A stretch of 46,671 nucleotides of DNA, taken from the NCBI GenBank assembly GCA_030877765.1, contig GCA_030877765.1_4853.1. One strand, 5' to 3'. Positions 1-46,671 of this stretch are shown here, piece by piece. The DNA comes from a phage. The notes beneath the pieces are model-generated. The model did not search any database. It was not told where the DNA came from and saw nothing but the letters and a program-made list of their open reading frames with translations. How positions within the stretch are numbered: the stretch's first letter is position 1; each line of letters starts with the position of its first letter. The position numbers were made by a program, and so were the translations under genes.

Positions 1-1
1 C

Positions 2-1180
2 AACCTTATCAATGGGGTAGTGGCTAATAATCCTAAATATGCAGCGGTTGTTGCAGGCAAAGGTAGTGCCAACTTAATCTCAGATGTGCTTGTAGATTTC
101 TCAATCTCTGATGCTAGGCAGGCTCACGGTGTTACAGTAGAAGGTTCTGATAACGTCATAAATAATGTGCTTATGTCAGGATGTGATGGTACTAACTCTT
201 TAGGGCAAACTCAGACTGCTACAATTGCGCGCTTTATAGGTACAGCTAATAACAACTATGCGTCTGTATTTCCTAGCTACAGTGCTACAGGTGTTATTAC
301 TTTCGAATCAGGTTCTACCCGTAACTTCGTAGAGGTAAAGCATCCGGGAAGGAGAAACGACCTTCTCAGTACTGATAGTGCTATTAGCGGTGCAGATACT
401 ATTGACGGCACTAATAATAGCAACGTAGTGCACGCCCCTGCATTAGGGCAGTACATAGGCAGTATGTCCGGTAGGTTCGAATGGCGGATTAAGTCCATGT
501 CACTTCCGTCAGGCGTTCTTACCTCGGCTGATAAGTACAGAATGCTTGGGGATGGTGCTGTGTCATTAGCTGTAGGAGGGGGTACTTCTTCTCAAGTTCG
601 CCTATTTACTTCTAATGGTACTTATCGGACAGTATCACTCACCAACGGTAACGTGCGTCTTCCTACCAGTAGCACAGGTTATTTGCAGTTAGGTTCTGAT
701 GCAATGACCCCACATAGTACTAATACATACGCATTAGGTTCCGCAAGTAGAGCATGGTCTGGCGGTTTTACTCAATCAGCATTCACTGTTGTCTCAGATG
801 CTAGGGATAAAACAGAGCCTCTTAATATCTCAGATGCTTTACTGGATGCTTGGTCTGAAGTTGACTTTGTGCAGTTTCAGTACTTGGACCGAATTGAGGA
901 GAAGGGTGCAGACTCAGCTAGATGGCACTTCGGCATCATCGCTCAGCGAGCTAAGGAGGCATTCGAACGTCACGGTATAGATGCACATCGCTATGGCTTC
1001 CTGTGCTTCAACAGTTGGGATGATGTATACGAGGAAGATGCCAATGGCTCTCGTAAACTGATTACACCAGCAGGTTCCCGCTACGGTATTCGTTACGAGG
1101 AAGTACTGATATTAGAGGCTGCGTTGATGCGGCGTACTATTAAGCGTATGCAGGAAGCATTAGCTGTTATGTCTAAGTGA
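2..1180 (+). CDS. Tail fibre/tailspike, 3' portion (5'-truncated at window edge) with C-terminal intramolecular chaperone (peptidase S74-like) domain
   Basis: Reading frame is open from nt 2 with no upstream stop. C-terminal ~130 aa (SDARDKTEPLNISDALLDAWSEVDFVQFQYLDR...HFGIIAQRAKEAFERHGIDAHRYGFLCFNSWDD) matches the autoproteolytic chaperone domain of endosialidase/L-shaped tail fibres. Confidence 0.75.
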   Translation, partial: NLINGVVANNPKYAAVVAGKGSANLISDVLVDFSISDARQAHGVTVEGSDNVINNVLMSGCDGTNSLGQTQTATIARFIGTANNNYASVFPSYSATGVITFESGSTRNFVEVKHPGRRNDLLSTDSAISGADTIDGTNNSNVVHAPALGQYIGSMSGRFEWRIKSMSLPSGVLTSADKYRMLGDGAVSLAVGGGTSSQVRLFTSNGTYRTVSLTNGNVRLPTSSTGYLQLGSDAMTPHSTNTYALGSASRAWSGGFTQSAFTVVSDARDKTEPLNISDALLDAWSEVDFVQFQYLDRIEEKGADSARWHFGIIAQRAKEAFERHGIDAHRYGFLCFNSWDDVYEEDANGSRKLITPAGSRYGIRYEEVLILEAALMRRTIKRMQEALAVMSK

Positions 1181-1258
1181 GTAATACTAGTACGGTTAGA
1201 TCAGTAGAGTTGGTTAACAGTAGCCTACGTACTACCAGGCTATTATTTATCAAGGTAT

Positions 1259-1288
1259 AAAACCCCGCCCAGGCGGGGTTTGTTTTAT
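1259..1288. terminator. Bidirectional rho-independent terminator between tail fibre (+) and ssb (-)
   Basis: GC stem ccccgcc/ggcgggg with 3-nt loop, T-runs on both strands. Confidence 0.75.
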
Positions 1289-1290
1289 CA

Positions 1291-1797
1291 TCAGAACGGA
1301 ATGTCGTCGTCGAAGTCAATCGGCGGCTCATTGCCTCCTTGTGGGCTTTGTTGTTTTTGTGGCTGTTGTTGTTGCGGATTTGTCCCCCATCCACCTTGAG
1401 GTTGCTGTCCTGATTGCTGGCGTGGTTGTTGCTGATCAGAATCATCACGTCTACCACCAAGCATCTGCATAACACCACCCATCTGCGGAATGACAATCTC
1501 AGTGGTGTATTTGTCCACGCCGTTGCTGTCAGTCCACTTACGAGTGCGTAGCTGGCCTTCGATATAAACCTGAGAACCTTTGCGAAGGTATTCGCCTGCA
1601 ATCTCAGCAAGTTTCCCGAAGATGACCACGCGATGCCACTCGGTCTGTTCTTTCTTTTCTCCTGTCTGCTTATCTTTCCACTGCTCAGATGTTGCAACAG
1701 AAAGGTTGGCAATTGAAGAGCCTGATGCTGAATATTTAACTTCAGGATCGTTTCCGAGGGTACCGACAATAATTACTTTATTTACGCCGCGTGCCAT
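1291..1797 (-). CDS. ssb: Single-stranded DNA-binding protein
   Basis: OB-fold SSB N-terminus ([18 protein letters not shown]...[12 protein letters not shown]), Gly/Gln-rich tail, acidic C-terminus DFDDDIPF. Confidence 0.95.
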
Positions 1798-1800
1798 TTA

Positions 1801-2850
1801 TTAAAATCCTTCAATTGGAGTTGGTTTATGTTCGGTTTTTGTTTCTTCCTGCTGTTCTGGCTGATGATGTTGCGGTTTAGCCAGTTTTGCAGGGTTGAAA
1901 TTATCCTGTGGAGTTATTACCACAGGAGGTAATTGCTCATCATTGATAAAAGACTCAATGCGATCATATTCAGCAGCAGAAGCAGCGAGAGAAGGCCATA
2001 TTGCACGAATCTTATCTTTCAGGTTATCAGGTATTGATTTCGCCTCTTCCTTCAGTCCTTCCATTCCTTTTGCTGCTGAAAGCTGAAGTCGTGAGCGCCA
2101 TGATTCAAACTCTTCGTCAACTTTAACACCAGAGTCCACCCATTTGATGAGTCCTCGACCATGAGCCTCTCCAATATAGCCATGACGAACGCTTTCACGA
2201 CCAGACTCAAAGAAGATGGGGCGTAGCTCTTCTGGTAATTTGGTGAACTCCTGAATTTTTCCTCCATCGTGCATCATCATGCTCACGGTCATCTCGAACA
2301 TGAAATCTTTCTCGCACACTGGCTGTAACCCAAGTGATACAGGTTCCTTCGGGTTTGCGAAGTCAGTTTTCTGGCGAGCGCGAAGACAGACAATGATATG
2401 CATATCGCTTTGTAGCATGGCATTCATGAACTTCTTGTGTTCAGCTTTGGCGCGCTTCCAGTCAGCCATCTTTTTACCGTTAAGCAGCGGCTTTTCAGCA
2501 ATCTCCGTGCAACTGCCTTCACCTTCCCATTCATGCGAACCTGAATCAATAACAAGAACCTTAACGCCGGCAGCCTGAAACTCTTCAATGGCCTGACGGT
2601 AACGGGCCGGGCTGAATGGAGCATACATATCAGCGTGCAGGAATTTGCCATCAAGGATGTTTGAGTACAGGCGACCGCGACCATTTTCAGTATCAAGGAA
2701 TCCGATTTCTTCTGGTGAGTCAACCATCCCGCGAGCCAGCTTAAGTGCGCTGTATGTTTTTCCGCTACCAGACTGGCCTGAAATACCGATGACTACACGA
2801 GAACCTGAACGCTCTGCTGGTTTAATATTGAGAATACCCATTTTCATCAC
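1801..2850 (-). CDS. RecA-like/AAA ATPase (recombination/replication); true start probably ATG at 2841
   Basis: Walker A GISGQSGSGKTYSALKLARG; Walker B-like hydrophobic strand plus D; GAGGTG RBS 8 nt before the 2841 ATG. Confidence 0.75.
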   Translation of the reverse strand: MMKMGILNIKPAERSGSRVVIGISGQSGSGKTYSALKLARGMVDSPEEIGFLDTENGRGRLYSNILDGKFLHADMYAPFSPARYRQAIEEFQAAGVKVLVIDSGSHEWEGEGSCTEIAEKPLLNGKKMADWKRAKAEHKKFMNAMLQSDMHIIVCLRARQKTDFANPKEPVSLGLQPVCEKDFMFEMTVSMMMHDGGKIQEFTKLPEELRPIFFESGRESVRHGYIGEAHGRGLIKWVDSGVKVDEEFESWRSRLQLSAAKGMEGLKEEAKSIPDNLKDKIRAIWPSLAASAAEYDRIESFINDEQLPPVVITPQDNFNPAKLAKPQHHQPEQQEETKTEHKPTPIEGF

Positions 2851-2858
2851 CTCACTAA

Positions 2859-3803
2859 TTATAAATTAAACTGTTTTTTGAACCATTCAGGCGTTTCCAT
2901 TTCTATGACAGGATTACCCATTGAATAACCGGGCCACGAATTGGCTTTTTTGCACGCCTTGTAAATTTCCATAGCGCCATGCAACTGAATTCGACCGATG
3001 CGTAATTGCTCTTCAGTCAAGCGAATTAACGCAGGAATAAATGGTGCTTTCTTTTCCTGAACGAGAAGATTAACAGAGCGTGGCGCATGACCATATGCCG
3101 CAACAAACATGTCGTGCTGCATCGCCATTTTCATAAAGTACCCAAGTCTCGCAGCATGACGGAAAAACTCTTCTGGCTTGGCGCTCACCGCTGTTTTGTA
3201 GTCGATGATGTCGCCACCTTTGGTAAGGCAGTCAAAGCGAACTTTTGCCTTCTCTCCGTTAAGTTCACCTAGAATTGACACTTCAGCATAAGCACCAGCG
3301 AGAAGACTGCTGTAATAGCTGTTTGCGTGGATTACAGCACGCATTTGCTGAATAGCGTCATAATCACCACCTTCCAGCATTTGCTTTCCTACAGCAGCTT
3401 TTTCAGCCTCTTCACGGATGACATCGTAAATTTTCACTGGCTCGCCAGTCGCCTGGATGATTTTGATCACCTCAGCTTTCGACTTTCCTGAAAGTCCTTT
3501 GATGCCTCGTTCTTTTGCCCATGAGTTCATATCACTTACAGTAACAAGCAGGTCATCACCAAAATCTTCTTTGGTTGGCATTCGTGCATATTCAGCATCA
3601 AAACGCTCTGGTTCAAGCAACGCAGTATGGCTACCTGTACCGAATATAAGAGCTTTTGATTGCTCATCCTCTTCGTCTTTGTATCGCCATGCTGCCGGGC
3701 ATCTGTCAAGTATATTCCATAATCCAGAACCATTAATGTGCTCTGTGTCAGCATGATAATCCTGATTGCTTAATTCATTGTTGAAATAAACTCTCATCAT
3801 CAC
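2859..3803 (-). CDS. PD-(D/E)XK family nuclease (RecB/Cas4-like exonuclease)
   Basis: GGDIIDYKT motif with downstream acidic residues; same operon as ATPase and SSB as in phage recombination modules. Confidence 0.65.
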   Translation of the reverse strand: MMMRVYFNNELSNQDYHADTEHINGSGLWNILDRCPAAWRYKDEEDEQSKALIFGTGSHTALLEPERFDAEYARMPTKEDFGDDLLVTVSDMNSWAKERGIKGLSGKSKAEVIKIIQATGEPVKIYDVIREEAEKAAVGKQMLEGGDYDAIQQMRAVIHANSYYSSLLAGAYAEVSILGELNGEKAKVRFDCLTKGGDIIDYKTAVSAKPEEFFRHAARLGYFMKMAMQHDMFVAAYGHAPRSVNLLVQEKKAPFIPALIRLTEEQLRIGRIQLHGAMEIYKACKKANSWPGYSMGNPVIEMETPEWFKKQFNL

Positions 3804-4426
3804 TCTCCGTGGTTACAGAATTCTTTATGCATCTTTTCTCTGAATTTCATCACAGACAACCTCGCTCTCTCAATATCATTGAATAACCCAAGATGGTATC
3901 TTTTCCCGTTAACATCACAGTAAGCATGCCACTTTTTAACCTGTTTTTGCCAATACACACCTTTAACTCCTGATGTGTTATTTTTTGGTTTTTTAGCGTT
4001 ATACTGGTTCTGCATATTTGTTGCGATTCTTAAGTTGCAAATCCTGTTATCGTCACGCACACCGTTAATGTGATCAATTTGACCTTCAGGCCAGAAACCA
4101 TAATAAATCAACCATACCAAGCGATGCGCGTAGTATCTTTTATTATTTATGCTTATCTCTATGTATCCGTTATGTTTTTTCCTGCCAGCGACACTACCCT
4201 TTCTTACACCTCCACCCGTCTTATTTCTAATGAAAACCCCTGTTTCATGGTTGTAATTTAAGCTATCCAAAACAACATAACGTGGTATTCTTTTTCTTCT
4301 TCCTATGGTGTTTGACTCTGCACTTCCCTGAGCAAAATCTTGCTTTTGCAGTTCCGATAAACTCATTTCCACAAACCTCGCACTTCTTAACGGTGATAGC
4401 CATTTCTTACCCTCTATTGTAATCAT
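3800..4426 (-). CDS. HNH-AP2 homing endonuclease (paralog 1 of 4)
   Basis: AHRLVWLIYYGFWPEGQIDHINGVRDDNRICNLR (HNH) followed by NTSGVKGVYWQKQVKKWHAYCDVNGKRYHLGLF (AP2). Confidence 0.85.
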   Translation of the reverse strand: MITIEGKKWLSPLRSARFVEMSLSELQKQDFAQGSAESNTIGRRKRIPRYVVLDSLNYNHETGVFIRNKTGGGVRKGSVAGRKKHNGYIEISINNKRYYAHRLVWLIYYGFWPEGQIDHINGVRDDNRICNLRIATNMQNQYNAKKPKNNTSGVKGVYWQKQVKKWHAYCDVNGKRYHLGLFNDIERARLSVMKFREKMHKEFCNHGE

Positions 4427-4471
4427 TTTCCGTTACATTGCAAGTAACTTTTATTTGTTACTAACGATACA

Positions 4472-4897
4472 TTAATCTACGTCATCCAGCAAGCCAAAAT
4501 AGAAAAGCGTGGCTTTTTTTAATTCATCAAGCCCATAAGCTATGGCAGCATAATGACCAAGCCTGCACATCTCTGTTAGCACTGCTGATTGATCCTTGCT
4601 CACCCTGCTTTTGCTTTTATCGCGGCGCTTTGCTTCAATCATCCCACAACTGTGATTTACCCCCGGAGTCATTATCACATTGTCGCCTATACCAGCCTTA
4701 ACCCCCATCTTCTGGCGCTTCAGCACAAACTGCACCCTGCTTGATGTGCCAGTTTCGTTGGGTACATGAAACCACAGAACATCAGGGAAGCGGTGTTGCA
4801 TCCATGTTCCATAACCCATCTGGTCAGTCTCCTCTTTTGGGCATTCTCCTCGATAACCGCTATCAAATACCCATATACCGCTATCAAGCTGCTTCAC
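4472..4897 (-). CDS. VRR-NUC domain nuclease
   Basis: FHVPNE ... GMIEAKRR pattern typical of VRR-NUC (PD-(D/E)XK fold). Confidence 0.65.
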   Translation of the reverse strand: MKQLDSGIWVFDSGYRGECPKEETDQMGYGTWMQHRFPDVLWFHVPNETGTSSRVQFVLKRQKMGVKAGIGDNVIMTPGVNHSCGMIEAKRRDKSKSRVSKDQSAVLTEMCRLGHYAAIAYGLDELKKATLFYFGLLDDVD

Positions 4898-4907
4898 TTT
4901 GTTATCC

Positions 4908-6812
4908 TTAAAATTCTTTTCGGTGGATTATGTCGCGACCTTTATCATTAATACGATGCGTGATGCGTTTTGGCGCTTTAATCAACCCCGCATACATCAT
5001 GAACTGCTTGGCGTTCTGGTATTTCAATATTTTCCCAGCCATTGACTTATCATCAAGGTGTGGGAATACAGCCTTTGCCTTGAACATGTTTTTCATGTGA
5101 GTTGCGCCGCCATAAGGGTAGAAAACTTCATTAGCCCAGCCTTCTTTGCCATCACAACGGTTAATCCAGTAGCGATATAAAATCCCCTCTCCGTCCTTCG
5201 TTAGTTGAACCTTGAAATCCATAACATCAGCCCACTCGTTATCTGTATAAGCACGCTCATTCAGTGCCGAATTAGGGTCGCGCAACACGTGATCGCAATG
5301 TCTGCAATAGCGCGCAGTGGGGTCGTTTTTAGTGCCGCAACCATCATCAAAAATCCGGATTCCGTGCTTATCAAAACCGCAACGGATGTAACTGAAAAAT
5401 TCTTCGCAGCGACCATCTGGAGATAGCGGGTCTTTCCCTATGCATCGACGCGCATATGGGCTGTTCATTGTTCCACATGTATGACACGGAACTTGTTCGC
5501 CACTGCGTTTTGAACGTTGCGCTTCAGCCTCTTCCAGAATCGGGTCTTCATACAGCTGACCAAGCTCAAACATCGTGCCAGAGAAATCAAGAACCAGATG
5601 GTCTTCTTTATGATACCCGGCATCAATTTGCTCTTTCTTCAGTAGGCGCATTCCGCGACCAAGAAGCTGGACAAGGAGAGTTAGCGACATTATTTTTCGC
5701 AATATGCAGCTCGTATCCCATAACGGTATATTTACGCCAGTGGTAAGGGCGGCTATCTGGAATGTGAATTTTTTACGCCCGGTGTATGCATCTTTTAGAG
5801 CCTTCCTTCTGGCTTTTGACCCCATATCTTCTGTAACTATTGAATAACTTCCTTCGGGTAGGTATTTTGCCGCCTCCTGACAATGTTTTTTACCAGCACA
5901 TGTAATCAGTACGCCGTTTCTGTTTTTAGTCAACTCCATAACCTTGAGCATGATTTTCTGCGTCAACGTACCTTGCTCAAGAATTTCTTTCTGCATCTGC
6001 TTGAGCTGCTCGGCGGTAAAGTCCTGAGTACCATCAACATCTGAACCATGAAAATCCGAAAGGTCATAATGCAGACTATCAACATCATGAAGACCAAAAA
6101 TTGTTGGAACAAGAAAACCGTTTTCAACCATGTACTTGGTGTCTATGTTGATAATCTCTTTCTTCCAGAAAGCGCCTTTTATTGATGTAGTTCCGCGAAA
6201 CGGTGAGCCTGTATAACCTATTATTCTCAACTCATGGCCATGCTTATCTTTACACCTTTTCATTAGCTCATTAATTATCACTGCATACTGCGTATCACCA
6301 TTATTAACAACATCAATGTCATTAACCATATGATTTTCATCGATCAGCAGGAATCTTGGGCAAAAGTCAGAGAGCGCACCTTTTGCAATAACATTCCCAT
6401 GCTCATCTTTTTTATCAAACAAAGCATTTACAACAGTACCCTCAGAACCACAGATTATTGGGTACGTAGAACTTTTCCTACCCAACGAAGCACTGAATAG
6501 CGAGTTTCTAACACCAAGCAACCATAGCTCTTCCGCATCTTGCTCCACTATTTCGCCCTGTCTTGATAAAATCATCCCTGAATAGCCCATCTCCTGAAAA
6601 CGCTTTGCTATCATGGCAATCATCAGTGACTTTCCGCTACCGACACTTGCTGTTACATAGCTTGGGCCAACATAATGACGAATCACATCGCCAGTTAACT
6701 TATATATCAACCACTGATAGGGTCTTGGCTCGATATCACCAGTATCCAGATAAGATTTCAGCAGATTAATATCAATCTCTGAAATCATTTTGTCGATTTT
6801 ATGCATTACCAA
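4908..6812 (-). CDS. SF2 DEAD/DExH-box DNA helicase with C-terminal Cys-rich zinc-finger region
   Basis: Walker A ASVGSGKSLM, DExH box LLIDENHMV, helicase C-domain motifs, C-terminal CHTCG...CRHCDH clusters. Confidence 0.85.
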   Translation of the reverse strand: MVMHKIDKMISEIDINLLKSYLDTGDIEPRPYQWLIYKLTGDVIRHYVGPSYVTASVGSGKSLMIAMIAKRFQEMGYSGMILSRQGEIVEQDAEELWLLGVRNSLFSASLGRKSSTYPIICGSEGTVVNALFDKKDEHGNVIAKGALSDFCPRFLLIDENHMVNDIDVVNNGDTQYAVIINELMKRCKDKHGHELRIIGYTGSPFRGTTSIKGAFWKKEIINIDTKYMVENGFLVPTIFGLHDVDSLHYDLSDFHGSDVDGTQDFTAEQLKQMQKEILEQGTLTQKIMLKVMELTKNRNGVLITCAGKKHCQEAAKYLPEGSYSIVTEDMGSKARRKALKDAYTGRKKFTFQIAALTTGVNIPLWDTSCILRKIMSLTLLVQLLGRGMRLLKKEQIDAGYHKEDHLVLDFSGTMFELGQLYEDPILEEAEAQRSKRSGEQVPCHTCGTMNSPYARRCIGKDPLSPDGRCEEFFSYIRCGFDKHGIRIFDDGCGTKNDPTARYCRHCDHVLRDPNSALNERAYTDNEWADVMDFKVQLTKDGEGILYRYWINRCDGKEGWANEVFYPYGGATHMKNMFKAKAVFPHLDDKSMAGKILKYQNAKQFMMYAGLIKAPKRITHRINDKGRDIIHRKEF

Positions 6813-7069
6813 ATCCTCGCACCAAGACGTTCAATTGTTTGTTTCTTTGTTTCATCATCTATTCCGCTATAAAAATACATATAACTAAGATTCCATAGAT
6901 AATCTTCTGGTCGCTCATCGGCAAACAAATCATCCCACTCAAAAATCCATTCTCCAGTTCTCTGTCTTCTGTATATGGTTAGCCATGTATTGCTTCGTGG
7001 CGGGTATCCGAAGGCAACAGGGATTGGCTTGCCATGAAAAATCCTCTTAAAAATGCTATCAAGGAACAC
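6806..7069 (-). CDS. Hypothetical protein (87 aa)
   Basis: ORF in operon orientation, overlapping the helicase start. Confidence 0.45.
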   Translation of the reverse strand: MFLDSIFKRIFHGKPIPVAFGYPPRSNTWLTIYRRQRTGEWIFEWDDLFADERPEDYLWNLSYMYFYSGIDDETKKQTIERLGARIW

Positions 7070-7084
7070 TGCTATATCCTTTTA

Positions 7085-7125
7085 TTGATGTTTCTACGTC
7101 AGTTAGCTTATACTCAATCTACACC
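7085..7125 (+). promoter_or_regulatory. Sigma70-like promoter for the primase gene
   Basis: TTGATG, 18 bp, TATACT, then AATCTACACC at the predicted start region. Confidence 0.4.
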
Positions 7126-7144
7126 AACAATCAAGGGTAAATTT

Positions 7145-8098
7145 ATGAGATACGACTGGAAAGACATTGAGCCAAAAATGATCGGAAATTGGCAAGCTGC
7201 CATCATGTCTATCGTCAATGTGGATAGCAGAGTTTTCAATGGCAAGCACCAGCCATGCCCGTCATGCTCAGGAAAAGACAGGTATCGCTTTGATGACAAC
7301 TTCGAAACAAAAGGCGATGGCGGCGCAATCTGCAATCAGTGCGGTTCCGGCAGCGGCATGAATTGGCTGATGAAACTCTCCGGAATGAGCTTTCCTGAAG
7401 CGCTGGAGGCACTTGGTGGATTCCTGAATATGCACCCGCGTGAAAAGCTGGAGGCAATCAGGAAAGAGCTACCGAAGATAAATCACAGCGATGACTTCAT
7501 CACCGAGCAGGAAGTCGCAGCAATCATGGCTAAAACGACTCGTGTCGCGATGAATGAGTGGACTTTGATAAATGGTATTGGTTGCGACGTTAACGTCACC
7601 AGAGGCAAATCTGGAGAACTTATTGCGGTTGAGATGATGCGAGCTGACACAATGAAACTGTGCAACGTGGCATTCATTGGCATGGATGGTGATTCAATCA
7701 GAACGTTTTTCCGCGCAGGATACAACAAGGACTCAGCCATCAACGGCAAACTCACGCGCGGCGCGATAAGCCCAATCGGAGAAGACAACGGGAAGTTCAT
7801 TTACCTGGTATCTGATTATGCCGATGCGTGGAAATGCCACTACTTCACTGGCGCTCATGCCTGGTGCTGCTGGTCGCCGGAAAACATGTGGGAGGTTGTG
7901 CGCTCGGTTAGCGATGAAACGAAGGCGAGATTGCGCTGCATAGTTAATTATAAATTCGACGAACTTTGCGCTGCGGAAAATGCAGGGCTTCCGGTGATGC
8001 TTCCTGATGATGCTGAAACAATAAGGATGGCAAAGAGAATCAGGAGAAAGATTTATGACGCTGGCGAGCTGATAGAGAAAATGCCAGTAAGCAGATAA
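7145..8098 (+). CDS. DNA primase-like protein with N-terminal zinc-binding domain
   Basis: CPSCSGKDRYRFDD...GGAICNQCGSGSGMNWLMKLSGMSFPEALEAL resembles phage primase zinc ribbon; ATG 7145 has a GGGT RBS; track ORF start at 7034 is probably too long. Confidence 0.6.
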   Translation: MRYDWKDIEPKMIGNWQAAIMSIVNVDSRVFNGKHQPCPSCSGKDRYRFDDNFETKGDGGAICNQCGSGSGMNWLMKLSGMSFPEALEALGGFLNMHPREKLEAIRKELPKINHSDDFITEQEVAAIMAKTTRVAMNEWTLINGIGCDVNVTRGKSGELIAVEMMRADTMKLCNVAFIGMDGDSIRTFFRAGYNKDSAINGKLTRGAISPIGEDNGKFIYLVSDYADAWKCHYFTGAHAWCCWSPENMWEVVRSVSDETKARLRCIVNYKFDELCAAENAGLPVMLPDDAETIRMAKRIRRKIYDAGELIEKMPVSR

Positions 8099-8103
8099 AA
8101 TAA

Positions 8104-8127
8104 ACCATCCGACTGGAGGGTTTTTGT
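8104..8127 (+). terminator. Putative terminator after primase
   Basis: Imperfect stem ccatcc/ggaggg followed by TTTTTGTT. Confidence 0.4.
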
Positions 8128-8477
8128 TATGCTTTGATGTTAACTTTTATTGCGAACACTTCCACCGGGTCAGGACCGAAGTGTGGGTGGGTGATGGTCT
8201 TAACCGTCCATCCATCGTATGGGATATCAATACGCCTGGATTTATCGTCCTTCTTTGGATATCCTTTTGTGATAATTAACCTTTCGTACTTCCTTCCAAT
8301 CTGTCCGCTGTCTTTAAAGTTAATAAGGCGCTTCTTCCAGTAGTCATTAAAAAGGCGATACTCTTCCGTTTTCTCTCCGCGAATCATGGCATCGAAGTAT
8401 TCACCTTTGACAGCAAGTTGCAGGTTAGCCATTACCGCGCCTCCAGTCTCCATACCGCCTGACCATCCGGCTGGCAT
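8127..8477 (-). CDS. ASCH domain protein
   Basis: GEKTEEYR motif typical of ASCH; likely start at MANLQLAVKGEYF. Confidence 0.5.
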   Translation of the reverse strand: MPAGWSGGMETGGAVMANLQLAVKGEYFDAMIRGEKTEEYRLFNDYWKKRLINFKDSGQIGRKYERLIITKGYPKKDDKSRRIDIPYDGWTVKTITHPHFGPDPVEVFAIKVNIKA

Positions 8478-8688
8478 AGGTGTCTTTGGATACCGCTCCG
8501 TCTTTAGCCAGCTTCATAAGAATTTTTCGCAAATCTGCCGAACGCCATTCTTCATCAGGAAATTCCTTCTCCATTGCCAACCGCAAATTCCATGTTGCTA
8601 TCCTGAATGGATATTCCCCGCCGAGAGCTTTCTCTTGCAGGGCAGCCCGGGAACGCATCACCTGCAAAACCTTCTCTTTTACATCCAT
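8425..8688 (-). CDS. Hypothetical protein (87 aa)
   Basis: ORF in operon orientation. Confidence 0.4.
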   Translation of the reverse strand: MDVKEKVLQVMRSRAALQEKALGGEYPFRIATWNLRLAMEKEFPDEEWRSADLRKILMKLAKDGAVSKDTYASRMVRRYGDWRRGNG

Positions 8689-8698
8689 TTCCTTACCC

Positions 8699-8890
8699 TC
8701 ACTTAATCATCAATTTTGAAATGTCAACATAACCAACAGAAAATCTGTGCCAGTAATCATCAAGTACGTGGTAATTAGATCGAATCCATACTTTGTTAAT
8801 CCCAGACCAGAAAAACCACGTCGAATAACCATACGGTCTGAAATTCCATGAGCCTTCTGAGCGGCAAAGTTCGCCTGATATTGTTATCAT
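8699..8890 (-). CDS. Hypothetical protein (63 aa)
   Basis: Short ORF in operon orientation, ATGA overlap with the upstream gene. Confidence 0.3.
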   Translation of the reverse strand: MITISGELCRSEGSWNFRPYGYSTWFFWSGINKVWIRSNYHVLDDYWHRFSVGYVDISKLMIK

Positions 8891-10443
8891 TTCAACCTCG
8901 GATTTATGTGAACAGTGTTTCCGATAAATACGCAGTAACCATCCTCTTCAAGTGATGGCAATACACTTGATCTGAGTCGGTCATAAATTTTAGGTATCCC
9001 TTTGAATGGTCGCACGTTTTTAAGTGAATCATAAAGCCACTTCACCGTTACGCTATTTTTCCCTTTCTGAGCGGCGGAGCGTAGTTTTTCGGCAACAACA
9101 TCAAACTCAGATCGTTCACCAGCATACCCATTTGATTCAACAGCATCAGTGAACGTTTTTGTCAGTGCGTCATAAACACTGATGGCGCGACTAATTTCAT
9201 TTTCACCGATAATCTTTGAACGCTTTCCTCCATCGCACCAGTTTTCAGCAGCGTGAAATATTGCTGCCAGACGTATTATTTGCTTATCAGCTTTACCCAT
9301 CGCGCCACGAAGAAGAACGTGGTCCCACTTACCGCCGGGAAGGAAGTTTTTCTCCCACTGATTTCGTAACAGGCCGATCATTCTTGCTGAGTCATTGTGA
9401 AGCGTCAGTTTTGTTTTTTCTGCTGACACAACATTATGTATAAATCTTGCATATTCCGACCTCAAGCTGTCTGGCATTGGCTTGCTTACAGGGCAATCAT
9501 TAACCATGTCCCAGTGTTCGCGATAGCCAAGCATTGATTGCTCTCGCAACATCAGGAAACGTTCAGAAAGACCGTTCCCCCTGTCGCCAGCGGCAAGAAT
9601 GGCATCAATACTTTCATCCTGCGCAATCACACTTATGTTTCCAAGCACGTAACCAGATGAAACGCCACGACCAACACGAGCAGAGCCAATGAATCCGCCA
9701 TCCCATCCCTTCAGGATGACTTCGGCGTTTGCCTTTCCACCTTCCTTTCCGTAAGAGAGGCCAAGACATGTGTTAAGAACGCTTGCCTCGTCACTTATCA
9801 GATTAAAAAAGCCACCTTCATGGATTGCCTGATGCTGAACAGCCTCCGGCGTTGCGTCAGTAAGTGGGTATGTAATCGTATAAAGCTCTTCCAGCTTCTC
9901 CTTTTCCCGAGCAATATCGTCGCCGATTAGTGCCTTTGCATTCTGATTGCTGGCCTCTTTATATGCCTTCATCAATTCTTCAATGCGAAGATTTATTTTT
10001 ATGATCTGCTTTTCCATCTTTTTGGAAAGGTTGTCATATTCAATCTTCACCGGATTCATGTGCATTGAGTTGATAGCGGTTTTCCCTGCTGATGGAGGCT
10101 GAGAAGTAACCACGTAAAGAGAAACTGGAAGCTCTGAATGGTAATACTCAACGCTAAAGTTTCTCGTCATTGCGCTGGCGACGCAACCAAGTAAATGCAT
10201 GAACGATGTATTTATTGGGAACTGAACTGCGCGAGCTGCAGCGATTGCATAACGAGACAGCAAATCAGTCCTGTGCTCACTGGTCAGTTCTGTTTCTGAA
10301 TACGTTACATCACGCTCCTTACCTTCCTTGATGTCCAGCCACATATTTGAGCTTGGTATCATGCCATAATGGAAGGCAACGCGAGCCGGAGATACTTTCA
10401 ATTCCCTTGCTTCGTTGAAGATGTCTTGAGCTGTGATCATCAT
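8887..10443 (-). CDS. Large replication-associated protein with P-loop (possibly DUF3987-like primase/helicase-associated)
   Basis: 518 aa, first large gene of the leftward operon next to the iteron region; P-loop-like SQPPSAGKT. Family assignment is uncertain. Confidence 0.55.
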   Translation of the reverse strand: MMITAQDIFNEARELKVSPARVAFHYGMIPSSNMWLDIKEGKERDVTYSETELTSEHRTDLLSRYAIAAARAVQFPINTSFMHLLGCVASAMTRNFSVEYYHSELPVSLYVVTSQPPSAGKTAINSMHMNPVKIEYDNLSKKMEKQIIKINLRIEELMKAYKEASNQNAKALIGDDIAREKEKLEELYTITYPLTDATPEAVQHQAIHEGGFFNLISDEASVLNTCLGLSYGKEGGKANAEVILKGWDGGFIGSARVGRGVSSGYVLGNISVIAQDESIDAILAAGDRGNGLSERFLMLREQSMLGYREHWDMVNDCPVSKPMPDSLRSEYARFIHNVVSAEKTKLTLHNDSARMIGLLRNQWEKNFLPGGKWDHVLLRGAMGKADKQIIRLAAIFHAAENWCDGGKRSKIIGENEISRAISVYDALTKTFTDAVESNGYAGERSEFDVVAEKLRSAAQKGKNSVTVKWLYDSLKNVRPFKGIPKIYDRLRSSVLPSLEEDGYCVFIGNTVHINPRLK

Positions 10444-10679
10444 GAAATCCTTTTTACGTAAACCATGTCTTTATCAGGGTATCCAACCTTTGTTGAGAAT
10501 TTCATTCCTTCATTCCTGCGCATGAAGTAGTTTAATGCGTTCCTCAGGTTTGCAATTCCTCCAAACCTCTTCGAGTTAATCATCACAGTCTCACCTACTG
10601 AAACCGCCGACAACCCAGAAAGAGCTGCATTCTTTTTGCCGTACTTGTCAAGTTTCACAAAAGCCTCCAACAGCAACAA
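10440..10679 (-). CDS. Small hypothetical protein (N-terminus uncertain; likely the 47-aa product from internal ATG near 10583)
   Basis: Track ORF begins at a TTG; internal ATG (MINSKRFGG...) has a GGTGA RBS. Confidence 0.3.
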   Translation of the reverse strand: MLLLEAFVKLDKYGKKNAALSGLSAVSVGETVMINSKRFGGIANLRNALNYFMRRNEGMKFSTKVGYPDKDMVYVKRIS

Positions 10680-10730
10680 ATTATAATTGAATCATATCAT
10701 AACTATTGAATCATGCAACATCAAATACGA

Positions 10731-11040
10731 CTCACGTGGGTAGCGTGGGGAAGCCGTGGGGAACATCACCTTCCCCACGAAGTTTCACTCTAAGTATATG
10801 TAATATAATATAATTATTATTATTTGGGTTAATGGGTAATATTATTATTCATATTATAGATAGTAATTAACATAATATTAACAAATGGATTATTTGAATA
10901 TATTTATAAGGGGATGGGTATGAAATCTTCCCCTTTTTACCCACGAAAAATAAAAACATTAAAATCAATTATTTACGATGAAAAACGTGGGGCAACTGAC
11001 CTTCCCCACGGCTTCCCCACGGGTAAAAATTTACCCCACG
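10731..11040. repeat. Iteron array flanking an AT-rich core (candidate origin/operator region)
   Basis: About nine copies of (T)YCCCCACG(G) or its complement CGTGGGG in both orientations at 10732-10779, 10939-10946 and 10986-11040, either side of a ~140-bp AT-rich stretch (10795-10935). Confidence 0.7.
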
Positions 11041-11063
11041 AGCACGTTTTTAACGCATTCATG

Positions 11064-11092
11064 TTGACGTAGAATCACAACTGATGTAGATT
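11064..11092 (+). promoter_or_regulatory. Rightward early promoter
   Basis: TTGACG (11064-11069), 17-bp spacer, TAGATT (11087-11092); GAGGG RBS and ATG at 11123 downstream. Confidence 0.55.
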
Positions 11093-11122
11093 GAACTCAT
11101 AGGAACAAACGAGGGTGAAGAG

Positions 11123-11269
11123 ATGAGAATCAAAGACCGTGAAGAATTTGAAGATGCACAGACTATGGCGCGCATTGCAGTTAACCGCACAAACAACAGC
11201 ATTCCTGCAGAAGCATTCTGGAACGCAGCGATGCAGGCTTTAATCTCAGCGTATGGACTCAGCAAATGA
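11123..11269 (+). CDS. Small early protein (48 aa)
   Basis: ATG 11123 preceded by GAGGGTGAAG RBS and a promoter; below the track cutoff. Confidence 0.45.
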   Translation: MRIKDREEFEDAQTMARIAVNRTNNSIPAEAFWNAAMQALISAYGLSK

Positions 11270-11450
11270 CAGGCGCAACACTCGAACTTATCGCCAGTCT
11301 GGTTATCGTTGCTGGCATCATTATCGCAGTGGCAGTTTCCAAATCAGGGTATAAGGAGTGACAAGATGAGCAACTGGCATAACGAACACATCATGCAATG
11401 GTATCGTCGCCGCATTAAGGCAATCATTAACTCTTATGAGGTTTAACAAG

Positions 11451-11609
11451 ATGAACAACAAGCCAATTCAGCCAACAGAAGAAATGATTGAAGCAGGTAT
11501 CCGTGAGCTTATGGAAAACATTGATGTTGAGTGTATGACAGATGATGAGATGAGTGACACCGTGGTTTTCATCTGGCAAGCAATGTATCAGGCGCACACG
11601 GAGAAATAA
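11451..11609 (+). CDS. Small early protein (52 aa)
   Basis: ATG with upstream AGG; tightly packed with neighbours. Confidence 0.35.
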   Translation: MNNKPIQPTEEMIEAGIRELMENIDVECMTDDEMSDTVVFIWQAMYQAHTEK

Positions 11610-11612
11610 CAA

Positions 11613-11795
11613 ATGGCAAAGACTATCTATCGTCGCGAGAAGCTGGAGCCTGAACTCGGTCACGTTGGCGCACAGAACTTTATGAGTAAGCAGGCACGCA
11701 ATGCAATGGAATCTATCCGCGTGAATCGCGTTGTGCGCGTGTTTAATGGTGAAGGTAAGCGAAGAGTAATGGATGAGCTGATTATCGTATTTTGA
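11613..11795 (+). CDS. Hypothetical early protein (60 aa)
   Basis: Track ORF in operon orientation. Confidence 0.45.
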   Translation: MAKTIYRREKLEPELGHVGAQNFMSKQARNAMESIRVNRVVRVFNGEGKRRVMDELIIVF

Positions 11796-11831
11796 CATCG
11801 ATTCAGCAGGCTTATTTCTAATGGTGATGAT

Positions 11832-12065
11832 ATGGAAAAAGTAAAAACATATGAGTTCTGGTTTATGCAGAACAAAATGTATGCAAGCAGGACAATCAAG
11901 CGAGTGCACTGGTGGAATAAGTGGCTAATCATTTTCGGCTGCATGGTGCTGGCAAAGTGCAAATTCAAAGCGATTGACATTACGGATGAGGATGCGCTCA
12001 AAATCGCAAAGATTGAGTTTGAAGAAGATGGTTATTACGAAGAAATTATGGGGGTTAGGGTATGA
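11832..12065 (+). CDS. Hypothetical early protein with one TM segment (77 aa)
   Basis: Hydrophobic stretch WLIIFGCMVLA; operon orientation. Confidence 0.45.
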   Translation: MEKVKTYEFWFMQNKMYASRTIKRVHWWNKWLIIFGCMVLAKCKFKAIDITDEDALKIAKIEFEEDGYYEEIMGVRV

Positions 12066-12352
12066 GTGAAGTGAAGATATACACATTGGTTATGGGAGAA
12101 AAAGAGATTCTTAATTTTAAGCATGGAGAAGAGCTGAGGATCGGGCAGTTCGTTAAATACAAGGACTATGCAGAACTCGAAACTAAATGCGATGAGCTAC
12201 TTAAAGAAATTAAAAACATGCAGGACCAAGCCATTGATGATGGATGCCGAATTGCAGAGCTTGAAGAAGCCTTGCGAGATAAGCAGGCACTAATTCCTGA
12301 TGAGCACGACACGACAGCACGGCAATTCGAAAGCCTGGCTAAAAGTGAATAG
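12062..12352 (+). CDS. Hypothetical acidic early protein (96 aa)
   Basis: ATGA overlap with the upstream gene; acidic coiled-coil-like C-terminus. Confidence 0.5.
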   Translation: MSEVKIYTLVMGEKEILNFKHGEELRIGQFVKYKDYAELETKCDELLKEIKNMQDQAIDDGCRIAELEEALRDKQALIPDEHDTTARQFESLAKSE

Positions 12353-12515
12353 CTACCCGTTCATATTAATTATCAGTGCGCTCTATGTGGCGCACGTTTT
12401 AGTGGAGGCACATCAATGAACAACCACCAACGACGCCGATACACCACTGGTGCTAAAATTTTCCTTACTGTTTATGTGCTTGCACTGGTAGCAGCTATCG
12501 CAGGAGTTGTGCATT

Positions 12516-12695
12516 ATGTTTAACGATATCAGTGACGCAATGCAAAACATGCGGGAACGCTACTGGGATGGCGGTATGATGTGTCATTACATGATGGTGC
12601 AGCTCAGCAATCGCATTGAGGTTGTGCCTGACAATGGCGTGCATGACATTAAGTGCATGTGCTCAACGAGGGCTTTCGCAAATGCAAACCACTAA
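12516..12695 (+). CDS. Hypothetical Cys/Met-rich small protein
   Basis: Track ORF 12507-12695; start ambiguous. Confidence 0.3.
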   Translation: MFNDISDAMQNMRERYWDGGMMCHYMMVQLSNRIEVVPDNGVHDIKCMCSTRAFANANH

Positions 12696-12849
12696 ACAGA
12701 AAGTCTGGCAACTCGCAAAGCAGCACGAATTAGACGATTTCATCGAGAAGGTTGCAAAGACATTCCCTGACGCGCTTGAAGTCGTTCATGTGCAGACGCG
12801 AAATGAAAATGCATGGTGCTACACAAAAAATCATACAAATGGTAGATGA
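12682..12849 (+). CDS. Hypothetical small protein (55 aa)
   Basis: ATG at 12682 within track ORF 12616-12849. Confidence 0.3.
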   Translation: MQTTKQKVWQLAKQHELDDFIEKVAKTFPDALEVVHVQTRNENAWCYTKNHTNGR

Positions 12850-13276
12850 AATGAAGCTAACAAAAAAACAACGCGAAGAGCTACGCATGAAGTTCGGTGG
12901 TCGCTGTGCTTATTGTGGGTGTGAGCTACCCGAGAAAGGTTGGCATGCAGACCATGTTGAACCAGTGCTACGTAAATCTGAGCAGTGCATGAAGGCAGCG
13001 GCGAAAGGGATTTTCAAGCTGAAGGCAACCGGTGAGCTATATCGACCAGAAGCAGAGCGACTGGAAAACCTTTACCCTGCGTGCGCCCCCTGCAATCTGA
13101 TGAAAACTTCCTATTCCCTGGAAATGTTCAGGAAGCAGGTATCTCTTCAGGTTGCTCGTGGGCGCAAAAGCAGCATGAATTTCCGCACTGCAGAGCGTTT
13201 CGGTCTTATCGCCGTGGTGGAGAAACCAGTTGTTTTCTGGTTTGAGAAATACCAGGAAGAGAACGAAAAAAAATAA
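12839..13276 (+). CDS. HNH endonuclease (terminase-associated type)
   Basis: CAYCGCEL...HADHVEPV...ENLYPACAPCNLMK: Cys4-type HNH motif, positioned just upstream of the terminase genes. Confidence 0.8.
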   Translation: MVDEMKLTKKQREELRMKFGGRCAYCGCELPEKGWHADHVEPVLRKSEQCMKAAAKGIFKLKATGELYRPEAERLENLYPACAPCNLMKTSYSLEMFRKQVSLQVARGRKSSMNFRTAERFGLIAVVEKPVVFWFEKYQEENEKK

Positions 13277-13410
13277 ATGTGTTTATGATGCTCTGTTGGC
13301 AAGCGCGATAATGATGGTGTACAATAAACGCATAACCACCATTGCTTTCACTTATATCATCACCCAACCTTTAAACCGCCTTGTGCGGGTTCTTTTTTAT
13401 CTACGTCTAT

Positions 13411-13450
13411 GTGTTAAAATTAGCGTATGTGTGTTAAAATTAGCGTATGT
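13411..13450. repeat. Perfect 20-bp tandem direct repeat x2
   Basis: GTGTTAAAATTAGCGTATGT at 13411-13430 and again at 13431-13450, between the HNH gene and terS. Confidence 0.9.
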
Positions 13451-13476
13451 GAGTTACTAAAAGAGCACAAAAAGAC

Positions 13477-13917
13477 ATGGCGAATCCAAATCCAAAACAC
13501 AAGTTTTCCTCTACAAATCAACCGCCTCCGCGCGGTAAGAGTTATCGCACAGTGCTGCTTGAGGCGCTTCGTGCTGCAAATACACCGATGAATGAGATTG
13601 AATTCGTCACGTATTACATCAATAGGGCCATGACATGCGAAGACGCTCAGGCAACTGGTATGCTTCGAGAGATATTCCTGCGGCTCAACCCAATTCCTAA
13701 GCCTGTAGCTCCTCCTGTGGAGTTTGACTTCCCTGCTGACGGAACTCCGGTTCAGAAAATGGATGCAATCATCAAGGGTGTCTCCACTGGCGTCGTGCCT
13801 GCTGACATCGGCAAGATGATGGCTGACATTATCAAGTCTGGCCTTGATATTCAGGAAATCACCGAACTCGCAGCGCGACTTGAGCGACTGGAGAAATTGC
13901 TGGAACAGCAACAGTAA
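13477..13917 (+). CDS. Putative terminase small subunit
   Basis: 146-aa protein upstream of the large terminase with helical, coiled-coil C-terminus; assigned by position and size. Confidence 0.5.
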   Translation: MANPNPKHKFSSTNQPPPRGKSYRTVLLEALRAANTPMNEIEFVTYYINRAMTCEDAQATGMLREIFLRLNPIPKPVAPPVEFDFPADGTPVQKMDAIIKGVSTGVVPADIGKMMADIIKSGLDIQEITELAARLERLEKLLEQQQ

Positions 13918-14019
13918 CTGATTTATAATAATTAATGCGGCAAAGGGTAGCTCCCTGCCTGGATTGGTCTCCGGGCTGCCGCATCCATCCAGTGACCGCC
14001 TTTAACCGAGGATTCAATA

Positions 14020-14532
14020 ATGCGACCCTTAAAAGAAGAAAAACTCACGCAAGACAGGCTGAAAGAGTTGCTGCATTATAACCATGATACTGGTATTTTC
14101 ACATGGGTTCAGCGCGCCTCAAAAAGCGTAAGAGTTGGTAATTCAGCTGGCAGTAAGAATAAGTCAGGCTATATAGATATACGCATCGATAAGTCTTTAC
14201 ACAAAGCTCATCGGCTTGCGTGGCTTTACATTTATGGTGTGTGGCCCAATGGGAAAATAGATCACATCAATAACGTGAAGACAGATAACAGAATCTGCAA
14301 CCTGAGAGAAGCAAGCAATAATGAAAACGGATGGAATGCTGGTAAACCATCGACAAATACGTCAGGAGTAAAAGGTGTGAGTTGGGATGCAGAGAAAAAT
14401 AAATGGAAGGCGCATTGCAGGGTTTTTGGGAAAAAATATACAGTAGGTAGGTTTTCATCAAAAGAATATGCTGAGAGAGCCGTGGCGGAGTTCAGAGAGA
14501 AACATCACGGGGAGTTTTTTAATCATGGCTAG
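14020..14532 (+). CDS. HNH-AP2 homing endonuclease (paralog 2 of 4), between terS and terL
   Basis: AHRLAWLYIYGVWPNGKIDHINNVKTDNRICNLR followed by NTSGVKGVSWDAEKNKWKAHCRVFGKKYTVGRF. Confidence 0.85.
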   Translation: MRPLKEEKLTQDRLKELLHYNHDTGIFTWVQRASKSVRVGNSAGSKNKSGYIDIRIDKSLHKAHRLAWLYIYGVWPNGKIDHINNVKTDNRICNLREASNNENGWNAGKPSTNTSGVKGVSWDAEKNKWKAHCRVFGKKYTVGRFSSKEYAERAVAEFREKHHGEFFNHG

Positions 14533-15949
14533 AAAAAGACTCTCAAGTGTGGCAATCGAAAAACTTGAACAGGCGGTTGGAAACTCAACTTCAAAGCCTG
14601 AGTCTGCTGTATTTGGCATTGTTAACAAACTGCTTGCCGATGGTACGCCTAATGTTATAAAGCGCCTAAAAATGACATCAACAGGCGTATCTGAAACAAA
14701 CGAAGAACCAACAATACTCATTCCCGAGAGAATGGAATTACTGCTTTATCCTCGCCGTTTCAAAGTGTTCTATGGAGGTAGGGGCAGCGGAAAGACGGCT
14801 AACGTTGTTTCTTACCTTATAGAAAAGGCAAGATTTCGCAACAGCCGCGTCGGATGCTTTCGTGAGATACAGAACTCAATCAAAGAATCAAGCTATGCCG
14901 AACTGGTTGATGAGATAAACAGGAAAGGACACACTCAGGAATATCGTTGCGTGGATGGTGAAATAACCCACCATTCAACGAGGTCAAAGTTTGTTTTCCG
15001 TGGTTTGTGGCGAAATATAACCGCCATTAAGGGTATGGCTGGCCTTACAGATGTATTCTGTGAAGAATCAGAAAATATCAGCCAGGTTTCATGGGATACG
15101 CTAATCCCAACAGTCCGCGCCGCTGGCTCTGAAATTATTATTGTTTTTAACCCAAACAAAGAGACGGACCCGACATGGACTAACTTTGTTGCGCCTTATA
15201 TTGACAAGATGGTTGACGGCATATATCAGGATGATGACATCGTTGTTGTTAATGTTAATTACATCCACAACCCGTGGTTCACGGAAGAACTTAAGCAGCA
15301 CATGAACCAGATGAAAGCTGTGGATTATGATCGCTACCTTTGGGTGTATGAAGGCTTATTCAACAAGCGGTCTGACGAAGCTGTTCTCGGGGGGAAATGG
15401 CAAACACTCGACTTTGAACCATCTCCTGAGTGGGGTGGGCCTTACTACGGCATTGACTTTGGTTTTTCTCAGGATGCAACAGCAGCAACTGAATCATATG
15501 TAGAAGATTTGGGTGATGGACGAAGAAACCTGTATATCTATCGTGACTTTGCAAAGGTTGGCCTTGAGATAACTGACACGCCGGAAGCGATGCGCTCAGC
15601 ATTCCCAAATTCAGAGAAGTACAGATGGTATGGGGATTGCGCAAGACCTGAAACAATAAGCCATATACGACGCTCTGGATTCGATATTCATCCGTGCGCA
15701 AAATGGCCGGGGAGCATTGAGGACGGTATTACGTGGCTGCGTGGGTGTGACAGGATTTACGTGCACTCAAGATGCAGGCACGTCATTGAAGAGATGACAA
15801 TGTACAGCTATAAGGTGGACAAATTAACAGGTAACATACTCCCTGATATAGTTGATAAATACAATCACGCGATTGATAGTTTACGCTATGGACTTGGAGA
15901 TCACATCGTTCAACGCGGTAGCGGGATGCTAATCCGGCGCAGTCGATAA
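14525..15949 (+). CDS. Terminase large subunit
   Basis: Walker A YGGRGSGKT, ATPase and nuclease domain layout; ATG 14525 overlaps the HNH stop. Confidence 0.9.
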   Translation: MARKRLSSVAIEKLEQAVGNSTSKPESAVFGIVNKLLADGTPNVIKRLKMTSTGVSETNEEPTILIPERMELLLYPRRFKVFYGGRGSGKTANVVSYLIEKARFRNSRVGCFREIQNSIKESSYAELVDEINRKGHTQEYRCVDGEITHHSTRSKFVFRGLWRNITAIKGMAGLTDVFCEESENISQVSWDTLIPTVRAAGSEIIIVFNPNKETDPTWTNFVAPYIDKMVDGIYQDDDIVVVNVNYIHNPWFTEELKQHMNQMKAVDYDRYLWVYEGLFNKRSDEAVLGGKWQTLDFEPSPEWGGPYYGIDFGFSQDATAATESYVEDLGDGRRNLYIYRDFAKVGLEITDTPEAMRSAFPNSEKYRWYGDCARPETISHIRRSGFDIHPCAKWPGSIEDGITWLRGCDRIYVHSRCRHVIEEMTMYSYKVDKLTGNILPDIVDKYNHAIDSLRYGLGDHIVQRGSGMLIRRSR

Positions 15950-15965
15950 ATCCGCATCACCACAC

Positions 15966-16004
15966 TTGACCAATCTACACCGAGCGCATAGTATAATCTA
16001 CATC
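15966..16004 (+). promoter_or_regulatory. Sigma70-like promoter
   Basis: TTGACC, 17 bp, TAGTAT overlapping TATAAT; two AATCTAC boxes inside. Confidence 0.55.
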
Positions 16005-16025
16005 AGGCTTATCGGAGATATCACT

Positions 16026-16232
16026 ATGCGCAGCTATGCAGGGTTCACACAGGAGGAGAAAGAGCAGGTTTATTCACTGGCTCGGGCTGGTGTGCCAGAT
16101 GAGGTGATTTGCCGTCGGTATGACATCGACGAGGATTTCCTGCTGCGCGTTATTGATGATGTCTTCGTTAACCTGCAAGAGAAGCGCGGATATAAAGGTA
16201 TCTGCTGCAAGAATGATTTTTTGAGAGGGTGA
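16026..16232 (+). CDS. Hypothetical protein (68 aa)
   Basis: ATG 16026 downstream of the promoter; track ORF 15966-16232 is over-extended. Confidence 0.45.
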   Translation: MRSYAGFTQEEKEQVYSLARAGVPDEVICRRYDIDEDFLLRVIDDVFVNLQEKRGYKGICCKNDFLRG

Positions 16233-16233
16233 T

Positions 16234-16431
16234 GTGATGATTAAGATGAGCAAGATGAGCAACAGAAGCAAGGTTTGCAGGATTGCTTTATTGCCAATCT
16301 TCCTGCCTGTGTGGTTGTTATGGGTTTTATTTTCTGGGGCGAGAAATCTATTTGAGTATCTTGAATTTTGTCAGGCAAAGGTTATACGAAAATTCCATGA
16401 TGTCATTGATAAGTGGTTTCCGCTTGGTTGA
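16234..16431 (+). CDS. Small membrane protein (65 aa)
   Basis: One TM helix (LLPIFLPVWLLWVLF). Confidence 0.4.
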   Translation: MMIKMSKMSNRSKVCRIALLPIFLPVWLLWVLFSGARNLFEYLEFCQAKVIRKFHDVIDKWFPLG

Positions 16432-16604
16432 GGTGATGTGATGAAAATTGAAGAAACAGTTAACTGCATGGCGATTAATGTGTTCACGGATTGCGATACC
16501 ATTTGCGTGCAGGATTTCACTGGCGATTATGTCAGGATTGACAAACACCAAGCCGCGCAGCTAATCGAAGTCCTGCAACGCTGGGTTAATGGTGAGGAAA
16601 TTGA

Positions 16605-16793
16605 GTGATGAGTGTTTATTTCATTCATGGTGAAGTGCTTGATGGTGGTGATGTTGTTACCAAGGTTTGCGCGACATCTACGGCATCAAACGCCAGTGAA
16701 GCGTTTGATTGGTTTTTGGGTTGCGAATTGGTTGTAAAGTACGAAATAAAAGGCTACGACGTCATCATTGATAAACTGGAAAAGGTGGAGTGA
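16605..16793 (+). CDS. Hypothetical protein (62 aa)
   Basis: Track ORF with GGTGAGG RBS. Confidence 0.4.
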   Translation: MMSVYFIHGEVLDGGDVVTKVCATSTASNASEAFDWFLGCELVVKYEIKGYDVIIDKLEKVE

Positions 16794-16964
16794 TGGCGCT
16801 ATTCTGGTCGTTCTGGATTCCACTTAATTTTATGTTCTGGTGGTTTATAGCAGCCGGAGTGCAAGAGCCAAGCAAGATACATTTCATGATTAGTTCATTT
16901 TTCGCTGTGATGACTGGTGTTGTGCCATGCTTGTTGTATCAATATTTCAAATAGAGGTGGAGTG

Positions 16965-17162
16965 ATGCATTTCAAATCACTAAATACCATAAGGAACGAG
17001 ATGGTTGGTGGCAAATATAAAAACCACAGAGACGAAGTAGTAACCGTTGTTAATGTTGTTGGCGCTGGCGGTGGTTATCAGGTCCATTTTAATTACGGCA
17101 TGCCATACAATGTGGTTTGCGGACTTGGCAAGTTCAGGCAGCGATACCCGCATAAGGTTTAG
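16965..17162 (+). CDS. Hypothetical protein (65 aa)
   Basis: ATG 16965 preceded by GAGGTGGAG. Confidence 0.4.
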   Translation: MHFKSLNTIRNEMVGGKYKNHRDEVVTVVNVVGAGGGYQVHFNYGMPYNVVCGLGKFRQRYPHKV

Positions 17163-17183
17163 CCATATACCATCCATGCTATA

Positions 17184-17212
17184 ATCCCATCCAACGTGAT
17201 GGGATTTTTTAT
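17184..17212 (+). terminator. Rho-independent terminator immediately upstream of the portal gene
   Basis: 8-bp stem atcccatc/gatgggat, 6-nt loop, TTTTTTATT; a TGCTATAAT extended -10 overlaps its 5' side. Confidence 0.65.
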
Positions 17213-17221
17213 TGGTGACAT

Positions 17222-18634
17222 ATGTCAAAAATTGATGCACTAAACGCTTATATACGCGACCGCGTAGCGAACAATAACCGGGCGATCCAGCAGCAACGGC
17301 TTTGCGCTGGCGGGAAGAATCTGGACCAGAAGCGAGAGTTCATGTGGAAGGAACTTGGCTACCCGCAGGAAATCACCGCCGAGATGTTCCGCTATGCCTA
17401 TGAGCGACACCCAGCCGCCGCCGCTGGAATTAACCGCATTATTAATAAATGTTGGCAGAAATACCCTGAAGTTGTCGAAGATGGCGAGGATGACAAGAAC
17501 TCAACGACATGGGAGCTGTCCATCAACGACATGATGAAGCGCGCCTACCCGTTCATCAAGGAGGCTGATAAGCGCAACGCCATCAACCGCTATTCCGCTG
17601 TTATCCTGCAAATCCGTGACGGCAAACAGTGGAGTGAGCCTGTAGACATTACAAAAACCCGCCGCATTAAAGATAAATCCATCGCTCGCTTTATTCCGGT
17701 ATGGGAAGAGCAGCTACGCGTTAGCGCATGGAATAACGACGAAACCAGCGAAGACTACGGAATGCCTGAGATGTACGAATATCAGGAAAGCGCCGTGGAG
17801 GACTTCGATAGCGATGGCAAGCCTGAGCGTTCCGTGCAGATTCACCCTGACCGCATCATCATTCTGGCTGAGGGTAGTTTTGACGGCAGTATGTTCAGTG
17901 GCATCCCGATGTTGCGTGCTGGCTACAATAGCCTTATCGACATGGCTAAGGTTTCAGGTAGTTCAGCAGAAGGATTCCTGAAGAATGCCAGCCGTCAACT
18001 GGCTGTTAACTACACGAAGGACAACGTAACGCCAGCAAGCCTTGCGCAGTCTATGGGTGTCGATATTGAAGAACTCACTGACATCATGAATGAGAACATC
18101 GAAGCGCTAAACTCAGGCATCGACGCAGCTATGTTCACAATGGGGGCGGATGCAAAGGTGCTTGCCGTAACGCCAGCCGACCCGAAACCAACATGGGAAG
18201 TGGCTGCCAACCAGTTCGCTGCATCAATGGCGCTTCCGTTCACCGTCATTTTTGGTCAGCAAACCGGACGCCTTGCGAGTGATGAGGACAAGATGCAGGA
18301 GGCGATGACAGCCAAGCAGCGCCGCGAAACGTGGGTTGATTATGTCATCTCAATGTTCGTTGAGCGCATGATTCAGTTCGGCATTGTCGATAAAGCACCG
18401 GCAAATGGCTACAAGGTTAAGTGGGATGATCTGCTTGCCCCATCAGAGCTGGATAAAGCTGAATTGCTGTCCAAGCTCGCCACTGCGAACAAGTCCTTCT
18501 TTGATGCTGGTCAATCTGCACTGCTGACCGTCGATGAAGCTCGCGGCATGGTTGGCATGGAGCCAATTGAACTTGACGAAAGCTATCGCGAAGACACACC
18601 GCCGGAAGACGAAAATGAAGATACTCCGGTTTAA
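17222..18634 (+). CDS. Portal protein
   Basis: 470 aa, acidic C-terminus, located after the terminase block; assigned by position, size and composition. Confidence 0.7.
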
Positions 18635-19565
18635 CGCAAGGCTACCCCAACCGCGCATATCGCAGAGCCTGACAGACCCGCTGGGTGCTGCGACTCGCCT
18701 GTCGAAGATGGATAAGGTGATAACGCGCAAATACAAACAATTCAGGACTCGTGCTCTTGAGTTGTTTCGCACTATTCCGAACGGTCAGGCTAATGCAGAA
18801 TCAAGCGGTCTGTATTTCTACGATTTCAGCAGTGCACGGGCTGCCACTTTCATGGATGAGTTACAGGCGCTGATTGACGAGATTCTTCTTGAAGGTGATG
18901 ATTTCGGTCACGGCAGGATGTGGGCCAATGTGTTCATTGGTGATGCGTATCAGGCCGGAACACAAAAGGCTAACTCAGAACTGTCAAGCCTGTCTCCGGT
19001 TTACGCTGAGCAGAGGCCGATTGCCGCGATACTCTACAGTGAGCCTTACCTGAATCGGCTCCAACTGGCTTATACGCAAGGTTACTCAGACTGGCGCGGA
19101 TTGAGTGATTACTCCCGCCAGCAACTGGCATCTGTCATTATGGAAGGCATTGCCCGTGGCGCTAATCCTCGCGATGTTGAAGCTGACATTGTTAAACGTG
19201 TTGATGTATCTCACAGCTACGCGAAACAGTTGGCGCAGACTGAAATAACCGGAACGCTACGTCAGGCTAACAGGCGGGAGGTCATTGAGGCGCGCGAAGA
19301 GTTAGGCATTGAGACGGTGATGCTGTGGCAATCGGCGTTGATGCGCACAACCCGCCAGACGCACGCAGCGCGACACGGACGGTTTTATACACCAGAAGAG
19401 ATTGACACGTTTTATAGCGAGAATGGCAATAAATATAATTGTCACTGTGCACAAACACCAGCATTGCTAATGGATGGGAAACCAGTCATTCTTGAATCCT
19501 CGCAGGAAAGGCTTGATAAACAGCGTGAAGCATGGCAATCAGTCAACAAAAAGCCCTCTAAGTGA
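18615..19565 (+). CDS. Head morphogenesis protein (SPP1 gp7-like minor head protein)
   Basis: Follows the portal; in-frame ATG at 18615 overlaps the portal stop; assigned by position and size. Confidence 0.6.
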
Positions 19566-19580
19566 GGGCTTGGTTTTGTC
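19553..19580. terminator. Bidirectional terminator
   Basis: Stem gccctc/gagggc with 5-nt loop, then TTGGTTTTG. Confidence 0.7.
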
Positions 19581-19648
19581 TTGTGAGCATACACAGAACA
19601 AATATTATTATCGCATAGCACAATATCTCTACGATGCTGAATATTGTT

Positions 19649-20293
19649 TTAATCATCCAGTTTCACGCCTGGAATTTTTCCTGCTGCAATGGCTTCATAA
19701 ATTAGCTTGGCCTCGTCCTCGCGCCTGTAATCTTGAGCTGCCATTTCTAACACCGCGCAGATAGACTCAAGTACAGCCTCATGCTTCTTTTCTGCTTCTG
19801 TGCGTAGTGGTTTTAGGCTTTCCGGTACGAAGCAGCATGACCGACCAGCACCACCTTCATCCCAATAGCAAACAGCCACATCGTTTCCGTCCGTTGTTGT
19901 CTTGTGCGCTACAACTTCCATTTCAGTGCCAGCATCAGGAATCCAGTCATTGCAGTATCCTAACTTTGGATTAAAGAAGAATTCTACTTTTGCACCAACT
20001 GGCGGCAGGCCTTCTCCATTCCATGTCTGCTTTTGCAATGCTGCTAGCGCGGATTCATACAAGTCGCGAGTTATCATACAATAATCCGTGGCTACGCTGA
20101 CATAGCGACCGGGTATGGGGATTGCCACGGTGTACTGAAATGGCACATCAAAACCATCGCTATATCCCTTTGGGAAACAAAAAGCAATTGTGATACTGTC
20201 ACCATTGAAATCACCAACTCGACACCTCTCAGCACCATCAGGCCACCCACCACGCTTAGGTAATTCTTGAACTAACAGGTCGATAAGTTTCAT
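19649..20293 (-). CDS. Hypothetical protein (214 aa), last gene of leftward cassette A
   Basis: Long ORF on the opposite strand to the structural genes, coupled to the upstream paralog-A gene. Confidence 0.55.
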   Translation of the reverse strand: MKLIDLLVQELPKRGGWPDGAERCRVGDFNGDSITIAFCFPKGYSDGFDVPFQYTVAIPIPGRYVSVATDYCMITRDLYESALAALQKQTWNGEGLPPVGAKVEFFFNPKLGYCNDWIPDAGTEMEVVAHKTTTDGNDVAVCYWDEGGAGRSCCFVPESLKPLRTEAEKKHEAVLESICAVLEMAAQDYRREDEAKLIYEAIAAGKIPGVKLDD

Positions 20294-20592
20294 TTTGTTT
20301 CTCCCAATGCTTTATTAACCGCGGCACGTGCATTATCCAGAGCGCGACGCTTGCTTGATGTTGTCCAGCATTTTCCGGAGTGGTCGTCGTAGATTTCCAG
20401 AAGTTGCTGGAGTGCTGATAACAGGTCAGGAGATGCCGCTATTAGCCTTGCGTTATGCCATTGCTCGGTTTTATCACCGTTATATGTTGGAGTGAATGCA
20501 ACCTCGACACCAATATCCGAGATAACATCTGGCGCGTTATCATCACCAACAACAACTTCCCATTTTCCATGCGTACCTTTAAATTCTTTCAC
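20290..20592 (-). CDS. KEFKGT-motif protein, paralog A (likely GTG start at 20592)
   Basis: Shares MKEFKGT-G-W N-terminus, AA-P-LL-ALQ and NKALG C-terminal motifs with the 33777-34118 product; GAGGT RBS. Confidence 0.55.
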   Translation of the reverse strand: MKEFKGTHGKWEVVVGDDNAPDVISDIGVEVAFTPTYNGDKTEQWHNARLIAASPDLLSALQQLLEIYDDHSGKCWTTSSKRRALDNARAAVNKALGETK

Positions 20593-20600
20593 ATCCAACC

Positions 20601-20744
20601 TCACTTAATATACTCAACAATCTCAACTTCACGCATCTGCACCAGGCCAAATGGTGCAACCACCTTACCGCACGGACGGATTTTGATTTGCTCAAGGTTG
20701 AACACTCCGCAGCGTCCGTTTTCTTTGAATTTGACCATTACCAT
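20601..20744 (-). CDS. Small protein (47 aa)
   Basis: ATG start; stop overlaps the downstream GTG; below track cutoff. Confidence 0.3.
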   Translation of the reverse strand: MVMVKFKENGRCGVFNLEQIKIRPCGKVVAPFGLVQMREVEIVEYIK

Positions 20745-20746
20745 AA

Positions 20747-20899
20747 TTAATACCCGTTTTTCTTGGCTAATTGTTGCGCACGTTTCTTCGTGTACCCACA
20801 GGCCATCAGGCGCTTGACCTCGTTGCGGCGCCTTGCGAAATGGTACTCACGAGAATTAAATGCACATTCGTTGCTAAAGTTAACATTACGTGGATTCAT
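20747..20899 (-). CDS. Small basic protein (50 aa)
   Basis: GAGGTG RBS 6 nt upstream; Arg/Lys-rich; first ORF after the leftward promoter. Confidence 0.3.
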   Translation of the reverse strand: MNPRNVNFSNECAFNSREYHFARRRNEVKRLMACGYTKKRAQQLAKKNGY

Positions 20900-20931
20900 C
20901 TTCATCACCTCATTCATCACTTGATATAGAT

Positions 20932-20977
20932 ACTATGCACCACCAACCAATCTACGTCAACACCATTGTGATAGAAT
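20932..20977. promoter_or_regulatory. Divergent promoter pair
   Basis: Minus strand TTGACG, 17 bp, CATAGT; plus strand extended -10 TGaTAGAAT. The core CACCACCAACCAATCTACGTCAACA recurs at 34160-34190. Confidence 0.55.
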
Positions 20978-21003
20978 TAATCATTATTTGAACTGGAGGC
21001 AGA

Positions 21004-21282
21004 ATGAAACTATCGCAACGAGGCGTGGAGACGTTTGGAATTACCGATGCCGTGAATATATCGCCTTACATCACTACCGAGACAACGCAGAATCAGTTCG
21101 ACGCGCTGGCAAGTCTTGCCACCGACATTGGCATTTACGCGTTCCGTAAATCAACGCTTCTGAAGAAGCACAACCTCCGCTGCTTCTCATGTGCTGTTGC
21201 GCATTTCATCGCGTGGGGCGAGAAGACTGGCGACAAAGCAAAACGCAAAGCTGAAAAAGAGGTTTACTGGTATGGCTATTAG
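21004..21282 (+). CDS. Lysozyme-like remnant (GH24/P22 gp19-type C-terminal subdomain only)
   Basis: QNQFDALASLATDIGIYAFRKSTLLKKHNL...AHFIAWGEK parallels the P22/T4 lysozyme C-terminal region as recalled from memory; catalytic Glu/Asp/Thr segment absent; has its own RBS (GGAGG). Confidence 0.5.
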   Translation: MKLSQRGVETFGITDAVNISPYITTETTQNQFDALASLATDIGIYAFRKSTLLKKHNLRCFSCAVAHFIAWGEKTGDKAKRKAEKEVYWYGY

Positions 21283-21736
21283 TAAAAACATGAAGGCGTT
21301 TCTGGATATGCTGGCGTACAGCGAGGGCACTGATAACGGGCGGCAGAAAACCAATAATCATGGTTATGATGTGATTGTTGGCGGCTCACTGTTTACCGAC
21401 TATTCCGACCACCCGCGCAAGCTGATTAGCCTGCCAAGGCTGGGCATTAAATCCACCGCCGCCGGTCGCTATCAGGTACTGGCTAAGTTTTATGATGCGT
21501 ACAAAAAGCAATTGCGTTTACCGGACTTCTCCCCCGCATCGCAGGACGCCATTGCAATGCAGCTAATCCGTGAATGCAAGGCCACCGCTGATATTGAGGC
21601 TGGTCGCATTGCTGATGCCATCCATAAATGCCGCTCCCGCTGGGCCTCATTGCCGGGCGCTGGGTATGGTCAGCATGAGCAGAAGCTGGATAAGCTGATT
21701 CAGGTATACAAAGAGGCTGGCGGAGCTGTGGCATGA
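21272..21736 (+). CDS. Endolysin, lambda R-type lytic transglycosylase
   Basis: KAFLDMLAYSEGTDNGRQKTNNHGYDVIVGG..FTDYSDHPR...GRYQ...WASLPGAGYGQ closely tracks lambda R as recalled. Confidence 0.9.
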   Translation: MAISKNMKAFLDMLAYSEGTDNGRQKTNNHGYDVIVGGSLFTDYSDHPRKLISLPRLGIKSTAAGRYQVLAKFYDAYKKQLRLPDFSPASQDAIAMQLIRECKATADIEAGRIADAIHKCRSRWASLPGAGYGQHEQKLDKLIQVYKEAGGAVA

Positions 21737-21972
21737 AAAAGCTAAGCAACTGGCTGCTCGCCGCGTGGATTTCATTCTGCTCGCTGTTACAACTATGGCC
21801 TGATGCAATGATGCATGTGTGGGTAATGATGCCGGATGACCTGAAAGCAGCGCTACCGCCAATCGTGGTCAAAGGTGTGAGTTACTCAATTATGCTTGTC
21901 GGCATCCTCGGCAAAATGCACGGCATGAGGAAGGAAAACCGGAGGCTGCGCAATGATGTCGATTCTCGTTAA
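21733..21972 (+). CDS. Putative holin (two TM helices, charged C-terminus)
   Basis: TM1 LSNWLLAAWISFCSLLQLW, TM2 VSYSIMLVGILG, tail KMHGMRKENRRLRND; ATGA-coupled to the endolysin. Confidence 0.45.
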   Translation: MKKLSNWLLAAWISFCSLLQLWPDAMMHVWVMMPDDLKAALPPIVVKGVSYSIMLVGILGKMHGMRKENRRLRNDVDSR

Positions 21973-22444
21973 ATACTGGCGACCGCTGGCAATTATTATA
22001 ATTGTTGCCGCTGGCGCGTTGTGGGTGGCAAATAAAGTGTCCGGTTATGGCGAGCAACAATATGCCGCCGGATACGCGAAGGCAGTCGCAGAACAGAAGG
22101 CCGCAGACGAACAAGAGGAGCAACGACGCAATGCAGAACTGCAAAAGATTCAGGCCGACGCACAGCAAAGGATTGATGCTGCGCGCAATGATGCTGTTAA
22201 TGCTGCCGCTAAGTCTGGCAGGTTGCAGCAACAACTCACCAGTATCCGCAAGCAGCTCGTCGGATATTCCACCGCTGAGTCCATTGGCAACCCAGCCGCA
22301 GAAACCGGAGTTTTGCTTGCAGACGTGCTCCGCAAATCTGTCGAAAGAAATCAACAGCTGGCAGATTACGCTGACAGGGCGAGAGAGGCAGGATTGACGT
22401 GTGAGGCACAGTATAATTCTCTGCGTAATAAAAAAGCCCCGTGA
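21953..22444 (+). CDS. Rz: Rz-like i-spanin
   Basis: N-terminal TM (LAIIIIVAAGALWV) followed by Gln/Ala-rich coiled coil. Confidence 0.8.
   Translation: MMSILVKYWRPLAIIIIVAAGALWVANKVSGYGEQQYAAGYAKAVAEQKAADEQEEQRRNAELQKIQADAQQRIDAARNDAVNAAAKSGRLQQQLTSIRKQLVGYSTAESIGNPAAETGVLLADVLRKSVERNQQLADYADRAREAGLTCEAQYNSLRNKKAP
22176..22397 (+). CDS. Rz1: Rz1-like o-spanin lipoprotein, embedded in +1 frame within Rz
   Basis: MLRAMMLLMLPLSLAGCSNN: signal peptide with LAGC lipobox; Pro-rich mature region. Confidence 0.7.
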   Translation: MLRAMMLLMLPLSLAGCSNNSPVSASSSSDIPPLSPLATQPQKPEFCLQTCSANLSKEINSWQITLTGRERQD

Positions 22445-22460
22445 TGGGGCTTTGTTTTAA
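22433..22460. terminator. Bidirectional terminator
   Basis: Stem agcccc/ggggct overlapping the Rz stop, followed by TTTGTTTT. Confidence 0.75.
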
Positions 22461-22478
22461 CCTTCTCCGTAGCCAATG

Positions 22479-22862
22479 TCACGCATAAAGCGCCTCCATC
22501 TTGTACCCAAACATAATTGCATTCTGATGCTCAGTGCTACCAGAAAACACCAGATAGCGTTTACCTCGATTATCCGTAACGATGTAGGCAGCTGGTGAGT
22601 TTTCCTTCCTAAATCTGGCTTCGTCATCACTCCCTTCATACATCCTCCCACTCGCTGGCAGATACAAATCGAATGTTTGAATTTCCGTTCCGCTGCATTC
22701 ATTGCTACGTTCATTGAACAGGATAGCCAATCTTGGGTTGCCATTGGAATGCTTTGCAGGGAATGCGATTCTCCAGCCATCGTACATATACTGACTTGGG
22801 TAGGATAGCCATGACTTACCGCGCCTACCCTCCGTAAGAATCGGCTTACTCGCCATTATGAT
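22479..22862 (-). CDS. Hypothetical protein (about 127 aa from MASKPILTEG)
   Basis: Track ORF 22479-22904; internal ATG preferred. Confidence 0.45.
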   Translation of the reverse strand: MIMASKPILTEGRRGKSWLSYPSQYMYDGWRIAFPAKHSNGNPRLAILFNERSNECSGTEIQTFDLYLPASGRMYEGSDDEARFRKENSPAAYIVTDNRGKRYLVFSGSTEHQNAIMFGYKMEALYA

Positions 22863-23121
22863 CCTCCACAATCCGCACCAGTGAGCACTCAAGATTCGGT
22901 GCATTGTAATTACCAGCCAGAAACAGCACGCTACCAGTGCTAATAAGCACCTGCTTCGCGTTCGCCTGCGACAGATTCTGCACGATGAATTGCGCTGTTT
23001 CTGTGCCGATTTTCAGCACTGCGCTGCCGTCGCTGTTCAGTGATACAAGTTGTGCGGAAGTGTCAGTAATGTTGGTGAAGTTCGCGTTTCGCTGCGCGAT
23101 TGTGATGTCGCAAAAAGACAT
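22846..23121 (-). CDS. Hypothetical protein (91 aa)
   Basis: Operon-coupled ORF. Confidence 0.4.
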   Translation of the reverse strand: MSFCDITIAQRNANFTNITDTSAQLVSLNSDGSAVLKIGTETAQFIVQNLSQANAKQVLISTGSVLFLAGNYNAPNLECSLVRIVEDHNGE

Positions 23122-23423
23122 TATTTAATCTCTCCGTTCAGTTCATTAACAATTAACGTTGCATAGCCAGCAATATCTTTCCAGCTGTCATCATAAGTCG
23201 GGTCGCCATTCAGAATGCGCCCAATCTTGTGCTGAATCATGTCGAGCGCCTCGCGTTGACTTGGTGTGAGATTGCGCCAGCCATCTACCTTGCGCATCAC
23301 ATCTTTCAACTCCTGCATAATTTCAGCGCCGTCTTTGAATTTACCGTATCGACTACCGCGTTCGGTGATGAGTCGCTCTGTTGCGTCAGTATGGCGCTTA
23401 TCGCCCGTGATTTGTGAACTCAT
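23121..23423 (-). CDS. Hypothetical protein (100 aa)
   Basis: Operon-coupled ORF. Confidence 0.45.
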   Translation of the reverse strand: MSSQITGDKRHTDATERLITERGSRYGKFKDGAEIMQELKDVMRKVDGWRNLTPSQREALDMIQHKIGRILNGDPTYDDSWKDIAGYATLIVNELNGEIK

Positions 23424-23910
23424 TGTGATGCATTCTCCTGAATTCTTTTATTTTTGCTTCTGCTTCTCTTATGTCGGAAAAGTAACCAACTGTGAATCTT
23501 TTGCCATTTACTCCAACTCTTGCATGCCACTTGTTGTGCGATGAACTCCAGTTAACCCCCTTGATACCGCTAGTGTTGTTTTTGTTCATTGCTTTGTTGT
23601 GGCTATTCTCAAATTTGCTGGCCTCCCTTAAATTGCACGCCCTGTTGTCATTGCGAATGCCATTAATGTGGTCAATCATTTCACTTGCTGGCGCGCCATG
23701 AATGCATATCCATGCCAATCTGTGAGCAAGAAAAGCCCTACCGCAAAGAATTATTTGCACATATCCATCTGGCTTTAAGTAGCCAGCCACACTCCCTTTT
23801 TCTGCAATCCTATTCCTTGTCTTTAGCCATTTAAATTCCCCAGTTAGTGGATTGTAGTAAAGGTAACTCAATATAAACTCCCTACTCGGCTCATCTCTCC
23901 TATGCCTCAT
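23398..23910 (-). CDS. HNH-AP2 homing endonuclease (paralog 3 of 4)
   Basis: AHRLAWICIHGAPASEMIDHINGIRNDNRACNLR followed by NTSGIKGVNWSSSHNKWHARVGVNGKRFTVGYF. Confidence 0.85.
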   Translation of the reverse strand: MRHRRDEPSREFILSYLYYNPLTGEFKWLKTRNRIAEKGSVAGYLKPDGYVQIILCGRAFLAHRLAWICIHGAPASEMIDHINGIRNDNRACNLREASKFENSHNKAMNKNNTSGIKGVNWSSSHNKWHARVGVNGKRFTVGYFSDIREAEAKIKEFRRMHHNEFTNHGR

Positions 23911-24113
23911 TTCTCATCCTCTTTCATTGTCACCCTATTATTCTCGTCAACACTGAAGTTGGCCCGAATCAAATCATACATATCTTCCTTAGGCATATCA
24001 GCCAGCGCCACATAGCAACGGGCGAAGTAGCGAACATCACGGAGTGTCAGCGGTTGTCGCTTCTCCACAATGCTGGTGATAATGTCCATCGGCTCGCGTC
24101 GTGGTCTTGGCAT
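23907..24113 (-). CDS. Hypothetical protein (68 aa), first gene of leftward cassette B
   Basis: AAGGAG RBS; ATGA overlap with the HNH gene. Confidence 0.5.
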   Translation of the reverse strand: MPRPRREPMDIITSIVEKRQPLTLRDVRYFARCYVALADMPKEDMYDLIRANFSVDENNRVTMKEDEK

Positions 24114-24140
24114 ATTTACTACTCCTTCTCGAAAAACATC

Positions 24141-24201
24141 TTGACGTTTCTACATCATTTAGTCAATACTTGTTGACGTAGATTGTACCACAACGGAAAA
24201 G
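24141..24201. promoter_or_regulatory. Divergent promoter region with two TTGACG boxes
   Basis: TTGACG at 24141 and 24173, the second as TGTTGACGTAGATT; separates leftward cassette B from rightward genes. Confidence 0.4.
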
Positions 24202-24212
24202 GTGATGTGGAA

Positions 24213-24410
24213 ATGCGATACAAAGAAATAGCAGCGAGATACCAGAAGGAAGTTCGCGAGGTTATGGAAATCCTTAACGTTCGCGAGGATACCATTAAGT
24301 TTGTGGAAACCGCCATGTGTTCACTGGCGCTTGAAGCGGAGGTTGCGGGTCGTGAAAAGGCTGACGAACTTATATCTGCGGTGGTTTATAGTTCAACCAG
24401 TAACGGTTGA
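24213..24410 (+). CDS. Hypothetical protein (65 aa)
   Basis: ATG 24213 with a GGTGATG RBS region; track ORF starts at a TTG. Confidence 0.4.
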   Translation: MRYKEIAARYQKEVREVMEILNVREDTIKFVETAMCSLALEAEVAGREKADELISAVVYSSTSNG

Positions 24411-24470
24411 AGATGAAGGTTATCTGTGCGTTGAGCACGTTGTTATCAAATTCTACGGGAGAAATTATAA

Positions 24471-24665
24471 ATGGCGCATGACGAACTGTACGAAGAATCG
24501 TTAATCCAGAGGTTGAATGAAGTTGAGCGCACTCGCGAATGGCTGGAGTGCGAGTTACGAGAAGTGCGCAACCGCCTGCAACGCAAGCGCAGTCAGCAAA
24601 GAGATGTCATCGACTGGTCTGGGGGTACACCTAAATTTAACAATCTGGGAGAATGGTTGAAATGA
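24471..24665 (+). CDS. Hypothetical protein (64 aa)
   Basis: Track ORF in operon orientation. Confidence 0.4.
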   Translation: MAHDELYEESLIQRLNEVERTREWLECELREVRNRLQRKRSQQRDVIDWSGGTPKFNNLGEWLK

Positions 24666-25192
24666 GCAACATTAGTAAGGAAAGCATTTTAAAGTTCCTC
24701 CAGCATGATGAAAATACAGGAAACTTTCTATGGATTGATAATTTCTCAAGAAAATCAAAGAAAGGGAAGGTGGCTGGAGGTATTACATCGCATGGGTATT
24801 GGAGAATTCAACTCCCCATCGGGAGGTTTTACGCACACAGAATGGCGTGGATTGTTTGCAATGGAGATATACCAAACGGATATGAGATTGATCACATAAA
24901 TGGGAACAAGAAAGATAATCGCATCAGCAACCTAAGATTGGTCACAAGAGGTCAAAATGTTATGAATGTAGGCGTGAAAAACAATAATACAAGCGGAGTT
25001 AAGGATGTTGTTTGGGACTCTTCGCGAGAAAGGTGGAGGGTTCAAATTACAGCCAATGGCAAGCATTATTATGGAGGTAGATTCTCGTCAATAACACAAG
25101 CAAAAGAGGAGAGGAACAGGCTCATAAAGATGGTTCACGGGAAATTTTTGAATACAAAAGGTGAGCAATATGACACTACTAATGAACGATGA
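24653..25192 (+). CDS. HNH-AP2 homing endonuclease (paralog 4 of 4)
   Basis: AHRMAWIVCNGDIPNGYEIDHINGNKKDNRISNLR followed by NTSGVKDVVWDSSRERWRVQITANGKHYYGGRF. Confidence 0.85.
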   Translation: MVEMSNISKESILKFLQHDENTGNFLWIDNFSRKSKKGKVAGGITSHGYWRIQLPIGRFYAHRMAWIVCNGDIPNGYEIDHINGNKKDNRISNLRLVTRGQNVMNVGVKNNNTSGVKDVVWDSSRERWRVQITANGKHYYGGRFSSITQAKEERNRLIKMVHGKFLNTKGEQYDTTNER

Positions 25193-25406
25193 GAAATTAC
25201 TTGAATGCCCGTTTTGTGGTTGTGATGACGTAAGTGTTATTGATGACGGCGAATGGTTGCACGTTGAGTGCGGAGATTGTTTTTGCCGCACTGACTCGTA
25301 TTGCTGCGCATCCACGGCAATGAAGAAATGGAACACAAGAGGTGGACACCTCTACACTTCCGACGACTTCAATCAGGCAGCAGAGGAGCGTGATTATGGA
25401 CTATAA
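25170..25406 (+). CDS. Lar-like restriction alleviation zinc-ribbon protein
   Basis: LLECPFCG...HVECGDCFC...AMKKWNTRG matches the Lar family CxxC..CxxC..WNTR pattern. Confidence 0.55.
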   Translation: MTLLMNDEKLLECPFCGCDDVSVIDDGEWLHVECGDCFCRTDSYCCASTAMKKWNTRGGHLYTSDDFNQAAEERDYGL

Positions 25407-25884
25407 ATCACAAATCATGCGCGTGATTATGAATCACCCCGGAGCAACGCGCGCATACATTGAGAAGCATTGCGGAGGTAAGCATTCAAGCACCACAACG
25501 CATCGCTTACATGAGATGCTTGCTCTTGGATTCATTCGTCGCGAGAAGTCAGTGATTCGCGGCGGCAAGTGGCAGTATAAATATTTCATCTCTGATGATG
25601 CAGCCGGTATTGATGATGCTATTAAGTGCCATTTGCTTGATAACGCTGGCGCGGAAGTGAAAGAAATCAGTACCACCAATGGCATTGATTATCGCATCGT
25701 GAAAAGCCGCATCCGCATTATGTTTCATAACGGTGATGTGACGCGAAGCTATGACCACCACAAGAAGCTGTGGCGTTATTCATGGAAGGAGAAGGAAGTC
25801 AATGTAAGCAATCTATTTAATTCACTTCTTCGCAGCGTAAGGGGTCAGCATGGGAAAAGCCAAACGCAAGAAGCAAGAGTATGA
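25396..25884 (+). CDS. Hypothetical protein with N-terminal winged-helix-like region
   Basis: IMRVIMNHPGATRAYIEKHCG...HRLHEMLALGFIRRE resembles a MarR-type wHTH. Confidence 0.45.
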   Translation: MDYKSQIMRVIMNHPGATRAYIEKHCGGKHSSTTTHRLHEMLALGFIRREKSVIRGGKWQYKYFISDDAAGIDDAIKCHLLDNAGAEVKEISTTNGIDYRIVKSRIRIMFHNGDVTRSYDHHKKLWRYSWKEKEVNVSNLFNSLLRSVRGQHGKSQTQEARV

Positions 25885-26026
25885 ACCTCTACCGCCATGC
25901 GAAATGTCAGGAATGCCGCAGCAGGAGGATGTGATTCTCACCGCGGCTGAGTGGCGCAAGGTGGCAAGAGTGCAAATCATGTTCCGCAAACTTGCTGAGG
26001 ATGTACTAAATGAAATGGGCTATTAA
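25850..26026 (+). CDS. Small basic protein (58 aa)
   Basis: ATG 25850; below track cutoff; overlaps neighbours. Confidence 0.3.
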   Translation: MGKAKRKKQEYEPLPPCEMSGMPQQEDVILTAAEWRKVARVQIMFRKLAEDVLNEMGY

Positions 26027-26363
26027 GCATAAATCCGGCAGAACTCTGTTTGTAACATCGGATGAGTTTATTGCCAATAACCGTAGAAAGATGGGCTGGA
26101 TAGTAGAGGAAGTGAAGATGACGAGTAGAGAGCAGTTTGAGCTCCAATGCAGAAATGGGTTGATCAATGGCGGATTAGCAGTGTTTGAAAATGGTGTTTA
26201 CGCTTCCGAATTAACAAGAGCTGTCTGGGCTGGATGGAAAGCATCGCGCGCAGCAATTGAAATTGAATTGCCAGAGGAAGAAAGTTTGGGATGCCACGCT
26301 ATTTACTATGCAGAAGATGTTATTGAGGCAATTGAACAATCAGGCTTAAAGGTGAAAAAATGA
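26010..26363 (+). CDS. Hypothetical protein (117 aa)
   Basis: Track ORF. Confidence 0.5.
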   Translation: MKWAIKHKSGRTLFVTSDEFIANNRRKMGWIVEEVKMTSREQFELQCRNGLINGGLAVFENGVYASELTRAVWAGWKASRAAIEIELPEEESLGCHAIYYAEDVIEAIEQSGLKVKK

Positions 26364-26686
26364 TTATCCAACTAAACGACATTATGAAAGCAGACATCAT
26401 TCAGCTTGAAGATTATGACGTGCAACTGGCGTTTGAAATCGAAACAGTTGAGCGTCAGCTGCAGTATGCTGATAAGAAGAATGATCGTGTCTGGCACGAG
26501 AAAGCACTTAAGGCGCGCGACCACATGAAACGCACGCGAGCGCTTATCAAAACGCGACTCGACAAGCTGTATTTTGGTGAAGAACGCATGTTGCATGGCG
26601 CGATACTGGCGCAAATCCGCAAGGAAATGCCAATTGGCAAGTTTATGTCATACGTTCACCGCGCAAAGCAGGAGGCCGGGTTATGA
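26360..26686 (+). CDS. Hypothetical protein (108 aa)
   Basis: ATGA-coupled to the upstream gene. Confidence 0.5.
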   Translation: MIIQLNDIMKADIIQLEDYDVQLAFEIETVERQLQYADKKNDRVWHEKALKARDHMKRTRALIKTRLDKLYFGEERMLHGAILAQIRKEMPIGKFMSYVHRAKQEAGL

Positions 26687-26871
26687 GCGAACCAAAATTT
26701 CCAGAGCTGCCTGTTGAGGTTCAGGTTGCATTGATCAATGCGGCAAGTGCAATGGCGACAAAGAAGATTGAGGCAATAGGCAGTGATTACAACAGGAGCA
26801 TAGACTGGTTTCAGAGGGAGTATCAAAAAATCTGCGACGCACTCTACAAAGAAAACAGAGGTAGATCATGA
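26683..26871 (+). CDS. Hypothetical protein (62 aa)
   Basis: ATGA-coupled. Confidence 0.45.
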   Translation: MSEPKFPELPVEVQVALINAASAMATKKIEAIGSDYNRSIDWFQREYQKICDALYKENRGRS

Positions 26872-27034
26872 TTTCATTGCTTTGGATATTATCAGCATAT
26901 GCATTTGCGAGAGTATTTGAGGCCGACACTCTGTACCAGATGATTTGCTATGGCGCTCTGTTCTGTCTCTCTGGTGCTGCGCTCGCATTCATTGATGATG
27001 TGATTTCAGAATAACTCAGTATATCTTTTGTTCA

Positions 27035-27050
27035 TCATGGGCTGCTATAA
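27035..27050 (+). promoter_or_regulatory. Extended -10 promoter (TGcTATAAT) ahead of the capsid module
   Basis: GGGCTGCTATAATTTAAT within an inverted repeat; same TGCTATAAT as at 17178. Confidence 0.4.
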
Positions 27051-27208
27051 TTTAATCAGGAGGTAGCCCATGAACACAATCCCTATCACCTACTTTCTCA
27101 CGCTATACGCACTCACCAATTCGCCATTGTTTGCACTGGCTACCGCCTCGTGGTGCTATATCTCCCTGTGTTATAATTCGACCACAAACTAACCGTGGAG
27201 AGTTAACC

Positions 27209-29091
<1,883 letters not shown>

Positions 29092-29102
29092 GGAGCCGAA
29101 TA

Positions 29103-30176
29103 ATGGAAAAGATTATTTTTACCAAAGACTTGGTAGCCAACTCCGCAGTGGTGGCTGACCAGTGGAAACATCTCACCATCGACCGCAAGGTGTTCTGCAA
29201 TGCAGAAGCTGAACTGGCGAAAACATACGGTGTTAACGCCACCGCGCTGGTAACGAAAGATTACTGGCGCGACGTGGATAACGTCACCACCCGTGTTTTC
29301 CGCAACGAAGCTGGCCAGGACATGATGGCTGACCTGATGGGTATCGCGGCAAACATTAACATTGGTAAGACTGTGGCAATCAGCCGCATTGCTTCCGATG
29401 CTGGCAAGGTAGTCCGCACTCTGTCTGGTCAGGAGCCGGAAGACTTGGATAAAACTCGCTACGATTACACTGGCGACGTGATTCCAATCTTCAAAACTGG
29501 CTACAGCCGCGAATGGCGCGAACTGCTGGGTATGCAGTCTGAAGGTTTTGACCCCCTGCTGGACGATCAGGCTAACGTCACCTTTAACCTACGTTCCGAC
29601 ATGGCGCAGTATCTGCTGACCGGCGACCAGACTCTGAACGTGAACGGCGTTTACACTGGCTACGGTATCACCAACCACCCGAACACCATTCAGGTCAACC
29701 TGAACATTCACGATGGCGGCCTGAATATCGACCTGCAAACCGCAACGCCAGATGAAATCGTGAAATTCTTCAATCAGGATTTCCAGGCTATTCTGGATGC
29801 GCAGAACGTATTTGAGCAGGTGACTCTGTGGGTTTCCCCGGCAGTGCGTCGCAGTTTCATGCGTCCGTATTCTAATGCGGCTGGCTTCAAAGGCGGCACG
29901 GTTGAGCAGTACATCACGCAGTTCGGTAATGGTCGCATTGGTAAGATTGGCACCAACTTCCTGCTGACTGGCAACCATTTCGTTGGTTACGTTCGCAATG
30001 ACATGTACATCCGTCCGCGTGTTGCTCAGCCTGTCTCCACCTATGCGGCAGCTCGCACCAACCCGCACGATAACTTTAACTTCCTCGTATGGTCTGCTTT
30101 CGGTCTGCAGATTCGCAAGGATGCCGCTGGAAAAAGCCGCGTCTTTAATGGCTATGGTAGCCAGGAAGCTAAATAA
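29103..30176 (+). CDS. Major capsid protein
   Basis: 357 aa, strong RBS, followed by a strong terminator; lambda E-like position and size. Confidence 0.65.
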   Translation: MEKIIFTKDLVANSAVVADQWKHLTIDRKVFCNAEAELAKTYGVNATALVTKDYWRDVDNVTTRVFRNEAGQDMMADLMGIAANINIGKTVAISRIASDAGKVVRTLSGQEPEDLDKTRYDYTGDVIPIFKTGYSREWRELLGMQSEGFDPLLDDQANVTFNLRSDMAQYLLTGDQTLNVNGVYTGYGITNHPNTIQVNLNIHDGGLNIDLQTATPDEIVKFFNQDFQAILDAQNVFEQVTLWVSPAVRRSFMRPYSNAAGFKGGTVEQYITQFGNGRIGKIGTNFLLTGNHFVGYVRNDMYIRPRVAQPVSTYAAARTNPHDNFNFLVWSAFGLQIRKDAAGKSRVFNGYGSQEAK

Positions 30177-30179
30177 TAA

Positions 30180-30205
30180 AAAAGGGGGTTTATCCCCCTT
30201 CTTTG
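30180..30205. terminator. Bidirectional terminator
   Basis: Stem aggggg/ccccct with T-runs on both strands; on the minus strand it overlaps the last codons of 30190-30996. Confidence 0.75.
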
Positions 30206-30996
30206 TATCTAATTTCACCGTAAACCATGTACTGTAACATGTAACAAAACTCCCATTCCGTCATATCTGTCCGTAGCCACTTCCTGTTCTTCTTGTAATT
30301 GTACTCCGCCAGCTCCGCTTTTAAATTGTGAAGAGCATTAACCAGTTCTGGATATACGAGGTTATTCTTAACAAACCAGTTGACAGATAAAATATGGTCA
30401 ATATGCCAATTATTGCGGTCATCAAAACTCATCCATGGAAGCATGGTTGATTTTATATGCTTAATGAAATCATCCTTTGAGTACCCGAGAACATCATCTA
30501 CTGTTCTATCAAGCGCAATGTCAGATACTCTCATATCAAGCCGCTCAAGCATTTTTCTTAGGAACACGTGGTGTGGGTGCTTCTTTTGCCATTGCCTGAC
30601 ATTATCCAGAGCCTTTTTATTGCCTTTCTCTGAGTAGTACCATCTGCGATAAGCTTCCCTTTTCTTTTGTAAAAACTCCTCCTTTTTCTCTGGATTCTCG
30701 TTAAGCCTTTGCATCTTCCTTTTGTTGTACTCCTGTTGTGATTGTTTTCTTTTCTTTTTGTACTCGCTGTTATCCTTGTTTTTCTGCCACTCCTTTTTTC
30801 TGTACTCACTTTCCTTGCGTTTGCGCTCCTCTGTTGTTCTCTGCTTCCTTGTTCTTTCGTATACGCAATGCTTGCATCCGCCTGATGCTGTAAAAAACAC
30901 AGTTCCACCACATACAGAGCATGGAATCCATTCACACACAAATTGCTTCAGTCCAGCAACCCTTGCTTCTTGCGCGGCTTCTTTTCTTGTTTTCAT
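30190..30996 (-). CDS. Zinc-ribbon, Lys/Glu-rich protein with C-terminal HNH-like motif
   Basis: N-terminal CEWIPCSVCGG...CKHC; long KRKE-rich middle; C-terminal NNWHIDHILSVNWF. Confidence 0.5.
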   Translation of the reverse strand: MKTRKEAAQEARVAGLKQFVCEWIPCSVCGGTVFFTASGGCKHCVYERTRKQRTTEERKRKESEYRKKEWQKNKDNSEYKKKRKQSQQEYNKRKMQRLNENPEKKEEFLQKKREAYRRWYYSEKGNKKALDNVRQWQKKHPHHVFLRKMLERLDMRVSDIALDRTVDDVLGYSKDDFIKHIKSTMLPWMSFDDRNNWHIDHILSVNWFVKNNLVYPELVNALHNLKAELAEYNYKKNRKWLRTDMTEWEFCYMLQYMVYGEIRYKEGG

Positions 30997-31082
30997 AAAG
31001 TCACTCCTAATTTGGTTTTATATTACCACGAGTGTAACTAGTGTGCTACAATTAACCAGCATTAACTCATGAGGATATTTAA

Positions 31083-31280
31083 ATGGCTAAATACGAAGTG
31101 ATTGCGCGAGGCATCTTTGTCAAAGAAAAAGGCAAGATTCGTGAGTTGCAGCTTGGCGAGGTGATTACCGAACCTGCTGATCATCTGATGTCAAAGCTGC
31201 GCGTTATGCCAGAACTGGAAAAATCTTTCGAAGTCGCAACCCCGCAAGAAAAGACGACAAAGAAAAAGAAAGCAGAGTAA
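31083..31280 (+). CDS. Hypothetical protein (65 aa)
   Basis: Track ORF followed by a terminator. Confidence 0.45.
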   Translation: MAKYEVIARGIFVKEKGKIRELQLGEVITEPADHLMSKLRVMPELEKSFEVATPQEKTTKKKKAE

Positions 31281-31284
31281 ACTG

Positions 31285-31310
31285 AACCCGCATAATGCGG
31301 GTTTTTTATT
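31285..31310 (+). terminator. Rho-independent terminator
   Basis: Stem cccgc/gcggg, 5-nt loop, TTTTTTATT. Confidence 0.75.
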
Positions 31311-31320
31311 GGGGGTTTCT

Positions 31321-32139
31321 ATGGCTGTCAGGTACGAAATAAACACAACTCCGGCTGACGGAGAGGTTTTGCTTAGCGAAACCATGTCTGCGGACTGGTC
31401 AGCATTACAGGTGCAGATTGTGCCGCTAAATTCTTCCGGTGGCTATGTGCCATTAACAAGCGGGTCTGTTTACGTAATGGTATCGCCGTTTGCGTCTGGT
31501 GATTTCTGGATTGACGTCAACAATAATAATTATTATGGCGTAGCGCTGCGGCTGAAGGTGATCAAGTCCCAAATACCTGCTGGCATTGCATCTCTGAAAG
31601 TCCTTGTATGGCGAGCAGCTACATCAGTGCCATCAAGTCAGGTTGTGGCACAGTCCTATGCAGAGTTTGCTAACAAGCAAGGGAAGTTATTCACTGCGTC
31701 GCGCAGAGTAACTGATGTCGCTGGCAGCTCAAACCTTGACAGCATATTTATCACCGGAACAAAGCAGGTGATATTCAACCAGCGCATTATTGGTTACACG
31801 GGGAAAGGTGTTGTTGCATCAATCTATCGCGGCGCAGTTGCCACTGGCGGTACGACGGCAGAGATTAACAACCCAAACGACATAACGCCACAAGCAGCTA
31901 CGGCGCAGTTAATTACTGGCGCTACCGTGACAAACATCGGGCAGCTGACGGTGGCGGCAACATACAGTGAGGGTAACGCATCGAATCAGGGGCAGGGTAA
32001 CTCGCAGGCGAAGCTCGGCGAGCAGATTATCATGGCACCGAATACGACGTACTTACTTCGCATAACATCACTAGATACTGCGGCGCAGAATATCAATGCG
32101 TACGTTTCATGGTTTGAGGATGATACTTATCTGGCGTGA
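31321..32139 (+). CDS. Hypothetical (probably virion-associated) Thr/Ala/Gly-rich protein
   Basis: 273 aa from MAVRYEIN; flanked by terminators on both sides. Confidence 0.5.
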   Translation: MAVRYEINTTPADGEVLLSETMSADWSALQVQIVPLNSSGGYVPLTSGSVYVMVSPFASGDFWIDVNNNNYYGVALRLKVIKSQIPAGIASLKVLVWRAATSVPSSQVVAQSYAEFANKQGKLFTASRRVTDVAGSSNLDSIFITGTKQVIFNQRIIGYTGKGVVASIYRGAVATGGTTAEINNPNDITPQAATAQLITGATVTNIGQLTVAATYSEGNASNQGQGNSQAKLGEQIIMAPNTTYLLRITSLDTAAQNINAYVSWFEDDTYLA

Positions 32140-32145
32140 TAAAAG

Positions 32146-32170
32146 AAAAGCCCCGCAAGGGGCTTTTTAT
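32146..32170. terminator. Bidirectional terminator
   Basis: Stem agcccc/ggggct with gcaa loop; T-runs on both strands. Confidence 0.8.
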
Positions 32171-32172
32171 TG

Positions 32173-32709
32173 CTACAGACGCATAGGCATAACAACAATC
32201 TTCGCAGTCTCTCCAGATGGCGCACTAAGACAGCAAACAGCGGCATCTGTGTTTCCATTTAGTTCAAATTTAACGCAACAGAATCTTGGGTTAAACAGCT
32301 TTGCCACCTTCTCGATATCAACAAGGTAGCCAGCATTGAAGCCAATTTTCTCTGCAGGCAAGGTCTGATTCGGAATGACGCGATCAATATCAGGGAATCG
32401 ACCATCAATCTCTTCGCAGATACCTGCTCCAACCATCGCGCCGGCTTCATCATGATACGTTGCAATTTTCGACTTTGTATCAATGATGGCGTGCTCATAA
32501 CGCTTTGTTGGTGACTTGCCAATCTTGATGATTACATTTTCTGTCAGCTTATTGTCATGGTTGCCACCAATAAATGCGCGATGACCGTCAGTTGAGGCAA
32601 TGCGACCATCTTGCATAAAGCAAATACCATTCAGGTAGTAGCGCACATCATTGCGAGCCTGAAAGATTAATGCTGATTCAAGTAATAATTTGCTGATTTT
32701 TAGTTTCAT
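32173..32709 (-). CDS. Truncated DnaN-like sliding clamp (beta-clamp) fragment
   Basis: Blocks shared with E. coli DnaN as recalled: DVRYYLNG, TDGHR, DGRFPD, IGFN..Y.LD, C-terminal VVMPMRL. At 178 aa it is about half of a full clamp. Confidence 0.7.
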   Translation of the reverse strand: MKLKISKLLLESALIFQARNDVRYYLNGICFMQDGRIASTDGHRAFIGGNHDNKLTENVIIKIGKSPTKRYEHAIIDTKSKIATYHDEAGAMVGAGICEEIDGRFPDIDRVIPNQTLPAEKIGFNAGYLVDIEKVAKLFNPRFCCVKFELNGNTDAAVCCLSAPSGETAKIVVMPMRL

Positions 32710-32882
32710 CACTTCACCTTAATCATGTGTTGTTTTGCAACCTTCAGGCATTCTTCAAAAATGCCACCATTCTTTGCGCTCTGATTGCGCTTGTAATACT
32801 GAATTGCCGCATCAATTGCCATCTGGTCGATTTCAGGCAGTTTTGCGCGCAGCTGTTTTTCGATGAATTGTTCGGCGTTCAT
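32709..32882 (-). CDS. Small protein (57 aa)
   Basis: ATG 32882; stop overlaps the clamp-fragment start (TGATG); below track cutoff. Confidence 0.3.
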   Translation of the reverse strand: MNAEQFIEKQLRAKLPEIDQMAIDAAIQYYKRNQSAKNGGIFEECLKVAKQHMIKVK

Positions 32883-32967
32883 TTTTCAACCTATTTGCAG
32901 TATGGGCACGTTGATTTCGTTCCGCTACCACCATGTCGTGGGCAACATATTTTCTCTATTGGTGTCA

Positions 32968-33777
32968 TCACATCTTCTCCAGAATTGCCATAACCTCGTG
33001 AATGTCAGCAACAGGAATCTGAATAAATTCCTCATCCTCTGCCACCACATGACCAGCAGGGAGAATTACATGGTCAGCTGGCTTCAGTAACTCAATCAGG
33101 CGGTCTACTGGCTTAATCTTTTTCGACTTCAGCACTTTGGCTGTGACCTTATCCTTGCCTTGCGCCTTCGCTTCTTCGACCGCTTCGTCGATAACTTTTA
33201 CCGCATCATCTCCATGTTCGCGCGTTACCGCTACGGCATTTGCATAGCTGATCTGTCCGGCACTGATTCGCGCTTTTACTTCCGCAGGCACATCACCCAA
33301 CGACAGGTGCATTTGCACGTCAGATACTGAGCGGCCTACCTTCTTGGCGATTTCCTCGTTTGTCCAGCCAAAACCTTTCAGACGCGTGTAAGCCTTTGCG
33401 CGTTCAAACGGGTCAAGTTGCTTGCCCTGACTTGATGACACCATGAATGCGATTTTGTCAGCCTCGTCGCCAGTAAAATCCTTACACTCAATGCGAACGA
33501 TTGGTGCGCCGCGCTCAATGGCTCGCAATGCGCCGAGGTAGCGATGCTGCCCATCAAGAATGCGGATACCTTTATCGTCAGGAATAACTGTTAATGCTGG
33601 CAATGGCTGACCTGACTCCCAGCACTGCGCGAAATATTCCACATGCTGCTCATCTGCTTCACGGATGTTGTATCCCGGCTCCAGATAGATTTGCTCTACT
33701 GGCACGAGGTAGGTTTTGTTAACAGCGATACCGTTACGCGTTTCTTTGTCTGAATAGATTTTGCTTAGTGTTTTCAT
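32968..33777 (-). CDS. ParB N-terminal domain (ParB/Srx-like) nuclease-type protein
   Basis: ILDGQHRYLGALRA motif; central HTH-like segment (EEIAKKVGRSVSDVQ). Confidence 0.7.
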   Translation of the reverse strand: MKTLSKIYSDKETRNGIAVNKTYLVPVEQIYLEPGYNIREADEQHVEYFAQCWESGQPLPALTVIPDDKGIRILDGQHRYLGALRAIERGAPIVRIECKDFTGDEADKIAFMVSSSQGKQLDPFERAKAYTRLKGFGWTNEEIAKKVGRSVSDVQMHLSLGDVPAEVKARISAGQISYANAVAVTREHGDDAVKVIDEAVEEAKAQGKDKVTAKVLKSKKIKPVDRLIELLKPADHVILPAGHVVAEDEEFIQIPVADIHEVMAILEKM

Positions 33778-34118
33778 TATTTCTTTCCTAATGCTTTATT
33801 GATAGATTCTTCAGCTAACAGCAATTCATCTGGGTATTGTTCATTCCAGTTTTGTTTGTATGCCTTGCTAAGCATTTTTTGCAGAGCTTCAAGCAACTCA
33901 GGTGCTGCTGCCATTAAATTAAAGTCATGCTCAACACTGCTATCAATCTCCCAATGCATCCCGTTGTATTTAGCACCCTTGCTAGAGAAGGCAATATTTC
34001 TGTCATCGTCGTGGTGACAGCCAGGTGTGTCATCAGTTCGACAAGACGGGTAAATAGCTGCGCAACCCCCGCGAATGTCTGCGACCCACGGCCCGGGCGT
34101 ACCTTTAAATTCTTTCAT
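33777..34118 (-). CDS. KEFKGT-motif protein, paralog B
   Basis: MKEFKGTPGPW...AAAPELLEALQ...INKALGKK; the RBS-start context GAGGTGATGAAAATGAAAGAATTTAAAGGTACG is shared with paralog A. Confidence 0.6.
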   Translation of the reverse strand: MKEFKGTPGPWVADIRGGCAAIYPSCRTDDTPGCHHDDDRNIAFSSKGAKYNGMHWEIDSSVEHDFNLMAAAPELLEALQKMLSKAYKQNWNEQYPDELLLAEESINKALGKK

Positions 34119-34159
34119 TTTCATCACCTCTAATATTTATTGTTGTTTCTACGTCACTA

Positions 34160-34205
34160 ACTATAAACGCACCACCAATCTACGTCAACAGGAATATGCT
34201 AAAAT
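34160..34205. promoter_or_regulatory. Divergent promoter pair (duplicate of 20932-20977)
   Basis: Minus strand TTGACG, 17 bp, TATAGT; plus strand extended -10 TGcTAAAAT. Confidence 0.6.
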
Positions 34206-34235
34206 CATGCTAATCAAACAACAGGAGATTTAAAC

Positions 34236-34355
34236 ATGGGTTCAACCAACTCACCATCTCGTTCGCGCGCTACTGGCAACACAAAAACTGGCGGCAAAAC
34301 TGGCGTGGTGAAGCCAAACGGCTCTACCCGTTCACCATCGCGCGGTAAAAAATAA
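34236..34355 (+). CDS. Small basic Ser/Gly/Arg/Lys-rich protein (39 aa)
   Basis: AGGAG RBS, ATG 34236; stop overlaps the next ATG. Confidence 0.35.
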   Translation: MGSTNSPSRSRATGNTKTGGKTGVVKPNGSTRSPSRGKK

Positions 34356-34783
34356 TGTTCGGCGCAGATGTTGCCATCATGATCATGTATGTGCTTGGAT
34401 TTGCCTGCACGGGCATGGTTGCGTTTCTGGTGTTCATTCCGGCAATGGTGATGTCTGTGTATCTTGGATGGGTGCTTGTTGATTCATTTCCCGCCGAATA
34501 TCTGTATTACCTTGCGCAGTGTATGGTCGGGTTGTTTCCGGCTATTGCGCTGCGTAAAAGTACAAAGATGGCGCTCTGCGTGCTGACGATGAGCCTTTAC
34601 GAATGGCTGGTTGCGATAGAGTCATTCGTATGGGAATTTATCACGCCTGTAGAAACGCCGCTTCATGCGCAGTACGCATTTATTATTATCGGCATCCATC
34701 TGTTCATCCTTTTCATCACTTTTAAATGGGGCGGCGAAATTGGACGTTATTCTTGGCGTGGTTGCCATCGTTTTTTTCGCTGA
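34355..34783 (+). CDS. Polytopic membrane protein (about 4 TM)
   Basis: Four hydrophobic helices. Confidence 0.5.
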   Translation: MFGADVAIMIMYVLGFACTGMVAFLVFIPAMVMSVYLGWVLVDSFPAEYLYYLAQCMVGLFPAIALRKSTKMALCVLTMSLYEWLVAIESFVWEFITPVETPLHAQYAFIIIGIHLFILFITFKWGGEIGRYSWRGCHRFFR

Positions 34784-34828
34784 TTCAAATCTATAAGTGC
34801 TGGAAACATATTATCAGCGAGACTCGCA

Positions 34829-35113
34829 ATGAACGAAACACTAAGACAGGCCACAGAGCAAGTTATAAGCGGGCCGATGGGGCAGGTGATTGACAAGGCT
34901 GGATATGCCTCCATTGGTACTGGTATTGGACTGAAAGTTGCAGAGCAAACGCCTGTCACGCAGTCTTATTTTGAGGCTATGATTCCACACAGTCTGACAG
35001 AGTGGGCGGCAGTAGCGTCAATCCTCGGCGCCCTGTCTCTGGTAATAAAGAACCTCTTTGAAATGTGGTGGAAGGTACGGGAGTCAAAAAAAAATGGCAG
35101 CACCAACACCTGA
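34829..35113 (+). CDS. Hypothetical protein with C-terminal TM helix
   Basis: WAAVASILGALSLVIKNLF hydrophobic segment. Confidence 0.4.
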   Translation: MNETLRQATEQVISGPMGQVIDKAGYASIGTGIGLKVAEQTPVTQSYFEAMIPHSLTEWAAVASILGALSLVIKNLFEMWWKVRESKKNGSTNT

Positions 35114-35486
35114 AGAATTAGTAAGCCAGATGGCATCACGTGGAATGACTATCACCACAACGGATGCGTCTGGTATTCTGTGCCTTGTGGCATCAATCAG
35201 TGAATGCCTTGAGCTGAACTACCCCAATGATGAATGCCGGCAAAATGCGATCATGCTGTGGGCTTCCATCCTGATTAGCGCAAATACCGCAGGGCGCTAC
35301 GTCACCAGTCAGAGCGCACCATCTGGCGCATCGCAATCATTCGCTTATGGCAGCAAGCCGTGGGTGGCGCTATACAATCAGATGAAACTACTGGATACAG
35401 CAGGATGCACTGGCGATTTAGTGGAAGACCCGGACGGCGGCGGCAAGCCGTGGTTTGCGGTTGTGCGTGGGAGTAAATGCAAATGA
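35094..35486 (+). CDS. Putative head-tail connector/adaptor protein
   Basis: 131 aa from MAAPTPEEL; position relative to downstream head-tail joining genes. Confidence 0.4.
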   Translation: MAAPTPEELVSQMASRGMTITTTDASGILCLVASISECLELNYPNDECRQNAIMLWASILISANTAGRYVTSQSAPSGASQSFAYGSKPWVALYNQMKLLDTAGCTGDLVEDPDGGGKPWFAVVRGSKCK

Positions 35487-35824
35487 CTTCACTGGCTAAC
35501 TGGAGCTACACGCAACCATGCACCATCTGGCACAAAAGAGGCACTGACAAGTACGGCAAGCCAACTTTTGACGCGCCAGTGAGCATCATGTGCGATTATG
35601 GCTTTAACGATGATGTATCGACCGATGCGAAAGGCAATGAGATTGTGCAGAAAAATACATTCTGGACAGAATACACTGACGCTAATGTTGGTGATTACAT
35701 CATGATTGGCACGGTGACAGAAGCTGACCCGCTGGCGGCTGGCGCAAATCAGATTCTGAATGTGATTAACTATGGCTCAACTTTCAACAGGTCAGAGCCA
35801 CCTGACTTTGCACTGGTGACATAA
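35477..35824 (+). CDS. Putative head-tail joining protein
   Basis: 115 aa, overlapping start; lambda FII-like position. Confidence 0.45.
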   Translation: MQMTSLANWSYTQPCTIWHKRGTDKYGKPTFDAPVSIMCDYGFNDDVSTDAKGNEIVQKNTFWTEYTDANVGDYIMIGTVTEADPLAAGANQILNVINYGSTFNRSEPPDFALVT

Positions 35825-36222
35825 TGCCAGCGAAATTAAGAGGCGTCCGACAGGCCGTAGAGAGAACATCGCAGATTGTGGATGAGATAATCGCCACGAA
35901 AGCTGTGCGTGCAATTAAGTCAGCGACATACATCATCCGCACCGAATCAGCCACGCTAACGCCAATTGATACATCAACGCTAATTAACAGTCAGTTTGAT
36001 ACCGTGGAAGTTAGCGGAACGCGAATCACTGGCAAGGTTGGCTACTCTGCAAAATATGCACTGTACGTCCACAATGCCAGCGGTAAACTTGCAGGGAAAC
36101 CGCGCAGCAACGGCAACGGCACGTATTGGTCGCCGGGTGGTGAACCACAATTCCTGACCAAAGCAGCGCAACGCACAAAAGACCTTGTTGATAGCGTGAT
36201 TAAGAAGGAGATGACACTCTAA
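35824..36222 (+). CDS. Putative tail completion protein
   Basis: 132 aa; position and size. Confidence 0.45.
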   Translation: MPAKLRGVRQAVERTSQIVDEIIATKAVRAIKSATYIIRTESATLTPIDTSTLINSQFDTVEVSGTRITGKVGYSAKYALYVHNASGKLAGKPRSNGNGTYWSPGGEPQFLTKAAQRTKDLVDSVIKKEMTL

Positions 36223-36596
36223 TGAATATGCTTGAACTGGTTGATGCATATCTTCAGGATGCAGGATTGTACGATGGCTGGACTTCGCAGCTGCAGTTCT
36301 GGAATGACACCGGAGATGGAAGTGAGCAATTTATTGTTCTGCAATCCAACGGTGGCACTCAGGTTATGGATGGCCTCGGCGGTGACTTCTATTTTTCGCT
36401 GTATGTTGTTGGCAAACAAGGCCAATACAATGTTGCTGATGTTGATTCGAAGGCCAATGAGATTATCGAATACATCAAAACACACCCGATTGATTCATGC
36501 GTTAACTACATCCAGTTGCAAGCGCCACTTGGCAGGGCAATGCTGACGGAAGAAAAAAGACCAGTGCATGAACTGCTATTACGTGTTGTGAAATAA
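36222..36596 (+). CDS. Putative tail terminator protein
   Basis: 124 aa; immediately before the major tail region. Confidence 0.45.
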   Translation: MNMLELVDAYLQDAGLYDGWTSQLQFWNDTGDGSEQFIVLQSNGGTQVMDGLGGDFYFSLYVVGKQGQYNVADVDSKANEIIEYIKTHPIDSCVNYIQLQAPLGRAMLTEEKRPVHELLLRVVK

Positions 36597-36597
36597 A

Positions 36598-36624
36598 TAA
36601 AGCCGCATGAAGCGGCTTTTAATT
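36598..36624. terminator. Bidirectional terminator
   Basis: Stem agccgc/gcggct with 5-nt loop; T-runs on both strands. Confidence 0.75.
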
Positions 36625-36701
36625 TGGTGGACACGGACGGATTTGAACCTTCAATCAGCCGATTATTAGTCGGTTGCTTTAACCAATTAAGCTACGCGTC
36701 C
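36625..36701 (-). tRNA. tRNA-like gene (77 nt including encoded CCA); apparent anticodon AAU
   Basis: Minus strand folds by eye: 7-bp acceptor stem with one G-U, D-arm GCTT/AAGC, anticodon stem-loop with loop CTAATAA, T-loop GGTTCAAATCC, discriminator A plus CCA. One mismatch each in anticodon and T stems. Confidence 0.55.
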
Positions 36702-37199
36702 ATAAGTGCTGGTTTAAGCATTGCCAGCGTGCTTTCTTAACATCCAGCCCCGTAACCCATACATACCCCTACATATGATTGCGATAATGCTGGATATTAA
36801 GTGTTGTGGTGGCCGGTGCTGATCTCCGGCATAAGGCGCTTATTCGGCGGCGTCGAGCTTGCTTATTCGCTTGAGCCATCCTCGTGAGTCAGCCACGTCC
36901 CACTGCGCATCAGCCTGCGCATTCACCACAACGGAAAGAGCACTGATGCGCTCACTTGGGACTCCTTAGCCATAACCCACGGGCTTCTGGTACACCAATG
37001 CTCTTACCTGTTGTGTTCCCTGACTTATTAATCACACCTCAGGGACGCAGTGCGCCGAATTTGTTTACAAGGAATCGGAAGACCTTGCTGACTTACAGGC
37101 TATTACGCCGCCATCAGAACAACATCATCGTTTGCATTTATCTTTGTGGTCAGTTTCTAAAAAGTCCGCAAAGTCGCTCACGAAAACTATCTGAAATAC

Positions 37200-37243
37200 A
37201 ATCTACACCACAAAATAATCGCTGTCAACACCTGTGATATAAT
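37200..37243. promoter_or_regulatory. Divergent promoter pair: leftward into the non-coding locus, rightward for the major tail gene
   Basis: Minus strand TTGACA (37228-37223), 17 bp, TAGATT (37205-37200); plus strand extended -10 TGaTATAAT (37235-37243). Confidence 0.6.
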
Positions 37244-37279
37244 CACCACGTTAGCAGCTAACACAATTCGGAGATCGAA

Positions 37280-37999
37280 ATGGCTATTTGTGCAAATGAT
37301 AAAGGCGTTCTGGTCGGTCGCATGACCCGACTGTTCCTTGCTGAAGGGTGCGGCGACGCAGTTCCGGATGCAGGCGACTGGAAGTATTTAGGCTCAACCA
37401 CCAGTAAAGGCGTTGACTACTCGCCGCAGACCACTACGTCGGAAGCGGATACCGCTGGCGGCTTTGTTTCTACTCTCGTTACCAGCTCTGATATGACCAT
37501 CAGTGCAGAGGTAGAAATCCGCAAGAATGACCCGAGCGATGAGTTTGGCTTCCATCGTCTTGTTGAGATTTACACCACTGAACTGAAGGCTCGCCGCCAG
37601 CCTTCCTTGTGGGTGCGTCAGGTGACTGGTGCAACTATCGTTACCGCGTATTGCAACATCACCAGCATCAGCTACGAAGGTGGCACGAACGATATCGTTA
37701 CTGGTAGCCTTGAGTTTAAGGTTTACGATTCTGACAGCGTTACCGTAGAAAGCCTTGAACCTCTGGCATTCACTACCGACCTGCAATCAACTGGCACGGC
37801 CGGAATCCCGTTAACCGTTGCTGTTGAAGGTGGCGTTGATCCTTACACTTATGTATGGCGCAAAGATGGCGCAGTTGTTGATGGTGAGTCTGGCGCATCT
37901 CTGGCAAGCCCTACCGCTGGCGTGCATACCGTCACGGTAACTGATTCATCTACCGACCCGGAAATTATCATCAGCACGGCGTGCACGGTATCCCGATAA
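37280..37999 (+). CDS. Major tail protein with C-terminal Ig-like domain
   Basis: 239 aa, GGAG RBS; Thr/Val-rich Ig-like C-terminus as in lambda V; followed by a strong terminator. Confidence 0.7.
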   Translation: MAICANDKGVLVGRMTRLFLAEGCGDAVPDAGDWKYLGSTTSKGVDYSPQTTTSEADTAGGFVSTLVTSSDMTISAEVEIRKNDPSDEFGFHRLVEIYTTELKARRQPSLWVRQVTGATIVTAYCNITSISYEGGTNDIVTGSLEFKVYDSDSVTVESLEPLAFTTDLQSTGTAGIPLTVAVEGGVDPYTYVWRKDGAVVDGESGASLASPTAGVHTVTVTDSSTDPEIIISTACTVSR

Positions 38000-38004
38000 A
38001 GAAA

Positions 38005-38030
38005 AGCCCCGAAAGGGGCTTTGTTTTATT
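38005..38030. terminator. Bidirectional terminator
   Basis: Stem agcccc/ggggct with gaaa loop, TTGTTTTATT. Confidence 0.8.
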
Positions 38031-38226
38031 CTTGTGGTGGTTCTGGCGGATTGGCCCAGTGGGTAGCTGGAATTCCGTGACAGCAGTCCAATTCACTAAC
38101 AAATATCTTGCTGCCAATATTATCGACAGCTTTACATACCGCAGTTCTAACAACACCGCGAAATGCTGTAAGAACCATCGTTCCTTCTTCTGGCATTCGC
38201 TCACTACACTTAATCCACTGGCTCAT
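38026..38226 (-). CDS. DUF551-like protein
   Basis: MSQWIKCSERMPEEGTMVL matches the DUF551 N-terminal signature. Confidence 0.55.
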   Translation of the reverse strand: MSQWIKCSERMPEEGTMVLTAFRGVVRTAVCKAVDNIGSKIFVSELDCCHGIPATHWANPPEPPQE

Positions 38227-38366
38227 ATCACCTTGTCCTCATCAAAAATCACGCCAATAACGCGAAGTAAGTCTTTCGCCATGCGTTCCGCTTCCTCGTA
38301 GTCGTAACCTGCATCAACATACAAATCAGTGTAGAAAATCAGGTCAGCTTTTGTTTGTTCGTTCAT
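38223..38366 (-). CDS. Small acidic protein (47 aa)
   Basis: ATGA overlaps at both ends with the Imm-like and DUF551-like genes. Confidence 0.3.
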   Translation of the reverse strand: MNEQTKADLIFYTDLYVDAGYDYEEAERMAKDLLRVIGVIFDEDKVI

Positions 38367-38557
38367 TTCTTGTCGCCACTGTTAACTAATGCCCAAACAA
38401 GTGCCGCAACCCATCCAATAAAGCTCCACCCGACAAGAATATTCAGTACACAGATTGCTGTCGTGTTTGTGTGCTTGCGTTGCAAAGCCACAAATGATGG
38501 AAGAAGATAAACAAATATAACCAATCCAGCAAAAAGCAACAAAATAACAACATCCAT
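38363..38557 (-). CDS. Superinfection immunity (Imm-like) small membrane protein
   Basis: Two TM helices; LPSFVALQRKHTN...LNILVGWSFIGWVAALVWAL matches the Imm superinfection-immunity family pattern. Confidence 0.6.
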   Translation of the reverse strand: MDVVILLLFAGLVIFVYLLPSFVALQRKHTNTTAICVLNILVGWSFIGWVAALVWALVNSGDKK

Positions 38558-38592
38558 AACTCACCTCATTCATATCTCGTTTCGATGATTTG

Positions 38593-38641
38593 AATCTACA
38601 TCACCACCTCGCAGGTGTCAACACTACTGAGATGATATAAT
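38593..38641. promoter_or_regulatory. Divergent promoter pair: leftward for the Imm cassette, rightward for the tail assembly genes
   Basis: Minus strand TTGACA (38621-38616), 17 bp, TAGATT (38598-38593); plus strand extended -10 TGaTATAAT (38633-38641). Confidence 0.6.
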
Positions 38642-38670
38642 CAACATCAGTCAAATTCAGGATGCAAAAC

Positions 38671-39408
38671 ATGAGCAATCGCACGCCACTAACAGAAATC
38701 GGGGAGATGCGCATCTCGCTTTCTGACAGGAGTTTTTTCTTTAAGCCATCATTCCGTGCCATGAATGAAATTGGCACGCCAAAAGAAATCGTCGAGGTAT
38801 ACGCTAAGCTCAATGGCATTGATTATATTGCGCCGTTGCAGCACGTCGAATACCTGCCATTTGGCGCGCAGATGCAGGTTATGAAGACCATCAGCAAACC
38901 TGTGTATGGTCGCCATGTACTGAGCGCAGCCTATATCGTCATGCAATCATGCTGTGAAGATGATATTTCTGTGCTGATTGGTGGATGGAAGCCAACACCG
39001 CGCGGTGTGCGATACGTGCCGGGAGTAATGCCAATTGGCGGCACTGGACATTTGCCAGGTGGAACAGGTGGAATTATTGAGATTGCCCGCTCATTAATGG
39101 AGCACGGCATTATTGGCAAATCACCACTCAAAGTGCCTGAGCGTCTGGAAGAGCAGGGTAAGAAAACCACAAATGAGTTTCATGCGTCGCAATACATCAT
39201 CTCAGCGCGCACGCATTTCGACATGACGCGTGATGAGGCCGAAAACCTGTCCATGACAGAGTTTCAGATGATGATTAAAAATAAATATCCAGAGCCGAAA
39301 GGGTTAACGAAAGAAGAGCGCGCGGCAGAGTACGATCAGGCTAAAGCAGACCGTGAGCGCATGAAGGCACTGGCTGAACGCAAAGCGAAAAAAGCGAGGA
39401 ATACATAA
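38671..39408 (+). CDS. Putative tail assembly chaperone
   Basis: Immediately upstream of the tape measure gene; AGGA RBS; Lys/Glu-rich C-terminus. Confidence 0.5.
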   Translation: MSNRTPLTEIGEMRISLSDRSFFFKPSFRAMNEIGTPKEIVEVYAKLNGIDYIAPLQHVEYLPFGAQMQVMKTISKPVYGRHVLSAAYIVMQSCCEDDISVLIGGWKPTPRGVRYVPGVMPIGGTGHLPGGTGGIIEIARSLMEHGIIGKSPLKVPERLEEQGKKTTNEFHASQYIISARTHFDMTRDEAENLSMTEFQMMIKNKYPEPKGLTKEERAAEYDQAKADRERMKALAERKAKKARNT

Positions 39409-41782
39409 TGGCTGAAGAAGTCGGCGGAATTGTCTATGAAGTCGGGATGGATGTTAAAGGCCTGAAGGCTGGCGCGACAACAGCCAATAAGACTTTAGAT
39501 GACCTTGAATCATCAACCAACAAAACCACAAGCGCCCTTGGCAAGCTGGATAAAAACGCCAGAAATGCTGGCAGCGGAATGAAAAATGCTGGCGGCGCAG
39601 CTTCAGGGCTAAAAACGCAGATGACGGCTCTTGCTGGCGCAATATCCGTGTCACTGATTATCGAATGGGGAAAGCGATTCCTTGATGTTGCCGATAACAT
39701 GACACAACTTCAGGCAAGGATTGCTCGCTTGTCAACTGATGCGAAAACCGCGAACGAAACATTCAGTACACTGGCAAATATCGCCTCGACCACTGGCGCA
39801 AGTCTCAGCGACACCACGAAGCTGTGGGAAACATTGACGTCATCACTGAAAGAGGCTGGCGCGACAAATGCGCAGGTTCTTAACCTTACTGACACTCTGC
39901 AAAAGATAGGACGAATCGGCGGGTCATCAACAGAAGAAATGGCGAACGCCCTGCGTCAGTTCGGTCAGTCAATTGCTTCTGGCACAATCCGCGCCGAAGA
40001 ATTTAACTCCATCCTTGAACAGATGCCTGAACTTGCGCGCCAGATTGCAGCTGGACTTGGCATTTCAATGGGCGAACTTCGCGCCAGAATGCTTGACGGA
40101 AAGCTGACGGCAGAAGATGCACTGAATGCCATTCAGGACAGGACAAGCATCGTCAATGCTGAGTTTGAAAAACTTCCTCGCACAATGGATCAGGCCGTTG
40201 GTTCTCTTGAAGTTTCATTCTCCAAACTTGTGGTTGCCGTTAACGATGCCACTGGCGCATCAAAAACAGTAGTAGAGATTATCGACCAGCTGGCAAAATA
40301 CATTGATTTCCTCGGCGACAAATCAACCAGCACGAGCGACAAGATTCTATCTCTCGCCACGGTTATCTCGAAGCTAAACCCAGGCGCATGGGCACAAATG
40401 GGGGTTGATGCGCTTTTCGGTGATGATGATATTGAGAAGCAAAAACAATATAACGATCAAGTCGAGCGATTCGTTAAGGCTTCAAAAGAAGGTTACGAGC
40501 AGACAAAGAAACAGGCTGAAGCAACAAAACACCTGAAGATTGCACAAGCACCAACCAAAGACAAGAAAGGCAAAGGAAAGGGCAAAAGCGCCGAAGAACG
40601 GCAAGCTGAGTCAGTTGCTGAAAAGCTGGAGAAATTACGCCAGCAAACCATGCTTAATGCCACATCTACCAGCGAACTCTCCCGCGATCAAGCCATCCTC
40701 AACGCGCAGCAATCGCTTGGCAAGGCTGCCACTCAGGAACAAATAAAACTGGCTGGCGAGTACGCTGCGAAGATTTGGGACCAGAGAAACGCGCTGAAGG
40801 AGCAGGCAGCAGCTGAGAAAGAAAAGCAGCGCGTAGAAAAATCATATCAGGGGTTGCGCGCCATTGCGTCACCAACATCTGGCATTGATAGTGAATACCA
40901 GCAACGCATGGCTGACCTTGACGCCTACGCCGCAGCATATCCACAAAAAATCACGGAGATTGAGCAGACTCGCGCAGCAATTGAGGCACAGTACCGCCAG
41001 CAGAGAATGGACGCCATGTGGGCTGAATGGCAGCAGCAAAGCCTCGGGGCGCAATTGTTCGGCACGGCGCTTGATTCAGCGATGAGTACAGCATCAAACA
41101 GCATCACTGGATTGCTCACAGGCACAATGAGCGTTCAGGATGCAATGCGCAGCCTCGGCTCTACGGTGCTGAATTCTCTGGTAAACAGCTTTGTTGAAAT
41201 GGGCGTTCAGTGGGTTAAATCCGCCGTTATGGGGCAGACTGCGCAGGTTGCGGCAACAGCTACCACCACAGCGGCGCAAACGGCAGGACTCGCAACCACA
41301 ACAGCAGCATCAACTGCAGCGGCAGCAACCACTACCGCAGCATGGACTCCAGCGGCAATCGTAGCATCAATCGGTTCATTCGGCGGGGCGGCTGCAATTG
41401 GTGTAGGTGCTGTTCTCGGGGCACTGGCAATGGGTATCGCTGGCAAGCGAAAAAATGGCGGCTCAGTTAGCGCCGGAAGTATGTACGAAGTGGGCGAAAA
41501 TGGCTTGCCTGAAATATTCCAGGCGTCCAACGGTCGCCAGTATATGATTCCCGGCAACGATGGCTCAGTTATCAGCAACAAAGACATTACCGGAAGTGGC
41601 AGTGGCGTTGTGGTTTATAATAACGTGATAAATAACAGCTCTGCTCAGGTTAGCAGCAGTGCCAGAGATAATGGTGATGGCAGTGTGACGATTGAGACTA
41701 TCGTTAGTGATATCGAAAACAACGGCCCTATCGGGCAAAGCATTGGAAGAAACTACTCAGCAAGCCGGAGGGCAACTGAATA

Positions 41783-41783
<1 letters not shown>
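39408..41783 (+). CDS. Tail tape measure protein
   Basis: 791 aa, long Ala/Gln/Glu-rich helical regions, Thr/Ala-rich segment, Gly-rich putative TM segment. Confidence 0.9.
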
Positions 41784-45587
<3,804 letters not shown>

Positions 45588-45626
45588 TACAATATACATC
45601 AAATTCACAAAGGAGCATTTATTATA

Positions 45627-46671
45627 ATGGCTACCACACCAACCAATAAACCAATTCCGTCAGAAGACCCGCGCGACCTGAAGTTTAATGCTGGTAAAAT
45701 TGACGAAGTTGTCAACTCTGACAATCACTACTACACCGATCGCTTTGGTCATCGCCGCTTTACAATTGCAGGATTCCAACACACCGCAGAAGAAGCAATT
45801 CGTAACTATGGCTACATCACAATGGATAGCTTCGAGGATGGCGCGACGCTGACGTTACCGAATCAGGTTTTGCGCTATGAAGCTACTGGAGAATATTACC
45901 GCTGGGATGGTGAATTCCCTAAAACAGTCGCTTCTGGTTCAGCTCCTGCATCCGCTGGCGGTGTTGGAATTGGGAAATGGTTGAGTGTTGGTGATGCAGC
46001 CCTGCGCAGCCAGATTTCAGACCCGGATGGTGCGTCCAGTTACCCTGAATTGCAGATGGCAAGATGGCGTGATGAGGGTGATGTTCGAGGCTGGGGTGCT
46101 AAAGGGGATGGTGTAACGGATAGTACGGAGAATATAGCTGCTTCACTAAATTCTCAAAAAGCTGTCGTAGCATCAGACGGTGTATTCTCTAGTTCTGGTA
46201 TTAATAGTAATTACTGTAACTTAGACGGTAGAGGCAGTGGTGTACTAAGTCACCGTTCAAGTACAGGTAACTACTTAGTATTTAACAATCTACGCTCAGG
46301 TCGCTTAAGTAATATTACGGTAGAAAGTAATAAGGCGACCGATACCACTCAAGGGCAGCAGGTATCTCTTGCTGGTGGTAGTGATGTTACTATAAGTGAT
46401 GTTAATTTCTCAAACGTTAAGGGCATTGGTTTCAGTTTAATCACATACCCTAATAATGCACCCTCTGATGGGCTTATGATTAAAGGCATTCGAGGTAGCT
46501 ACTCCGGCTATGCTACTAATAAGGCGGCTGGATGCATACTTGCTGATTCCTCGGTTAACTCCCTCATAAATAACGTCATTGCTAAGCACTACCCTCAGTT
46601 CGGGGCTGTAGAACTGAAAGGTACAGCCAGTTATAACATAGTCAGCAATGTTATAGGGGCAGACTGCCAGC
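45627..46671 (+). CDS. Tailspike/tail fibre, 5' portion (3'-truncated at window edge) with right-handed beta-helix repeats
   Basis: ATG 45627 with AGGAG RBS; frame open to the window end; Asn/Ser/Gly-rich repeats typical of tailspike beta-helix. Confidence 0.7.
   Translation, partial: MATTPTNKPIPSEDPRDLKFNAGKIDEVVNSDNHYYTDRFGHRRFTIAGFQHTAEEAIRNYGYITMDSFEDGATLTLPNQVLRYEATGEYYRWDGEFPKTVASGSAPASAGGVGIGKWLSVGDAALRSQISDPDGASSYPELQMARWRDEGDVRGWGAKGDGVTDSTENIAASLNSQKAVVASDGVFSSSGINSNYCNLDGRGSGVLSHRSSTGNYLVFNNLRSGRLSNITVESNKATDTTQGQQVSLAGGSDVTISDVNFSNVKGIGFSLITYPNNAPSDGLMIKGIRGSYSGYATNKAAGCILADSSVNSLINNVIAKHYPQFGAVELKGTASYNIVSNVIGADCQ

Follow-up and report, generated by a model that had tools for sequence, protein, structure and literature searches.

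A KflA-type K5 lyase tailspike predicted from the two ends of a siphophage genome

Each end of a phage contig (GenBank assembly GCA_030877765.1, contig GCA_030877765.1_4853.1) holds part of an open reading frame that runs off the sequence, which raises the question of whether the two parts belong to one gene. The whole stretch of 46,671 nt that was analyzed is referred to here as the window. At its left edge, frame +2 contains no stop codon from nt 2 until 1178-1180, a total of 392 codons. A listed ORF places the start of this frame at a GTG (20-1180), but this is only the first start codon found mechanically, and the frame enters from outside the window. At the right edge, 348 codons on the plus strand run from an ATG at 45627 off the window at 46671. 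This ATG sits 39 nt past the stop of an 829-aa tail gene, and the start, MATTPTNKPIPSE, is also used by the homologues in Bas81 and HC6. The initial annotation had described a tail fibre with a self-cleaving C-terminal chaperone domain on the left and the beginning of a second, beta-helix tailspike on the right. It left two readings standing: one depolymerase-type gene split by the window boundary, or two receptor-binding proteins in addition to a J-like tail tip. Features of the locus are listed in Table 1.

Continuity of the gene across the window ends

An exact-protein look-up of the 829-aa tail hub returned a single public contig, Logan DRR387780_20 (46,744 bp). This contig encodes an identical hub, and the next ORF, intact and 755 aa long, contains Tail_spike_N and Peptidase_S74 domains. 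Past the tailspike, the opposite strand holds SSB, AAA_24, DUF3799 and HNH. The first 1,045 nt of the 755-aa ORF match window positions 45627-46671 at 100%, the last 1,180 nt match positions 1-1180 at 100%, and no difference occurs among the 14,447 bases that the Logan locus shares with the window. In the Logan contig, an extra 43 nt (aa 349-363, HVTYNGTVGSIAPSN) separate window positions 46671 and 1. The join is in frame, with one leftover base, the 43 nt and one leading base making up 15 codons. In the one-gene reading, the sequence across the window ends, as taken from the identical contig, would be ...CAGC-ATGTAACTTACAACGGTACAGTAGGGTCAATAGCTCCCTCTAA-CAACC.... The initial annotation had called for flanking sequence, and that of the identical contig shows the same gene continuing rather than unrelated genes.

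The 43-nt spacing is not specific to the Logan contig. Megablast of each edge returned the same genes in the same phages. In the record of phage UE-S5b, the right-edge match ends at 10864 and the left-edge match begins at 10908, both within a single CDS annotated as “K5 lyase”. The spacing between the two matches is 43 nt in UE-S5b, vB_EcoP-R1, PDP21P1 and IME177, and the 30 nt flanking the gap on each side are the same in the window and UE-S5b. A further 7 contigs of 30-48 kb, from metagenome or SRA data, encode the 755-aa protein at 94-99% identity. A gene order of hub, single tailspike and then opposite-strand SSB, AAA_24 and exonuclease is common to Bas81, HC6 and IME207. Joining the window ends directly was considered and rejected, as only 2 nt would then separate the last full codon from the first, breaking the reading frame, and the references show the 43-nt gap. 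A search for direct overlap between the window ends, either a terminal repeat or an assembly k-mer, found none.

The window edges are thus very probably the halves of one 2,268-nt gene, which would encode a 755-aa tailspike with an Sf11-type anchor, a KflA-type lyase and an S74 chaperone in an Sf11/Swiduovirus-like siphophage. The left-edge frame supplies its C-terminal 392 aa and the right-edge frame its N-terminal 348 aa. Because the Logan contig joins both edges in one ORF and the shared bases are identical, the window is, judged from this alignment, a circular permutation of a genome of about 46.7 kb, cut inside the tailspike gene and without the 43 nt. Given the identical contig, the gene is presumably intact in the window's own molecule. 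Adding 43 nt to the 46,671 nt of the window gives 46,714 nt, and the 30 nt by which the contig is longer could be explained by a k-1 overlap in a circular assembly. The split-gene reading of the initial annotation is therefore the one borne out by an intact 755-aa ORF.

Table 1. Features of the tailspike gene and neighboring tail genes in the window
Feature	Position (nt)	Strand	Basis
Remaining beta-helix and C-terminal intertwined triple-beta-helix stalk of predicted tailspike, aa 363 (last base only)-627	1..793	+	PDB 2x3h
Peptidase_S74 intramolecular chaperone domain, aa 628-755 and stop codon	794..1180	+	PF13884; Ser628 at nt 794-796, Lys633 at nt 809-811
G+C-rich hairpin terminator between convergent tailspike and SSB genes	1260..1281	.	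Terminator scan
Distal tail protein homologue, 157 aa, with adaptor helix	41783..42256	+	Sf11 gp17 (9occ_C) alignment
Baseplate hub/TipJ-related tail tip protein of 829 aa, next gene upstream of tailspike	43098..45587	+	PDB 9occ_E, NF040662
Shine-Dalgarno-like AAGGAG	45610..45615	+	Read from sequence; 11 nt upstream of tailspike ATG
N-terminal helices predicted to dock trimer on distal tail protein adaptor helix, tailspike aa 1-59	45627..45803	+	Sf11 gp13 alignment
Tail_spike_N, tailspike aa 63-123	45813..45995	+	Pfam PF18668, E 1.3e-16; ends in YYRWDG...WLSVGDAALR
First part of predicted K5 lyase right-handed beta-helix, tailspike aa 155-349 (last codon incomplete), including E329-L-K331	46089..46671	+	PDB 2x3h

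The lyase module and its substrate

The predicted precursor has 755 aa and a mass of 80.6 kDa. The initial annotation's view of the right-edge fragment as the start of a beta-helix tailspike holds, with a PF18668 match and homology to the beta-helix of the K5 lyase KflA from aa 155 (nt 46089). In Pfam, this fragment matched a pectate-lyase-like beta-helix family only weakly, below threshold. Solved structures gave a much clearer result. The KflA chain 2x3h_A aligns with aa 155-628 without gaps (E 5e-276), with 433 of the 474 residues identical (91.4%) and therefore 41 substitutions. A second chain, 9vvr_A (“Tail spike protein”, 843 aa), aligns with aa 61-755 (E 0) and is near-identical over this range, including the linker, lyase and chaperone, whereas its first ~148 residues differ from the anchor found here. 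A literature search for a paper describing PDB 9vvr found none. Solved structures with more than 90% identity thus cover aa 61-755, and chance similarity is ruled out since the E-values against these structures range from 0 to about 1e-276.

GenBank labels the matching genes in phages K5, K1-5, UE-S5b and ULINTec7 as K5 lyase. Judged by homology, the catalytic part of the tailspike is a KflA-type K5 (heparosan) lyase. Its specificity is probably also for K5, given that it is 91% identical to KflA and that the genes of phages K5 and K1-5 are annotated as K5 lyases. Residues ~155-627 would bind the E. coli K5 capsule (heparosan, -4-GlcA-beta1,4-GlcNAc-alpha1-) and cleave it by beta-elimination. 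The initial annotation had named capsule or O-antigen as the target, and the KflA-type module points to capsule. Its term “tail fibre” was imprecise, as the protein is better described as a tailspike with a predicted KflA-type K5 heparosan lyase, not an endosialidase, as its catalytic part. An endosialidase tailspike was rejected after Pfam gave no sialidase family match and the K1F endosialidase structure 3gw6 aligned only over the stalk and chaperone (aa 561-750).

The catalytic residues of KflA were reportedly proposed by Thompson and colleagues in 2010 to be Glu206, Lys208 and Tyr229. We take these to correspond to E329, K331 and Y352 of the tailspike, which are E243, K245 and Y266 in the SEQRES of the deposited chain, a constant offset of 37. 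This offset between the published numbering and the deposited chain would fit an expression tag. A full-text literature search for the KflA catalytic residue numbers returned unrelated papers only. None of E329, K331 and Y352 is among the 41 positions substituted compared to 2x3h. The 43 nt that the window lacks include the codon for Y352, which was seen only in Logan DRR387780_20, so that the presumed active site straddles the window boundary.

Another possible explanation is that the gene encodes a single KflA-fold tailspike that has lost K5 heparosan as its substrate, the spike instead acting on a related acidic capsule or O-antigen or binding without cleavage. Some of the 41 substitutions could lie in the substrate groove, same-size proteins from metagenome-assembled genomes (MAGs) are named only “pectate lyase superfamily protein”, and Pantoea eucrina is given as the source of one protein in the same 90% cluster. 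Against such a shift, the module is 91-97% identical to the “K5 lyase” genes of phages such as K5 and K1-5, which were isolated on K5 strains or shown to use them, and the E-L-K and V-T-Y-N motifs, presumably catalytic in KflA-type lyases, are unchanged. A change in tailspike specificity is also usually accompanied by far greater divergence of the beta-helix. A shift away from K5 is possible but unlikely at this identity, and we give it only a slim chance.

The chaperone domain and attachment to the virion

The initial annotation had placed a C-terminal chaperone domain of about 130 aa at the left edge, starting near nt 780, and a profile search found it with small adjustments: it starts at nt 794 and has 127-128 aa. 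Peptidase_S74 (PF13884, “chaperone of endosialidase”) matches residues 265-325 of the fragment, nt 794-976, with an E-value of 1.9e-14 and 54.1 bits, where the cut-off for this family is 22 bits. The C-terminal domain also aligns with the chaperone domains of the GA-1 neck appendage (PDB 3gud, E 1.2e-21) and the K1F endosialidase (PDB 3gw6, E 3.4e-19), as well as with T5 pb1 (PDB 4uw8, E 1.7e-8). In all three of these proteins, Peptidase_S74 follows a triple-beta-helix and has a Ser with a Lys at +5, as it does here. The catalytic part of the K1F endosialidase is a sialidase beta-propeller, in contrast to the predicted lyase beta-helix of this tailspike.

The predicted cleavage motif is S628-D-A-R-D-K633, and Ser628 and Lys633 are invariant in the 8 contigs. 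The same Ser/Lys(+5) arrangement is found in T5 pb1 (Ser1264/Lys1269) and the K1F endosialidase (PMC4690869). T5 pb1 has a folding-sensor residue, Arg1250, from the neighboring subunit, 14 residues before the Ser; Arg613 in the tailspike lies 15 residues before Ser628. The assignment of the left-edge domain to the endosialidase type of self-cleaving intramolecular chaperone, made in the initial annotation, agrees with the PF13884, 3gud and 3gw6 matches and with this dyad. The domain would nucleate trimerization of the stalk and then remove itself by autoproteolysis dependent on Ser628 and Lys633. Release at Ser628 after trimerization is suggested by conservation of the motif and by the precedent of KflA and endoNF, and the predicted products are a mature subunit of ~66 kDa and a released domain of ~14.7 kDa.

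Alternatively, the C-terminal domain could be kept in the mature spike, either as a non-cleaving relic or as a receptor-binding tip. The residue preceding Ser628 is Val instead of the Thr of KflA and T5 pb1, and cleavage of this protein is a prediction. However, Ser628 and Lys633 have the canonical spacing, the upstream Arg613 is present, and the chaperone is near-identical to that of the K5 lyases in UE-S5b and 9vvr. The last residue of the crystallized KflA chain (2x3h) is the Ser that corresponds to S628, and reviews report that the mature form of the K1-5 K5 lyase is smaller than its precursor (PMC5380687). With an intact Ser/Lys dyad, retention of an uncleaved domain is unlikely, and we consider it less probable still than a change of substrate.

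At the other end of the tailspike, aa 1-135 align with gp13, the tailspike of the Shigella siphophage Sf11 (PDB 9occ_G; E 1.7e-71, and 3.6e-69 with the full protein as query). In the cryo-EM structure of Sf11, one gp17 adaptor helix bundles with three gp13 N-terminal helices (residues 4-59), six gp13 trimers are carried on the tail tip, and gp17 Glu129, Glu136, Glu147 and Glu152 form salt bridges with gp13 Arg16 and Lys19 (PMC12724387). Both Arg16 and Lys19 are identical in the tailspike. The gene that comes right after the tape measure gene encodes the 157-aa homologue of gp17, the Sf11 distal tail protein, and matches its residues 1-155 (9occ_C, E 1.4e-99). It keeps E129, E136 and E147 and has Asp in place of E152. 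Since the salt-bridge residues are conserved in both the tailspike and the distal tail protein (with Asp at 152), Sf11-like docking is the best-supported proposal for how the spike is attached. The N-terminal helices of the anchor (aa 1-135) would pack into a bundle with the distal tail protein's adaptor helix, and six spike trimers would dock around the tail tip on the distal tail protein ring, by analogy with Sf11. The 829-aa protein matches Sf11 gp14 (baseplate hub 2, PDB 9occ_E) over its full length (E 0) and the TipJ-related family NF040662 in NCBIfam (E 5e-134), so that calling it a J-like tip was fair.

The anchor, the full-length gp14 hub, the adaptor-helix region and the gene order are therefore shared with Sf11. 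The catalytic part of the Sf11 spike, in contrast, is an Sf6/P22-like O-antigen endorhamnosidase with no S74 chaperone domain, in place of the lyase and S74 domain found here. Sf11 gp17 also has an additional C-terminal appendage of ~300 aa that is absent from the distal tail protein of the window; due to this absence, the architecture of the tail tip may differ in detail from that of Sf11. KflA of coliphage K5A and ORF46 of K1-5 share the beta-helix, triple-beta-helix stalk, chaperone domain and cleavage-site Ser of the tailspike, but their N-terminal ~150 residues are unrelated to it. The K5 and K1-5 spikes use a short peptide that binds a podophage adaptor protein, whereas the window encodes an Sf11-type helical anchor and Tail_spike_N.

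Two separate receptor-binding proteins, a left-edge fibre with the chaperone and a right-edge beta-helix tailspike separated by further genes beyond the window, have next to no chance of being correct: continuity is not visible from the window alone, its ends do not overlap, and K1-5 and UE-S5b are examples of phages with two spikes, but the identical contig, for which this reading is refuted, joins the fragments through only 43 in-frame nt, a single ORF is seen in each of the 7 additional contigs and in every reference K5 lyase gene, both fragments cover consecutive parts of the single chains 9vvr and 2x3h, and relatives carry a single spike flanked by the window's own neighbor genes. The “second tailspike” of the initial annotation loses its support as well. 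Only one gene, that of the 755-aa protein, is present, and a scan of the tail-module ORFs plus ten more of the larger ORFs turned up no further depolymerase- or fibre-like protein.

Mosaic origin of the tailspike gene and its meaning

The genome backbone is closest to the E. coli siphophages HC6, 6947 and HC8A (98.5%, replication region) and to Salmonella phage ST1UNAM, with Swiduovirus swi2, Shuimuvirus IME207 and Sf11 as further relatives. DNA identity within the tailspike gene changes with the phage group. Siphophage relatives match nt 1 to ~372 at 82-85%, the Kayfunavirus (T7-like) group matches from nt 261 at ~92-93%, the N4-like UE-S5b group matches from nt 347 to the stop codon at 97.3%, and Vectrevirus (K5, K1-5; SP6-like) matches from nt 498 at ~92%. 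The segment YYRWDG...W(L/V)SVGDAxLR at the end of Tail_spike_N is common to all lineages. Because the similarity of different phage groups covers different parts of the gene, the 5' crossover is placed by these alignments in this segment. Past the tailspike stop codon, similarity to UE-S5b continues to ~nt 1289, and similarity to the siphophage backbone reaches back to nt 1259-1260. The terminator hairpin between these genes is aligned in the window, UE-S5b and HC6, though not in Bas81, and the 3' crossover of the lyase module appears to lie at this hairpin.

The closest DNA relative of the module is the K5 lyase of the N4-like Gamaleyavirus phages UE-S5b, UE-M6, UE-S5a and UE-M3. These lyases differ from the tailspike in having another N-terminal anchor and a length of 785 aa (755 here), and they are found in 74-kb genomes with an adjacent endosialidase gene and other downstream genes than in the window. 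No single record in INPHARED (August 2025) spans the siphophage anchor together with the lyase. The 755-aa chimera is present in NCBI nr as unannotated entries for gut MAG proteins, “MAG: pectate lyase superfamily protein [Bacteriophage sp.]”, and it was also found on phage-sized contigs in E. coli isolate assemblies. A search of complete E. coli genomes for prophage or plasmid copies of the chimera gave no match, and a literature search for a siphophage K5 lyase returned nothing specific. A known kind of protein, the KflA-type K5 lyase tailspike with an S74 domain, is found here on a siphophage chassis, a combination undescribed among isolate phages. This may be the first recognized K5-capsule-specific siphophage, with a plug-and-play spike cassette that has spread across N4-, T7- and SP6-like podophages and Sf11-like siphophages by recombining at two fixed joints, the linker and the hairpin; we regard the chances of this broader proposal as about even.

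The predicted host is E. coli with a K5 heparosan capsule, which occurs on uropathogenic strains and on the probiotic Nissle 1917. The virion would tunnel through the K5 capsule, after which the TipJ-like hub would engage the outer membrane. The locus is also an example of an annotation trap, in which a genome linearized within its tailspike gene mimics two receptor-binding proteins. Finding a K5 lyase in a siphophage leaves the current understanding of tailspikes unchanged, and its value is modest, lying in the host prediction and in an example of cassette exchange at defined joints. The carriers of K5 lyase known so far are podophages, which are now joined by a siphophage. With its defined crossovers and a structurally characterized Sf11-type adaptor, this tailspike would be a plausible scaffold for depolymerase-module swaps in engineered phages.

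The 3′ boundary of the lyase cassette and the tail-tip genes

The features discussed here are collected in the table below. On its 3′ side, the exchanged lyase cassette ends at a hairpin terminator, which is common to the window, the N4-like phage UE-S5b and the siphophage HC6.

Among the tail-tip genes, the homologue of the distal tail protein shares the tailspike adaptor helix with gp17 of the Shigella siphophage Sf11, but it is without the large C-terminal appendage of that protein. The start of the hub gene is overlapped by about 90 nt by the NlpC/P60-type minor tail protein ORF. The hub itself is named differently between sources, as either a ‘MoaD/ThiS family protein’ or ‘TipJ family’.

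In the record of phage ZG49 (KX669227.5 / NC_047777.1), 752 nt separate the matches to the two parts of the lyase gene, compared to 43 nt in Logan contig DRR387780_20 and in reference K5 lyase genes, and two places in the record match the lyase gene. Together, these observations suggest that the ZG49 record contains an internal duplication or was rearranged during assembly.

Features of the window
Feature	Position	Strand	Remarks
Hairpin terminator	1260-1281		Between convergent tailspike and SSB genes
HNH endonuclease	3800-4426	-	Replication module; HNH_3 and weak AP2 match in the gene call of the Logan contig
497-aa protein	27131-28624	+	phrog_760 member
357-aa ORF	29103-30176		Putative major capsid gene (our assumption)
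ParB-HTH/KorB-like protein	32968-33777	-	Among structural genes
tRNA-Ile, anticodon AAT	36625-36701	-	Sole tRNA gene
Distal tail protein homologue, 157 aa	41783-42256	+	Match to residues 1-155 of Sf11 gp17 (457 aa)
NlpC/P60-type minor tail protein ORF	42602-43189	+	
Hub gene	43098-45587	+	

Accessory genes and the 497-aa protein

The HNH endonuclease and the ParB-HTH/KorB-like protein are probably mobile or regulatory accessories. The anticodon of the tRNA-Ile is unusual, and a tRNA-Ile is annotated in the same region of the siphophage relatives HC6 and 6947.

The gene for the 497-aa protein is found a short distance upstream of the ORF that we take to encode the major capsid protein, and the 497-aa protein had no matches in Pfam or the PDB. 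Relatives carry a protein annotated as ‘fibritin/neck whiskers’ somewhere within the matched 10.7-kb region (36000-46671), which excludes the 497-aa ORF.

Occurrence of the phage and its tailspike elsewhere

A 751-aa ‘tail fiber domain-containing protein’ (WP_322544265.1) falls within the 90%-identity cluster of the tailspike (8530-10794 of the Logan contig). The protein, from an 11-kb contig, is assigned to Pantoea eucrina, a host label that is unexpected for a K5 lyase.

None of 5,426 complete E. coli genomes matched the phage genome. The same genome, seen in Logan DRR387780_20 and GCA_021146965.1, is present in gut virome MAGs, and E. coli isolate assemblies contain it as contigs of approximately 46-48 kb (TPA proteins HDT4190350.1 and HBM2232711.1). 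This pattern could reflect a carrier state or culture contamination.

Follow-up and report, generated by a model that had tools for sequence, protein, structure and literature searches.

Does a phage genome that carries four diverged genes for HNH-AP2 proteins, scattered over different modules, owe them to homing, i.e. are they genes for mobile nucleases, and did each arrive on its own? This question is raised by the window analyzed here, that is, the whole 46,671-nucleotide stretch of phage DNA (contig GCA_030877765.1_4853.1), which is a siphophage of the Skatevirus/Deseoctovirus cluster. The initial annotation claimed four free-standing, paralogous homing endonuclease genes with a common three-part architecture. 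All four ORFs (A–D; Table 1) are in place and belong to a single family, in which an N-terminal sheet like that of I-HmuI is followed by the HNH_3 nuclease core and then by AP2. Very probably, A–D are members of the HNH_3-AP2 (‘HNN-AP2') class of free-standing homing endonuclease genes and were acquired by this phage independently of one another.

Table 1. Coordinates of the genes and other features of the window
Feature	Size	Coordinates	Strand	Remarks
Gene A, putative homing endonuclease	annotated ORF 208 aa	3800..4426	-	family-homologous body ~4290 to 3800; HNH_3 ~4004-4135, AP2 ~3824-3973
Gene B, putative homing endonuclease	170 aa	14020..14532	+	HNH_3 ~14203-14331, AP2 ~14362-14502; last codons overlap TerL start (ATG 14525)
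Gene C, putative homing endonuclease	170 aa	23398..23910	-	HNH_3 ~23602-23730, AP2 ~23434-23571; 3' end holds start codon of downstream DUF6378 gene (23121-23423)
Gene D, putative homing endonuclease	176 aa (179 aa if from 24653)	24662..25192	+	HNH_3 ~24830-24964, AP2 ~25007-25108
Divergent patch around gene A, relative to ST1UNAM	1,818 nt	2973..4790		825 nt left flank, 670-nt cassette, 323 nt right flank
Conserved zinc-ribbon ORF (MAITVKKCEVCGNEFIGTAKARFCSGKCRVKHHRKKKK...)	46 aa	4263..4403	-	strong Shine-Dalgarno; overlaps 5' end of ORF A; HNH frame is ribbon frame +1
A-rich junction AGG AAG AAG AAA AAG, candidate +1 shift region		4290..4304	-	constraint passes from zinc-ribbon to HNH frame
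Cys4-type HNH gene, PF01844, PHROG 2118		12788..13276	+	in some relatives, not in others
Zinc-ribbon protein gene, PHROG 1035 (‘endonuclease VII')		30190..30996	-	in some relatives, not in others

The family assignment is provided by profile searches. The Pfam HNH_3 profile (PF13392; gathering score 24.8 bits) scores 60.1, 51.1, 42.1 and 71.9 bits in A, B, C and D, respectively, with E-values from 7e-11 to 3e-20. The AP2 profile (PF00847) yields 26.1, 22.1, 23.0 and 17.5 bits (E-values from 1e-5 to 5e-3), with none of the four reaching the gathering score of 33.3 bits and all four matching in the identical C-terminal position; a precomputed PF00847 match exists for about half of the listed homologs. 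All four proteins match PHROG 99 (‘HNH endonuclease'; E-values from 1e-58 to 1e-70), and a profile search with every ORF of at least 25 codons in the window retrieves exactly these four genes and no degenerate remnants or truncated copies of the family. No NCBIfam model was found for A–D or for the zinc-ribbon peptide described below. The multiple alignment extends over the full length of the proteins and contains 44 invariant columns, among them the motifs AHR..W, IDHIN, DNR, NLR, NTSG.K.V.W and GK...G.F, and the divergence that had been noted is indeed pronounced, the pairwise identities being 36–50% (50, 45 and 36% between A and the other three proteins). The Asp-His, Asn and Asn residues of the catalytic site (D117, H118, N130 and N139 in the numbering of A) are invariant not only in A–D but also across 61 homologs.

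The closest solved structure, by both profile and fold, is I-HmuI of Bacillus phage SPO1 (1U3E). The profile of A–D matches it with an E-value of 1.8e-6 and with the D-H, N and N columns in register with what we take to be D74-H75, N87 and N96 of I-HmuI, and the core contains no CxxC zinc pairs, which places A–D in the I-HmuI-type beta-beta-alpha-metal (His-Asn-Asn) group. An AF2 model of D (pLDDT 90.9, pTM 0.81) retrieves 1u3e as the best Foldseek match (E-value 4.7e-4), followed by AP2 domains, namely TEM1 (7et5; probability 1.00) and AtERF1 (1gcc; rmsd 1.5 A over 49 columns, TM(target) 0.63, probability 0.98). Residues 119-165 of the model form three strands (119-122, 127-134 and 137-144) and a helix (147-165), i.e. 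the three-stranded antiparallel sheet with a C-terminal helix that defines the AP2/ERF fold, superposable on the solved AP2 domains. The N-terminal beta-sheet that precedes the HNH core and the His-Asn-Asn motif without zinc-binding cysteines are common to I-HmuI and A–D, at a sequence identity of only ~20–28% (approximate values). I-HmuI is a nickase that resides within a group I intron and binds DNA at its C-terminus through a helical (helix-turn-helix) region, whereas A–D are free-standing and have AP2 there.

The description of the four genes as paralogous holds with respect to family membership but not in the sense of recent duplication. The distances between A–D are equal to those that separate them from family members in unrelated phages, which argues for independent acquisitions; recent duplication within the genome is ruled out by the pairwise identity of 36–50%. 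The genes also have a foreign character, with a low GC content (38–42% vs 46.6% for the genome) and a strong bias toward AGA/AGG, which make up 67–88% of the arginine codons in A–D compared with 20% in the backbone genes. Scans of the 12.5–26 kb region for promoter and terminator consensus sequences gave counts that did not differ from those in shuffles (24 vs 20.9 and 18 vs 13.1, respectively), with no association with the genes.

The class to which A–D belong is already known, from the work of Magnani, Sjolander and Hake (2004), from the Xp10-like phages (2007) and as PHROG 99, which matches ~7% of phage records, and the closest GenBank relatives annotate these genes as HNH or homing endonucleases. 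As summarized in PMC10448857, Magnani et al. defined a family of HNH-AP2 homing endonucleases from cyanobacteria, ciliates and phages such as RB49 and Felix 01, which was proposed to be ancestral to the plant AP2/ERF factors; these proteins have the same N-terminal HNH and C-terminal AP2 domains as A–D and differ in the phage lineage, not in kind. The Xanthomonas phages Xp10, OP1 and Xop411 contain a variable number of dispersed HNN-AP2 genes (Lee et al. 2007, PMC2248197) that share with A–D the domain pair, the boxes HRLAW, WP, DNR, NLRE and EN, and the presence of multiple copies dispersed over each ~44-kb siphophage genome, with the copy number varying between close relatives. The Xp10-like genomes differ in the host and phage group and also in harboring truncated and degenerate copies (PMC2248197), of which the window has none. 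The IPA-HNH proteins of Vibrio phage ICP1 (Barth et al. 2023, PMC10448857) are, like A–D, free-standing HNH-AP2 proteins located at boundaries of exchange between related phages, but their HNH domains are too divergent for the HNH_3 profile; A–D do not fit this definition, all four being detected by HNH_3 well above the threshold. What the present genome offers is four intact, diverged copies, each with sequenced relatives that show the empty or alternatively filled site; such pairs of gene-carrying and gene-less genomes, together with the sharply bounded patch around A, are ready substrates for finding the target sites of AP2-guided nucleases. The four genes also illustrate the influence of such elements on mosaic boundaries in Skatevirus-cluster phages under consideration for therapy.

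Each of the four genes is an ORF of its own between intact genes, outside introns and inteins, its junctions coinciding with the stop and start codons of the neighbours. Near-identical copies of A, C and D are found in 9, 3 and 1 records, respectively, and those of B in 25, with 3 more at ~62% identity, compared with 180 (A), 176 (B), 170 (C) and 170 (D) records that share the flanking DNA. In relatives, the site of each of the four genes can be empty or differently occupied: in ST1UNAM, 6947, C1, Bas77 and VSt472, slots are empty or hold other small ORFs, so it is not the case that all relatives carry the inserts. Intergenic location and sporadic distribution are also typical of the free-standing Seg and Mob genes of T-even phages, which encode, respectively, GIY-YIG enzymes and HNH enzymes without AP2; these enzymes cut a nearby site in a gene-less phage and co-convert the flanking markers. 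A co-conversion-like pattern is readable at A and D; at B and C, the closest relatives all carry the gene.

Orthologs of A (at least 76% amino acid identity) occur in 9 phage records, always between a VRR-NUC-annotated ORF and exonuclease VIII, and in this slot, ST1UNAM has a 91-aa ORF and VSt472 a 59-aa ORF. Around A, the window is near-identical to ST1UNAM over a 2.5-kb backbone, with 1 mismatch in positions 1700-2972 and 2 in 4791-6000; in between, tightly centered on the gene, lies the divergent patch, with 84 mismatches in 2973-3797 and 45 in 4473-4790. Compared with phage 6947, only 4 positions differ across 1928-4810. We interpret the 1.8-kb patch as a probable signature of co-conversion, and its location within an otherwise near-identical backbone supports the homing endonuclease reading. 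The underlying exchange was either a gain in the lineage of the window or a loss in that of ST1UNAM.

Gene D fills the exact gap between a 64-aa ORF and a Lar-like gene (start at 25170), a slot that can also hold a 73-aa ORF. The family member annotated at 24653-25192 is present, but its start is most likely the ATG at 24662, which forms an ATGA overlap with the upstream stop and agrees with the annotation of ZCEC08 and with a 176-aa database cluster. Among 50,697 phage records, ZCEC08 is the only carrier of D (the next best match is 44% identical); in metagenomic and read assemblies, D belongs to a 139-member cluster at 96% identity. To the left of D, the identity to ST1UNAM and ZCEC08 is ~100%, and from 25341 onward it is ~90%, a sharp one-sided boundary, such that D marks a boundary of exchange. 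Gene C is carried by only 3 records (ZCEC08, ST1UNAM and EcoIv28_Lewi; next best match 48% identical). In 6947, the slot of C holds a 60-aa ORF and the N-terminal domain of a 159-aa phrog_17775 protein; the gene downstream of C lacks this N-terminal domain but contains the complete DUF6378 domain.

The slots of A–D are thus cassette-like, alternating between small ORFs rather than between simple empty and filled states, so some of the pattern could result from ordinary recombination at conserved boundaries between genes, without any action of a nuclease. Extended to the whole pattern, this would make A–D passive cassettes (‘morons') that are swapped by homologous or illegitimate recombination, with the nuclease playing no part in their spread. 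Every slot indeed also accepts unrelated small ORFs, and mosaicism pervades the whole genome, not just the vicinity of these genes; nevertheless, we consider the passive spread improbable in view of the invariant catalytic residues, of purifying selection, with dN/dS of 0.18 for the body of A (vs CHRF_10034) and 0.24 for B (vs VSt472), and of the tight centering of the patch on gene A. Nuclease genes are, furthermore, documented to mark the boundaries of genetic exchange between other phages (PMC10448857). The dN/dS values of the neighbouring genes are 0.04–0.06; the orthologs of C and D are too similar to the copies in the window (98–100% identical) for such an estimate.

AP2 domains that stem from homing endonucleases were co-opted repeatedly as sequence-specific repressors (bioRxiv 10.64898/2026.02.23.707548; PMC10448857), and one or more of the four copies could similarly be domesticated DNA-binding regulators, akin to the plant AP2/ERF factors or the CasPR anti-CRISPR repressors of phages, that have ceased to be nucleases. 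This appears quite unlikely: CasPRs and the plant factors lack HNH, whereas in A–D the HNH_3 core is complete, all catalytic residues included, and genes distributed so sporadically are unlikely to have a role on which the phage depends.

The copies of B at 90% identity or more, as well as those at ~62%, are all located immediately upstream of TerL. In comparison with VSt472, B shows less synonymous divergence (0.21) than the adjacent TerL does (0.57), which suggests that B may have spread separately and more recently. The folding of the 100-nt leader of B is not significant (z -1.5). That B is a non-selfish HNH accessory of the terminase required for DNA packaging, like HK97 gp74, is the least credible of the alternatives: despite its constant position, overlapping the TerL start in at least 25 records from several genera, and the placement of homing endonucleases (ORF 21 and ORF 25) under packaging in the ZCEC08 paper (PMC12001532), B is missing in C1, Bas77 (both with a 52-aa hydrophobic ORF instead) and the majority of the ~176 relatives with this terminase region, is a member of the HNH_3-AP2 family, like A, C and D, and not of the PF01844 type, and is less diverged than TerL in the same genome pair.

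Judged from sequence comparison, then, the intact nuclease residues, the sporadic slots, the divergent patch at A and the identity boundary at D all support the homing endonuclease reading of the initial annotation. Under this reading, the N-terminal part of each protein would be a DNA-binding beta-sheet region as in I-HmuI, the core a beta-beta-alpha-metal nuclease in which Asp-His would provide the general base and a metal ligand, one Asn would be structural and the other would bind metal, and the C-terminal part an AP2 DNA-binding domain. Upon co-infection with a gene-less relative, the enzyme would nick or cut the relative's DNA at a specific site, within the empty slot or close to it, and repair from the gene-carrying genome would then copy the gene, along with several hundred flanking bases, into the recipient. 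For A–D, a nuclease activity, be it nicking or double-strand cutting, and the existence of target sites are inferred; no close relative with biochemical characterization was found in the literature searched.

The one part of these observations that could represent new biology is the 5' region of A. The annotated ORF exists and encodes the HNH-AP2 body, but its first ~45 codons are the +1 frame of the overlapping zinc-ribbon ORF and contain no conserved protein sequence. Within the overlap, pN/pS is 0.33 in the zinc-ribbon frame, 1.29 in the annotated HNH frame and 0.84 in the third frame. The annotated 208-aa ORF starting from 4426 is rejected as the true product on account of its pN/pS of 1.29 and of a stop in that frame in three relatives, and the current database annotations of the N-terminus of A are probably wrong. 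Purifying selection acts on both ORFs, in the 0 and +1 frames, each on its side of the junction (pN/pS of 0.33 for the ribbon, dN/dS of 0.18 for the HNH body); the junction itself was placed by eye, from a codon-by-codon comparison of A orthologs. All 50 of the 50 best-ranked records, which belong to the Skatevirus cluster, show two tblastn pieces offset by one extra nucleotide, and the ~50 listed records with this two-frame layout represent two distinct lineages and two different slots. In Vibrio phage pYD21-A, the ribbon and HNH parts are encoded in one continuous in-frame ORF, and the phrog_3593 profile spans an artificial ribbon-HNH fusion in a single stretch. A word-indexed protein search with the zinc-ribbon peptide yielded no in-frame fusions, the matches being three separate 45–50-aa ORFs. 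An exhaustive search shows that the ribbon resembles a DUF2116-like treble clef that often occurs in tandem arrays and sometimes N-terminally to other phage nucleases; being generic, it is not specific to HNH-AP2.

These comparisons suggest that the two-frame layout may be explained by programmed +1 recoding or by two separate products. That A and its relatives in ~50 Skatevirus-cluster records are expressed through conserved +1 recoding, which would fuse a zinc ribbon of 37 residues with the HNH-AP2 part, is a tentative proposal that we hold to be possible but rather doubtful. The shift would occur at the A-rich lysine run, by ribosomal or transcriptional slippage; in all variants compared, this run has an AAA codon followed by A or G, no heptamer shift site is common to these variants, and no stimulatory RNA structure was found at the junction (folding z +1.6). 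An internal ATG in the HNH frame, with a Shine-Dalgarno-like motif recognized by eye, offers an alternative route of expression. Two other routes were considered and rejected, namely termination-reinitiation near the zinc-ribbon stop, where 4 of the 11 compared sequences (CHRF_10034, EcoIv28, sal3 and SeLz-2) have no ATG, GTG or TTG by eye, and a shift at the conserved AGG after the ribbon as a ‘hungry codon', given that AGA and AGG dominate the arginine codons throughout these genes. If the recoding is real, only a small, fixed fraction of the product would be full-length endonuclease with complete targeting, i.e. A would be a frameshift-controlled homing endonuclease, of which no description was found in the literature searched.

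Apart from this family, the initial annotation listed two further HNH-like genes, both of which are present, though their description needs correction. The HNH-like zinc-ribbon protein encoded at 30190-30996 is recognizable only by its match to PHROG 1035 (E-value 4e-19), with no Pfam match, and the Cys4-type HNH gene, described as 12839-13276, matches Pfam HNH (PF01844) with 26 bits (cut-off 21.4) but has its start annotated at 12788 in Bas77; PDB sequence searches with these two proteins gave marginal matches only. The zinc-ribbon protein gene is present in ST1UNAM, ZCEC08 and VSt472 and missing in C1 and Bas77, and in 6947, window positions 30158-31081 are replaced by 59 nt. At the Cys4-type HNH gene, C1 has a clean 472-nt gap, with window positions 12825-13296 missing and C1 coordinates 35396/35395 adjacent. 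In Bas77, the block 12788-13910 is ~99–100% identical to the window, except for a 100-nt variable cluster (13388-13487), and its flanks are 10–25% divergent.

All four free-standing HNH-AP2 genes (A-D; see the table) are present as the initial annotation described them, and so is the three-part architecture ascribed to them: the proteins can be aligned end to end, 44 columns are invariant, and B-D are 36-50% identical to A. Each is a strong member of PHROG 99 and exceeds the Pfam threshold for HNH_3; every protein also has a C-terminal AP2 match at an equivalent position, below the gathering score. The only solved structure significantly matched by the A-D profile is I-HmuI (1U3E; E 1.8e-6), with the alignment extending from the strands ahead of the nuclease core through DH...N...N, and the part originally termed an 'N-terminal motif' corresponds to the I-HmuI-like N-terminal region. 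D117, H118, N130 and N139 (numbering of A) are invariant in A-D and in 61 homologs. For D, AlphaFold2 used with this alignment gives a confident model (pLDDT 90.9, pTM 0.81) that ends with three strands and a long helix; Foldseek comparison of this model with the PDB retrieves I-HmuI first and then AP2 domains, namely those of TEM1 (probability 1.00), AtERF1 (rmsd 1.5 A over 49 columns, probability 0.98), WRINKLED1 and PfAP2. Although the AP2 assignment fails the sequence threshold, it is supported by the predicted fold. A 61-member family profile run on the window ORFs down to 25 aa detects exactly four copies and no fragments of the family; profile search of related phages yields three copies in ZCEC08, two each in ST1UNAM and 6947, one in Bas77 and none in C1.

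Megablast of both window halves against 50,697 phage records shows several hundred related siphophage genomes (Salmonella, Escherichia, Klebsiella, Shigella) but no end-to-end match. The classified relatives belong to Deseoctovirus, Skatevirus, Swiduovirus, Macdonaldcampvirus and Saltrevirus, a cluster collectively named 'Skatevirus and relatives' by the BASEL authors. The nearest are Escherichia phages 6947/HC6/HC8A, Salmonella phage ST1UNAM and Escherichia phage ZCEC08, and the window is a mosaic of 6947-like, ST1UNAM-like and ZCEC08-like blocks. For the window ends (1-1259 and 45998-46671), neither ST1UNAM nor 6947 gives a DNA match; both encode a K1-type endosialidase tailspike in this place. 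A swap of the receptor-binding module appears to have occurred there, and the window resembles a whole genome, circularly permuted, with the opening point inside the receptor-binding/tailspike gene. The sole ARAGORN call is a tRNA-Ile with the unusual anticodon AAT.

By tblastn, the HNH-AP2 family occurs in ~3,500-3,700 of the 50,697 phage records (roughly 7%). A is represented in 9 records (at least 76% identity), always between a VRR-NUC-annotated ORF and exonuclease VIII, and B in 25 records (at least 90%) plus 3 at ~62%, always directly upstream of TerL; there are 3 carrier records for C and 1 for D, against 170-180 records with the common flanking DNA (all counts include GenBank/RefSeq duplicates). 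The next best match for each gene is at most 53% identical. In read and metagenome assemblies, D belongs to a 139-member cluster at 96% identity. The term 'paralogous' in the initial annotation holds insofar as A-D are one family, clearly diverged (36-50% identity); they are not recent duplicates. The distances within A-D are similar to those that separate them from family members in other phages, which makes them independent acquisitions. The Skatevirus cluster offers many alternative slots for endonuclease genes. The Skatevirus relative VSt472 (NC_054644; L006) carries six or seven genes annotated as endonucleases at further slots: in the portal/head-morphogenesis interval, after the tape-measure gene, beside an HK97 gp10-like gene and ahead of the helicase gene.

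All four genes are intergenic and overlap stop or start codons of their neighbours, and relatives with an empty or otherwise filled slot, the comparison originally proposed as a check on insertion, were found for every one of them (see the table).

Nuclease-like genes, their slots and adjacent features in the window
Feature	Coordinates (strand)	Slot	State in relatives and remarks
A (annotated 208 aa)	3800-4426 (-)	3798-4467	37 nt in C1; 59-aa ORF in VSt472; 91-aa ORF in ST1UNAM and ZCEC08
B (170 aa)	14020-14532 (+)	13911-14524	52-aa hydrophobic ORF in Bas77 and C1; last codons of B overlap TerL ATG (14525)
C (170 aa)	23398-23910 (-)		60-aa ORF and N-terminal domain of 159-aa phrog_17775 protein in 6947
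D (176 aa)	24662-25192 (+)		ATGA overlap of upstream ORF and Lar-like gene in ST1UNAM and 6947; 73-76-aa ORF in C1 and Bas77
Cys4 HNH	12788-13276		Clean 472-nt gap in C1
PHROG 1035 gene	30190-30996		59 nt instead in 6947
Ribbon ORF (46 aa)	4263-4403 (-)		
DUF6378 gene	23121-23423 (-)		
Lar-like restriction-alleviation gene	25170-25406 (+)		
tRNA-Ile	36625-36701 (-)		Also annotated in 6947 and ZCEC08

The DUF6378 gene downstream of C has its ATG inside the last codons (3' end) of C and matches only positions 74-163 of the 163-position phrog_17775, with only the DUF6378 part left in the window; the 6947 gene has an extra N-terminal domain and a 60-aa ORF ahead of it. Given this shortening relative to 6947, a ~400-nt deletion and the use of a new start codon accompanied the arrival of C. 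D, as carried by the window and ZCEC08, begins at the slot's ATGA (24662) and extends 23 nt into the Lar-like gene. Among all relatives, the Lar-like protein is hypervariable in its zinc-ribbon half and hardly varies over its C-terminal 25 residues; the allele shared by the window and ZCEC08 lacks four codons directly after the start.

Several comparisons point to transfer of the genes together with flanking DNA. In the comparison with ST1UNAM, mismatches number 1 in 1700-2972, 84 in 2973-3797 and, after a replaced cassette, 45 in 4473-4790 and 2 from there up to 6000; the 1,818-nt patch around A (2973-4790) differs at only 4 positions from the A-carrying phage 6947. Bas77, ~90% identical elsewhere, is 99-100% identical across 2500-3750, adjoining A. 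At ~22.2-24.6 kb, there is essentially no difference between the window, ST1UNAM and ZCEC08; the identity with ZCEC08 continues through D to 25340, beyond which all three diverge by ~10%. Synonymous divergence from VSt472 is 0.21 for B and 0.57 for the adjoining TerL (window 14020-15949 vs VSt472 548-2477), so the spread of B seems to be younger than the backbone divergence. Barth et al. (PMC10448857) have described exchange boundaries marked by nuclease genes, and the flank patterns of A, B and D match that description. The evidence for mobility of A-D that comes from comparison is unusually clean.

The two further nuclease-like genes that had been pointed out, Cys4 HNH and the PHROG 1035 gene, are each missing from some relative. 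Apart from a variable cluster of 100 nt (13388-13487), the Bas77 sequence corresponding to 12788-13910, which holds the Cys4 HNH gene, is ~99-100% identical, with flanks 10-25% divergent. The cluster has ~20-22 mismatches in a block otherwise ~100% identical to 6947 and Bas77, and is located between Cys4 HNH and the ORF 13477-13917. In the SSB/recombinase interval, 6947 and ZCEC08 carry a ~500-nt HNH ORF; the window has 14 nt there (~1755-1770), so that one more HNH site is empty. Combined, the six nuclease-like genes make up 7.5% of the window.

The four HNH-AP2 genes are a correct finding, ordinary in kind. The class was defined by Magnani et al. 2004, as cited in PMC10448857. Xp10-like phages carry dispersed HNN-AP2 genes in variable number, with motifs as in A-D (2007; PMC2248197). 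The HNH-AP2 branch of ICP1 (PMC10448857) is more divergent. The orthologs of C and D are already listed as homing endonucleases in the ZCEC08 paper (PMC12001532).

The split reading frame of A is a small detail, possibly new. Over its 5' 170 nt, A has 84% DNA identity with the 5' end of VSt472 gp68, located upstream of the helicase gene, whereas the HNH-AP2 bodies are different family members with only ~50% protein identity. Translation in all frames reveals, in this part of A, a 46-aa ORF with a strong Shine-Dalgarno sequence ahead; its product is a zinc ribbon (CxxC...CxxxC) followed by a basic tail, and the annotated HNH frame is the ribbon frame +1. The ribbon ORF is kept in all 11 compared sequences, from two slots, with ribbons far more divergent as protein in three of them (sal3, VLCpiS13a, SeLz-2). 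Over ribbon codons 2-33, pN/pS is lowest for the ribbon frame (0.33), against 1.29 for the annotated frame and 0.84 for the third, and the annotated frame is stopped at ribbon codon 5 in 3 of the 11 sequences. From these patterns, the annotated N-terminus of A is probably an unselected alternate frame of the ribbon ORF.

In tblastn with an artificial ribbon-HNH fusion, the best-ranked 50 records, all from the Skatevirus cluster, match as two pieces. These matches span 397-409 nt for 132 aa, 397 nt being one nucleotide over. By eye, codon by codon, constraint in A orthologs changes frame within AAG AAA AAG AAT; Vibrio phage pYD21-A matches the fusion as one in-frame piece, confirmed as a single continuous ORF; ~58 phage records beyond the best-ranked 50 match over at least 80% of the fusion; and the phrog_3593 profile covers it in one stretch. 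The ribbon itself is a generic DUF2116-like treble clef, also N-terminal to other phage nucleases. For two separate products, a ribbon peptide and an HNH-AP2 protein from an internal ATG, the chances are about even; every variant has an internal ATG with a Shine-Dalgarno-like motif, at differing positions. A +1 recoding event fusing the ribbon to HNH-AP2 is a possible but less likely reading. The remaining share of probability, slightly smaller than that of recoding, falls to a correct annotated ORF, or to chance.

The dN/dS values are 0.18 for A (vs CHRF_10034) and 0.24 for B (vs VSt472), compared with 0.035-0.058 for exonuclease VIII and TerL. The GC content of A-D is 38-42%, vs 46.6% for the genome, and AGA/AGG account for 67-88% of their Arg codons, compared with 20% in 15 backbone genes; both biases are consistent with foreign origin or low expression.

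Follow-up and report, generated by a model that had tools for sequence, protein, structure and literature searches.

The operators of C1 in phage P1 are asymmetric 17-bp sites present, singly or in pairs, at many scattered positions where they overlap the promoters of unrelated operons, and a dozen sites of KorB are associated with promoters on plasmid RK2. Promoters of the extended -10 class survive inhibitors of sigma region 4, such as AsiA of phage T4 and gp39 of the Thermus phage P23-45, and p4 of phi29, positioned between the divergent promoters A2b/A2c and A3, represses the early promoter and favors the late promoter, which lacks a -35 element. Monomeric phage repressors with more than 20 dispersed asymmetric 13-mers have also been described (PMC9283540).

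The window analyzed here, a stretch of 46,671 nucleotides, represents an almost full-length Skatevirus/Deseoctovirus-like siphophage genome and carries 14 strong copies of an asymmetric 11-mer, WWTCTACRYCA (the box), at 9 loci. Like the stoperators of cluster A mycobacteriophages (targets of L5 gp71 and the TipsytheTRex repressor), of which more than 10 to 20 dispersed copies occupy promoters and short gaps between genes, the box is a short asymmetric sequence with no dyad partner and many dispersed copies in such locations, although it is an 11-mer rather than a 13-mer. Stoperator orientation tracks transcription, whereas the box is found about equally often in the same and in the opposite orientation relative to the overlapped promoter. 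The cluster A repressor binds without dimer symmetry (PMC9283540), whereas the binder of the box is represented by candidates only, one of which, like that repressor, has two DNA-binding domains in a single chain. Furthermore, cluster A phages have a temperate lifestyle, with immunity conferred by the repressor, whereas the Skatevirus-like group is handled as lytic (PMC11990801), and neither an integrase nor an immunity repressor is annotated in the three relatives checked. The box and the P1 C1 operators are alike in being scattered, promoter-overlapping asymmetric sites, single or paired, but differ in sequence and protein; P1 is temperate, and no C1 homologue is evident here. The box system appears to be a further example of dispersed asymmetric phage operators; we found no description of the box in the literature consulted.

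Sequence and distribution of the box

The sequence-only reading had singled out a recurrent AATCTAC box at intergenic sites. This heptamer or its complement GTAGATT is present at 4474, 7116, 11086 (minus strand), 15972, 15995, 20949, 24178 (minus strand), 34177, 37200, and 38593, and occurs 14 times in total against 4.2 expected, the 4 further copies, in coding DNA, being probably due to chance. The proposed enrichment over shuffled background and concentration in intergenic DNA were likewise borne out: the pattern AATCTACRYC is found 10 times against 0.25 expected, a count reached in no shuffle. The pattern TCTACRTCA, with 11 occurrences against 0.65 expected, brings in variant boxes at 7093, 11065, 24149, and 34148. 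A weight matrix of the full 11-mer, with strong sites defined by a score of at least 13.7, returned 14 sites, compared to 0.53 in genomes simulated under a first-order Markov model and 0.04 expected in pooled intergenic DNA simulated in the same way; since the matrix was trained on its own 14 sites, the independent tests are those based on exact patterns.

Twelve of the 14 boxes are strictly intergenic, in a window of which 7.3% is intergenic; the box at 4474 overlaps the final codons of a gene, and that at 37200 lies inside a doubtful ORF. None of the 14 is located in a convergent, terminator-only gap. Both orientations are represented, with no more than a bias toward the structural-gene strand (11 of 14). 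In the box alignment, information content is limited to approximately 11 to 13 positions, and the 30 nt flanking it on each side showed no conserved partner at a fixed distance. The 11-mer is no palindrome, its self-complementarity being confined to the central ACGT, and the variants with ACAC or ACAT break even that. Its complement, TGAYGTAGATT, contains a -35-like TGACG and a -10-like TAGATT.

Between 11 and 16 copies are present in each of 9 relatives, including the Klebsiella phage BUCT541 and the Vibrio phage pYD38-A, and the box is also kept in 2 divergent metagenomic lineages. Phage SB28 has 16 boxes, some at lineage-specific positions. An identical box is found in phages of Escherichia, Salmonella, Shigella, and Klebsiella and of reported Vibrio/Aeromonas hosts. 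In the distant Klebsiella/Vibrio Roufvirus phages the box is retained despite diverged flanking DNA, and alignments with these phages display the box, the -35, and the -10 as conserved islands, the spacers being otherwise diverged. As judged from these alignments, the box is a phylogenetic footprint across the Skatevirus/Deseoctovirus/Segzyvirus/Roufvirus cluster.

Promoter contexts of the boxes

In this phage and in all its relatives, nearly all strong predicted promoter regions have the box within their core. Thirteen of the 14 boxes in the window overlap a predicted sigma-70-like promoter, although this overlap is partly built-in because the box complement contains hexamer-like words; in consensus scans, the predicted promoters as a class were not enriched over shuffles. 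Across 6 genomes, the offsets of the box from such promoters are restricted to +1, +6, +18, and +25 to +33. At +1 and +18, the box complement itself constitutes the -35 (TTGACG) or the -10 (TAGATT), as in 7 promoters of the window, whereas in the other registers the box, which may point either way, immediately follows the -35 or the -10. Usually, there are 2 boxes per promoter. The box is not a fixed promoter element but occupies a few discrete registers.

In the leftward operon, the box AATCTACGTCA (4474–4484, plus strand) separates the VRR-NUC gene from the HNH/exonuclease genes and has no -35 partner in the window. At the orthologous box of BUCT541, TTGATG-17-TAGATT is discernible by eye, and the promoter scan made no call there. 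The rightward primase promoter (7085–7114) carries 2 plus-strand boxes, TTTCTACGTCA (7091–7101) directly 3' of the -35 TTGATG (same orientation, +6) and AATCTACACCA (7116–7126) in the start-site region, 2 nt past the -10 TATACT (same orientation, +31). The rightward promoter at 11064–11092, serving the gene block that starts at 11123, includes 2 minus-strand boxes spaced 17 bp apart: the complement of ATTCTACGTCA (11065–11075) is its -35 TTGACG (opposite orientation, +1) and that of AATCTACATCA (11082–11092) its -10 TAGATT (opposite orientation, +18). The same pair is found in L001 to L007 and L009. Downstream of the terminase gene, the promoter at 15966–15994 has the plus-strand boxes AATCTACACCG (15972–15982), directly 3' of the -35 TTGACC (same orientation, +6), and AATCTACATCA (15995–16005), directly 3' of the -10 TAGTAT (same orientation, +29); the first gene after the latter encodes a 68-aa protein and starts at 16026. 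The boxes at 7116 and 15995 agree with the earlier placement of the box at rightward start sites.

The remaining loci are the back-to-back promoters recognized previously (20932–20977, 24141–24211, 34160–34205, 37200–37243, and 38593–38641). At 2 of them, the box is fused to the -35 as had been proposed, TTGACGTAGATT supplying the -35 of the leftward promoters 20960–20932 and 34188–34160. In the former, the complement of the plus-strand box AATCTACGTCA (20949–20959) is the -35, and the box stands 23 nt before the hexamer in TGaTAGAAT (20969–20977), which precedes the lysis operon; this spacing is kept in Roufvirus phages, where the spacer sequence differs. Just past the -10 of the same leftward promoter is a degenerate minus-strand box, TATCTATATCA (20922–20932; score 10.7), at the site of which relatives have a full box, TATCTACATCA. 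In the latter, the complement of AATCTACGTCA (34177–34187, plus strand) is the -35 TTGACG, again 23 nt upstream of a hexamer, that of TGcTAAAAT (34197–34205) of the head-tail operon, and a second plus-strand box, TTTCTACGTCA (34146–34156), lies 3 nt past the -10 TATAGT (opposite orientation, +32). The geometry of these 2 loci resembles that of phi29 p4; however, p4 recognizes an inverted repeat at a single locus, whereas here a single asymmetric box recurs at about 9 loci. The rightward early promoter at 24141–24170 has TTTCTACATCA (24147–24157, plus strand) directly 3' of its -35 TTGACG (same orientation, +6) and AATCTACGTCA (24174–24184, minus strand) past its -10, the latter box overlapping the extended -10 TGgTACAAT (24190–24182) of the leftward cassette promoter.

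At the last 2 loci, TAGATT serves as a leftward -10, as the sequence-only reading had it, within TTGACA-17-TAGATT at 37228–37200 and 38621–38593. It is the complement of the plus-strand boxes AATCTACACCA (37200–37210) and AATCTACATCA (38593–38603), respectively. The first of these leftward promoters faces a tRNA gene and is back to back with TGaTATAAT (37235–37243) of the major tail gene; the second serves the cassette starting at 38557 and is back to back with TGaTATAAT (38633–38641) of the tail operon. In the Roufvirus alignment of the second locus, the conserved islands are the box and TGTCAA. A weak plus-strand box, TATCTACGTCT (13398–13408; score 11.3), is found upstream of gene 13477, flanked on one side by a terminator-like hairpin and on the other by a duplicated extended -10, TGtTAAAAT (13412 and 13432); its orthologue in L005 and L131 is TATCTACGCCA. 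Predicted -35-type promoters at 10724–10696, 13296–13325, and 4443–4416 have no box, nor does the divergent region 30997–31082.

The structural and lysis genes have predicted extended -10 promoters without a -35, back to back with the box-bearing ones. The class TGNTANAAT (TGnTAnAAT) is found 18 times against 8.4 expected, with 17 of the 18 matches on the plus strand, and 11 matches are intergenic, correctly oriented, and 19 to 57 nt before a gene start, so that in sequence these elements have the TGn, the TAnnnT, and the placement before genes of extended -10 sigma-70 promoters. The extended -10 elements listed earlier are all present, those at 20969, 34197, 37235, and 38633 as given, whereas the 2 TGcTATAAT copies are on the plus strand at 17177–17185, upstream of the portal gene, and 27043–27051, ahead of ORF40 and the gene for the prohead protease, rather than at 17178 and 27040. 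Neither of these 2 has a box, and a further element, TGtTATAAT, is located near the second one, at 27169. By contrast, the lysis and head-tail promoters, which lack a -35 hexamer, carry the box at approximately -35 to -25.

A proposed dispersed operator and its alternatives

We consider it about an even bet that the box is the dispersed asymmetric operator of one regulator, most likely phage-encoded, that occludes -35-dependent promoters. The operator would be built into the core of about 9 promoter regions, and a protein bound there would exclude RNA polymerase; therefore, the box-bearing -35-dependent promoters would be shut down together. Among the targets would be the primase gene, the tRNA unit, and the early gene blocks read rightward, together with the leftward cassettes of accessory and DNA-metabolism genes. 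The back-to-back extended -10 promoters of the structural and lysis genes would be relieved of competition, and the lysis and head-tail promoters might even be helped, such that early and accessory genes would be silenced as expression passes to the structural genes. That the box sits at -35 to -25 of late promoters with conserved spacing fits activation as well as repression; simple occlusion at the lysis and head-tail boxes would silence these late genes too, which argues against it. A phage regulator coordinating accessory cassettes with structural genes had been suggested before. A trans-acting phage regulator indeed appears to be the best reading, because the 11-mer is conserved beyond the sigma-70 hexamers, occurs in both orientations, and leaves a footprint in distant relatives. 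However, the box is not specific to accessory/structural junctions, being also found in the primase, post-terminase, and early rightward promoters and in the recombination operon.

The possibility that the box needs no additional factor and is a lineage-specific sigma-70 optimum, or has spread with mobile promoter modules, is suggested by the TGACG and TAGATT in the box complement and their use as hexamers, but is quite unlikely. Boxes located at +6 and at +27 to +33 are equally well conserved without any hexamer inside, and those in the +1 and +18 registers have 5 to 6 conserved positions outside the hexamer, so that sigma-70 contacts alone cannot explain the conservation. Moreover, the true hexamers of box promoters vary (TTGATG, TTGACC, TATACT, TAGTAT, and CATAGT), whereas the box is constant, and the box flanks carry no information, indicating that larger promoter modules were not copied. 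The resemblance of the lysis and head-tail promoters to those with a T4 MotA box raises the alternative that the box is a specificity element at which an activator replaces the -35 contact while another factor inactivates sigma region 4. The MotA box is an asymmetric element of approximately 10 bp with an A/T-rich 5' end that occupies approximately -35 to -25, substituting for the -35 hexamer, and is combined with a good, often extended, -10, as is the box in 2 to 4 promoter families. Its spacing of 23 nt from a TGn-type hexamer (22 in one Roufvirus case) holds in distant relatives with changed spacers, additional cases are found in SB28 (24 nt) and at the promoter of gene 13477 (19 nt), and every late promoter is an extended -10 one without a -35. 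Nevertheless, most boxes are in other registers, on the -10, after it, or in the spacer 17 to 18 nt off, and in both orientations; spacings of 17 to 24 nt span more than half a helical turn; the late promoters at 17177 and 27043 have no box; and Pfam, PHROGs, and NCBIfam scans of approximately 20 proteins detected no MotA or AsiA homologue. Such an activator is rather unlikely, and assignment of the box to the MotA class is not supported, the fixed position near -30 holding at the lysis and head-tail promoters only.

As for the binder, none of the 4 phage-encoded candidates is compelling. The first, a 162-aa MarR-like protein with 2 tandem winged-helix domains (25396–25884, plus strand), is encoded in the early operon downstream of the boxes at 24147 and 24174, and is dispensable and poorly conserved. 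The second is the 68-aa three-helix, HTH-like protein (16026–16232, plus strand), the first gene product behind the promoter region 15966–16005; it is universal among the relatives but acidic, and its predicted fold may resemble sigma region 4 and LuxR-type domains. Another 68-aa protein (23907–24113, minus strand), with a basic N-terminal arm (MPRPRREP), is encoded by the first gene of the leftward cassette, adjoining the boxes at 24147 and 24174, and is present in all relatives, the minimal mutant and Roufvirus included; no family assignment was found for it. The fourth, a 269-aa HTH protein (32968–33777, minus strand), matches Pfam HTH_ParB (2.5e-11) and KorB (7e-6) and is less likely than the other 3. 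If the box were its site, the protein would work as a global silencer in the manner of KorB or have a part in partitioning or condensing DNA rather than being a classical operator-binding repressor, and its 80% to 99% identity within the clade parallels the invariance of the box; the gene is also kept in every listed seszw deletion mutant. Yet SB28, which naturally retains only a 44-codon remnant of the gene, keeps its 16 boxes, ParB and KorB sites (parS and OB) are palindromes of 13 to 16 bp bound by a dimer and the box is not palindromic, and the box is absent from a Jilinvirus phage that encodes a 43% homologue, making this assignment very improbable. The weakness of every phage-encoded candidate, together with the identity of the box across phages of diverse hosts, could point to a host transcription factor or nucleoid protein exploited for timing. 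However, no E. coli regulator is known to have the box consensus, the sites of DnaA, MetJ, NarL, EvgA, Cra, and IHF do not appear to fit, and 14 to 16 high-affinity host sites on a virulent phage would be unusual; we regard this option as improbable.

A more specific and unlikely reading is a takeover in 2 steps, without homologues of known factors, in which the 68-aa protein encoded at 16026–16232, or a partner, reads the box and competes with sigma-70, followed by a handover to the extended -10 promoters. Since the box complement mimics a fused -35/-10 (TTGACGTAGATT), its binder would compete directly with sigma-70 for promoter DNA. As in the switches of T4 (AsiA) and P23-45 (gp39/gp76), -35-dependent early-type promoters are set against TGn extended -10 structural promoters, although here this dichotomy is predicted from sequence only and no inhibitor of sigma region 4 was recognized. 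If true, this would be a new route for an early-to-late switch and a functional analogue, unrelated in sequence, of T4 AsiA/MotA and P23-45 gp39. In this virulent siphophage, the late operons are interleaved with early cassettes.

Genome organization and distribution of the box

The window (46.7 kb, 46.6% G+C) covers nearly all of the circularly permuted genome of a virulent siphophage. The phages closest to it are Salmonella phage vB_SenS_ST1UNAM (approximately 96% identity across 90% of a 20-kb probe), E. coli phages ZCEC08, 6947, and C1 (Deseoctovirus), and BASEL isolates Bas77-80; the BASEL paper treats these phages as 'Skatevirus and relatives', with Roufvirus at the root (PMC11990801). 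In the gene map, obtained by carrying over the ST1UNAM annotation with tblastn, rightward (+) operons encompass the packaging, head, lysis, and tail genes as well as 2 blocks of small early-type genes, and are broken up by leftward (−) cassettes containing recombination/replication genes, genes for a ParB-like protein, RusA and superinfection immunity, and many small ORFs. Approximately 7.3% of the window is non-coding.

The sequence-only reading had described a recurrent AATCTAC box at intergenic sites, and its enrichment was confirmed: AATCTAC occurs 14 times in the window (4.2 expected), AATCTACRYC 10 times (0.25 expected), and TCTACRTCA 11 times (0.65 expected). Alignment of the sites yielded the 11-mer consensus WWTCTACRYCA, and a weight-matrix scan of the window retrieved 14 sites with scores of at least 13.7, at 4474+, 7091+, 7116+, 11065−, 11082−, 15972+, 15995+, 20949+, 24147+, 24174−, 34146+, 34177+, 37200+, and 38593+, as well as degenerate boxes at 13398+ and 20922−. 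In Markov simulations, chance yields 0.53 such sites for a whole genome and 0.04 for the intergenic DNA taken together; since the matrix was built from the same 14 sites, independent testing is provided by the AATCTACRYC and TCTACRTCA counts. Each of the 14 sites is in non-coding DNA or at a gene edge, and no convergent gap contains one. The information content falls to background beyond approximately 11 to 13 positions, and neither a conserved partner at a fixed distance nor a hidden dyad was found around the box. Thus, the box is a self-contained asymmetric element.

The box is conserved throughout the clade, with 11 to 16 copies at matching places in each of ST1UNAM, C1, Bas77, Segz_1, seszw, SB28, Klebsiella phage BUCT541, and Vibrio phage pYD38-A (the latter 2 from Roufvirus). 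All 14 boxes are kept in the reduced, 37.7-kb seszw genome (one sequenced genome examined). Two divergent metagenomic lineages likewise have 11 to 16 boxes at matching places; for one of these lineages, DNA-level alignment with the window is limited to approximately 4 kb of 16 kb. When the tail, major-tail, and lysis regions are aligned with those of Roufvirus, the box, the TGTCAA/−35 word, and the −10 form conserved islands, separated by diverged sequence. SB28 carries extra boxes adjoining 2 lineage-specific insertions, a homing endonuclease upstream of the tail fiber gene (30000-30031 of SB28) and an anti-repressor-like gene that precedes the major tail gene (18153); new cassettes therefore come with boxes or acquire them.

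Searches of IMG/VR for paired boxes (TCTACRYCA-N6-26-TCTACRYCA) recovered the same clade only, plus chance matches and coding tandem repeats in unrelated contigs. One unrelated viral contig (L057) contains, at 10406-10462, 3 tandem 23-bp units, AAATCTACATCAAAACGATGTAA, each including the box word; in the part of this contig examined, none of the window proteins has a homologue, and the repeat is probably an unrelated iteron array. We found no account of the motif in the literature on these genera and the BASEL isolates, or by searching with the box sequence; in the sole phage paper found to contain the 11-mer, it is part of a PCR primer.

Box registers and promoter classes

Box positions were compared in 6 genomes relative to sigma-70-like promoters, defined by at least 9 of 12 hexamer matches and a spacer of 16 to 18. 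The offsets fall into a small set of registers. In the opposite orientation at +1, the box complement TGACG provides the −35 TTGACG (20960-20932, 34188-34160, and the left half of 11064-11092), and at +18, the complement TAGATT constitutes the −10, as in the TTGACA-17-TAGATT promoters at 37228-37200 and 38621-38593 and the right half of 11064-11092. In the same orientation at +6, the box directly follows the −35 (promoters at 7085, 15966, and 24141), and at +25 to +33, in either orientation, it directly follows the −10 and covers the start site (7116, 15995, 24174, and 34146). One of these registers is occupied by 13 of the 14 window boxes, the exception being 4474; at its BUCT541 orthologue, TTGATG-17-TAGATT can be recognized by eye, with no promoter called there by the scan. 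Most box-bearing promoters have 2 boxes, which form a direct or inverted pair with a separation of 17 to 32 bp. Box 37200 seemingly has no gene to its left, which is explained by the leftward consensus promoter 37228-37200 facing a tRNA-Ile gene (anticodon aat; 36625-36701, minus strand) followed by a terminator (36619-36599). The 490 bp between this promoter and the tRNA are conserved and contain no clear gene, and the Klebsiella relative has 3 tRNAs at the place of tRNA-Ile.

A separate class is formed by extended −10 promoters (TGNTANAAT; 18 observed versus 8.4 expected), 17 of the 18 copies being on the + strand. The 11 intergenic copies lie 19 to 57 nt upstream of start codons. They stand in front of gene 13477, which itself precedes the terminase gene, and in front of the portal, prohead protease, and tailspike genes and the lysis, head-tail, major tail, and tail genes; none of these intergenic promoters has a convincing −35. 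The proposed back-to-back arrangement also held: 5 of these extended −10 promoters are paired in this way with a leftward promoter that carries a box. In the lysis and head-tail promoters, the box is located at −35 to −25 of the extended −10 promoter, and the box-to-hexamer spacing of 23 nt (22 in one Roufvirus case) is maintained despite changes in the spacer sequence. The spacing is 24 nt in a further case in SB28 and 19 nt upstream of gene 13477. At the latter locus, a terminator-like hairpin and a weak box are closely followed by a 20-bp tandem duplication (13404-13443) that doubles the extended −10 TGTTAAAAT (13412 and 13432). The extended −10 TGcTATAAT at 17177, upstream of the portal gene, sits directly on a strong terminator hairpin (17183-17206), and the transcript would therefore start inside the terminator stem.

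Interpretation of the box and candidate binding proteins

Sigma-70 contacts cannot explain the invariant 11-mer, because the 11-mer extends partly or wholly beyond the hexamers and is found in both orientations, and because the hexamers vary but the box does not. We rejected an RNA motif: the tRNA was the sole match in an Rfam search, and several boxes are upstream of the predicted start sites. To our knowledge, the box does not match the sites of the host factors DnaA, MetJ, NarL, EvgA, Cra, or IHF. A trans-acting, sequence-specific protein is the economical explanation, and a phage regulator site, as the sequence-only reading had suggested, is the best available interpretation, which we infer with middling confidence. 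A protein bound over the −35, −10, or start site would occlude the promoter; occlusion is suggested by these positions, together with the presence of 2 sites per promoter and the lack of a fixed geometry. The box would then be a putative dispersed asymmetric operator through which the −35-dependent promoters may be shut together, leaving the extended −10 promoters active or favored. For the boxes at −35 to −25, a MotA-like activator role is possible; as a general description of all boxes, it fails.

The C1 operators of phage P1 are among the closest described systems. So are the operators/stoperators of cluster A mycobacteriophages, more than 20 dispersed, asymmetric 13-mers bound by a monomer with 2 DNA-binding domains (PMC9283540), to which the box compares as a putative, sequence-defined operator. 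Unlike the phages of both systems, the Skatevirus-like phage is not temperate, and, unlike that of the stoperators, the box orientation does not follow transcription. The box would extend this kind of dispersed asymmetric operator to a group of phages that is often isolated but unstudied.

Four proteins are candidate binders, and sequence gives no basis to choose among them. The ParB/KorB-like protein (32968-33777) is 80% to 99% conserved; it is disfavored, since SB28 naturally lacks its gene but keeps 16 boxes, and no box occurs in a Jilinvirus phage that encodes a 43% homologue. The MarR-like tandem wHTH protein (25396-25884) is weakened as a candidate by its divergence in Roufvirus (37% identity, with the first recognition helix changed), by deletion of its gene in the viable mutant seszw_160L, and by lineage L132, which lacks it at the syntenic position (hhalign probability of 0.2% for the ORF located there). 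The 68-aa protein encoded at 23907-24113 is universal, has a basic N-terminal arm, and adjoins a box pair. The second 68-aa protein (16026-16232, + strand), also universal, is acidic with a predicted three-helix HTH; it resembles sigma region 4 and LuxR-type domains weakly and in fold only, with no sequence-level link to sigma-70 region 4 or any solved structure. Many database gene calls for it extend upstream across its own promoter, yielding 113-aa versions. As the IMG/VR scan revealed no second phage group with the box, gene-content intersection cannot name the binder. The box reduces the possible regulators to a few small conserved proteins.

Members of the cluster (Skatevirus, Deseoctovirus, Segzyvirus, Roufvirus, and relatives) are very often isolated on Salmonella, E. 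coli, Shigella, and Klebsiella, have been proposed for biocontrol and therapy, and are present in the BASEL reference collection. The box provides a concrete genome-wide handle on their gene timing: approximately 9 promoter regions carry one common 11-bp site at defined positions, beside a clear −35-less late promoter class, so that the timing becomes a circuit open to direct tests by footprinting, mapping of start sites, and mutagenesis of the box, which is the chief interest of these observations. For phage engineering, the boxes mark sequences to leave undisturbed when cassettes are deleted or replaced.

Other features of the genome

The window encodes 5 HNH/homing endonucleases, at 3800-4426 (−), 12788-13273 (+), 14020-14529 (+), 23401-23910 (−), and 24662-25192 (+); in close relatives, several of these genes are missing or have been replaced, a sign that homing may be active. 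Upstream of the tail protein gene, ORFs 42256-42726 and 42602-43189 overlap and resemble the tail-chaperone pair usually produced by programmed frameshifting. A 108-codon ST1UNAM gene aligns with 98% identity to 10443-10766 (−) but is interrupted by an in-frame stop in the window, so that a 79-codon ORF (10440-10679) is all that remains; a box-less promoter-like site (10724-10696) is located just upstream of this ORF. The region 10744-11040, which separates the replicative-helicase operon from the early rightward promoter, is origin-like: 2 inverted CCCCACG clusters (10744-10779 and 10986-11040), holding 7 of the 8 window copies of this word, flank an AT-rich stretch of approximately 200 bp.

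Follow-up and report, generated by a model that had tools for sequence, protein, structure and literature searches.

Results and discussion

A single rightward primase gene within a leftward block

The window, by which we mean the whole 46,671-nt stretch of phage DNA that was analysed, contains a 9.4-kb leftward block (1291-10679) with one inverted gene, and we consider it likely that this is a stand-alone primase gene forming its own rightward unit, that its product has a DUF3987 helicase as partner, and that its orientation goes back to an ancient, fixed inversion. Among the homology-supported genes of the block, the primase-like gene is the only one on the plus strand, as the earlier note had read from the sequence. 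That note spoke of a 9-kb leftward operon; what the sequence shows is a block of co-oriented genes, which need not be a single transcript. The interval it had singled out (7085-8127) runs exactly from the predicted promoter of the gene to its predicted terminator. The observation of a lone inverted primase is correct but already known and annotated: as far as their sequences tell, the layout is conserved and annotated in dozens of related phages. The features are collected in Table 1.

Table 1 Features of the primase region (positions in the window).
Feature	Position	Strand	Description and support
Primase-like CDS	7145-8098	+	317 aa; Pfam PF08273, PHROG 510, annotation 'DNA primase' in relatives
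Predicted sigma-70-like promoter of primase	7085-7114	+	TTGATG, 18-nt spacer, TATACT; 9/12 consensus positions
TCTACRNCA motif, two copies	7093-7101 (promoter spacer), 7118-7126 (around expected transcription start)	+	Genome-wide motif
Predicted bidirectional intrinsic-terminator hairpin	8102-8123	both	9-bp stem, 4-nt loop; predicted by folding
ASCH-domain gene	8127-8432	-	Convergent primase neighbour; annotated in relatives, PHROG 625
DUF3987 (SF6-type) helicase gene	8887-10443	-	PF13148 E 1.3e-34; PHROG 2373 'DNA helicase'
87-aa hypothetical gene	6806-7069	-	Divergent neighbour; PHROG 5903; annotated in relatives
SF2 (RadD-like) helicase gene	4908-6812	-	Helicase_C, ResIII; synteny

The open frame on the plus strand extends from 7034 to 8098, the actual start being the ATG at 7145, which has AAGGG at 7133-7137 on its 5' side and opens the same CDS as in the annotations of near-identical and related phages. 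We rejected the start at 7034 that is given for C1, since it precedes the conserved promoter and the 37-codon extension it adds overlaps the divergent minus-strand gene and is not conserved in relatives. This 87-aa gene is the first of the leftward helicase-recombination-SSB unit, and in relatives its slot is either empty or taken by an HNH endonuclease. The SF2 helicase gene that follows matches the RadD model with an E-value of 3.9e-53, which is below the cutoff, and is divergent from the primase gene in Jersey-like, T1-like and Kosakonia phages alike. On the other side the primase gene faces the ASCH gene across a gap of 28 nt filled by the hairpin, an arrangement that predicts the convergent transcription suggested previously. 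Further upstream on the minus strand, the DUF3987 helicase sequence includes a Walker A motif (PPSAGKT).

Protein family, fold and predicted partner

The description of the gene as zinc-finger primase-like is borne out by its family matches. Pfam Zn_Ribbon_Prim (PF08273) is matched at aa 33-72 (nt 7241-7360) over the full profile (1-37) with an E-value of 4e-12 and 46.7 bits against a cutoff of 23, and PHROG 510 'DNA primase' with an E-value of 2.6e-80; NCBIfam has no model for the protein. The zinc ribbon, whose ligands C38, C41, C63 and C66 are conserved throughout the clade (145 of 145 members), is followed by a helical linker and an RNA-polymerase-like domain. The TOPRIM-like part of this domain covers aa ~215-287 (nt 7787-8005), and the Pfam Toprim models do not detect it. 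Homologues are encoded in 1368 phage records, and none of the other ORFs among the 29 scanned in the window is a primase candidate.

Homology over the whole primase domain links the protein to alpha of phage P4, a member of the EGYATA family together with plasmid TraC and Sog, which likewise combines a zinc ribbon with a TOPRIM-type primase domain. BLASTP aligned aa 13-251 to residues 13-242 of the P4 alpha N-terminus (25% identity, E 1e-18), tblastn gave a match to P4 with an E-value of 5e-12, and the family profile recovered P4 alpha-type relatives. Unlike P4 alpha, which also carries a D5N/SF3 helicase and an origin-binding domain, the 317-aa protein stands alone. Neither the protein nor the family profile found anything meaningful among PDB sequences, so that it was fold comparison alone that connected the protein to solved primases. 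The top 14 PDB fold matches of the confident AF2 model (pLDDT 84.9) are T4 gp61, Aquifex DnaG, T7 gp4, Twinkle, and the P. aeruginosa and E. coli DnaG (for the latter, the DnaG core), with the best matches all DnaG-type primases and Foldseek probabilities of 0.95-1.0 for DnaG-type structures; the global TM-scores are low (about 0.3), which is consistent with a different placement of the domains in the model. In the TOPRIM part, the elements follow each other as beta 219-222, alpha 225-235, beta 238-241, alpha 246-254, beta 263-266 and alpha 271-280. The modelled protein has the architecture of DnaG-type enzymes, such as the T7 gp4 primase fragment, T4 gp61 and the Aquifex and E. coli DnaG, with an N-terminal zinc-binding domain before a TOPRIM-fold polymerase domain, although there is no detectable sequence similarity to these solved primases and their Glu and DxD are not conserved in it.

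The distant relatives point to a partner. Three out of ten (P0168, P0180 and P0182) are fusions of Zn_Ribbon_Prim, Toprim_3 and DUF3987, of the kind found in mobile elements and prophages, and the family profile aligns to their 280 N-terminal residues with an E-value of about 1e-24. The domain set is the same in the window, but is divided there between two genes on opposite strands. With fused forms among its relatives and a DUF3987 ATPase gene nearby, the 317-aa protein would be the split-off primase half of such primase-helicases, and its most likely role is to prime phage DNA synthesis jointly with the DUF3987 helicase, whose gene lies at a distance of 0.8 kb on the opposite strand. Proteins with DUF3987 usually occur as fusions with DnaG or AEP primases or have the gene of such a primase next to their own (PMC4889955), and a DUF3987 protein has been described as a 5'-3' helicase that binds its primase (PMC11724360).

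The TOPRIM catalytic residues

The catalytic motifs of the TOPRIM domain are canonical in the DUF3987 fusions, whereas they are replaced in the protein studied here. The Glu expected at the end of beta-1 is Ser223, and EGYATA of P4 alpha aligns to SDYADA; the DxD after beta-3 reads N268-Y-K270, and the region of the third acidic motif (D[WF]ND) is deleted. The replacements of the Glu and the DxD are common to the phage clade, in which the Glu is found in only 4 of 152 members compared with 68 of 73 wider relatives, and the DxD in 2 of 152 compared with 61 of 73; ADYFD, DNWID and ANYID are among the variants of the EGYATA motif. Since both the Glu and the DxD are replaced, primase activity may be expected but is not assured, and no published primase assay for this clade was found in the literature.

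It is conceivable, at rather less than even chances, that the Jersey-like/T1-like 'DNA primase' clade has kept the zinc ribbon and the TOPRIM fold while losing canonical primer synthesis. Its members would then either have a relocated metal site unlike that of any characterised DnaG-type primase, or be pseudo-primases confined to DNA recognition or the loading of the phage helicase, priming being left to host DnaG; we regard these two options, taken together, as a minority possibility. Apart from DNA recognition and helicase loading, a possible role of such a pseudo-primase would be to recruit host DnaG. Beyond the motif counts and the deletion given above, in 38 of 145 clade members neither of the two positions after beta-1 is acidic, and in the distant half of the clade no acidic TOPRIM column reaches 90% conservation, compared with 12 columns of the zinc ribbon that do; the blindness of the Pfam Toprim models to the domain points the same way. 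The primase activity of P4 alpha reportedly needs the Glu of EGYATA. Classical work reportedly showed that T1 needs host elongation genes for its DNA synthesis, a point that we do not count as evidence; searches of the literature on EGYATA and on the dependence of T1 on host dnaG gave nothing usable.

Several observations speak against a loss of function. The TOPRIM-like region is constrained in close relatives, with an Asp at 227 in 141 of 152 clade members, Asp or Glu at 272 in 130 of 145 and Glu or Asp at 278 in 139 of 145, and Y220, L221, H232, T235, N247 and A277 are also constrained in close relatives. The replacement of the Glu is paired with a T-to-D change at i+4, which looks like the relocation of a ligand rather than decay; this Asp is at the position that we take to be equivalent to D269 of E. 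coli DnaG. Similarly, D272 (D/E in 90%) could substitute for the DxD if the register shifts by two residues. In addition, no second primase was found in the window, and more than 1300 phage genomes have kept the gene. A stand-alone primase working with the DUF3987 helicase is the reading we prefer.

Predicted promoter, terminator and transcription units

The earlier note had also given the gene its own promoter and terminator and hence separate regulation, and conserved boxes and a conserved hairpin stem make a separate rightward unit probable. The consensus match of the promoter alone is not above chance, with 18 such sites found in the region against 23.9 expected. Its positions are nevertheless held in 9 relatives, the -35 element being invariant as TTG.T and the -10 element nearly invariant as TA.A.T while the spacer sequences diverge, and its spacing falls within the 16-18 nt of sigma-70 promoters. 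The TCTACRNCA motif, two copies of which accompany it, is matched exactly at 14 sites of the window, compared with 3.0 +/- 1.8 in shuffled sequences (19 compared with 6.0 if one mismatch is allowed). In relatives these sites hold their positions and the downstream copy hardly varies; the motif is a candidate operator or promoter signature. A ParB/KorB-like protein encoded at 32968-33777 is one candidate for a regulator acting at these sites. Host RNA polymerase would start the primase transcript at this promoter, with its two copies of a phage-wide motif.

[quoted passage not shown] It is flanked by an A-tract (8096-8104) and a T-tract (8121-8129), and either strand therefore reads a stem followed by a U-run, as is predicted for a G+C-rich bidirectional terminator. 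Skate is in agreement with this, its record annotating terminators on both strands 3' of the primase. The stem has one mismatch in the window, a C-to-A at 8107 that is private to it and breaks one pair; ST1UNAM, at 99.8% identity, carries the C. The mismatch halves the folding energy from -18.3 to -9.7 kcal/mol on the plus strand (-8.2 kcal/mol on the minus strand), and explains why a simple terminator scanner missed the hairpin in the window and detected it on both strands in the relative MK54. The perfect stem, AAACCCTCC/GGAGGGTTT, is found in 9 relatives with 6 different loops, and in SB28 an unrelated, non-homologous hairpin is present at the equivalent site. The case for a terminator is built on this stem, which is exactly conserved although its loops vary, and on SB28 with its independent hairpin; pair-covariation statistics on the hairpin alignment were not significant, and are uninformative because the stem is nearly invariant and the replacement hairpin of SB28 is out of register.

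Rightward transcription would end at this hairpin, which also faces the converging leftward genes. As U-tracts are read in both directions, it probably divides the leftward block as well, splitting the presumed operon into an upstream unit from DUF3987 through ASCH (10679 to 8127) and a downstream unit with the 87-aa gene, the helicase, nucleases, a recombinase and SSB (7069 to 1291). Transcription of the downstream unit would in that case have to begin within or close to the 75 nt between the divergent genes, next to the primase promoter. A leftward promoter for the helicase unit was looked for after the terminator and none was convincing; the weak candidates read by eye (TTGATT-16-TATAAG in the window, TTGACG-17-TAATTT in Skate) overlap the primase promoter on the opposite strand. 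No transcriptome, RNA-seq or Term-seq of a Jersey-like phage was found in the literature.

This lack of a clear leftward promoter downstream of the hairpin, the chance-level consensus match of the primase promoter and the weakened terminator of the window would all fit weak or inactive signals, with one long read-through transcript for the leftward genes and with primase expression that is low and constitutive or else held down by antisense transcription and colliding polymerases. We consider this unlikely, since the promoter hexamers and the hairpin are conserved in relatives and a different hairpin takes its place in SB28. Moreover, in the T1-like phages and Kc237 no leftward gene precedes the equivalent junction, so that leftward transcription must start there from a promoter. 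Separate rightward and leftward units, divided at the hairpin, therefore remain the preferred arrangement.

Relatives and origin of the inversion

HC6 and ST1UNAM share 99.8% identity with the window over 1.9 kb, and IME207 (Shuimuvirus) 94.2%. The three phages also share its gene order, which is that of a Jersey-like siphophage, a group that comprises Shuimuvirus and related genera and was formerly called 'Jerseyvirinae', and HC6 and ST1UNAM annotate exactly the same primase gene. More broadly, the 'DNA primase' of the Escherichia phages HC6 and C1 and of the Salmonella phages ST1UNAM, IME207, Skate, Vi II-E1 and Akira is the same gene at 88-99.9% nucleotide identity. All seven have the same lone inversion between the SF2 and DUF3987 helicases, with the same promoter boxes and terminator stem; only the window has the C-to-A in the terminator, and the accessory genes at the boundaries vary between phages. 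Synteny was compared in 10 Jersey-like and Klebsiella relatives, and the lone inverted primase holds its position in all of them, down to about 73% nucleotide identity. The primases of Drexlerviridae (T1-like, e.g. tonijn) and of Kosakonia phage Kc237 belong to the same clade at 30-33% identity over their whole length; they share its altered TOPRIM motifs and the divergent junction between the leftward SF2 helicase and the rightward primase. Rather than being a lone inverted gene, the primase of these phages stands at the head of a longer rightward unit, which has a regulator, the primase and a tail fibre in tonijn, and the primase, Dam and others in Kc237. In Vibrio phage F27, the DUF3987 helicase, primase, SF2 helicase and exonuclease follow in the same order, all on one strand.

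The collinear order of F27 and the junction shared with T1-like phages argue for an old in-place inversion of a resident gene, and the presence of the same layout in dozens of relatives makes it ordinary rather than a recent acquisition. The orientation would accordingly be an ancient, fixed inversion and not a recent import. The earlier note had instead suggested that the layout could reflect module acquisition; on this reading the primase would have come in horizontally as a separate module and kept its landing orientation. The opposite orientation, with its own promoter and terminator, would suit such an event, and so would the fact that in relatives both primase boundaries are insertion hot spots (HNH endonucleases, ASCH, EaA, DUF3850, DUF551). 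However, slot and orientation are identical in 10 of 10 relatives, the helicase/primase junction recurs in T1-like phages at 33% protein identity, F27 has the same order with a collinear primase, searches with only the primase match this siphophage group alone, whereas the matches to Stx prophages fall in the ASCH/EaA flank, and the composition of the gene is ordinary (GC 0.48 against about 0.46). Acquisition as a module is thus very improbable and the idea already largely refuted. A scan for repeats around the gene found short, chance-level ones only. The ASCH/EaA flank is 94-95% identical to Stx-converting and P22-like prophages; it is this segment that was recently exchanged, together with the homing-endonuclease genes at the primase boundaries of relatives.

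That the true gene is a longer leftward ORF and the plus-strand frame spurious, which the earlier note named as what would overturn it, is already refuted and has practically no probability left: short antisense ORFs exist and nothing more, the longest (7483-7800, 105 aa) has no family match, the plus-strand ORF is strongly backed by family, fold and synteny, and GC and AT skew change sign in 7001-8000 as expected for a plus-strand gene.

Significance

In a well-sampled group of phages the inverted primase is a fixed feature that is already annotated, and its import for genome organisation is small. The biochemistry could matter more: over 1300 phage genomes carry a 'DNA primase' gene without the canonical catalytic residues, and the priming of replication by its product in T1-like and Jersey-like phages is accordingly putative. 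At the boundaries of the primase, accessory genes and homing endonucleases are gained and lost. For annotating and engineering these phages, which are candidates for therapy, the 'leftward replication operon' is best handled as two or more units, split by what is predicted to be a two-way terminator.

Gene layout around the primase

By its sequence, the window is an essentially complete Jersey-like siphophage genome. The 1.9 kb around the primase gene are 99.8% identical to Escherichia phages HC6, 6947 and HC8A and to Salmonella phage ST1UNAM, and 94% identical to Salmonella phage IME207 (genus Shuimuvirus). The earlier note described the primase as the sole rightward gene in a leftward block, and both this layout and the stated location are confirmed: all other homology-supported genes within 1291-10679 lie on the minus strand, the longest antisense ORF within the primase gene (105 aa) has no family match and so does not replace it as the real gene, and both GC and AT skew reverse sign across 7001-8000, as expected of a plus-strand gene. 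Below the primase, the minus-strand genes are, in order, SSB, a Sak4-like ATPase, a PD-(D/E)XK exonuclease, an HNH-AP2 endonuclease, a VRR-NUC-like protein, a RadD-like SF2 helicase and an 87-aa protein, and beyond it ASCH, EaA, a 63-aa ORF, the DUF3987 helicase and a 79-aa ORF. The ATG preceded by AAGGG is the true primase start, giving a 317-aa CDS: this is the form annotated in IME207 and ST1UNAM, the family alignment begins there, and conservation in the alignment with relatives does not extend upstream of the promoter.

Coordinates of features in the window (strand in parentheses)
Feature	Position	Remark
Hairpin, tail-spike (+)/SSB (-)	1260-1281	AAACCCCGCC-CAGG-CGGGGTTT, T-rich flanks
Recombinase slot	1801-2850 (-)	Sak4-like P-loop ATPase, 349 aa
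HNH_3+AP2 homing-endonuclease genes	3800-4426 (-), 14020-14532 (+), 23398-23910 (-)
Further HNH gene	12752-13276 (+)
Primase ORF	7034-8098 (+)
Primase CDS	7145-8098 (+)	ATG at 7145
Candidate primase promoter	7085-7114 (+)	TTGATG-18 nt-TATACT
TCTACRNCA, primase promoter	7093, 7118	spacer; expected start
TCTACRNCA, similarly built promoter-like regions before other rightward genes	15974/15997, 34148/34179, 20951, 37202, 38595
TCTACRNCA, remaining sites	4476, 11073 (-), 11090 (-), 24149, 24182 (-)
Replaced TOPRIM motifs	7811-7825, 7946-7960	aa 223-227, aa 268-272
Convergent stop codons	8096-8098, 8127-8129	primase, ASCH
Prophage-like ASCH + EaA segment	~8320-8690 (-)
DUF3987 gene	8887-10443 (-)	Walker A motif
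CCCCACG cluster	10744-11040	both orientations
AT-rich stretch	10790-10900
Early rightward promoter	11064-11092
ParB/KorB-like HTH gene	32968-33777 (-)
Paired TCTACGTCA promoter	34140-34190

Synteny and origin of the orientation

A lone plus-strand primase between minus-strand SF2 helicase and DUF3987 genes was found in all ten relatives inspected (IME207, ST1UNAM, Skate, Vi II-E1, Akira, C1, SB28 and the Klebsiella phages MK54, KP591P3 and ZCKP8, the last three at about 73% nucleotide identity). In tonijn, a T1-like phage (33% protein identity), and in Kosakonia phage Kc237, the divergent helicase/primase junction matches that of the window, but the primase leads a longer rightward unit. Vibrio phage F27 (23% identity) carries DUF3987, primase, SF2 helicase and exonuclease VIII in the same order, although all on one strand. 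Considering the common layout, the shared junction and the collinear order in F27, the simplest reading is that a resident gene was inverted long ago and that its new orientation became fixed before these genera split. Acquisition of a module, which the earlier note had raised, is not supported, as slot and orientation are the same in all ten relatives and F27 has the same order on one strand. Many public genomes already contain and annotate this arrangement, so it is ordinary.

Variable, exchanged DNA is located at the two edges of the primase cassette. Between helicase and primase, there is either no gene, an 87-aa gene, or an HNH or endonuclease VII gene, and the slot between primase and DUF3987 holds ASCH, EaA, DUF3850 or DUF551 genes. 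The ASCH and EaA segment of the window shares 94-95% identity with Stx1/Stx2-converting lambdoid prophages, phage RCS47 and the P22-like ST104, which marks a recent swap of accessory "ea-region" genes between a virulent-type siphophage and temperate phages; the primase sequence itself matches this siphophage group only. The first HNH_3+AP2 gene of the window is absent at that position from the near-identical ST1UNAM, and CATTGCAAGTAAC, located upstream of it, recurs before endonuclease genes in Skate, Vi II-E1 and SB28. In these three phages and in ZCKP8, an HNH or endonuclease VII gene directly adjoins the primase promoter. The recombinase slot has the same Sak4-like ATPase in ST1UNAM and MK54 as in the window, and an Erf-like annealing protein in IME207, a non-orthologous replacement in an otherwise collinear module.

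Predicted promoter and terminator

The consensus match of the candidate promoter alone is not above chance (18 sites in 12.5 kb, 23.9 expected). When nine relatives are aligned with the window, the -35 TTG.T is invariant and the -10 TA.A.T nearly so, while the spacer falls into three differing sequence types. The promoter also carries two copies of a 9-11 nt motif, (AA)TCTACRNCA, which has 14 exact sites in the window where 3.0 +/- 1.8 are expected (19 against 6.0 with one mismatch allowed). Its sites lie in promoter-like intergenic regions, often paired (spacer and start site) or else some 55 nt ahead of strong TGTCAA...TATAAT promoters, and an inverted occurrence overlaps the early rightward promoter. 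They keep their positions in Shuimuvirus, Skatevirus and Klebsiella relatives, though not in T1-like phages. The motif probably represents either an operator bound by a phage regulator or a promoter signature specific to the clade, and its over-representation and conserved positions, together with the conserved hexamers, support a real, probably regulated primase promoter. The ParB/KorB-like HTH gene lies one gene from a paired promoter, and its product is a candidate for the regulator binding the motif. CCCCACG occurs eight times in the window (2.7 expected genome-wide), with seven copies clustered around the very AT-rich stretch between the leftward and rightward early genes; this region resembles a replication origin made up of iterons and an unwinding element, or else an early control region.

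The convergent stop codons of primase and ASCH are 28 nt apart, and the gap is taken up by a hairpin, AAACCATCC-GACT-GGAGGGTTT, with A-rich and T-rich runs on its flanks, so that a hairpin followed by a U-tract is read on either strand. The perfect stem AAACCCTCC/GGAGGGTTT is present in nine relatives with six different loops, and in SB28 an unrelated 11-bp hairpin takes its place, with the A/T flanks unchanged. Terminators are annotated on both strands in the Skate record, and in MK54 the perfect hairpin is detected on both strands by the scanner; covariation counting was uninformative. A C-to-A change at 8107, private to the window, breaks one pair of the conserved stem and lowers its stability from -18.3 to -9.7 kcal/mol (plus strand). 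Each of the nine relatives checked has C here, among them the 99.8%-identical ST1UNAM, and the change could be a sequencing error or a variant raising read-through.

If the hairpin works both ways, the leftward block would be split into at least two units, and the helicase-to-SSB unit would need its own start near 7070-7130. Only weak leftward promoter candidates were seen there; we infer such a start mainly because a leftward promoter must exist at the corresponding junction of the T1-like and Kc237 phages. The proposal of a separate, convergently transcribed unit with its own predicted promoter and terminator is reasonable, and conservation in relatives supports it. A second hairpin, at 1260-1281, also lies between convergent genes, so this genome may repeatedly place compact terminators where genes converge.

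The primase, its probable partner and its TOPRIM motifs

Pfam recognizes only the zinc ribbon of primase-helicases in the primase (aa 33-72, E 4e-12), while PHROGs assigns the whole protein to phrog_510, "DNA primase" (E 2.6e-80), and BLASTP aligns aa 13-251 with the primase domain at the N-terminus of P4 alpha (25% identity, E 1e-18). Sequence searches against solved structures gave no detectable match. The AlphaFold2 model, built with 26 homologues, is confident (pLDDT 84.9), and its best PDB fold matches are all DnaG-type primases (T4 gp61, Aquifex DnaG, T7 gp4, Twinkle, and P. aeruginosa and E. coli DnaG), with the RNase M5 Toprim domain lower in the list. The polymerase domain aligns with T7 gp4 across about 180 columns; global TM-scores reach only about 0.3, which fits a different placement of the zinc and polymerase domains by the model.

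Searching 1.84 billion representative proteins with a profile yielded 3642 relatives, 38 of them at E <= 1e-30. In all ten long, distant matches scanned for domains, a Zn_Ribbon_Prim-Toprim_3 N-terminus is fused to a helicase-type module: DUF3987 (3), DUF927 (4), DUF3631, VapE, or D5N/Pox_D5, the last being the fusion also found in P4 alpha. The DUF3987 gene of the window lies 0.8 kb from the primase. Both 5'-3' helicase activity and binding to the cognate primase have been demonstrated for DUF3987 proteins (PMC11724360), which are also described as replicative helicases fused to, or encoded beside, DnaG or AEP primases in phages (PMC4889955). Given these fusions, the nearby DUF3987 gene and this literature, we read the gene as encoding the priming half of a split primase-helicase; a scan for others gave no second primase candidate among the 29 window ORFs covered.

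The E-G-Y-A-T-A motif of P4 alpha, which holds the TOPRIM glutamate, aligns to S-D-Y-A-D-A in the primase, the residues aligned with the DxD motif following beta-3 are N-Y-K, and the region of the third acidic motif (D[WF]ND) is missing. Within the clade (the homologues from Jersey-like, Klebsiella, T1-like, Vibrio and Kosakonia phages), Glu at 223 is present in 4 of 152 sequences, against 68 of 73 more distant relatives, and DxD in 2 of 152 against 61 of 73; an Asp at 227 (i+4) is found in 141 of 152 against 2 of 73. Replacement of the canonical Glu and DxD is a property of the whole phage clade, and catalytic primase activity is thus predicted from homology. A remodelled active site or a non-catalytic role is the less likely reading. 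Replacement of the Glu paired with a Thr-to-Asp change at i+4 looks like ligand relocation, and closer relatives keep D227, D/E272 and E/D278 well. E. coli DnaG has both the Glu and the i+4 Asp, as EGYMD. In 38 of 145 clade members there is no acidic residue at either position after beta-1, and among the more distant half of its members, conservation of at least 90% is reached by 12 zinc-ribbon columns but by no acidic TOPRIM column. Of everything described here, only the degenerate TOPRIM motifs of the clade might be worth experimental effort.

Follow-up and report, generated by a model that had tools for sequence, protein, structure and literature searches.

We identified a probable origin of replication in a 46,671-nucleotide stretch of phage DNA, which we refer to throughout as the window. 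[quoted passage not shown] A sequence-only reading of the same DNA had described here an array of short repeats, or iterons, around an AT-rich tract, and had left the choice between an origin with a DNA-unwinding element and a multi-site operator. The first of these two readings is supported by our analysis and favoured over the second, on the basis of the duplex stability minimum in the AT-rich core, the selective conservation of the iteron cores, the co-inheritance of the array with the neighbouring helicase gene, the presence of arrays downstream of this gene in distant relatives and the lack of overlap between iterons and promoters.

A motif scan of the whole window bore out the proposed clustering of CCCCACG above background, as seven of the eight copies lie at 10744-11040. 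The eight exact copies compare with 2.7 expected in the whole 46.7-kb window, and the 321-bp stretch that holds seven of them would be expected to contain 0.01 copies from the rest of the genome (Poisson P ~1e-19). The sole copy beyond the origin, at 21212-21218 on the minus strand, is a single occurrence within chance expectation. The previous count of about nine copies in both orientations also holds, with seven exact and two degenerate copies (nine overall) within 10735-11040. Most of the coordinates given for these copies stand, and two places were off by 1-3 nt: the array begins at 10735 rather than 10732, and the inner copy lies at 10938-10945 rather than 10939-10946. The array is composed of the following elements:

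10735-10779, unstranded: left iteron arm, three CGTGGGK and one inverted CCCCACG (CGTGGGT at 10735-10741, CGTGGGG at 10744-10750 and 10755-10761, inverted CCCCACG at 10773-10779)
10927-10945, plus strand: inner right degenerate iteron pair, CTTCCCC-TTTTT-ACCCACG
10938-10945: inner site, TACCCACG
10986-11040, unstranded: right iteron arm, mirror image of the left arm (CGTGGGG at 10986-10992, CCCCACG at 11004-11010, 11015-11021 and 11034-11040)

Three G-rich copies followed by one C-rich copy form the left arm, and one G-rich copy followed by three C-rich copies form the right arm. The two arms are inverted repeats of each other over 36 nt, with 86% complementarity, and each contains a TGGGG-N11-CCCCA palindrome. 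In the left arm the palindrome is made by the last two copies and spans 25 nt (CGTGGGGAA-N7-TTCCCCACG, 10755-10779); its counterpart in the right arm occupies 10986-11010, and the two centres are 231 bp apart. Neighbouring direct copies lie 11 bp apart, and the spacings between the direct copies of the left arm are 9 and 11 bp. The inner pair, which is degenerate in the window, consists of two full CCCCA copies in some relatives. We rejected as a gene the 52-aa ORF that runs over the right arm (10914-11072) because close relatives differ in it by 1-nt indels. A scan of 10300-11500 against Rfam returned a single match, on the palindrome; as this match is below threshold, no known RNA family fits the region.

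Related viral contigs supplied 23 distinct versions of the region for an alignment; because these sequences are related, the counts that follow are not independent events. Invariant columns account for 35 out of 40 in the iteron cores (5 nt in each of the eight arm iterons) and for 9 out of 60 in the arm spacers, with a mean entropy of 0.12 and 0.91 bits, respectively. When 40 arm columns were drawn at random, they were as conserved as the cores with P ~5e-5 (permutation test). These figures indicate strong purifying selection on the iteron cores and drift in the spacers. The geometry of the array is also maintained. The palindrome spacing is fixed at N11, apart from six right arms with N10, and 17 sequences have 231-232 bp between the palindrome centres of the two arms whereas the other 6 have 222-222.5 bp, so that the two distance classes differ by one helical turn. 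Protein-binding sites that have to lie on one face of the helix would be expected to keep their spacing and helical phase in this way.

The two arms enclose an AT-rich tract, which had been estimated at about 140 bp and which measures 139 bp, with 18.7% GC. The elements in the tract and beside it are:

10788-10926, unstranded: AT-rich core, presumed DNA-unwinding element, with the lowest GC content and the lowest duplex stability in the window
10793-10802: AGTATATGTA site, with counterparts at 2697-2706 in L007, 3199-3208 in L050 and 44857-44866 in L038
10963-10975, plus strand: candidate IHF site, a perfect match to the IHF consensus WATCAANNNNTTR (AATCAATTATTTA), called from the consensus match only

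Positions 10789-10908, with 14.2% GC, are the lowest 120-bp segment of the genome in GC content, and the next lowest has 29%. The least stable 100-bp segment of the genome also lies in the core, at -97.8 kcal/mol compared with a genome mean of -138.4 (standard deviation 7.2), which places the stability minimum 5.6 standard deviations from the mean. In the alignment of the 23 distinct relatives, 79 of the 139 core columns are invariant. The conserved elements comprise an invariant or near-invariant block of 21 nt, ATATTATTATTCATATTATAG (10839-10859), and two G-runs, TGGGTTAATGGGTAA at 10825-10839 and AAGGGGATGGGTATG at 10908-10922. Conservation to this degree goes far beyond the needs of a simple unwinding element. 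The 10-mer AGTATATGTA, itself within CTAAGTATATGTA, lies at the edge of the core proximal to the helicase gene. It occurs once per locus at the edge of the tract, also in the otherwise non-homologous cassettes of the GGGATAA type carried by phage Skate and similar phages; in the whole Skate genome it is unique. This 10-mer may be the site for a shared factor. The over-conservation of the core, together with a 10-mer that is shared with cassettes bearing unrelated helicase-like genes, suggests that something else also acts in the core. The candidate IHF site is placed between the inner site and the right arm, and is found in the Salmonella/E. coli subgroup only.

Promoter candidates flank the array on both sides:

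11064-11092, plus strand: rightward early promoter candidate, TTGACG-17-TAGATT
10696-10724, minus strand: leftward promoter candidate for the small-ORF/helicase operon, TTGATG-17-TATGAT, called from the consensus match only

The rightward early promoter had been predicted at 11064-11092, and a sigma-70-like site is indeed present there; its -35 hexamer is kept in 23 out of 23 relatives and its -10 hexamer varies between subgroups. Two exact copies of TTGAATCAT, 19 bp apart (10687-10695 and 10706-10714), overlap the leftward candidate. The same pair recurs in relatives whose small upstream ORF is of the window's type (for example, L019 and L024), is absent from the cassettes with an AP2-type ORF, and may be an operator that belongs to the small ORF. 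The iterons overlap neither promoter; on the upstream side, the arms stop short of the two -35 hexamers by 11 bp and 24 bp. At such distances some coupling of the arms to transcription or autoregulation is possible, and with it a secondary regulatory role for the arms. The GC skew reaches its minimum at 10-11 kb; this is uninformative because the genes change orientation at the same place.

The 1-kb stretch around the array is 99.4% identical to Salmonella phage vB_SenS_ST1UNAM and 90-93% identical to siphophages of 45-48 kb from Salmonella, E. coli and Shigella and to one record labelled Acinetobacter. Looser similarity of the region reaches Klebsiella phages and the Vibrio/Aeromonas Roufvirus group, and no copy of the origin was detected in 5,426 E. 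coli genomes. The only prior marking of the repeats consists of unnamed repeat regions in two GenBank records, that of phage Vi II-E1, where the 25-nt repeat is marked twice at the locus, and that of phage Akira. The accessible literature holds no functional description of the region (the original phage E1 paper, Pickard 2008, lies outside that scope), and describes no replication origin for the Skate-like, Roufvirus-like and Vi II-E1 siphophages. Elsewhere in the window, ARAGORN called a candidate tRNA-Ile (anticodon AAT) at 36625-36701 on the minus strand, and a tRNA-Ile is annotated among the structural genes of Skate.

As had been noted previously, the array adjoins the helicase/primase operon. 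The genes concerned, and the cassette to which the array belongs, are:

7034-8098, plus strand: DnaG/T7-type primase with a zinc ribbon, 90% identical in nucleotide sequence to that of Skate-type phages
8887-10443, minus strand: DUF3987 helicase of 518 aa with an MCM-like AAA+ core
10440-10658, minus strand: ORF of 72 aa that starts with GTG behind a GGAGG ribosome-binding site and whose stop overlaps the helicase start (ATGA)
8131-11063, unstranded: exchangeable helicase-plus-origin cassette, with no nucleotide similarity to the 2.9-kb counterpart of Skate

The helicase carries a Walker A motif (PPSAGKT, residues 116-122), a Walker B motif (ISDE, residues 216-219) and a C-terminal winged helix (residues 443-518, nt 8890-9117). 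An MCM-like helicase fold with a C-terminal winged helix agrees with published data (PMC4889955). Sequence searches with the window helicase and with the helicase-like protein of Skate against solved structures gave no informative match, and a search of NCBIfam matched nothing. The DUF3987 family is represented in 1,147 phage records of the collection; in a search of plasmids, one plasmid only was found with a helicase homologue.

Array and helicase are inherited together. Among helicase homologues at 34-99% identity, a comparable array of iterons and AT tract is nearly always found alongside the gene, with an altered motif in some diverged lineages. TGGGG-type iterons in the same layout accompany the helicases of Klebsiella and Vibrio phages (85-87% identical) and that of a metagenome contig (62%). 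Pectobacterium phage Ymer has a helicase with 49% identity, a different genome plan and an unrelated terminase, and yet it carries TGGGG-type iterons. For each of four metagenome homologues with 34-42% identity, the closest large non-coding gap holds an AT tract surrounded by short repeats, with the motifs ACCCCA, TGGGGCG, TGGGATT and TGCCCCA/TGCCGCA. Two of these distant relatives, L045 and L046, have the array downstream of the helicase gene, between co-directional genes and away from any region of divergent promoters. A T1-like phage with a helicase homologue of 39% identity showed no such array in the 6.5 kb examined. From this co-inheritance, which is what links helicase and iterons, we infer that the helicase binds the iterons. 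Ymer also shows, just downstream of the origin-proximal promoter, a tandem 25-nt duplication, GCAACAA(C/A)AAAGTGAGGTTTTATGA x2 (L039 306-355), which spans a ribosome-binding site and a start codon.

Helicase and iterons are also replaced together in one genomic slot. In a whole-genome comparison with phage Skate, nucleotide identity is about 90% up to position 8130, at the end of the primase gene, is then lost, and resumes at 11064. Since Skate-type homology resumes exactly at the -35 hexamer, this position defines the right boundary of the exchangeable cassette. Within the slot, Skate encodes a helicase-like protein of 495 aa that is unrelated by BLAST to the window helicase; its matches fall in the half of primase-helicase families that is not the primase, and sister records annotate it as a replicative helicase. 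An AT-rich tract is also present in Skate, with (C)GGGATAA repeats on both sides, and SEzh_1 carries a variant of these Skate-type repeats (GGATAAA/GTATAAA). Phage KE12 fills the slot with a third cassette, composed of a DUF3987 helicase 34% identical to that of the window and TGCCCA/TGGGCA repeats around AT tracts. A 'putative membrane protein' is annotated in the Skate-type AT tract (L044 3701-3931; L007 2702-2941). It bears three 1-nt indels in the viable mutant seszw_300S, and is therefore probably not a gene.

Other genes of the region could in principle determine the specificity of the iterons, and we rejected three of them. The primase is common to the window and to Skate-type phages that have different iterons, and hence does not set iteron specificity. 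The small upstream ORF was rejected as iteron reader on the evidence that it comes in at least three kinds, dissimilar by BLAST, with the same iterons beside all of them and helicases that share 98-99% identity. The window has one kind, Akira, Vi II-E1 and pYD38-A have an AP2/HNH-like kind, and L012 has another. Its Skate-type counterpart was cleanly deleted in the 37-kb laboratory mutant seszw_300S, which is viable and retains both the helicase-like gene and the whole of the repeat/AT region (PMC9825161). The predicted topology of the small ORF is alpha-beta-alpha-alpha-beta-beta, compatible with a winged helix; a fold search with this prediction gave no significant structural match. The ORFs found at this position in different cassettes (72-87 aa) are dissimilar by BLAST. 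They nevertheless share the motifs VG(E/D)xxxI and, at the C terminus, F/Y-x-T-K...DG..hhhV(K/T)R(I/V), even beside unrelated helicase-like genes (window 10440-10658; L005 2697-2930; L040 633-896; L039 1689-1919; L049 2535-2756; L007 2318-2539), and are probably one fast-evolving small family.

The small terminase subunit (TerS) was the third candidate, and was rejected since neither TerS type nor iteron type predicts the other. In Seszw_1 and Segz_1, TerS is 99-100% identical to that of the window and there is no nucleotide match to the CCCCA origin, the origin of Seszw_1 being of the GGGATAA type. Conversely, the CCCCA origin is present in Vi II-E1, C1 and AB4P2, whose helicases are 98-99% identical to that of the window and whose TerS proteins are just 45-48% identical. 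Among relatives, TerS (13477-13917 in the window) falls into two classes, with 93-100% and ~45-54% identity, which are independent of the helicase/origin classes. That the TerS classes do not follow the helicase/origin classes points to mosaic exchange of both modules within one phage cluster.

These comparisons bear on who reads the iterons. An origin at this place could be recognised by a protein other than the helicase, either host DnaA or IHF or another phage protein, with the helicase recruited secondarily, and we regard this as unlikely. Host factors find some matches in the region. The iteron TTCCCCACG agrees with the DnaA box TTATNCACA at only ~6 of 9 positions, and its variant in the Klebsiella/Vibrio group, TTACCCACA, at 8 of 9; the invariant AT core contains TTATTCATA, which differs from the DnaA box at one position, and the IHF consensus is matched perfectly from 10963. 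However, TTATTCATA is the best DnaA site of the region, which contains no exact box, and phages that share their hosts have different iterons (CCCCA, GGGATAA, TGCCCA) according to their helicase, which makes a host reader unlikely. As to a phage reader, the small upstream ORF has a topology compatible with a winged helix, but it is swapped beside unchanged iterons, its Skate-type counterpart is dispensable and its prediction has no significant fold match; we found no other cassette ORF common to all carriers of CCCCA iterons. The 518-aa helicase is thus left as the protein that is most likely the initiator-helicase reading the iterons.

The function of the array might also be different from replication. 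Its place between two divergent sigma-70-like promoter candidates, 11 and 24 bp from their -35 hexamers, would suit a mainly regulatory array, that is, a multi-site operator or activator for these promoters with replication starting elsewhere, and AT-rich upstream tracts can serve as UP elements or bend sites. We nonetheless hold this to be very unlikely. The iterons stay clear of both promoters, an operator needs no 139-bp tract of 14-19% GC at the genome-wide stability minimum, and the array is tied to the helicase gene and not to any transcription factor; moreover, the homologous arrays of L045 and L046, downstream of the helicase gene between co-directional genes, argue against a pure operator. 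A pac site with repeats bound by TerS is highly improbable. SPP1-type pac sites do have repeats on both sides of the cut site. In Ymer the array lies 240 bp upstream of terS and the record starts at the array edge, at a site derived from PhageTerm 'headful' calls on sister phages, and altogether five public records were opened in or beside the AT tract (the ends of Akira MK599416, the starts of ZCKP8, ZCKp20p and KpV2811, and both start and end of Ymer OP748252). These openings could reflect assembly breaks in AT-rich DNA, the choice of annotators or real ends. Relatives, however, are reported to package by the headful mode and to have permuted genomes with no fixed ends, and physical genome ends in the AT tract find no support in the PhageTerm analyses published for them. 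In the window terS is 2.4 kb away from the array, and, besides the uncoupling of TerS and iteron types, the TerS of Ymer is unrelated to that of the window.

For the origin served by its own helicase, we propose the following course of events. The DUF3987 helicase, a member of superfamily 6, would act as its own initiator, and its C-terminal winged helix would recognise the iterons, which have the core YCCCCA and are mostly TTCCCCACG. The mirror-image arms, on the same face of the helix and 22 turns apart, would position helicase assemblies on either side of the 139-bp AT core. The core, as the easiest-melting DNA of the genome, would then open, and the helicases would be loaded in opposite orientations. 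In terms of the array, replication would start there, the helicase would be the reader of the iterons and two hexamers would be loaded. The adjacent DnaG-type primase would prime, and extension would be carried out by the host polymerase, as we suppose; a paper on a relative reports that no polymerase gene was found there (PMC11769527).

An origin of this design is unsurprising to the specialist. DUF3987 helicases occur in over a thousand sequenced phages, T1-like phages included, and the domain, which is of unknown function in Pfam, gains a concrete and testable role. The natural swaps in one slot (CCCCA, GGGATAA and TGCCCA, each with its own helicase or helicase-like gene) are ready specificity controls. 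The phages concerned are widespread virulent siphophages of Salmonella, E. coli, Klebsiella and Aeromonas, and genome reduction or engineering of such phages (for example, seszw, PMC9825161) must know which non-coding DNA to retain. A broader proposal, which we put forward tentatively and consider rather doubtful, is that DUF3987 helicases as a class are self-loading initiator-helicases, two copies of which are placed at phased mirror-image arms. The origin would then be bipartite: the helicase would read the iterons, and a factor shared between cassettes, perhaps the common primase or a protein of the host, would read a cassette-independent element (CTAAGTATATGTA and the 21-mer).

Several known origins resemble the array in part. 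In lambda, with its ori and O protein, and in iteron plasmids, the iterons are 17-22 bp long, have one orientation, lie on one side of the AT region and frequently fall within the gene for the initiator, a protein other than a helicase that depends on a separate loader and on host DnaB. Common to those systems and to the present array are initiator sites beside an AT-rich region and the exchange of initiator and origin as a module among related phages. The repeats described here differ in having a core of 7-9 bp and in occurring in both orientations and on both sides, and no separate initiator gene is common to their carriers. Unlike a DnaA-dependent origin of the oriC type, the region has no cluster of TTATNCACA boxes. 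In SV40 and papillomaviruses, large T antigen and E1 are initiator-helicases that act as two hexamers on dyad repeats of pentanucleotide scale near an AT tract and divergent early and late promoters; they belong to superfamily 3, use another origin-binding domain and serve eukaryotic viruses, without sequence or family relationship to the system described here. Archaeal origins have ORB elements on either side of an unwinding element, which are bound by Orc1/Cdc6 and lead to the loading of MCM. They share with the array the inverted elements that flank an AT-rich unwinding element, the MCM-type helicase and recognition by a winged helix. In archaea, however, the ORBs are longer and their reader, Orc1/Cdc6, is separate from MCM, whereas we propose one protein for both functions.

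The closest known systems are SaPI Rep/ori and the related MCM-like Cch helicase of SCCmec. SaPI Rep proteins are self-loading helicases of superfamily 3 or 6, whose C-terminal winged helix reads iterons of 5-6 nt, and the SaPI ori has 6-12 iterons in two sets that flank a central AT-rich region, at least two per flank, and are oppositely oriented (PMC9371898). The window likewise encodes, beside the origin, a helicase that fits the hexameric AAA+ type of superfamily 3 or 6, and this helicase has a C-terminal winged-helix domain. The nine iteron copies of the window, with a core of 7 nt, are distributed as four on the left, four on the right and one inner copy, in mirror image around the AT tract. 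A profile of 42 helicase homologues compared with solved structures retrieved no Rep chain; Rep1 and PriRep5 belong to superfamily 3, and Rep2, of superfamily 6, was outside this comparison. There are also differences. The SaPI ori is immediately downstream of rep, whereas the origin of the window is upstream of the operon, behind the 72-aa ORF, and is downstream in L045 and L046. The arms of the window pair a palindrome of fixed spacing with direct copies at an 11-bp phase, and the AT core itself is highly conserved, which sets them apart from SaPI. Moreover, the host element is a virulent enterobacterial siphophage rather than a satellite, and its helicase belongs to the DUF3987 family. By analogy with SaPI, the helicase would bind its own iterons specifically and melt the AT region; what the comparisons show is the co-inheritance of helicase type and iteron type. 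The array therefore appears to be a SaPI-like initiator-helicase origin, a design that is itself already known, in a phage group to which the accessible literature has assigned no origin.

Follow-up and report, generated by a model that had tools for sequence, protein, structure and literature searches.

A lineage-private 20-bp tandem duplication ahead of the packaging genes of a Skatevirus-like phage

The packaging locus and its repeat

The window analysed here, a stretch of phage DNA of 46,671 bases, belongs to a Skatevirus-like virulent siphovirus. Across the flanking DNA it shares about 98% identity with Salmonella phage vB_SenS_ST1UNAM and with Escherichia phages vB_Eco_ZCEC08, 6947, HC6, HC8A and Bas77-80, and more distant relatives include swi2, C1, KFS-SE2, DS8 and Skate. 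The virulent siphoviruses of 46-48 kb in this group are treated as Skatevirus and relatives in the BASEL paper (PMC11990801). At the packaging locus, an HNH endonuclease gene is followed by a 200-bp intergenic region, a 146-aa open reading frame (ORF), a homing endonuclease gene and the gene for the large terminase.

12788-13276, plus strand: HNH endonuclease gene (Pfam HNH, 1.6e-5; PHROG 2118, 5.9e-59)
13477-13917, plus strand: 146-aa ORF, candidate small terminase by position
14020-14532, plus strand: HNH_3/AP2 homing endonuclease gene (Pfam HNH_3, 1e-13; PHROG 99)
14525-15949, plus strand: large terminase gene, terL (Pfam Terminase_3, 7e-36; Terminase_3C)

The best PDB matches of TerL are Sf6 gp2 (4idh, 2.4e-35) and the nuclease domain of SPP1 G2P (2wbn, 4.5e-8), and by this similarity it is a large terminase of the headful (pac) type. 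The label terS for the 146-aa ORF is a positional guess: the ORF stands directly upstream of terL in the operon, separated from it just by an insertable homing endonuclease, and no support for a small terminase was found in Pfam, NCBIfam, PDB sequences or fold comparison. Its homologue in Skate and KFS-SE2 is 53% identical, with a diverged N-terminal part of about 65 residues and a conserved C-terminal part, and the leader that follows the same terminator in Skate-type phages is entirely different. The candidate TerS therefore comes in two types (13477-13917 here, L027:790-1206 in Skate) that have the C-terminal two-thirds in common and each carry their own leader, which suggests the exchange of a module of leader plus N-terminal domain with one breakpoint at the terminator.

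The upstream HNH gene was called terminase-associated in the initial annotation, a description that does not stand, since the gene is missing from four relatives that encode an identical 146-aa protein (L033, L036, L039 and L041) and from most IMG/VR relatives. Judged from this distribution, it is an accessory gene and not a partner of the terminase, and it is probably mobile. The HNH_3/AP2 gene is likewise absent at this place in Bas80, L033, L036 and L041. In L036 and L041 (2041-3441), the terL product is 839 aa long and has Hom_end_hint and LAGLIDADG hits, which suggests an intein. The neighbourhood of the packaging genes is a hotspot of selfish elements that are present or absent among close relatives.

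The repeat lies in the intergenic region between the HNH gene and the 146-aa ORF, together with the following elements.

13296-13325, plus strand: putative promoter P1, a sigma-70-like match (TTGGCA-18-TACAAT) with 10 of 12 consensus positions
13332-13398, plus strand: predicted short transcript of about 67 nt, C/A-rich and G-poor, closed by an intrinsic terminator (stem at 13373-13391 and T-run at 13393-13398)
13399-13407, plus strand: box ATCTACGTC, between the T-run of the terminator and the repeat; its general form ATCTACGYC is invariant in nearly all relatives of this leader type
13410-13429, plus strand: copy 1 of the unit, which keeps the ancestral upstream context (box and T-run); TGtTAAAAT at 13412-13420
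13430-13449, plus strand: copy 2 of the unit, with the ancestral sequence (leader) kept on its downstream side; extended -10 motif at 13432-13440
13450-13456, plus strand: TGAGTTA, which agrees with the first bases of the unit at 6/7 positions and is found in all single-copy relatives; likely the microhomology used in slippage
13446-13469, plus strand: leader TATGTGAGTTACTMAAAGRRCACA, nearly invariant across clades; Shine-Dalgarno-like AAGAG at 13461-13465

The unit, TGTGTTAAAATTAGCGTATG, occurs twice head to tail, at 13410-13429 and 13430-13449, and the two copies are 100% identical; the sequence from 13400 to 13460 reads tctacgtcta TGTGTTAAAATTAGCGTATG TGTGTTAAAATTAGCGTATG TGAGTTActa. The initial annotation had recorded the same repeat in a register shifted by one base (GTGTTAAAATTAGCGTATGT, 13411-13430 and 13431-13450) as a perfect 20-bp tandem duplication, and every check of the sequence bears this out. 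Identity at a period of 20 is perfect over 13410-13451 and extends to 13456 with one mismatch (TGAGTTA versus TGTGTTA). Tandem Repeats Finder (TRF) reports a period of 20 over 13410-13456, with 2.3 copies, 96% matches and a score of 87. When up to three mismatches are allowed, the 20-mer matches the window at 13411 and 13431 only, and none of 100 dinucleotide shuffles matched it. A scan of all 46,671 bases for perfect tandem duplications with a period of 12-60 returned this repeat as the sole instance. Its setting had also been described correctly, upstream of the small ORF that precedes terL and after a weak terminator: 26 nt separate the end of the repeat from the ATG (13477) of the 146-aa ORF, and the stem of the intrinsic terminator upstream has a dG of -5.8 kcal/mol.

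Elsewhere in the window, an imperfect 33-bp tandem repeat (41292-41357; two copies, 84% matches, in-frame period) lies inside a 791-aa ORF (39408-41783), which is probably the tape measure gene.

Copy number among relatives and origin of the duplication

The unit is present as a single copy in about 40 related genomes and is missing from one. Direct alignment with ST1UNAM, ZCEC08, 6947 and Bas80 gives exactly one copy in each, with the rest of the intergenic region almost invariant, and all nine of the GenBank relatives that are about 98% identical match over exactly 20 fewer bases than the query. Each of 22 IMG/VR loci found via the 146-aa protein has one copy of the unit or of its sister-clade variant. 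Among contigs that encode an identical 146-aa protein (ENA, NCBI and Logan assemblies), nine of ten have one copy and the tenth has none. The 26-nt duplication junction is absent from IMG/VR and from 241 million JGI metagenome records, and no other carrier of the duplication was found in IMG/VR, the JGI metagenomes, the INPHARED phages or the contigs with an identical 146-aa protein. Because the relatives have a single copy and the junction is private, the origin of the duplication falls on the terminal branch that ends in this genome. The initial annotation had named two observations that together would speak against a packaging site, namely termini that map elsewhere and a repeat that is absent or single-copy in relatives; the second, comparative one is what the relatives examined here display.

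The genome without the unit, L034 (GCA_021146965.1, contig DAFIHJ010000029.1, 1380-1514), is one metagenome-derived assembly, a near-complete contig of 46.4 kb that encodes an identical 146-aa protein. A deletion of 84 bp has taken out the terminator, the box and all of the unit, along with the 3' half of the short RNA before them, and joins ...CCACCATT to TGTGAGTTACTCAAAG..., so that the upstream promoter is fused to the conserved leader, which is kept from TGTGAG onward. No second carrier of this deletion junction was found, IMG/VR included.

The single-copy ancestral sequence, as kept in relatives, is ...ATCTACGTCTA[TGTGTTAAAATTAGCGTATG]TGAGTTAC..., with the unit in brackets. In all single-copy relatives it holds a direct repeat of 6/7 bases, TGTGTTA and TGAGTTA, exactly 20 bp apart; once the genome is reconstructed with a single copy, just 0.16% of its positions have identity of at least 6/7 at an offset of 20. 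Short direct repeats at such spacing are a classic substrate for replication slippage. We propose that a nascent strand ending in ...TATGTG re-annealed one period back, so that the unit was copied twice. Under this mechanism, slipped-strand mispairing at replication would have given rise to a recent, lineage-private tandem duplication rather than to a designed repeat.

All three features expected of a slippage duplication are found here: the copies are identical and head to tail, the sister genomes have a single copy, and a direct repeat at the period of the duplication flanks the ancestral boundary. Next to known slippage duplications, this one has no unusual feature; its microhomology is imperfect, being exact for TG and then continuing with GTTA past one mismatch. 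A recent slippage duplication had been the fallback explanation of the initial annotation, and it is strongly supported by the single copy in relatives, the private junction and the microhomology at the right spacing. The duplication is real but ordinary: mutations of this kind are common, and this one is private.

Two perfectly identical copies could also be an artefact of assembly or sequencing in a genome whose true sequence is single-copy, such as a k-mer overlap that remained untrimmed after the joining or rotation of a circular contig; 20 bp is within the range of small assembler word sizes, and no other genome carries the duplication. However, the window has no terminal overlap, and its ends inside the tailspike gene give it the appearance of an unrotated contig; at 13.4 kb, the duplication is a long way from either end. 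Its boundaries coincide with the pre-existing 6/7 microhomology at the repeat period, as would be expected of slippage and not of an arbitrary join. The window also has three private substitutions within the same 100 nt, namely C->A at 13375, C->A at 13459 and A->G at 13465 (the last in the Shine-Dalgarno-like stretch), which points to an independently diverging lineage. We consider an artefact highly improbable.

The two ends of the window (1-1180 and 45588-46671) lie within the tailspike gene, whose N-terminal part runs off the 3' end and whose C-terminal part enters from the 5' end; this end region matches annotated tail spike genes. Since the two halves are out of frame when the ends are simply joined, the contig must lack a few bases at its ends or have a few too many. 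The N-terminal part is 89-93% identical to tail spike genes of podoviruses (ZG49, Kayfunavirus), which suggests the exchange of tailspikes between phage families.

The repeat as a packaging site

A cos site at the repeat would be cut by the terminase together with the adjacent HNH protein, in the manner of HK97. An HNH gene beside the terminase is the gene order found in HK97-type cos phages, and here the HNH gene lies immediately upstream of the region, giving the same order of HNH, small ORF and terL. However, the TerL of this phage belongs to the headful Sf6/SPP1 type, relatives with an identical downstream protein and the same TerL family do without the HNH gene, the repeat lacks conservation, and nothing points to fixed ends. 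Analyses of relatives with PhageTerm describe KlebP_265 as having a terminally redundant, fully permuted genome, with no preferred termini (PMC11769527), and STGO-35-1 as using headful packaging of the pac type, with no position given (PMC8954984). These were the only two statements on termini found in the literature on this phage group, and neither comes with positions. Because TerL is of the headful type and relatives are reported to be permuted or headful, a cos site is excluded for practical purposes, and we assign it a negligible probability.

A pac site would agree better with a headful TerL of the Sf6/SPP1 type. If the unit were pac or a part of it, the small terminase would recognise the repeated motif ahead of its gene, and headful packaging would begin with a cut close by, as at the pacL boxes of SPP1. 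The pac sites of P22, Sf6 and SPP1 lie in or beside terS, and the likeness to SPP1 pac (pacL/pacC/pacR) and to the pac sites of P22 and Sf6 consists of a headful phage, a related TerL and a location on the 5' side of the presumed small-terminase gene. The leader type, moreover, co-varies with the N-terminal residues (about 65) of the candidate TerS, as expected of a cassette of pac plus recognition domain, although simple linkage explains this equally well.

In SPP1 pac, however, the repeats serve as spaced binding boxes, are conserved and reach into the gene, whereas here we find a private tandem duplication in this genome only, and neither the gene nor its surroundings hold another copy or a related box; a search of 13250-14050 found no repeated boxes or inverted repeats beyond the duplication itself. 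Among phages with a 146-aa protein that is 95-100% identical, moreover, no part of the leader is less conserved than the unit. In the Klebsiella/Vibrio clade, where the protein is 95% identical and the flanks are nearly identical, the 20 nt from box to leader are the most diverged, with about 35% identity when aligned ungapped. Because its sequence diverges while the protein is almost unchanged, the unit is unlikely to be a recognition site. L034, with an unchanged protein, has lost the unit along with box and terminator, which suggests, for one metagenome-derived assembly, that propagation does not require it. In addition, the 146-aa protein is a small-terminase candidate without homology support, and KlebP_265 had no preferred termini. 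A pac function of the unit is accordingly improbable; the nearly invariant leader or the 5' part of the gene would be better candidates for pac. In neither form is the packaging site proposed by the initial annotation supported.

The control region and its candidate promoter

Every clade with this leader type has a common layout, in which a -10 hexamer is followed by a C/A-rich stretch, the terminator, ATCTACGYC, ATGTGnTAAnAT, about six variable bases and then TATGTGAGTTACTCAAAGRACACA into the start codon. The block from 13285 to 13402 is conserved in 176 phage records. The -10 hexamer of P1 is found in all clades as TACAAT, TATAAT or TAAAAT, and the sequence upstream of it varies. In the terminator stem, two pairs are preserved via compensatory changes, and a terminator is annotated at the corresponding place in phage Skate. 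The dG of -5.8 kcal/mol in the window compares with -10.6 in the nearest relatives and up to -14.4 in others, the weaker terminator being due to the private C->A at 13375 in the stem. A different change, confined to one side of this stem, is present in Bas80, and in L024 the pair is U-A, fully compensated. With permissive thresholds, a search of Rfam with 13100-13700 gave chance-level hits only (all E >= 2).

The cassette formed by P1, short RNA and terminator (13296-13398) persists where the downstream leader and the protein N-terminus are replaced, as in Skate and KFS-SE2. Candidate identities are a small RNA, the 3' end of the early operon and a terminated leader like lambda 6S. In lambda, pR'-6S RNA-tR' places a constitutive promoter and a short terminated RNA before the late genes. 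The likeness to it comprises a promoter match, an RNA of about 67 nt and a terminator directly before the packaging genes; unlike lambda, the window has a second promoter-like element behind the terminator, and the two resemble each other in layout only. The annotation of Bas80, a well-annotated relative, includes no Q-like antiterminator. The CAUCACC of the short RNA is complementary to GGTGATG, which has 34 hits in the window where 6.3 are expected, mostly in a ribosome-binding or start context.

The 9-mer ATCTACGYC has 28 hits at up to one mismatch in the window, five of them exact, where 11.8 +/- 3.5 are expected. These hits are concentrated in intergenic regulatory gaps, often with divergent promoters, and include sites at 4475, 7092/7117, 11066/11083, 13399, 15973/15996, 20950, 24148/24175, 34147/34178, 37201, 38594 and 46288. 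On the opposite strand, a longer form of the box, ATCTACGTCAACA, presents a TTGACG -35 hexamer, for example in TTGACG-17-TATAGT at about 34150-34185 on the minus strand, and at other sites a -10 hexamer is fused to the box (TAYAAT-CTACRYC). The box may act as a promoter element common to these sites or as an operator for a regulator encoded by the phage. We rejected it as the -35 element of a promoter in the unit, as the spacing is 9 nt here and 15 nt at two other sites.

The sole part of the unit that is conserved across clades is an 11-nt core, ATGTGnTAAnAT, which contains an extended -10 motif (TGnTAnnAT). It reads TGtTAAAAT in the unit and TGgTAAGAT in the sister clade; comparison of ATGTGTTAAAAT with ATGTGGTAAGAT across clades reveals a motif that is kept with a shift of 1 nt between unrelated flanks. 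In KP591P1, whose protein is 95% identical, the 20 nt between box and leader have diverged save for ATGTGnTAAnAT, itself shifted by 1 nt, and the otherwise unrelated leader of the Skate type has TGtTACAAT behind the same terminator. The strict motif TGnTAnAAT has 18 hits in the window, seven of which are non-coding where 1.4 are expected from a non-coding share of 7.9% (p=3e-4). All seven, which include both duplicated copies, face a same-strand gene start within 150 nt. A looser motif, TGTGNTAANAT, was not enriched genome-wide at one mismatch (15 hits versus 14.5 expected). The remaining non-coding occurrences of the strict motif, at 20969, 27043, 31044, 38633 and 43003 (plus strand), are 11-87 nt upstream of same-strand gene starts, and from their placement they are likely promoters of other transcription units.

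The motif resembles the extended -10 (TGnTATAAT) of sigma-70 promoters that do without a -35 element. TGn stands directly before TAnnnT, the motif is conserved amid spacers that vary, motifs of its class recur at the starts of other transcription units, and the two copies lie 37-57 nt upstream of the ATG. A transcription start about 7 nt downstream of the motif is predicted to fall on the first bases of the invariant leader. No recognisable -35 element was found at the unit, and a simple promoter scan did not call the site. Compared with known extended -10 promoters, the two cores 20 bp apart are peculiar to this genome, and activity here is only predicted. From these sequence comparisons, we consider the odds slightly better than even that the unit is the core promoter of the packaging operon. 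A search of the literature on this phage group found no transcription start or transcript data.

The 146-aa gene could instead be transcribed by read-through from the upstream promoter P1, and the unit would then merely be part of the 5' leader. When folded with one or two copies of the unit, the leader has no significant structure (z-scores 0.2-0.5), and a hairpin that encloses the Shine-Dalgarno sequence in the sister clade (TATGTG/CACATA) is not retained in the clade of the window. Under either reading, the duplication sits in a region that controls transcription or translation.

The duplicated segment lies within the 5' control region of the packaging operon, with the conserved intrinsic terminator on one side and, on the other, the nearly invariant leader and its ribosome-binding site. 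If the unit is the core promoter, slippage would have doubled this promoter in tandem at a distance of 20 bp; copy 1 would retain the native context on its upstream side, and copy 2 would retain the native start site together with the leader. The effect of this arrangement on expression may be neutral. It is also conceivable that the duplication was selected, and that the doubled core promoter, the weakened terminator (C->A at 13375) and the change in the ribosome-binding region (A->G at 13465) together raise expression of the terS/terL operon in this lineage. We find this doubtful: three substitutions per 100 nt are not clearly above the divergence of about 2% in the surrounding DNA, and a coordinated adaptive change of operon expression is therefore possible but unsupported. 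If it were true, an allelic series of zero, one and two copies would tune late-gene dosage in Skatevirus-like phages.

In a headful phage of this kind, we regard it as probable that the repeat is a recent slippage duplication of the predicted core promoter of the packaging operon, and neither a cos site nor a conserved element of pac. A conspicuous perfect repeat beside terminase genes therefore need not mark a packaging signal, and comparison with close relatives decides the matter quickly. The analysis also lays out a conserved control region ahead of the packaging genes in Skatevirus-like phages, and L034, the single-copy relatives and the window together form a natural series of zero, one and two copies that can be used to locate the operon promoter and the pac site.

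Follow-up and report, generated by a model that had tools for sequence, protein, structure and literature searches.

We propose that positions 13912-14551 of the window (the whole phage stretch of 46,671 nucleotides that was analysed) are a free-standing homing-endonuclease cassette that invaded the junction between the small (terS) and large (terL) terminase genes of a Skatevirus-like phage, and we give this reading a probability of about 85%. The window belongs to a Skatevirus-like siphophage: its HNH-terL region is 99.3% identical to that of Escherichia phages HC6, 6947 and HC8A, and ~90% identical to that of relatives from Salmonella, Klebsiella and Escherichia. The initial annotation had already described an insertion of a homing endonuclease gene at the terS/terL junction, and this description is now supported by the polymorphism of the insertion slot, by the presence of four paralogues, by a low synonymous divergence of the nuclease gene and by the linkage between the nuclease and a patch of recoded codons at the beginning of terL. 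The locus is composed of the following features.

13477-13917, + strand: presumed terS, 146 aa, all-helical, with a basic N-terminus and a long C-terminal helix; labelled from its position
13912-14551, + strand: whole mobile cassette, comprising a new terS stop, a leader, the ORF of the HNH-AP2 protein and the recoded beginning of terL; limits set against nuclease-free relatives
13915-13917, + strand: new TAA stop codon for terS, supplied by the cassette
13924-13929, + strand: TATAAT (-10-like) box where the cassette leader begins, read from the sequence, with a putative promoter role
13935-13984, + strand: three-way stem-loop with outer stem ATGCGGC/GCCGCAT, present in both the minimum-free-energy and the centroid folds
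14008-14012, + strand: Shine-Dalgarno GAGGA, 7 nt 5' of the HNH-AP2 start codon and kept in homologous leaders
14020-14532, + strand: HNH_3 + AP2 gene, 'type 1' allele, 170 aa, lying between the presumed terS and terL
14509-14514, + strand: GGGGAG within the 3' end of the HNH-AP2 ORF, a candidate terL ribosome-binding site brought by the cassette
14525-15949, + strand: terL, 474 aa, PBSX-family large terminase (Terminase_3 and Terminase_3C, E 6e-36; TIGR01547)
14531-14551, + strand: recoded terL codons 3-9 (AGA AAA AGA CTC TCA AGT GTG), 21 nt, defined by junction alignments

The HNH-AP2 protein consists of an I-HmuI-type HNH(N) nuclease core, of the beta-beta-alpha-metal kind, followed by a C-terminal AP2 DNA-binding domain. 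Pfam places HNH_3 (PF13392) at residues 62-104 (E 1e-13, above the gathering score) and AP2 (PF00847) at residues 115-161 (E 2e-4, below the gathering score), PHROGs matches the 170-aa protein to phrog_99, 'HNH endonuclease' (E 1e-67), and the sequence carries the HRLAW, WP, IDH, DNR, NLRE and EN boxes of the 'HNN-AP2' endonucleases of Xanthomonas phages (PMC2248197). [quoted passage not shown] The protein shares 100% amino acid identity with HC6_0001 of Escherichia phage HC6 and 92-93% with its homologues in KFS-SE2, Skate, LPST10, ZX4 and YX3973. Three paralogues, identified by tblastn and Pfam, bring the number of HNH_3 + AP2 genes in the window to four.

3803-4366, - strand: HNH_3 + AP2 paralogue, 54% identical to the 14020-14532 protein, with HC6_0067 as its counterpart in HC6
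23404-23910, - strand: HNH_3 + AP2 paralogue, 44% identical to the 14020-14532 protein, missing from HC6
24650-25153, + strand: HNH_3 + AP2 paralogue, 36% identical to the 14020-14532 protein, missing from HC6

The catalytic-type residues D81-H82, N90 and N103 are unchanged in all four proteins. Seszw_1 also harbors three HNH-AP2 paralogues, at sites differing from those of the window. The two copies missing from HC6, a genome otherwise 99% identical, have opposite orientations and are separated by ~740 nt.

We compared the terS/terL junction itself across 23 different close loci, drawn from annotated records and from IMG/VR. Five states of the slot were found, with identical boundaries throughout (L numbers are our locus labels).

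Slot empty: Seszw_1 and L026; terS and terL overlap by 11 nt (ATGGCTCGTAA)
Slot with 135-150 nt of filler: Bas78, L007, L015, L017, L018, L019 and L022; unrelated sequences of several kinds that encode small hydrophobic ORFs
Slot with a type-1 gene (at least 92% protein identity): HC6, KFS-SE2, Skate, VSt472, LPST10, ZX4, YX3973 and L021, that is, 8 loci besides the window
Slot with a type-2 HNH-AP2 gene (~45% amino acid identity to that of the window): IME207, Sf11, L014, L016 and L023 (5 loci)
Slot with a type-3 HNH-AP2 gene (54% identical to that of the window): L024 (1 locus)

In some relatives terS and terL are thus adjacent and overlapping (Seszw_1 and L026), and others carry different inserts in this very slot. 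The possibility that the gene is a conserved core gene, which would have spoken against homing, was considered and does not hold, as the gene is missing from close relatives; the homing-endonuclease reading therefore stands. All the cassette matches of at least 90% in the phage collection adjoin terL, and the element is therefore site-specific. The type-2 gene equals type 1 in its 510-nt size, its ends and its 8-nt overlap with terL. Cassettes of the two types have both ends in common (~35 nt on the 5' side and, on the 3' side, ~38 nt together with the recoded patch) and differ in the middle, a pattern which suggests cassette exchange between conserved ends. The fillers were considered as decayed HNH remnants and ruled out in this role, since they show no tblastn similarity and include several unrelated small hydrophobic ORFs; that of Bas78 (L001 1106-1264) encodes a 52-aa hydrophobic ORF. 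Because such unrelated fillers often occupy the slot of nuclease-free relatives, the terS/terL junction is a general hotspot for small inserts, beyond endonucleases.

The mobility of the cassette is also reflected in the divergence of the nuclease gene relative to its flank. Synonymous divergence, computed by the Nei-Gojobori method, is 3- to 100-fold lower in HNH-AP2 alleles than in the adjoining terL. For instance, the comparison of Skate with Klebsiella phage ZX4 gives 0.009 for the HNH-AP2 gene and 0.90 for terL, and near-identical alleles (99.6%) are found next to terL genes that are 15% apart. Between the window and the other type-1 carriers, the values are 0.18-0.21 for the HNH-AP2 gene and 0.59-1.69 for terL. 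Judged by these divergences, the element is younger than its flanks and has recently spread horizontally among diverged phages.

An alternative explanation is that the gene of the window is a decaying or domesticated relic that has ceased to home and is retained either as an AP2-type regulator of the late/packaging operon or as a spacer that supplies terL with its ribosome-binding site and overlap. The allele shared by the window and HC6 is the most diverged of the type-1 alleles (synonymous divergence ~0.2 from the others); it differs by 7% from the widespread type-1 allele, with its catalytic residues intact, and could be an older, possibly decaying copy. Moreover, the GGAG and the overlap at terL come from the cassette, a degeneration series of HNH-AP2 genes is known in Xanthomonas phages (PMC2248197), and SegD of T4 provides a case of an endonuclease without homing (cited in PMC9523250). 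Nevertheless, we consider a relic unlikely. The ORF has kept its full length, and the paralogues all agree in the catalytic D-H/N/N residues; the dN/dS ratio of the gene is ~0.24, and purifying selection therefore still acts on it; the near-identical alleles found beside diverged terL genes argue for a recent and active spread of type 1; and terL is expressed without the HNH-AP2 gene in nuclease-free relatives.

The limits of the homing-endonuclease cassette could be set precisely from the junction alignments. Seszw_1 has 27 nt in place of window positions 13911-14549 and Bas78 has 150 nt in place of 13911-14524; relative to the empty site, the insert starts directly after ...GAGCAGCA and stops before ATGGCT. 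The initial annotation stated that the stop codon of the HNH-AP2 gene overlaps the terL start codon. The two ORFs do overlap, by 8 nt (ATGGCTAG), but with the terL ATG at 14525-14527 and the HNH-AP2 TAG at 14530-14532, the stop covers terL codons 2-3 and not the start codon. The GGGGAG of 14509-14514, whose GGAG is located 10 nt 5' of the start codon of terL, is shared unchanged by the cassettes of type 1 and by most of those of type 2. A coupling of HNH-AP2 and terL expression is plausible, given this GGAG and an overlap that mimics the one between terS and terL in nuclease-free relatives. More generally, the cassette appears to be designed to spare the host operon, since it ends terS with a new stop codon, brings a leader and a ribosome-binding site of its own, and equips terL with a GGAG and a stop/start overlap.

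Upstream of the endonuclease gene, the outer stem of the leader stem-loop shows compensatory changes in three of its seven pairs among eight distinct sequences, a result equalled by at most 4 of 500 shuffles and by none of the slid controls. The leader as a whole folds no better than shuffled sequences (z = -1.4), and our claim is therefore limited to the covarying outer stem. A search of Rfam with 13300-14100 gave no match. At the TATAAT box, a sigma-70 consensus scan called no canonical promoter, because a matching -35 is missing; homologous leaders carry TGATATAAT, an extended -10. Similar leaders of 80-95 nt, 82-90% identical, are also found in further phages, where they lie at different loci and 5' of different endonuclease genes (window 13918-14019; counterparts at L050 1501-1578, L051 1501-1599 and L052 4060-4160). 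In ST46 and Segz_1, the leader copy precedes HNH-AP2 paralogues located after a head-morphogenesis gene and, in Klebsiella phage VLCpiS13e, it precedes a 368-aa T5orf172/MUG113 nuclease situated between tail genes. The leader may represent a regulatory element that travels with endonuclease cassettes, for whose stem-loop a 5' mRNA stabiliser, a processing site and an insulator are candidate roles.

At the other end of the cassette, the first codons of terL distinguish carriers from non-carriers. In all nine nuclease-free junctions, codons 3-9 read CGT AAA CGC CTN TCN GCN CTG, whereas every one of the 14 junctions of type 1 or type 2, among them that of the window, has the recoded patch (these counts are not phylogenetically independent). 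The single type-3 junction (L024) is intermediate. Over 1425 aligned columns, carriers and non-carriers share no base only at terL nucleotides 7, 9, 13 and 25, and the between-group distance (0.25) exceeds the within-group distances (0.03-0.11) only in terL nucleotides 1-42; downstream of these, the same haplotypes are found with and without the nuclease. The MARKRLS start of TerL is common to all relatives. Such a pattern would be expected of a homing target spanning the terS/terL junction with a protected carrier allele, and the patch is a candidate for this self-protection. It could also be simply the 3' edge of a cassette that originated in another lineage, with no selected immunity.

Taken as a homing system, the cassette would operate as follows. 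Upon co-infection by a carrier and a nuclease-free relative, the enzyme would recognise the intact terS/terL junction, putatively about ...GAGCAGCAGAATGGCTCGTAAACGCCTNTCNGCNCTGGCAATCG, and would nick or cut it. The break would then be repaired by the phage Erf/RecE-like exonuclease VIII and SSB with the carrier genome as template, so that the cassette would be copied in. The carrier genome itself would be protected, its junction being split by the insert and its terL codons 3-9 being recoded.

A second nuclease gene is located on the other side of terS.

12822-13284, + strand: second variable cassette, 463 nt, with a Cys4 HNH; flanked by an imperfect direct repeat ATGGTGCTA / ATGATGCTC
12839-13276, + strand: Cys4 HNH ORF (PF01844, E 1e-5; phrog_2118, E 1e-58)

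A sequence search of the Cys4 HNH protein against the PDB gave no significant match. Its cassette is present in HC6 and Bas77-79 and missing in Seszw_1, KFS-SE2 and L023. The earlier statement that two HNH nucleases bracket terS is correct, in the sense that the Cys4 HNH and the HNH-AP2 gene flank the 146-aa ORF, whose terS label is positional. This ORF has no match in Pfam, NCBIfam or the PDB, and its predicted fold matches only generic all-helical proteins. It adjoins terL with an 11-nt overlap in Seszw_1, overlaps it directly in L026 too, and has survived in the most reduced seszw mutant that is viable (36 kb); it was named terS because of this overlap in relatives and of its retention in a minimal genome.

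Packaging HNH proteins are associated with HK97-type terminases, and the region just upstream of terS is reportedly the classical position of terminase-associated HNH proteins. One or both of the nucleases flanking terS might be accessory subunits of the packaging machine, like HK97 gp74, needed together with the terminase to cut cos or pac DNA. The Cys4 HNH is indeed a zinc-finger HNH of the PF01844 type just 5' of terS, the HNH-AP2 ORF shares 8 nt with terL, and homing and packaging roles are compatible in principle (Barth et al., PMC10448857). However, Seszw_1 is devoid of both 12822-13284 and 13911-14549, despite having a terS 99.3% and a terL 96% identical to those of the window; KFS-SE2 and L023, which both hold HNH-AP2 gene types in the slot, lack the Cys4 HNH; and in Bas77-79 and seven other loci the slot contains no HNH gene at all. 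Also against a packaging subunit are the assignment of TerL to the PBSX family (Terminase_3), the location of the three other HNH-AP2 paralogues at unrelated window loci, and the genome of KlebP_265, a more distant relative, which is reported to be permuted and terminally redundant by PhageTerm (PMC11769527).

Additional evidence comes from the genome-reduced seszw mutants, which were isolated as plaques in a CRISPR reduction study (PMC9825161) and from whose deposited genomes we read the dispensability of HNH genes. Many of these genomes are without the HNH-AP2 paralogue upstream of the portal gene. In the viable mutant seszw_290S (MZ375352.1, 35,993 bp), terS and terL are kept, and tblastn found no HNH-AP2 or Cys4 HNH match below E 0.28. 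As a near-identical terminase functions without any detectable HNH, the link to HNH-assisted cos cleavage drawn in the initial annotation is not supported, and we regard a role of either nuclease as a packaging subunit as extremely improbable. By these genome comparisons, both HNH genes flanking terS are dispensable for this terminase, and the HNH-AP2 gene is almost certainly not required for DNA packaging. The seszw_290S genome (L049) also keeps portal, structural, replication and lysis genes and has lost all three HNH-AP2 genes; together with MZ375316.1 (L048), it offers a ready essentiality map of Skatevirus genes.

The packaging mechanism of seszw is stated as unknown (PMC9825161), the Skate genome announcement reports circular closure by PCR (PMC6606912), and our search for the packaging mode of Skatevirus found nothing direct in the literature, the papers on KFSST1, CECAV_048, BUCT541 and ZCEC08 giving no termini. 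The phage phiC119 was set aside as a comparison, being T1-like. The dispensability seen in Seszw_1 and seszw_290S excludes a packaging requirement and leaves room for a stimulatory or competitive role, in which the HNH-AP2 protein or the Cys4 HNH would nick or bind the terS/terL junction and thereby facultatively stimulate packaging initiation or favour carrier genomes. The DNA ends created in this way would lie next to the usual place of headful pac sites. Barth et al. mention a role of this sort in a general way (PMC10448857). We consider such a role very unlikely; if true, the homing of a selfish element and DNA packaging would share a mechanism, with the nuclease still non-essential.

Several other observations concern the neighborhood of terS. 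Two terS alleles, ~52% identical to each other, are freely combined with the slot states. Their N-terminal two-thirds are ~50% identical and their C-terminal third is conserved (window 13477-13917 versus L003 2003-2419, among others), and both alleles pair with TerL proteins 92-98% identical to that of the window. The alleles may differ in their DNA-recognition (pac) specificity while keeping the same TerL-binding tail. Upstream of terS, the Cys4 HNH cassette is inserted just 5' of a conserved promoter-like site (13296-13325; TTGGCA, 18 nt, TACAAT, with a TG-extended -10), which is followed ~50 nt further by a terminator-like hairpin (13374-13398; AACCGC-CTTGT-GCGGGTT and a run of six T). The region 13296-13398 is conserved in Seszw_1, Bas78, HC6 and KFS-SE2, and may combine a late promoter with a terminator close to it, for an antitermination control of the lambda PR'-tR' kind, or may encode a small RNA. 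Between this terminator and terS, positions 13410-13449 contain a 20-nt tandem duplication (TGTGTTAAAATTAGCGTATG twice); the unit is single-copy in Seszw_1, Bas78 and HC6, and the duplication is thus peculiar to the window.

For annotation, these results mean that the appropriate label is free-standing HNH-AP2 homing endonuclease and not packaging factor, and that neither this gene nor the Cys4 HNH is evidence of cos packaging. Beyond correct annotation, the finding has little significance. The locus does offer a natural case of homing-endonuclease population genetics, with five slot states, a ~100-fold divergence contrast and a 21-nt patch marking the likely target. The E. coli isolates HC6 (carrier) and Bas77-79 (nuclease-free, BASEL collection) could provide a test system for HNH-AP2 homing in coliphages. 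Both HNH cassettes could probably be deleted when such phages are engineered.

Compared with known systems, the closest structural match differs in its setting: I-HmuI is encoded by a group I intron, its C-terminal DNA-binding part is a helix-turn-helix and not an AP2 domain, and it nicks one strand. HNH proteins of the HK97 gp74 type are conserved with an HK97-type terminase, portal and cos ends, and the cleavage of cos depends on them. The window resembles this type (Kala et al. 2014; discussed in PMC10448857) in having an HNH gene beside the terminase genes, and its Cys4 HNH shares PF01844 and the position 5' of terS. The Cys4 HNH thus fits the family and the location of the gp74 type, but not its conservation, as it is missing in relatives. 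The HNH-AP2 protein belongs to another HNH subfamily (PF13392 with AP2) and is encoded between terS and terL; both HNH genes of the window are dispensable among near-identical terminases, and its TerL is PBSX-type.

The HNH-AP2 gene is not novel and belongs to the known free-standing HNH(N)-AP2 homing endonucleases of phages (Magnani et al. 2004), which include the 'HNN-AP2' proteins of Xp10, OP1 and Xop411 (PMC2248197) and to which the IPA-HNH of ICP1 is related (PMC10448857). Homing-endonuclease genes are reported to cluster near terminase genes (PMC10448857). The same gene, at the same position and with the same 8-nt terL overlap, is found in HC6 (HC6_0001) and, at 92-93% protein identity, in Salmonella phage Skate and Klebsiella phages YX3973 and BUCT541 (ORF81), whose records give the name only, with no mobility analysis. 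The orthologues of Skate ('HNH homing endonuclease'), LPST10, YX3973 and BUCT541 are publicly annotated as homing endonucleases, and the BUCT541 paper so names the 170-aa ORF81 upstream of terL (PMC9523250). The window gene shares with the HNH(N)-AP2 family an N-terminal HNH_3-type core with the same boxes and no cysteine dyads, a C-terminal AP2 domain, a length of ~170 aa, the occurrence of several dispersed paralogues per genome and an intergenic insertion beside essential genes, terminase included. Nothing essential differs; the lineage of the window is specific to Skatevirus-like phages, with Escherichia, Salmonella and Klebsiella as hosts, and its slot is exactly the terS/terL overlap.
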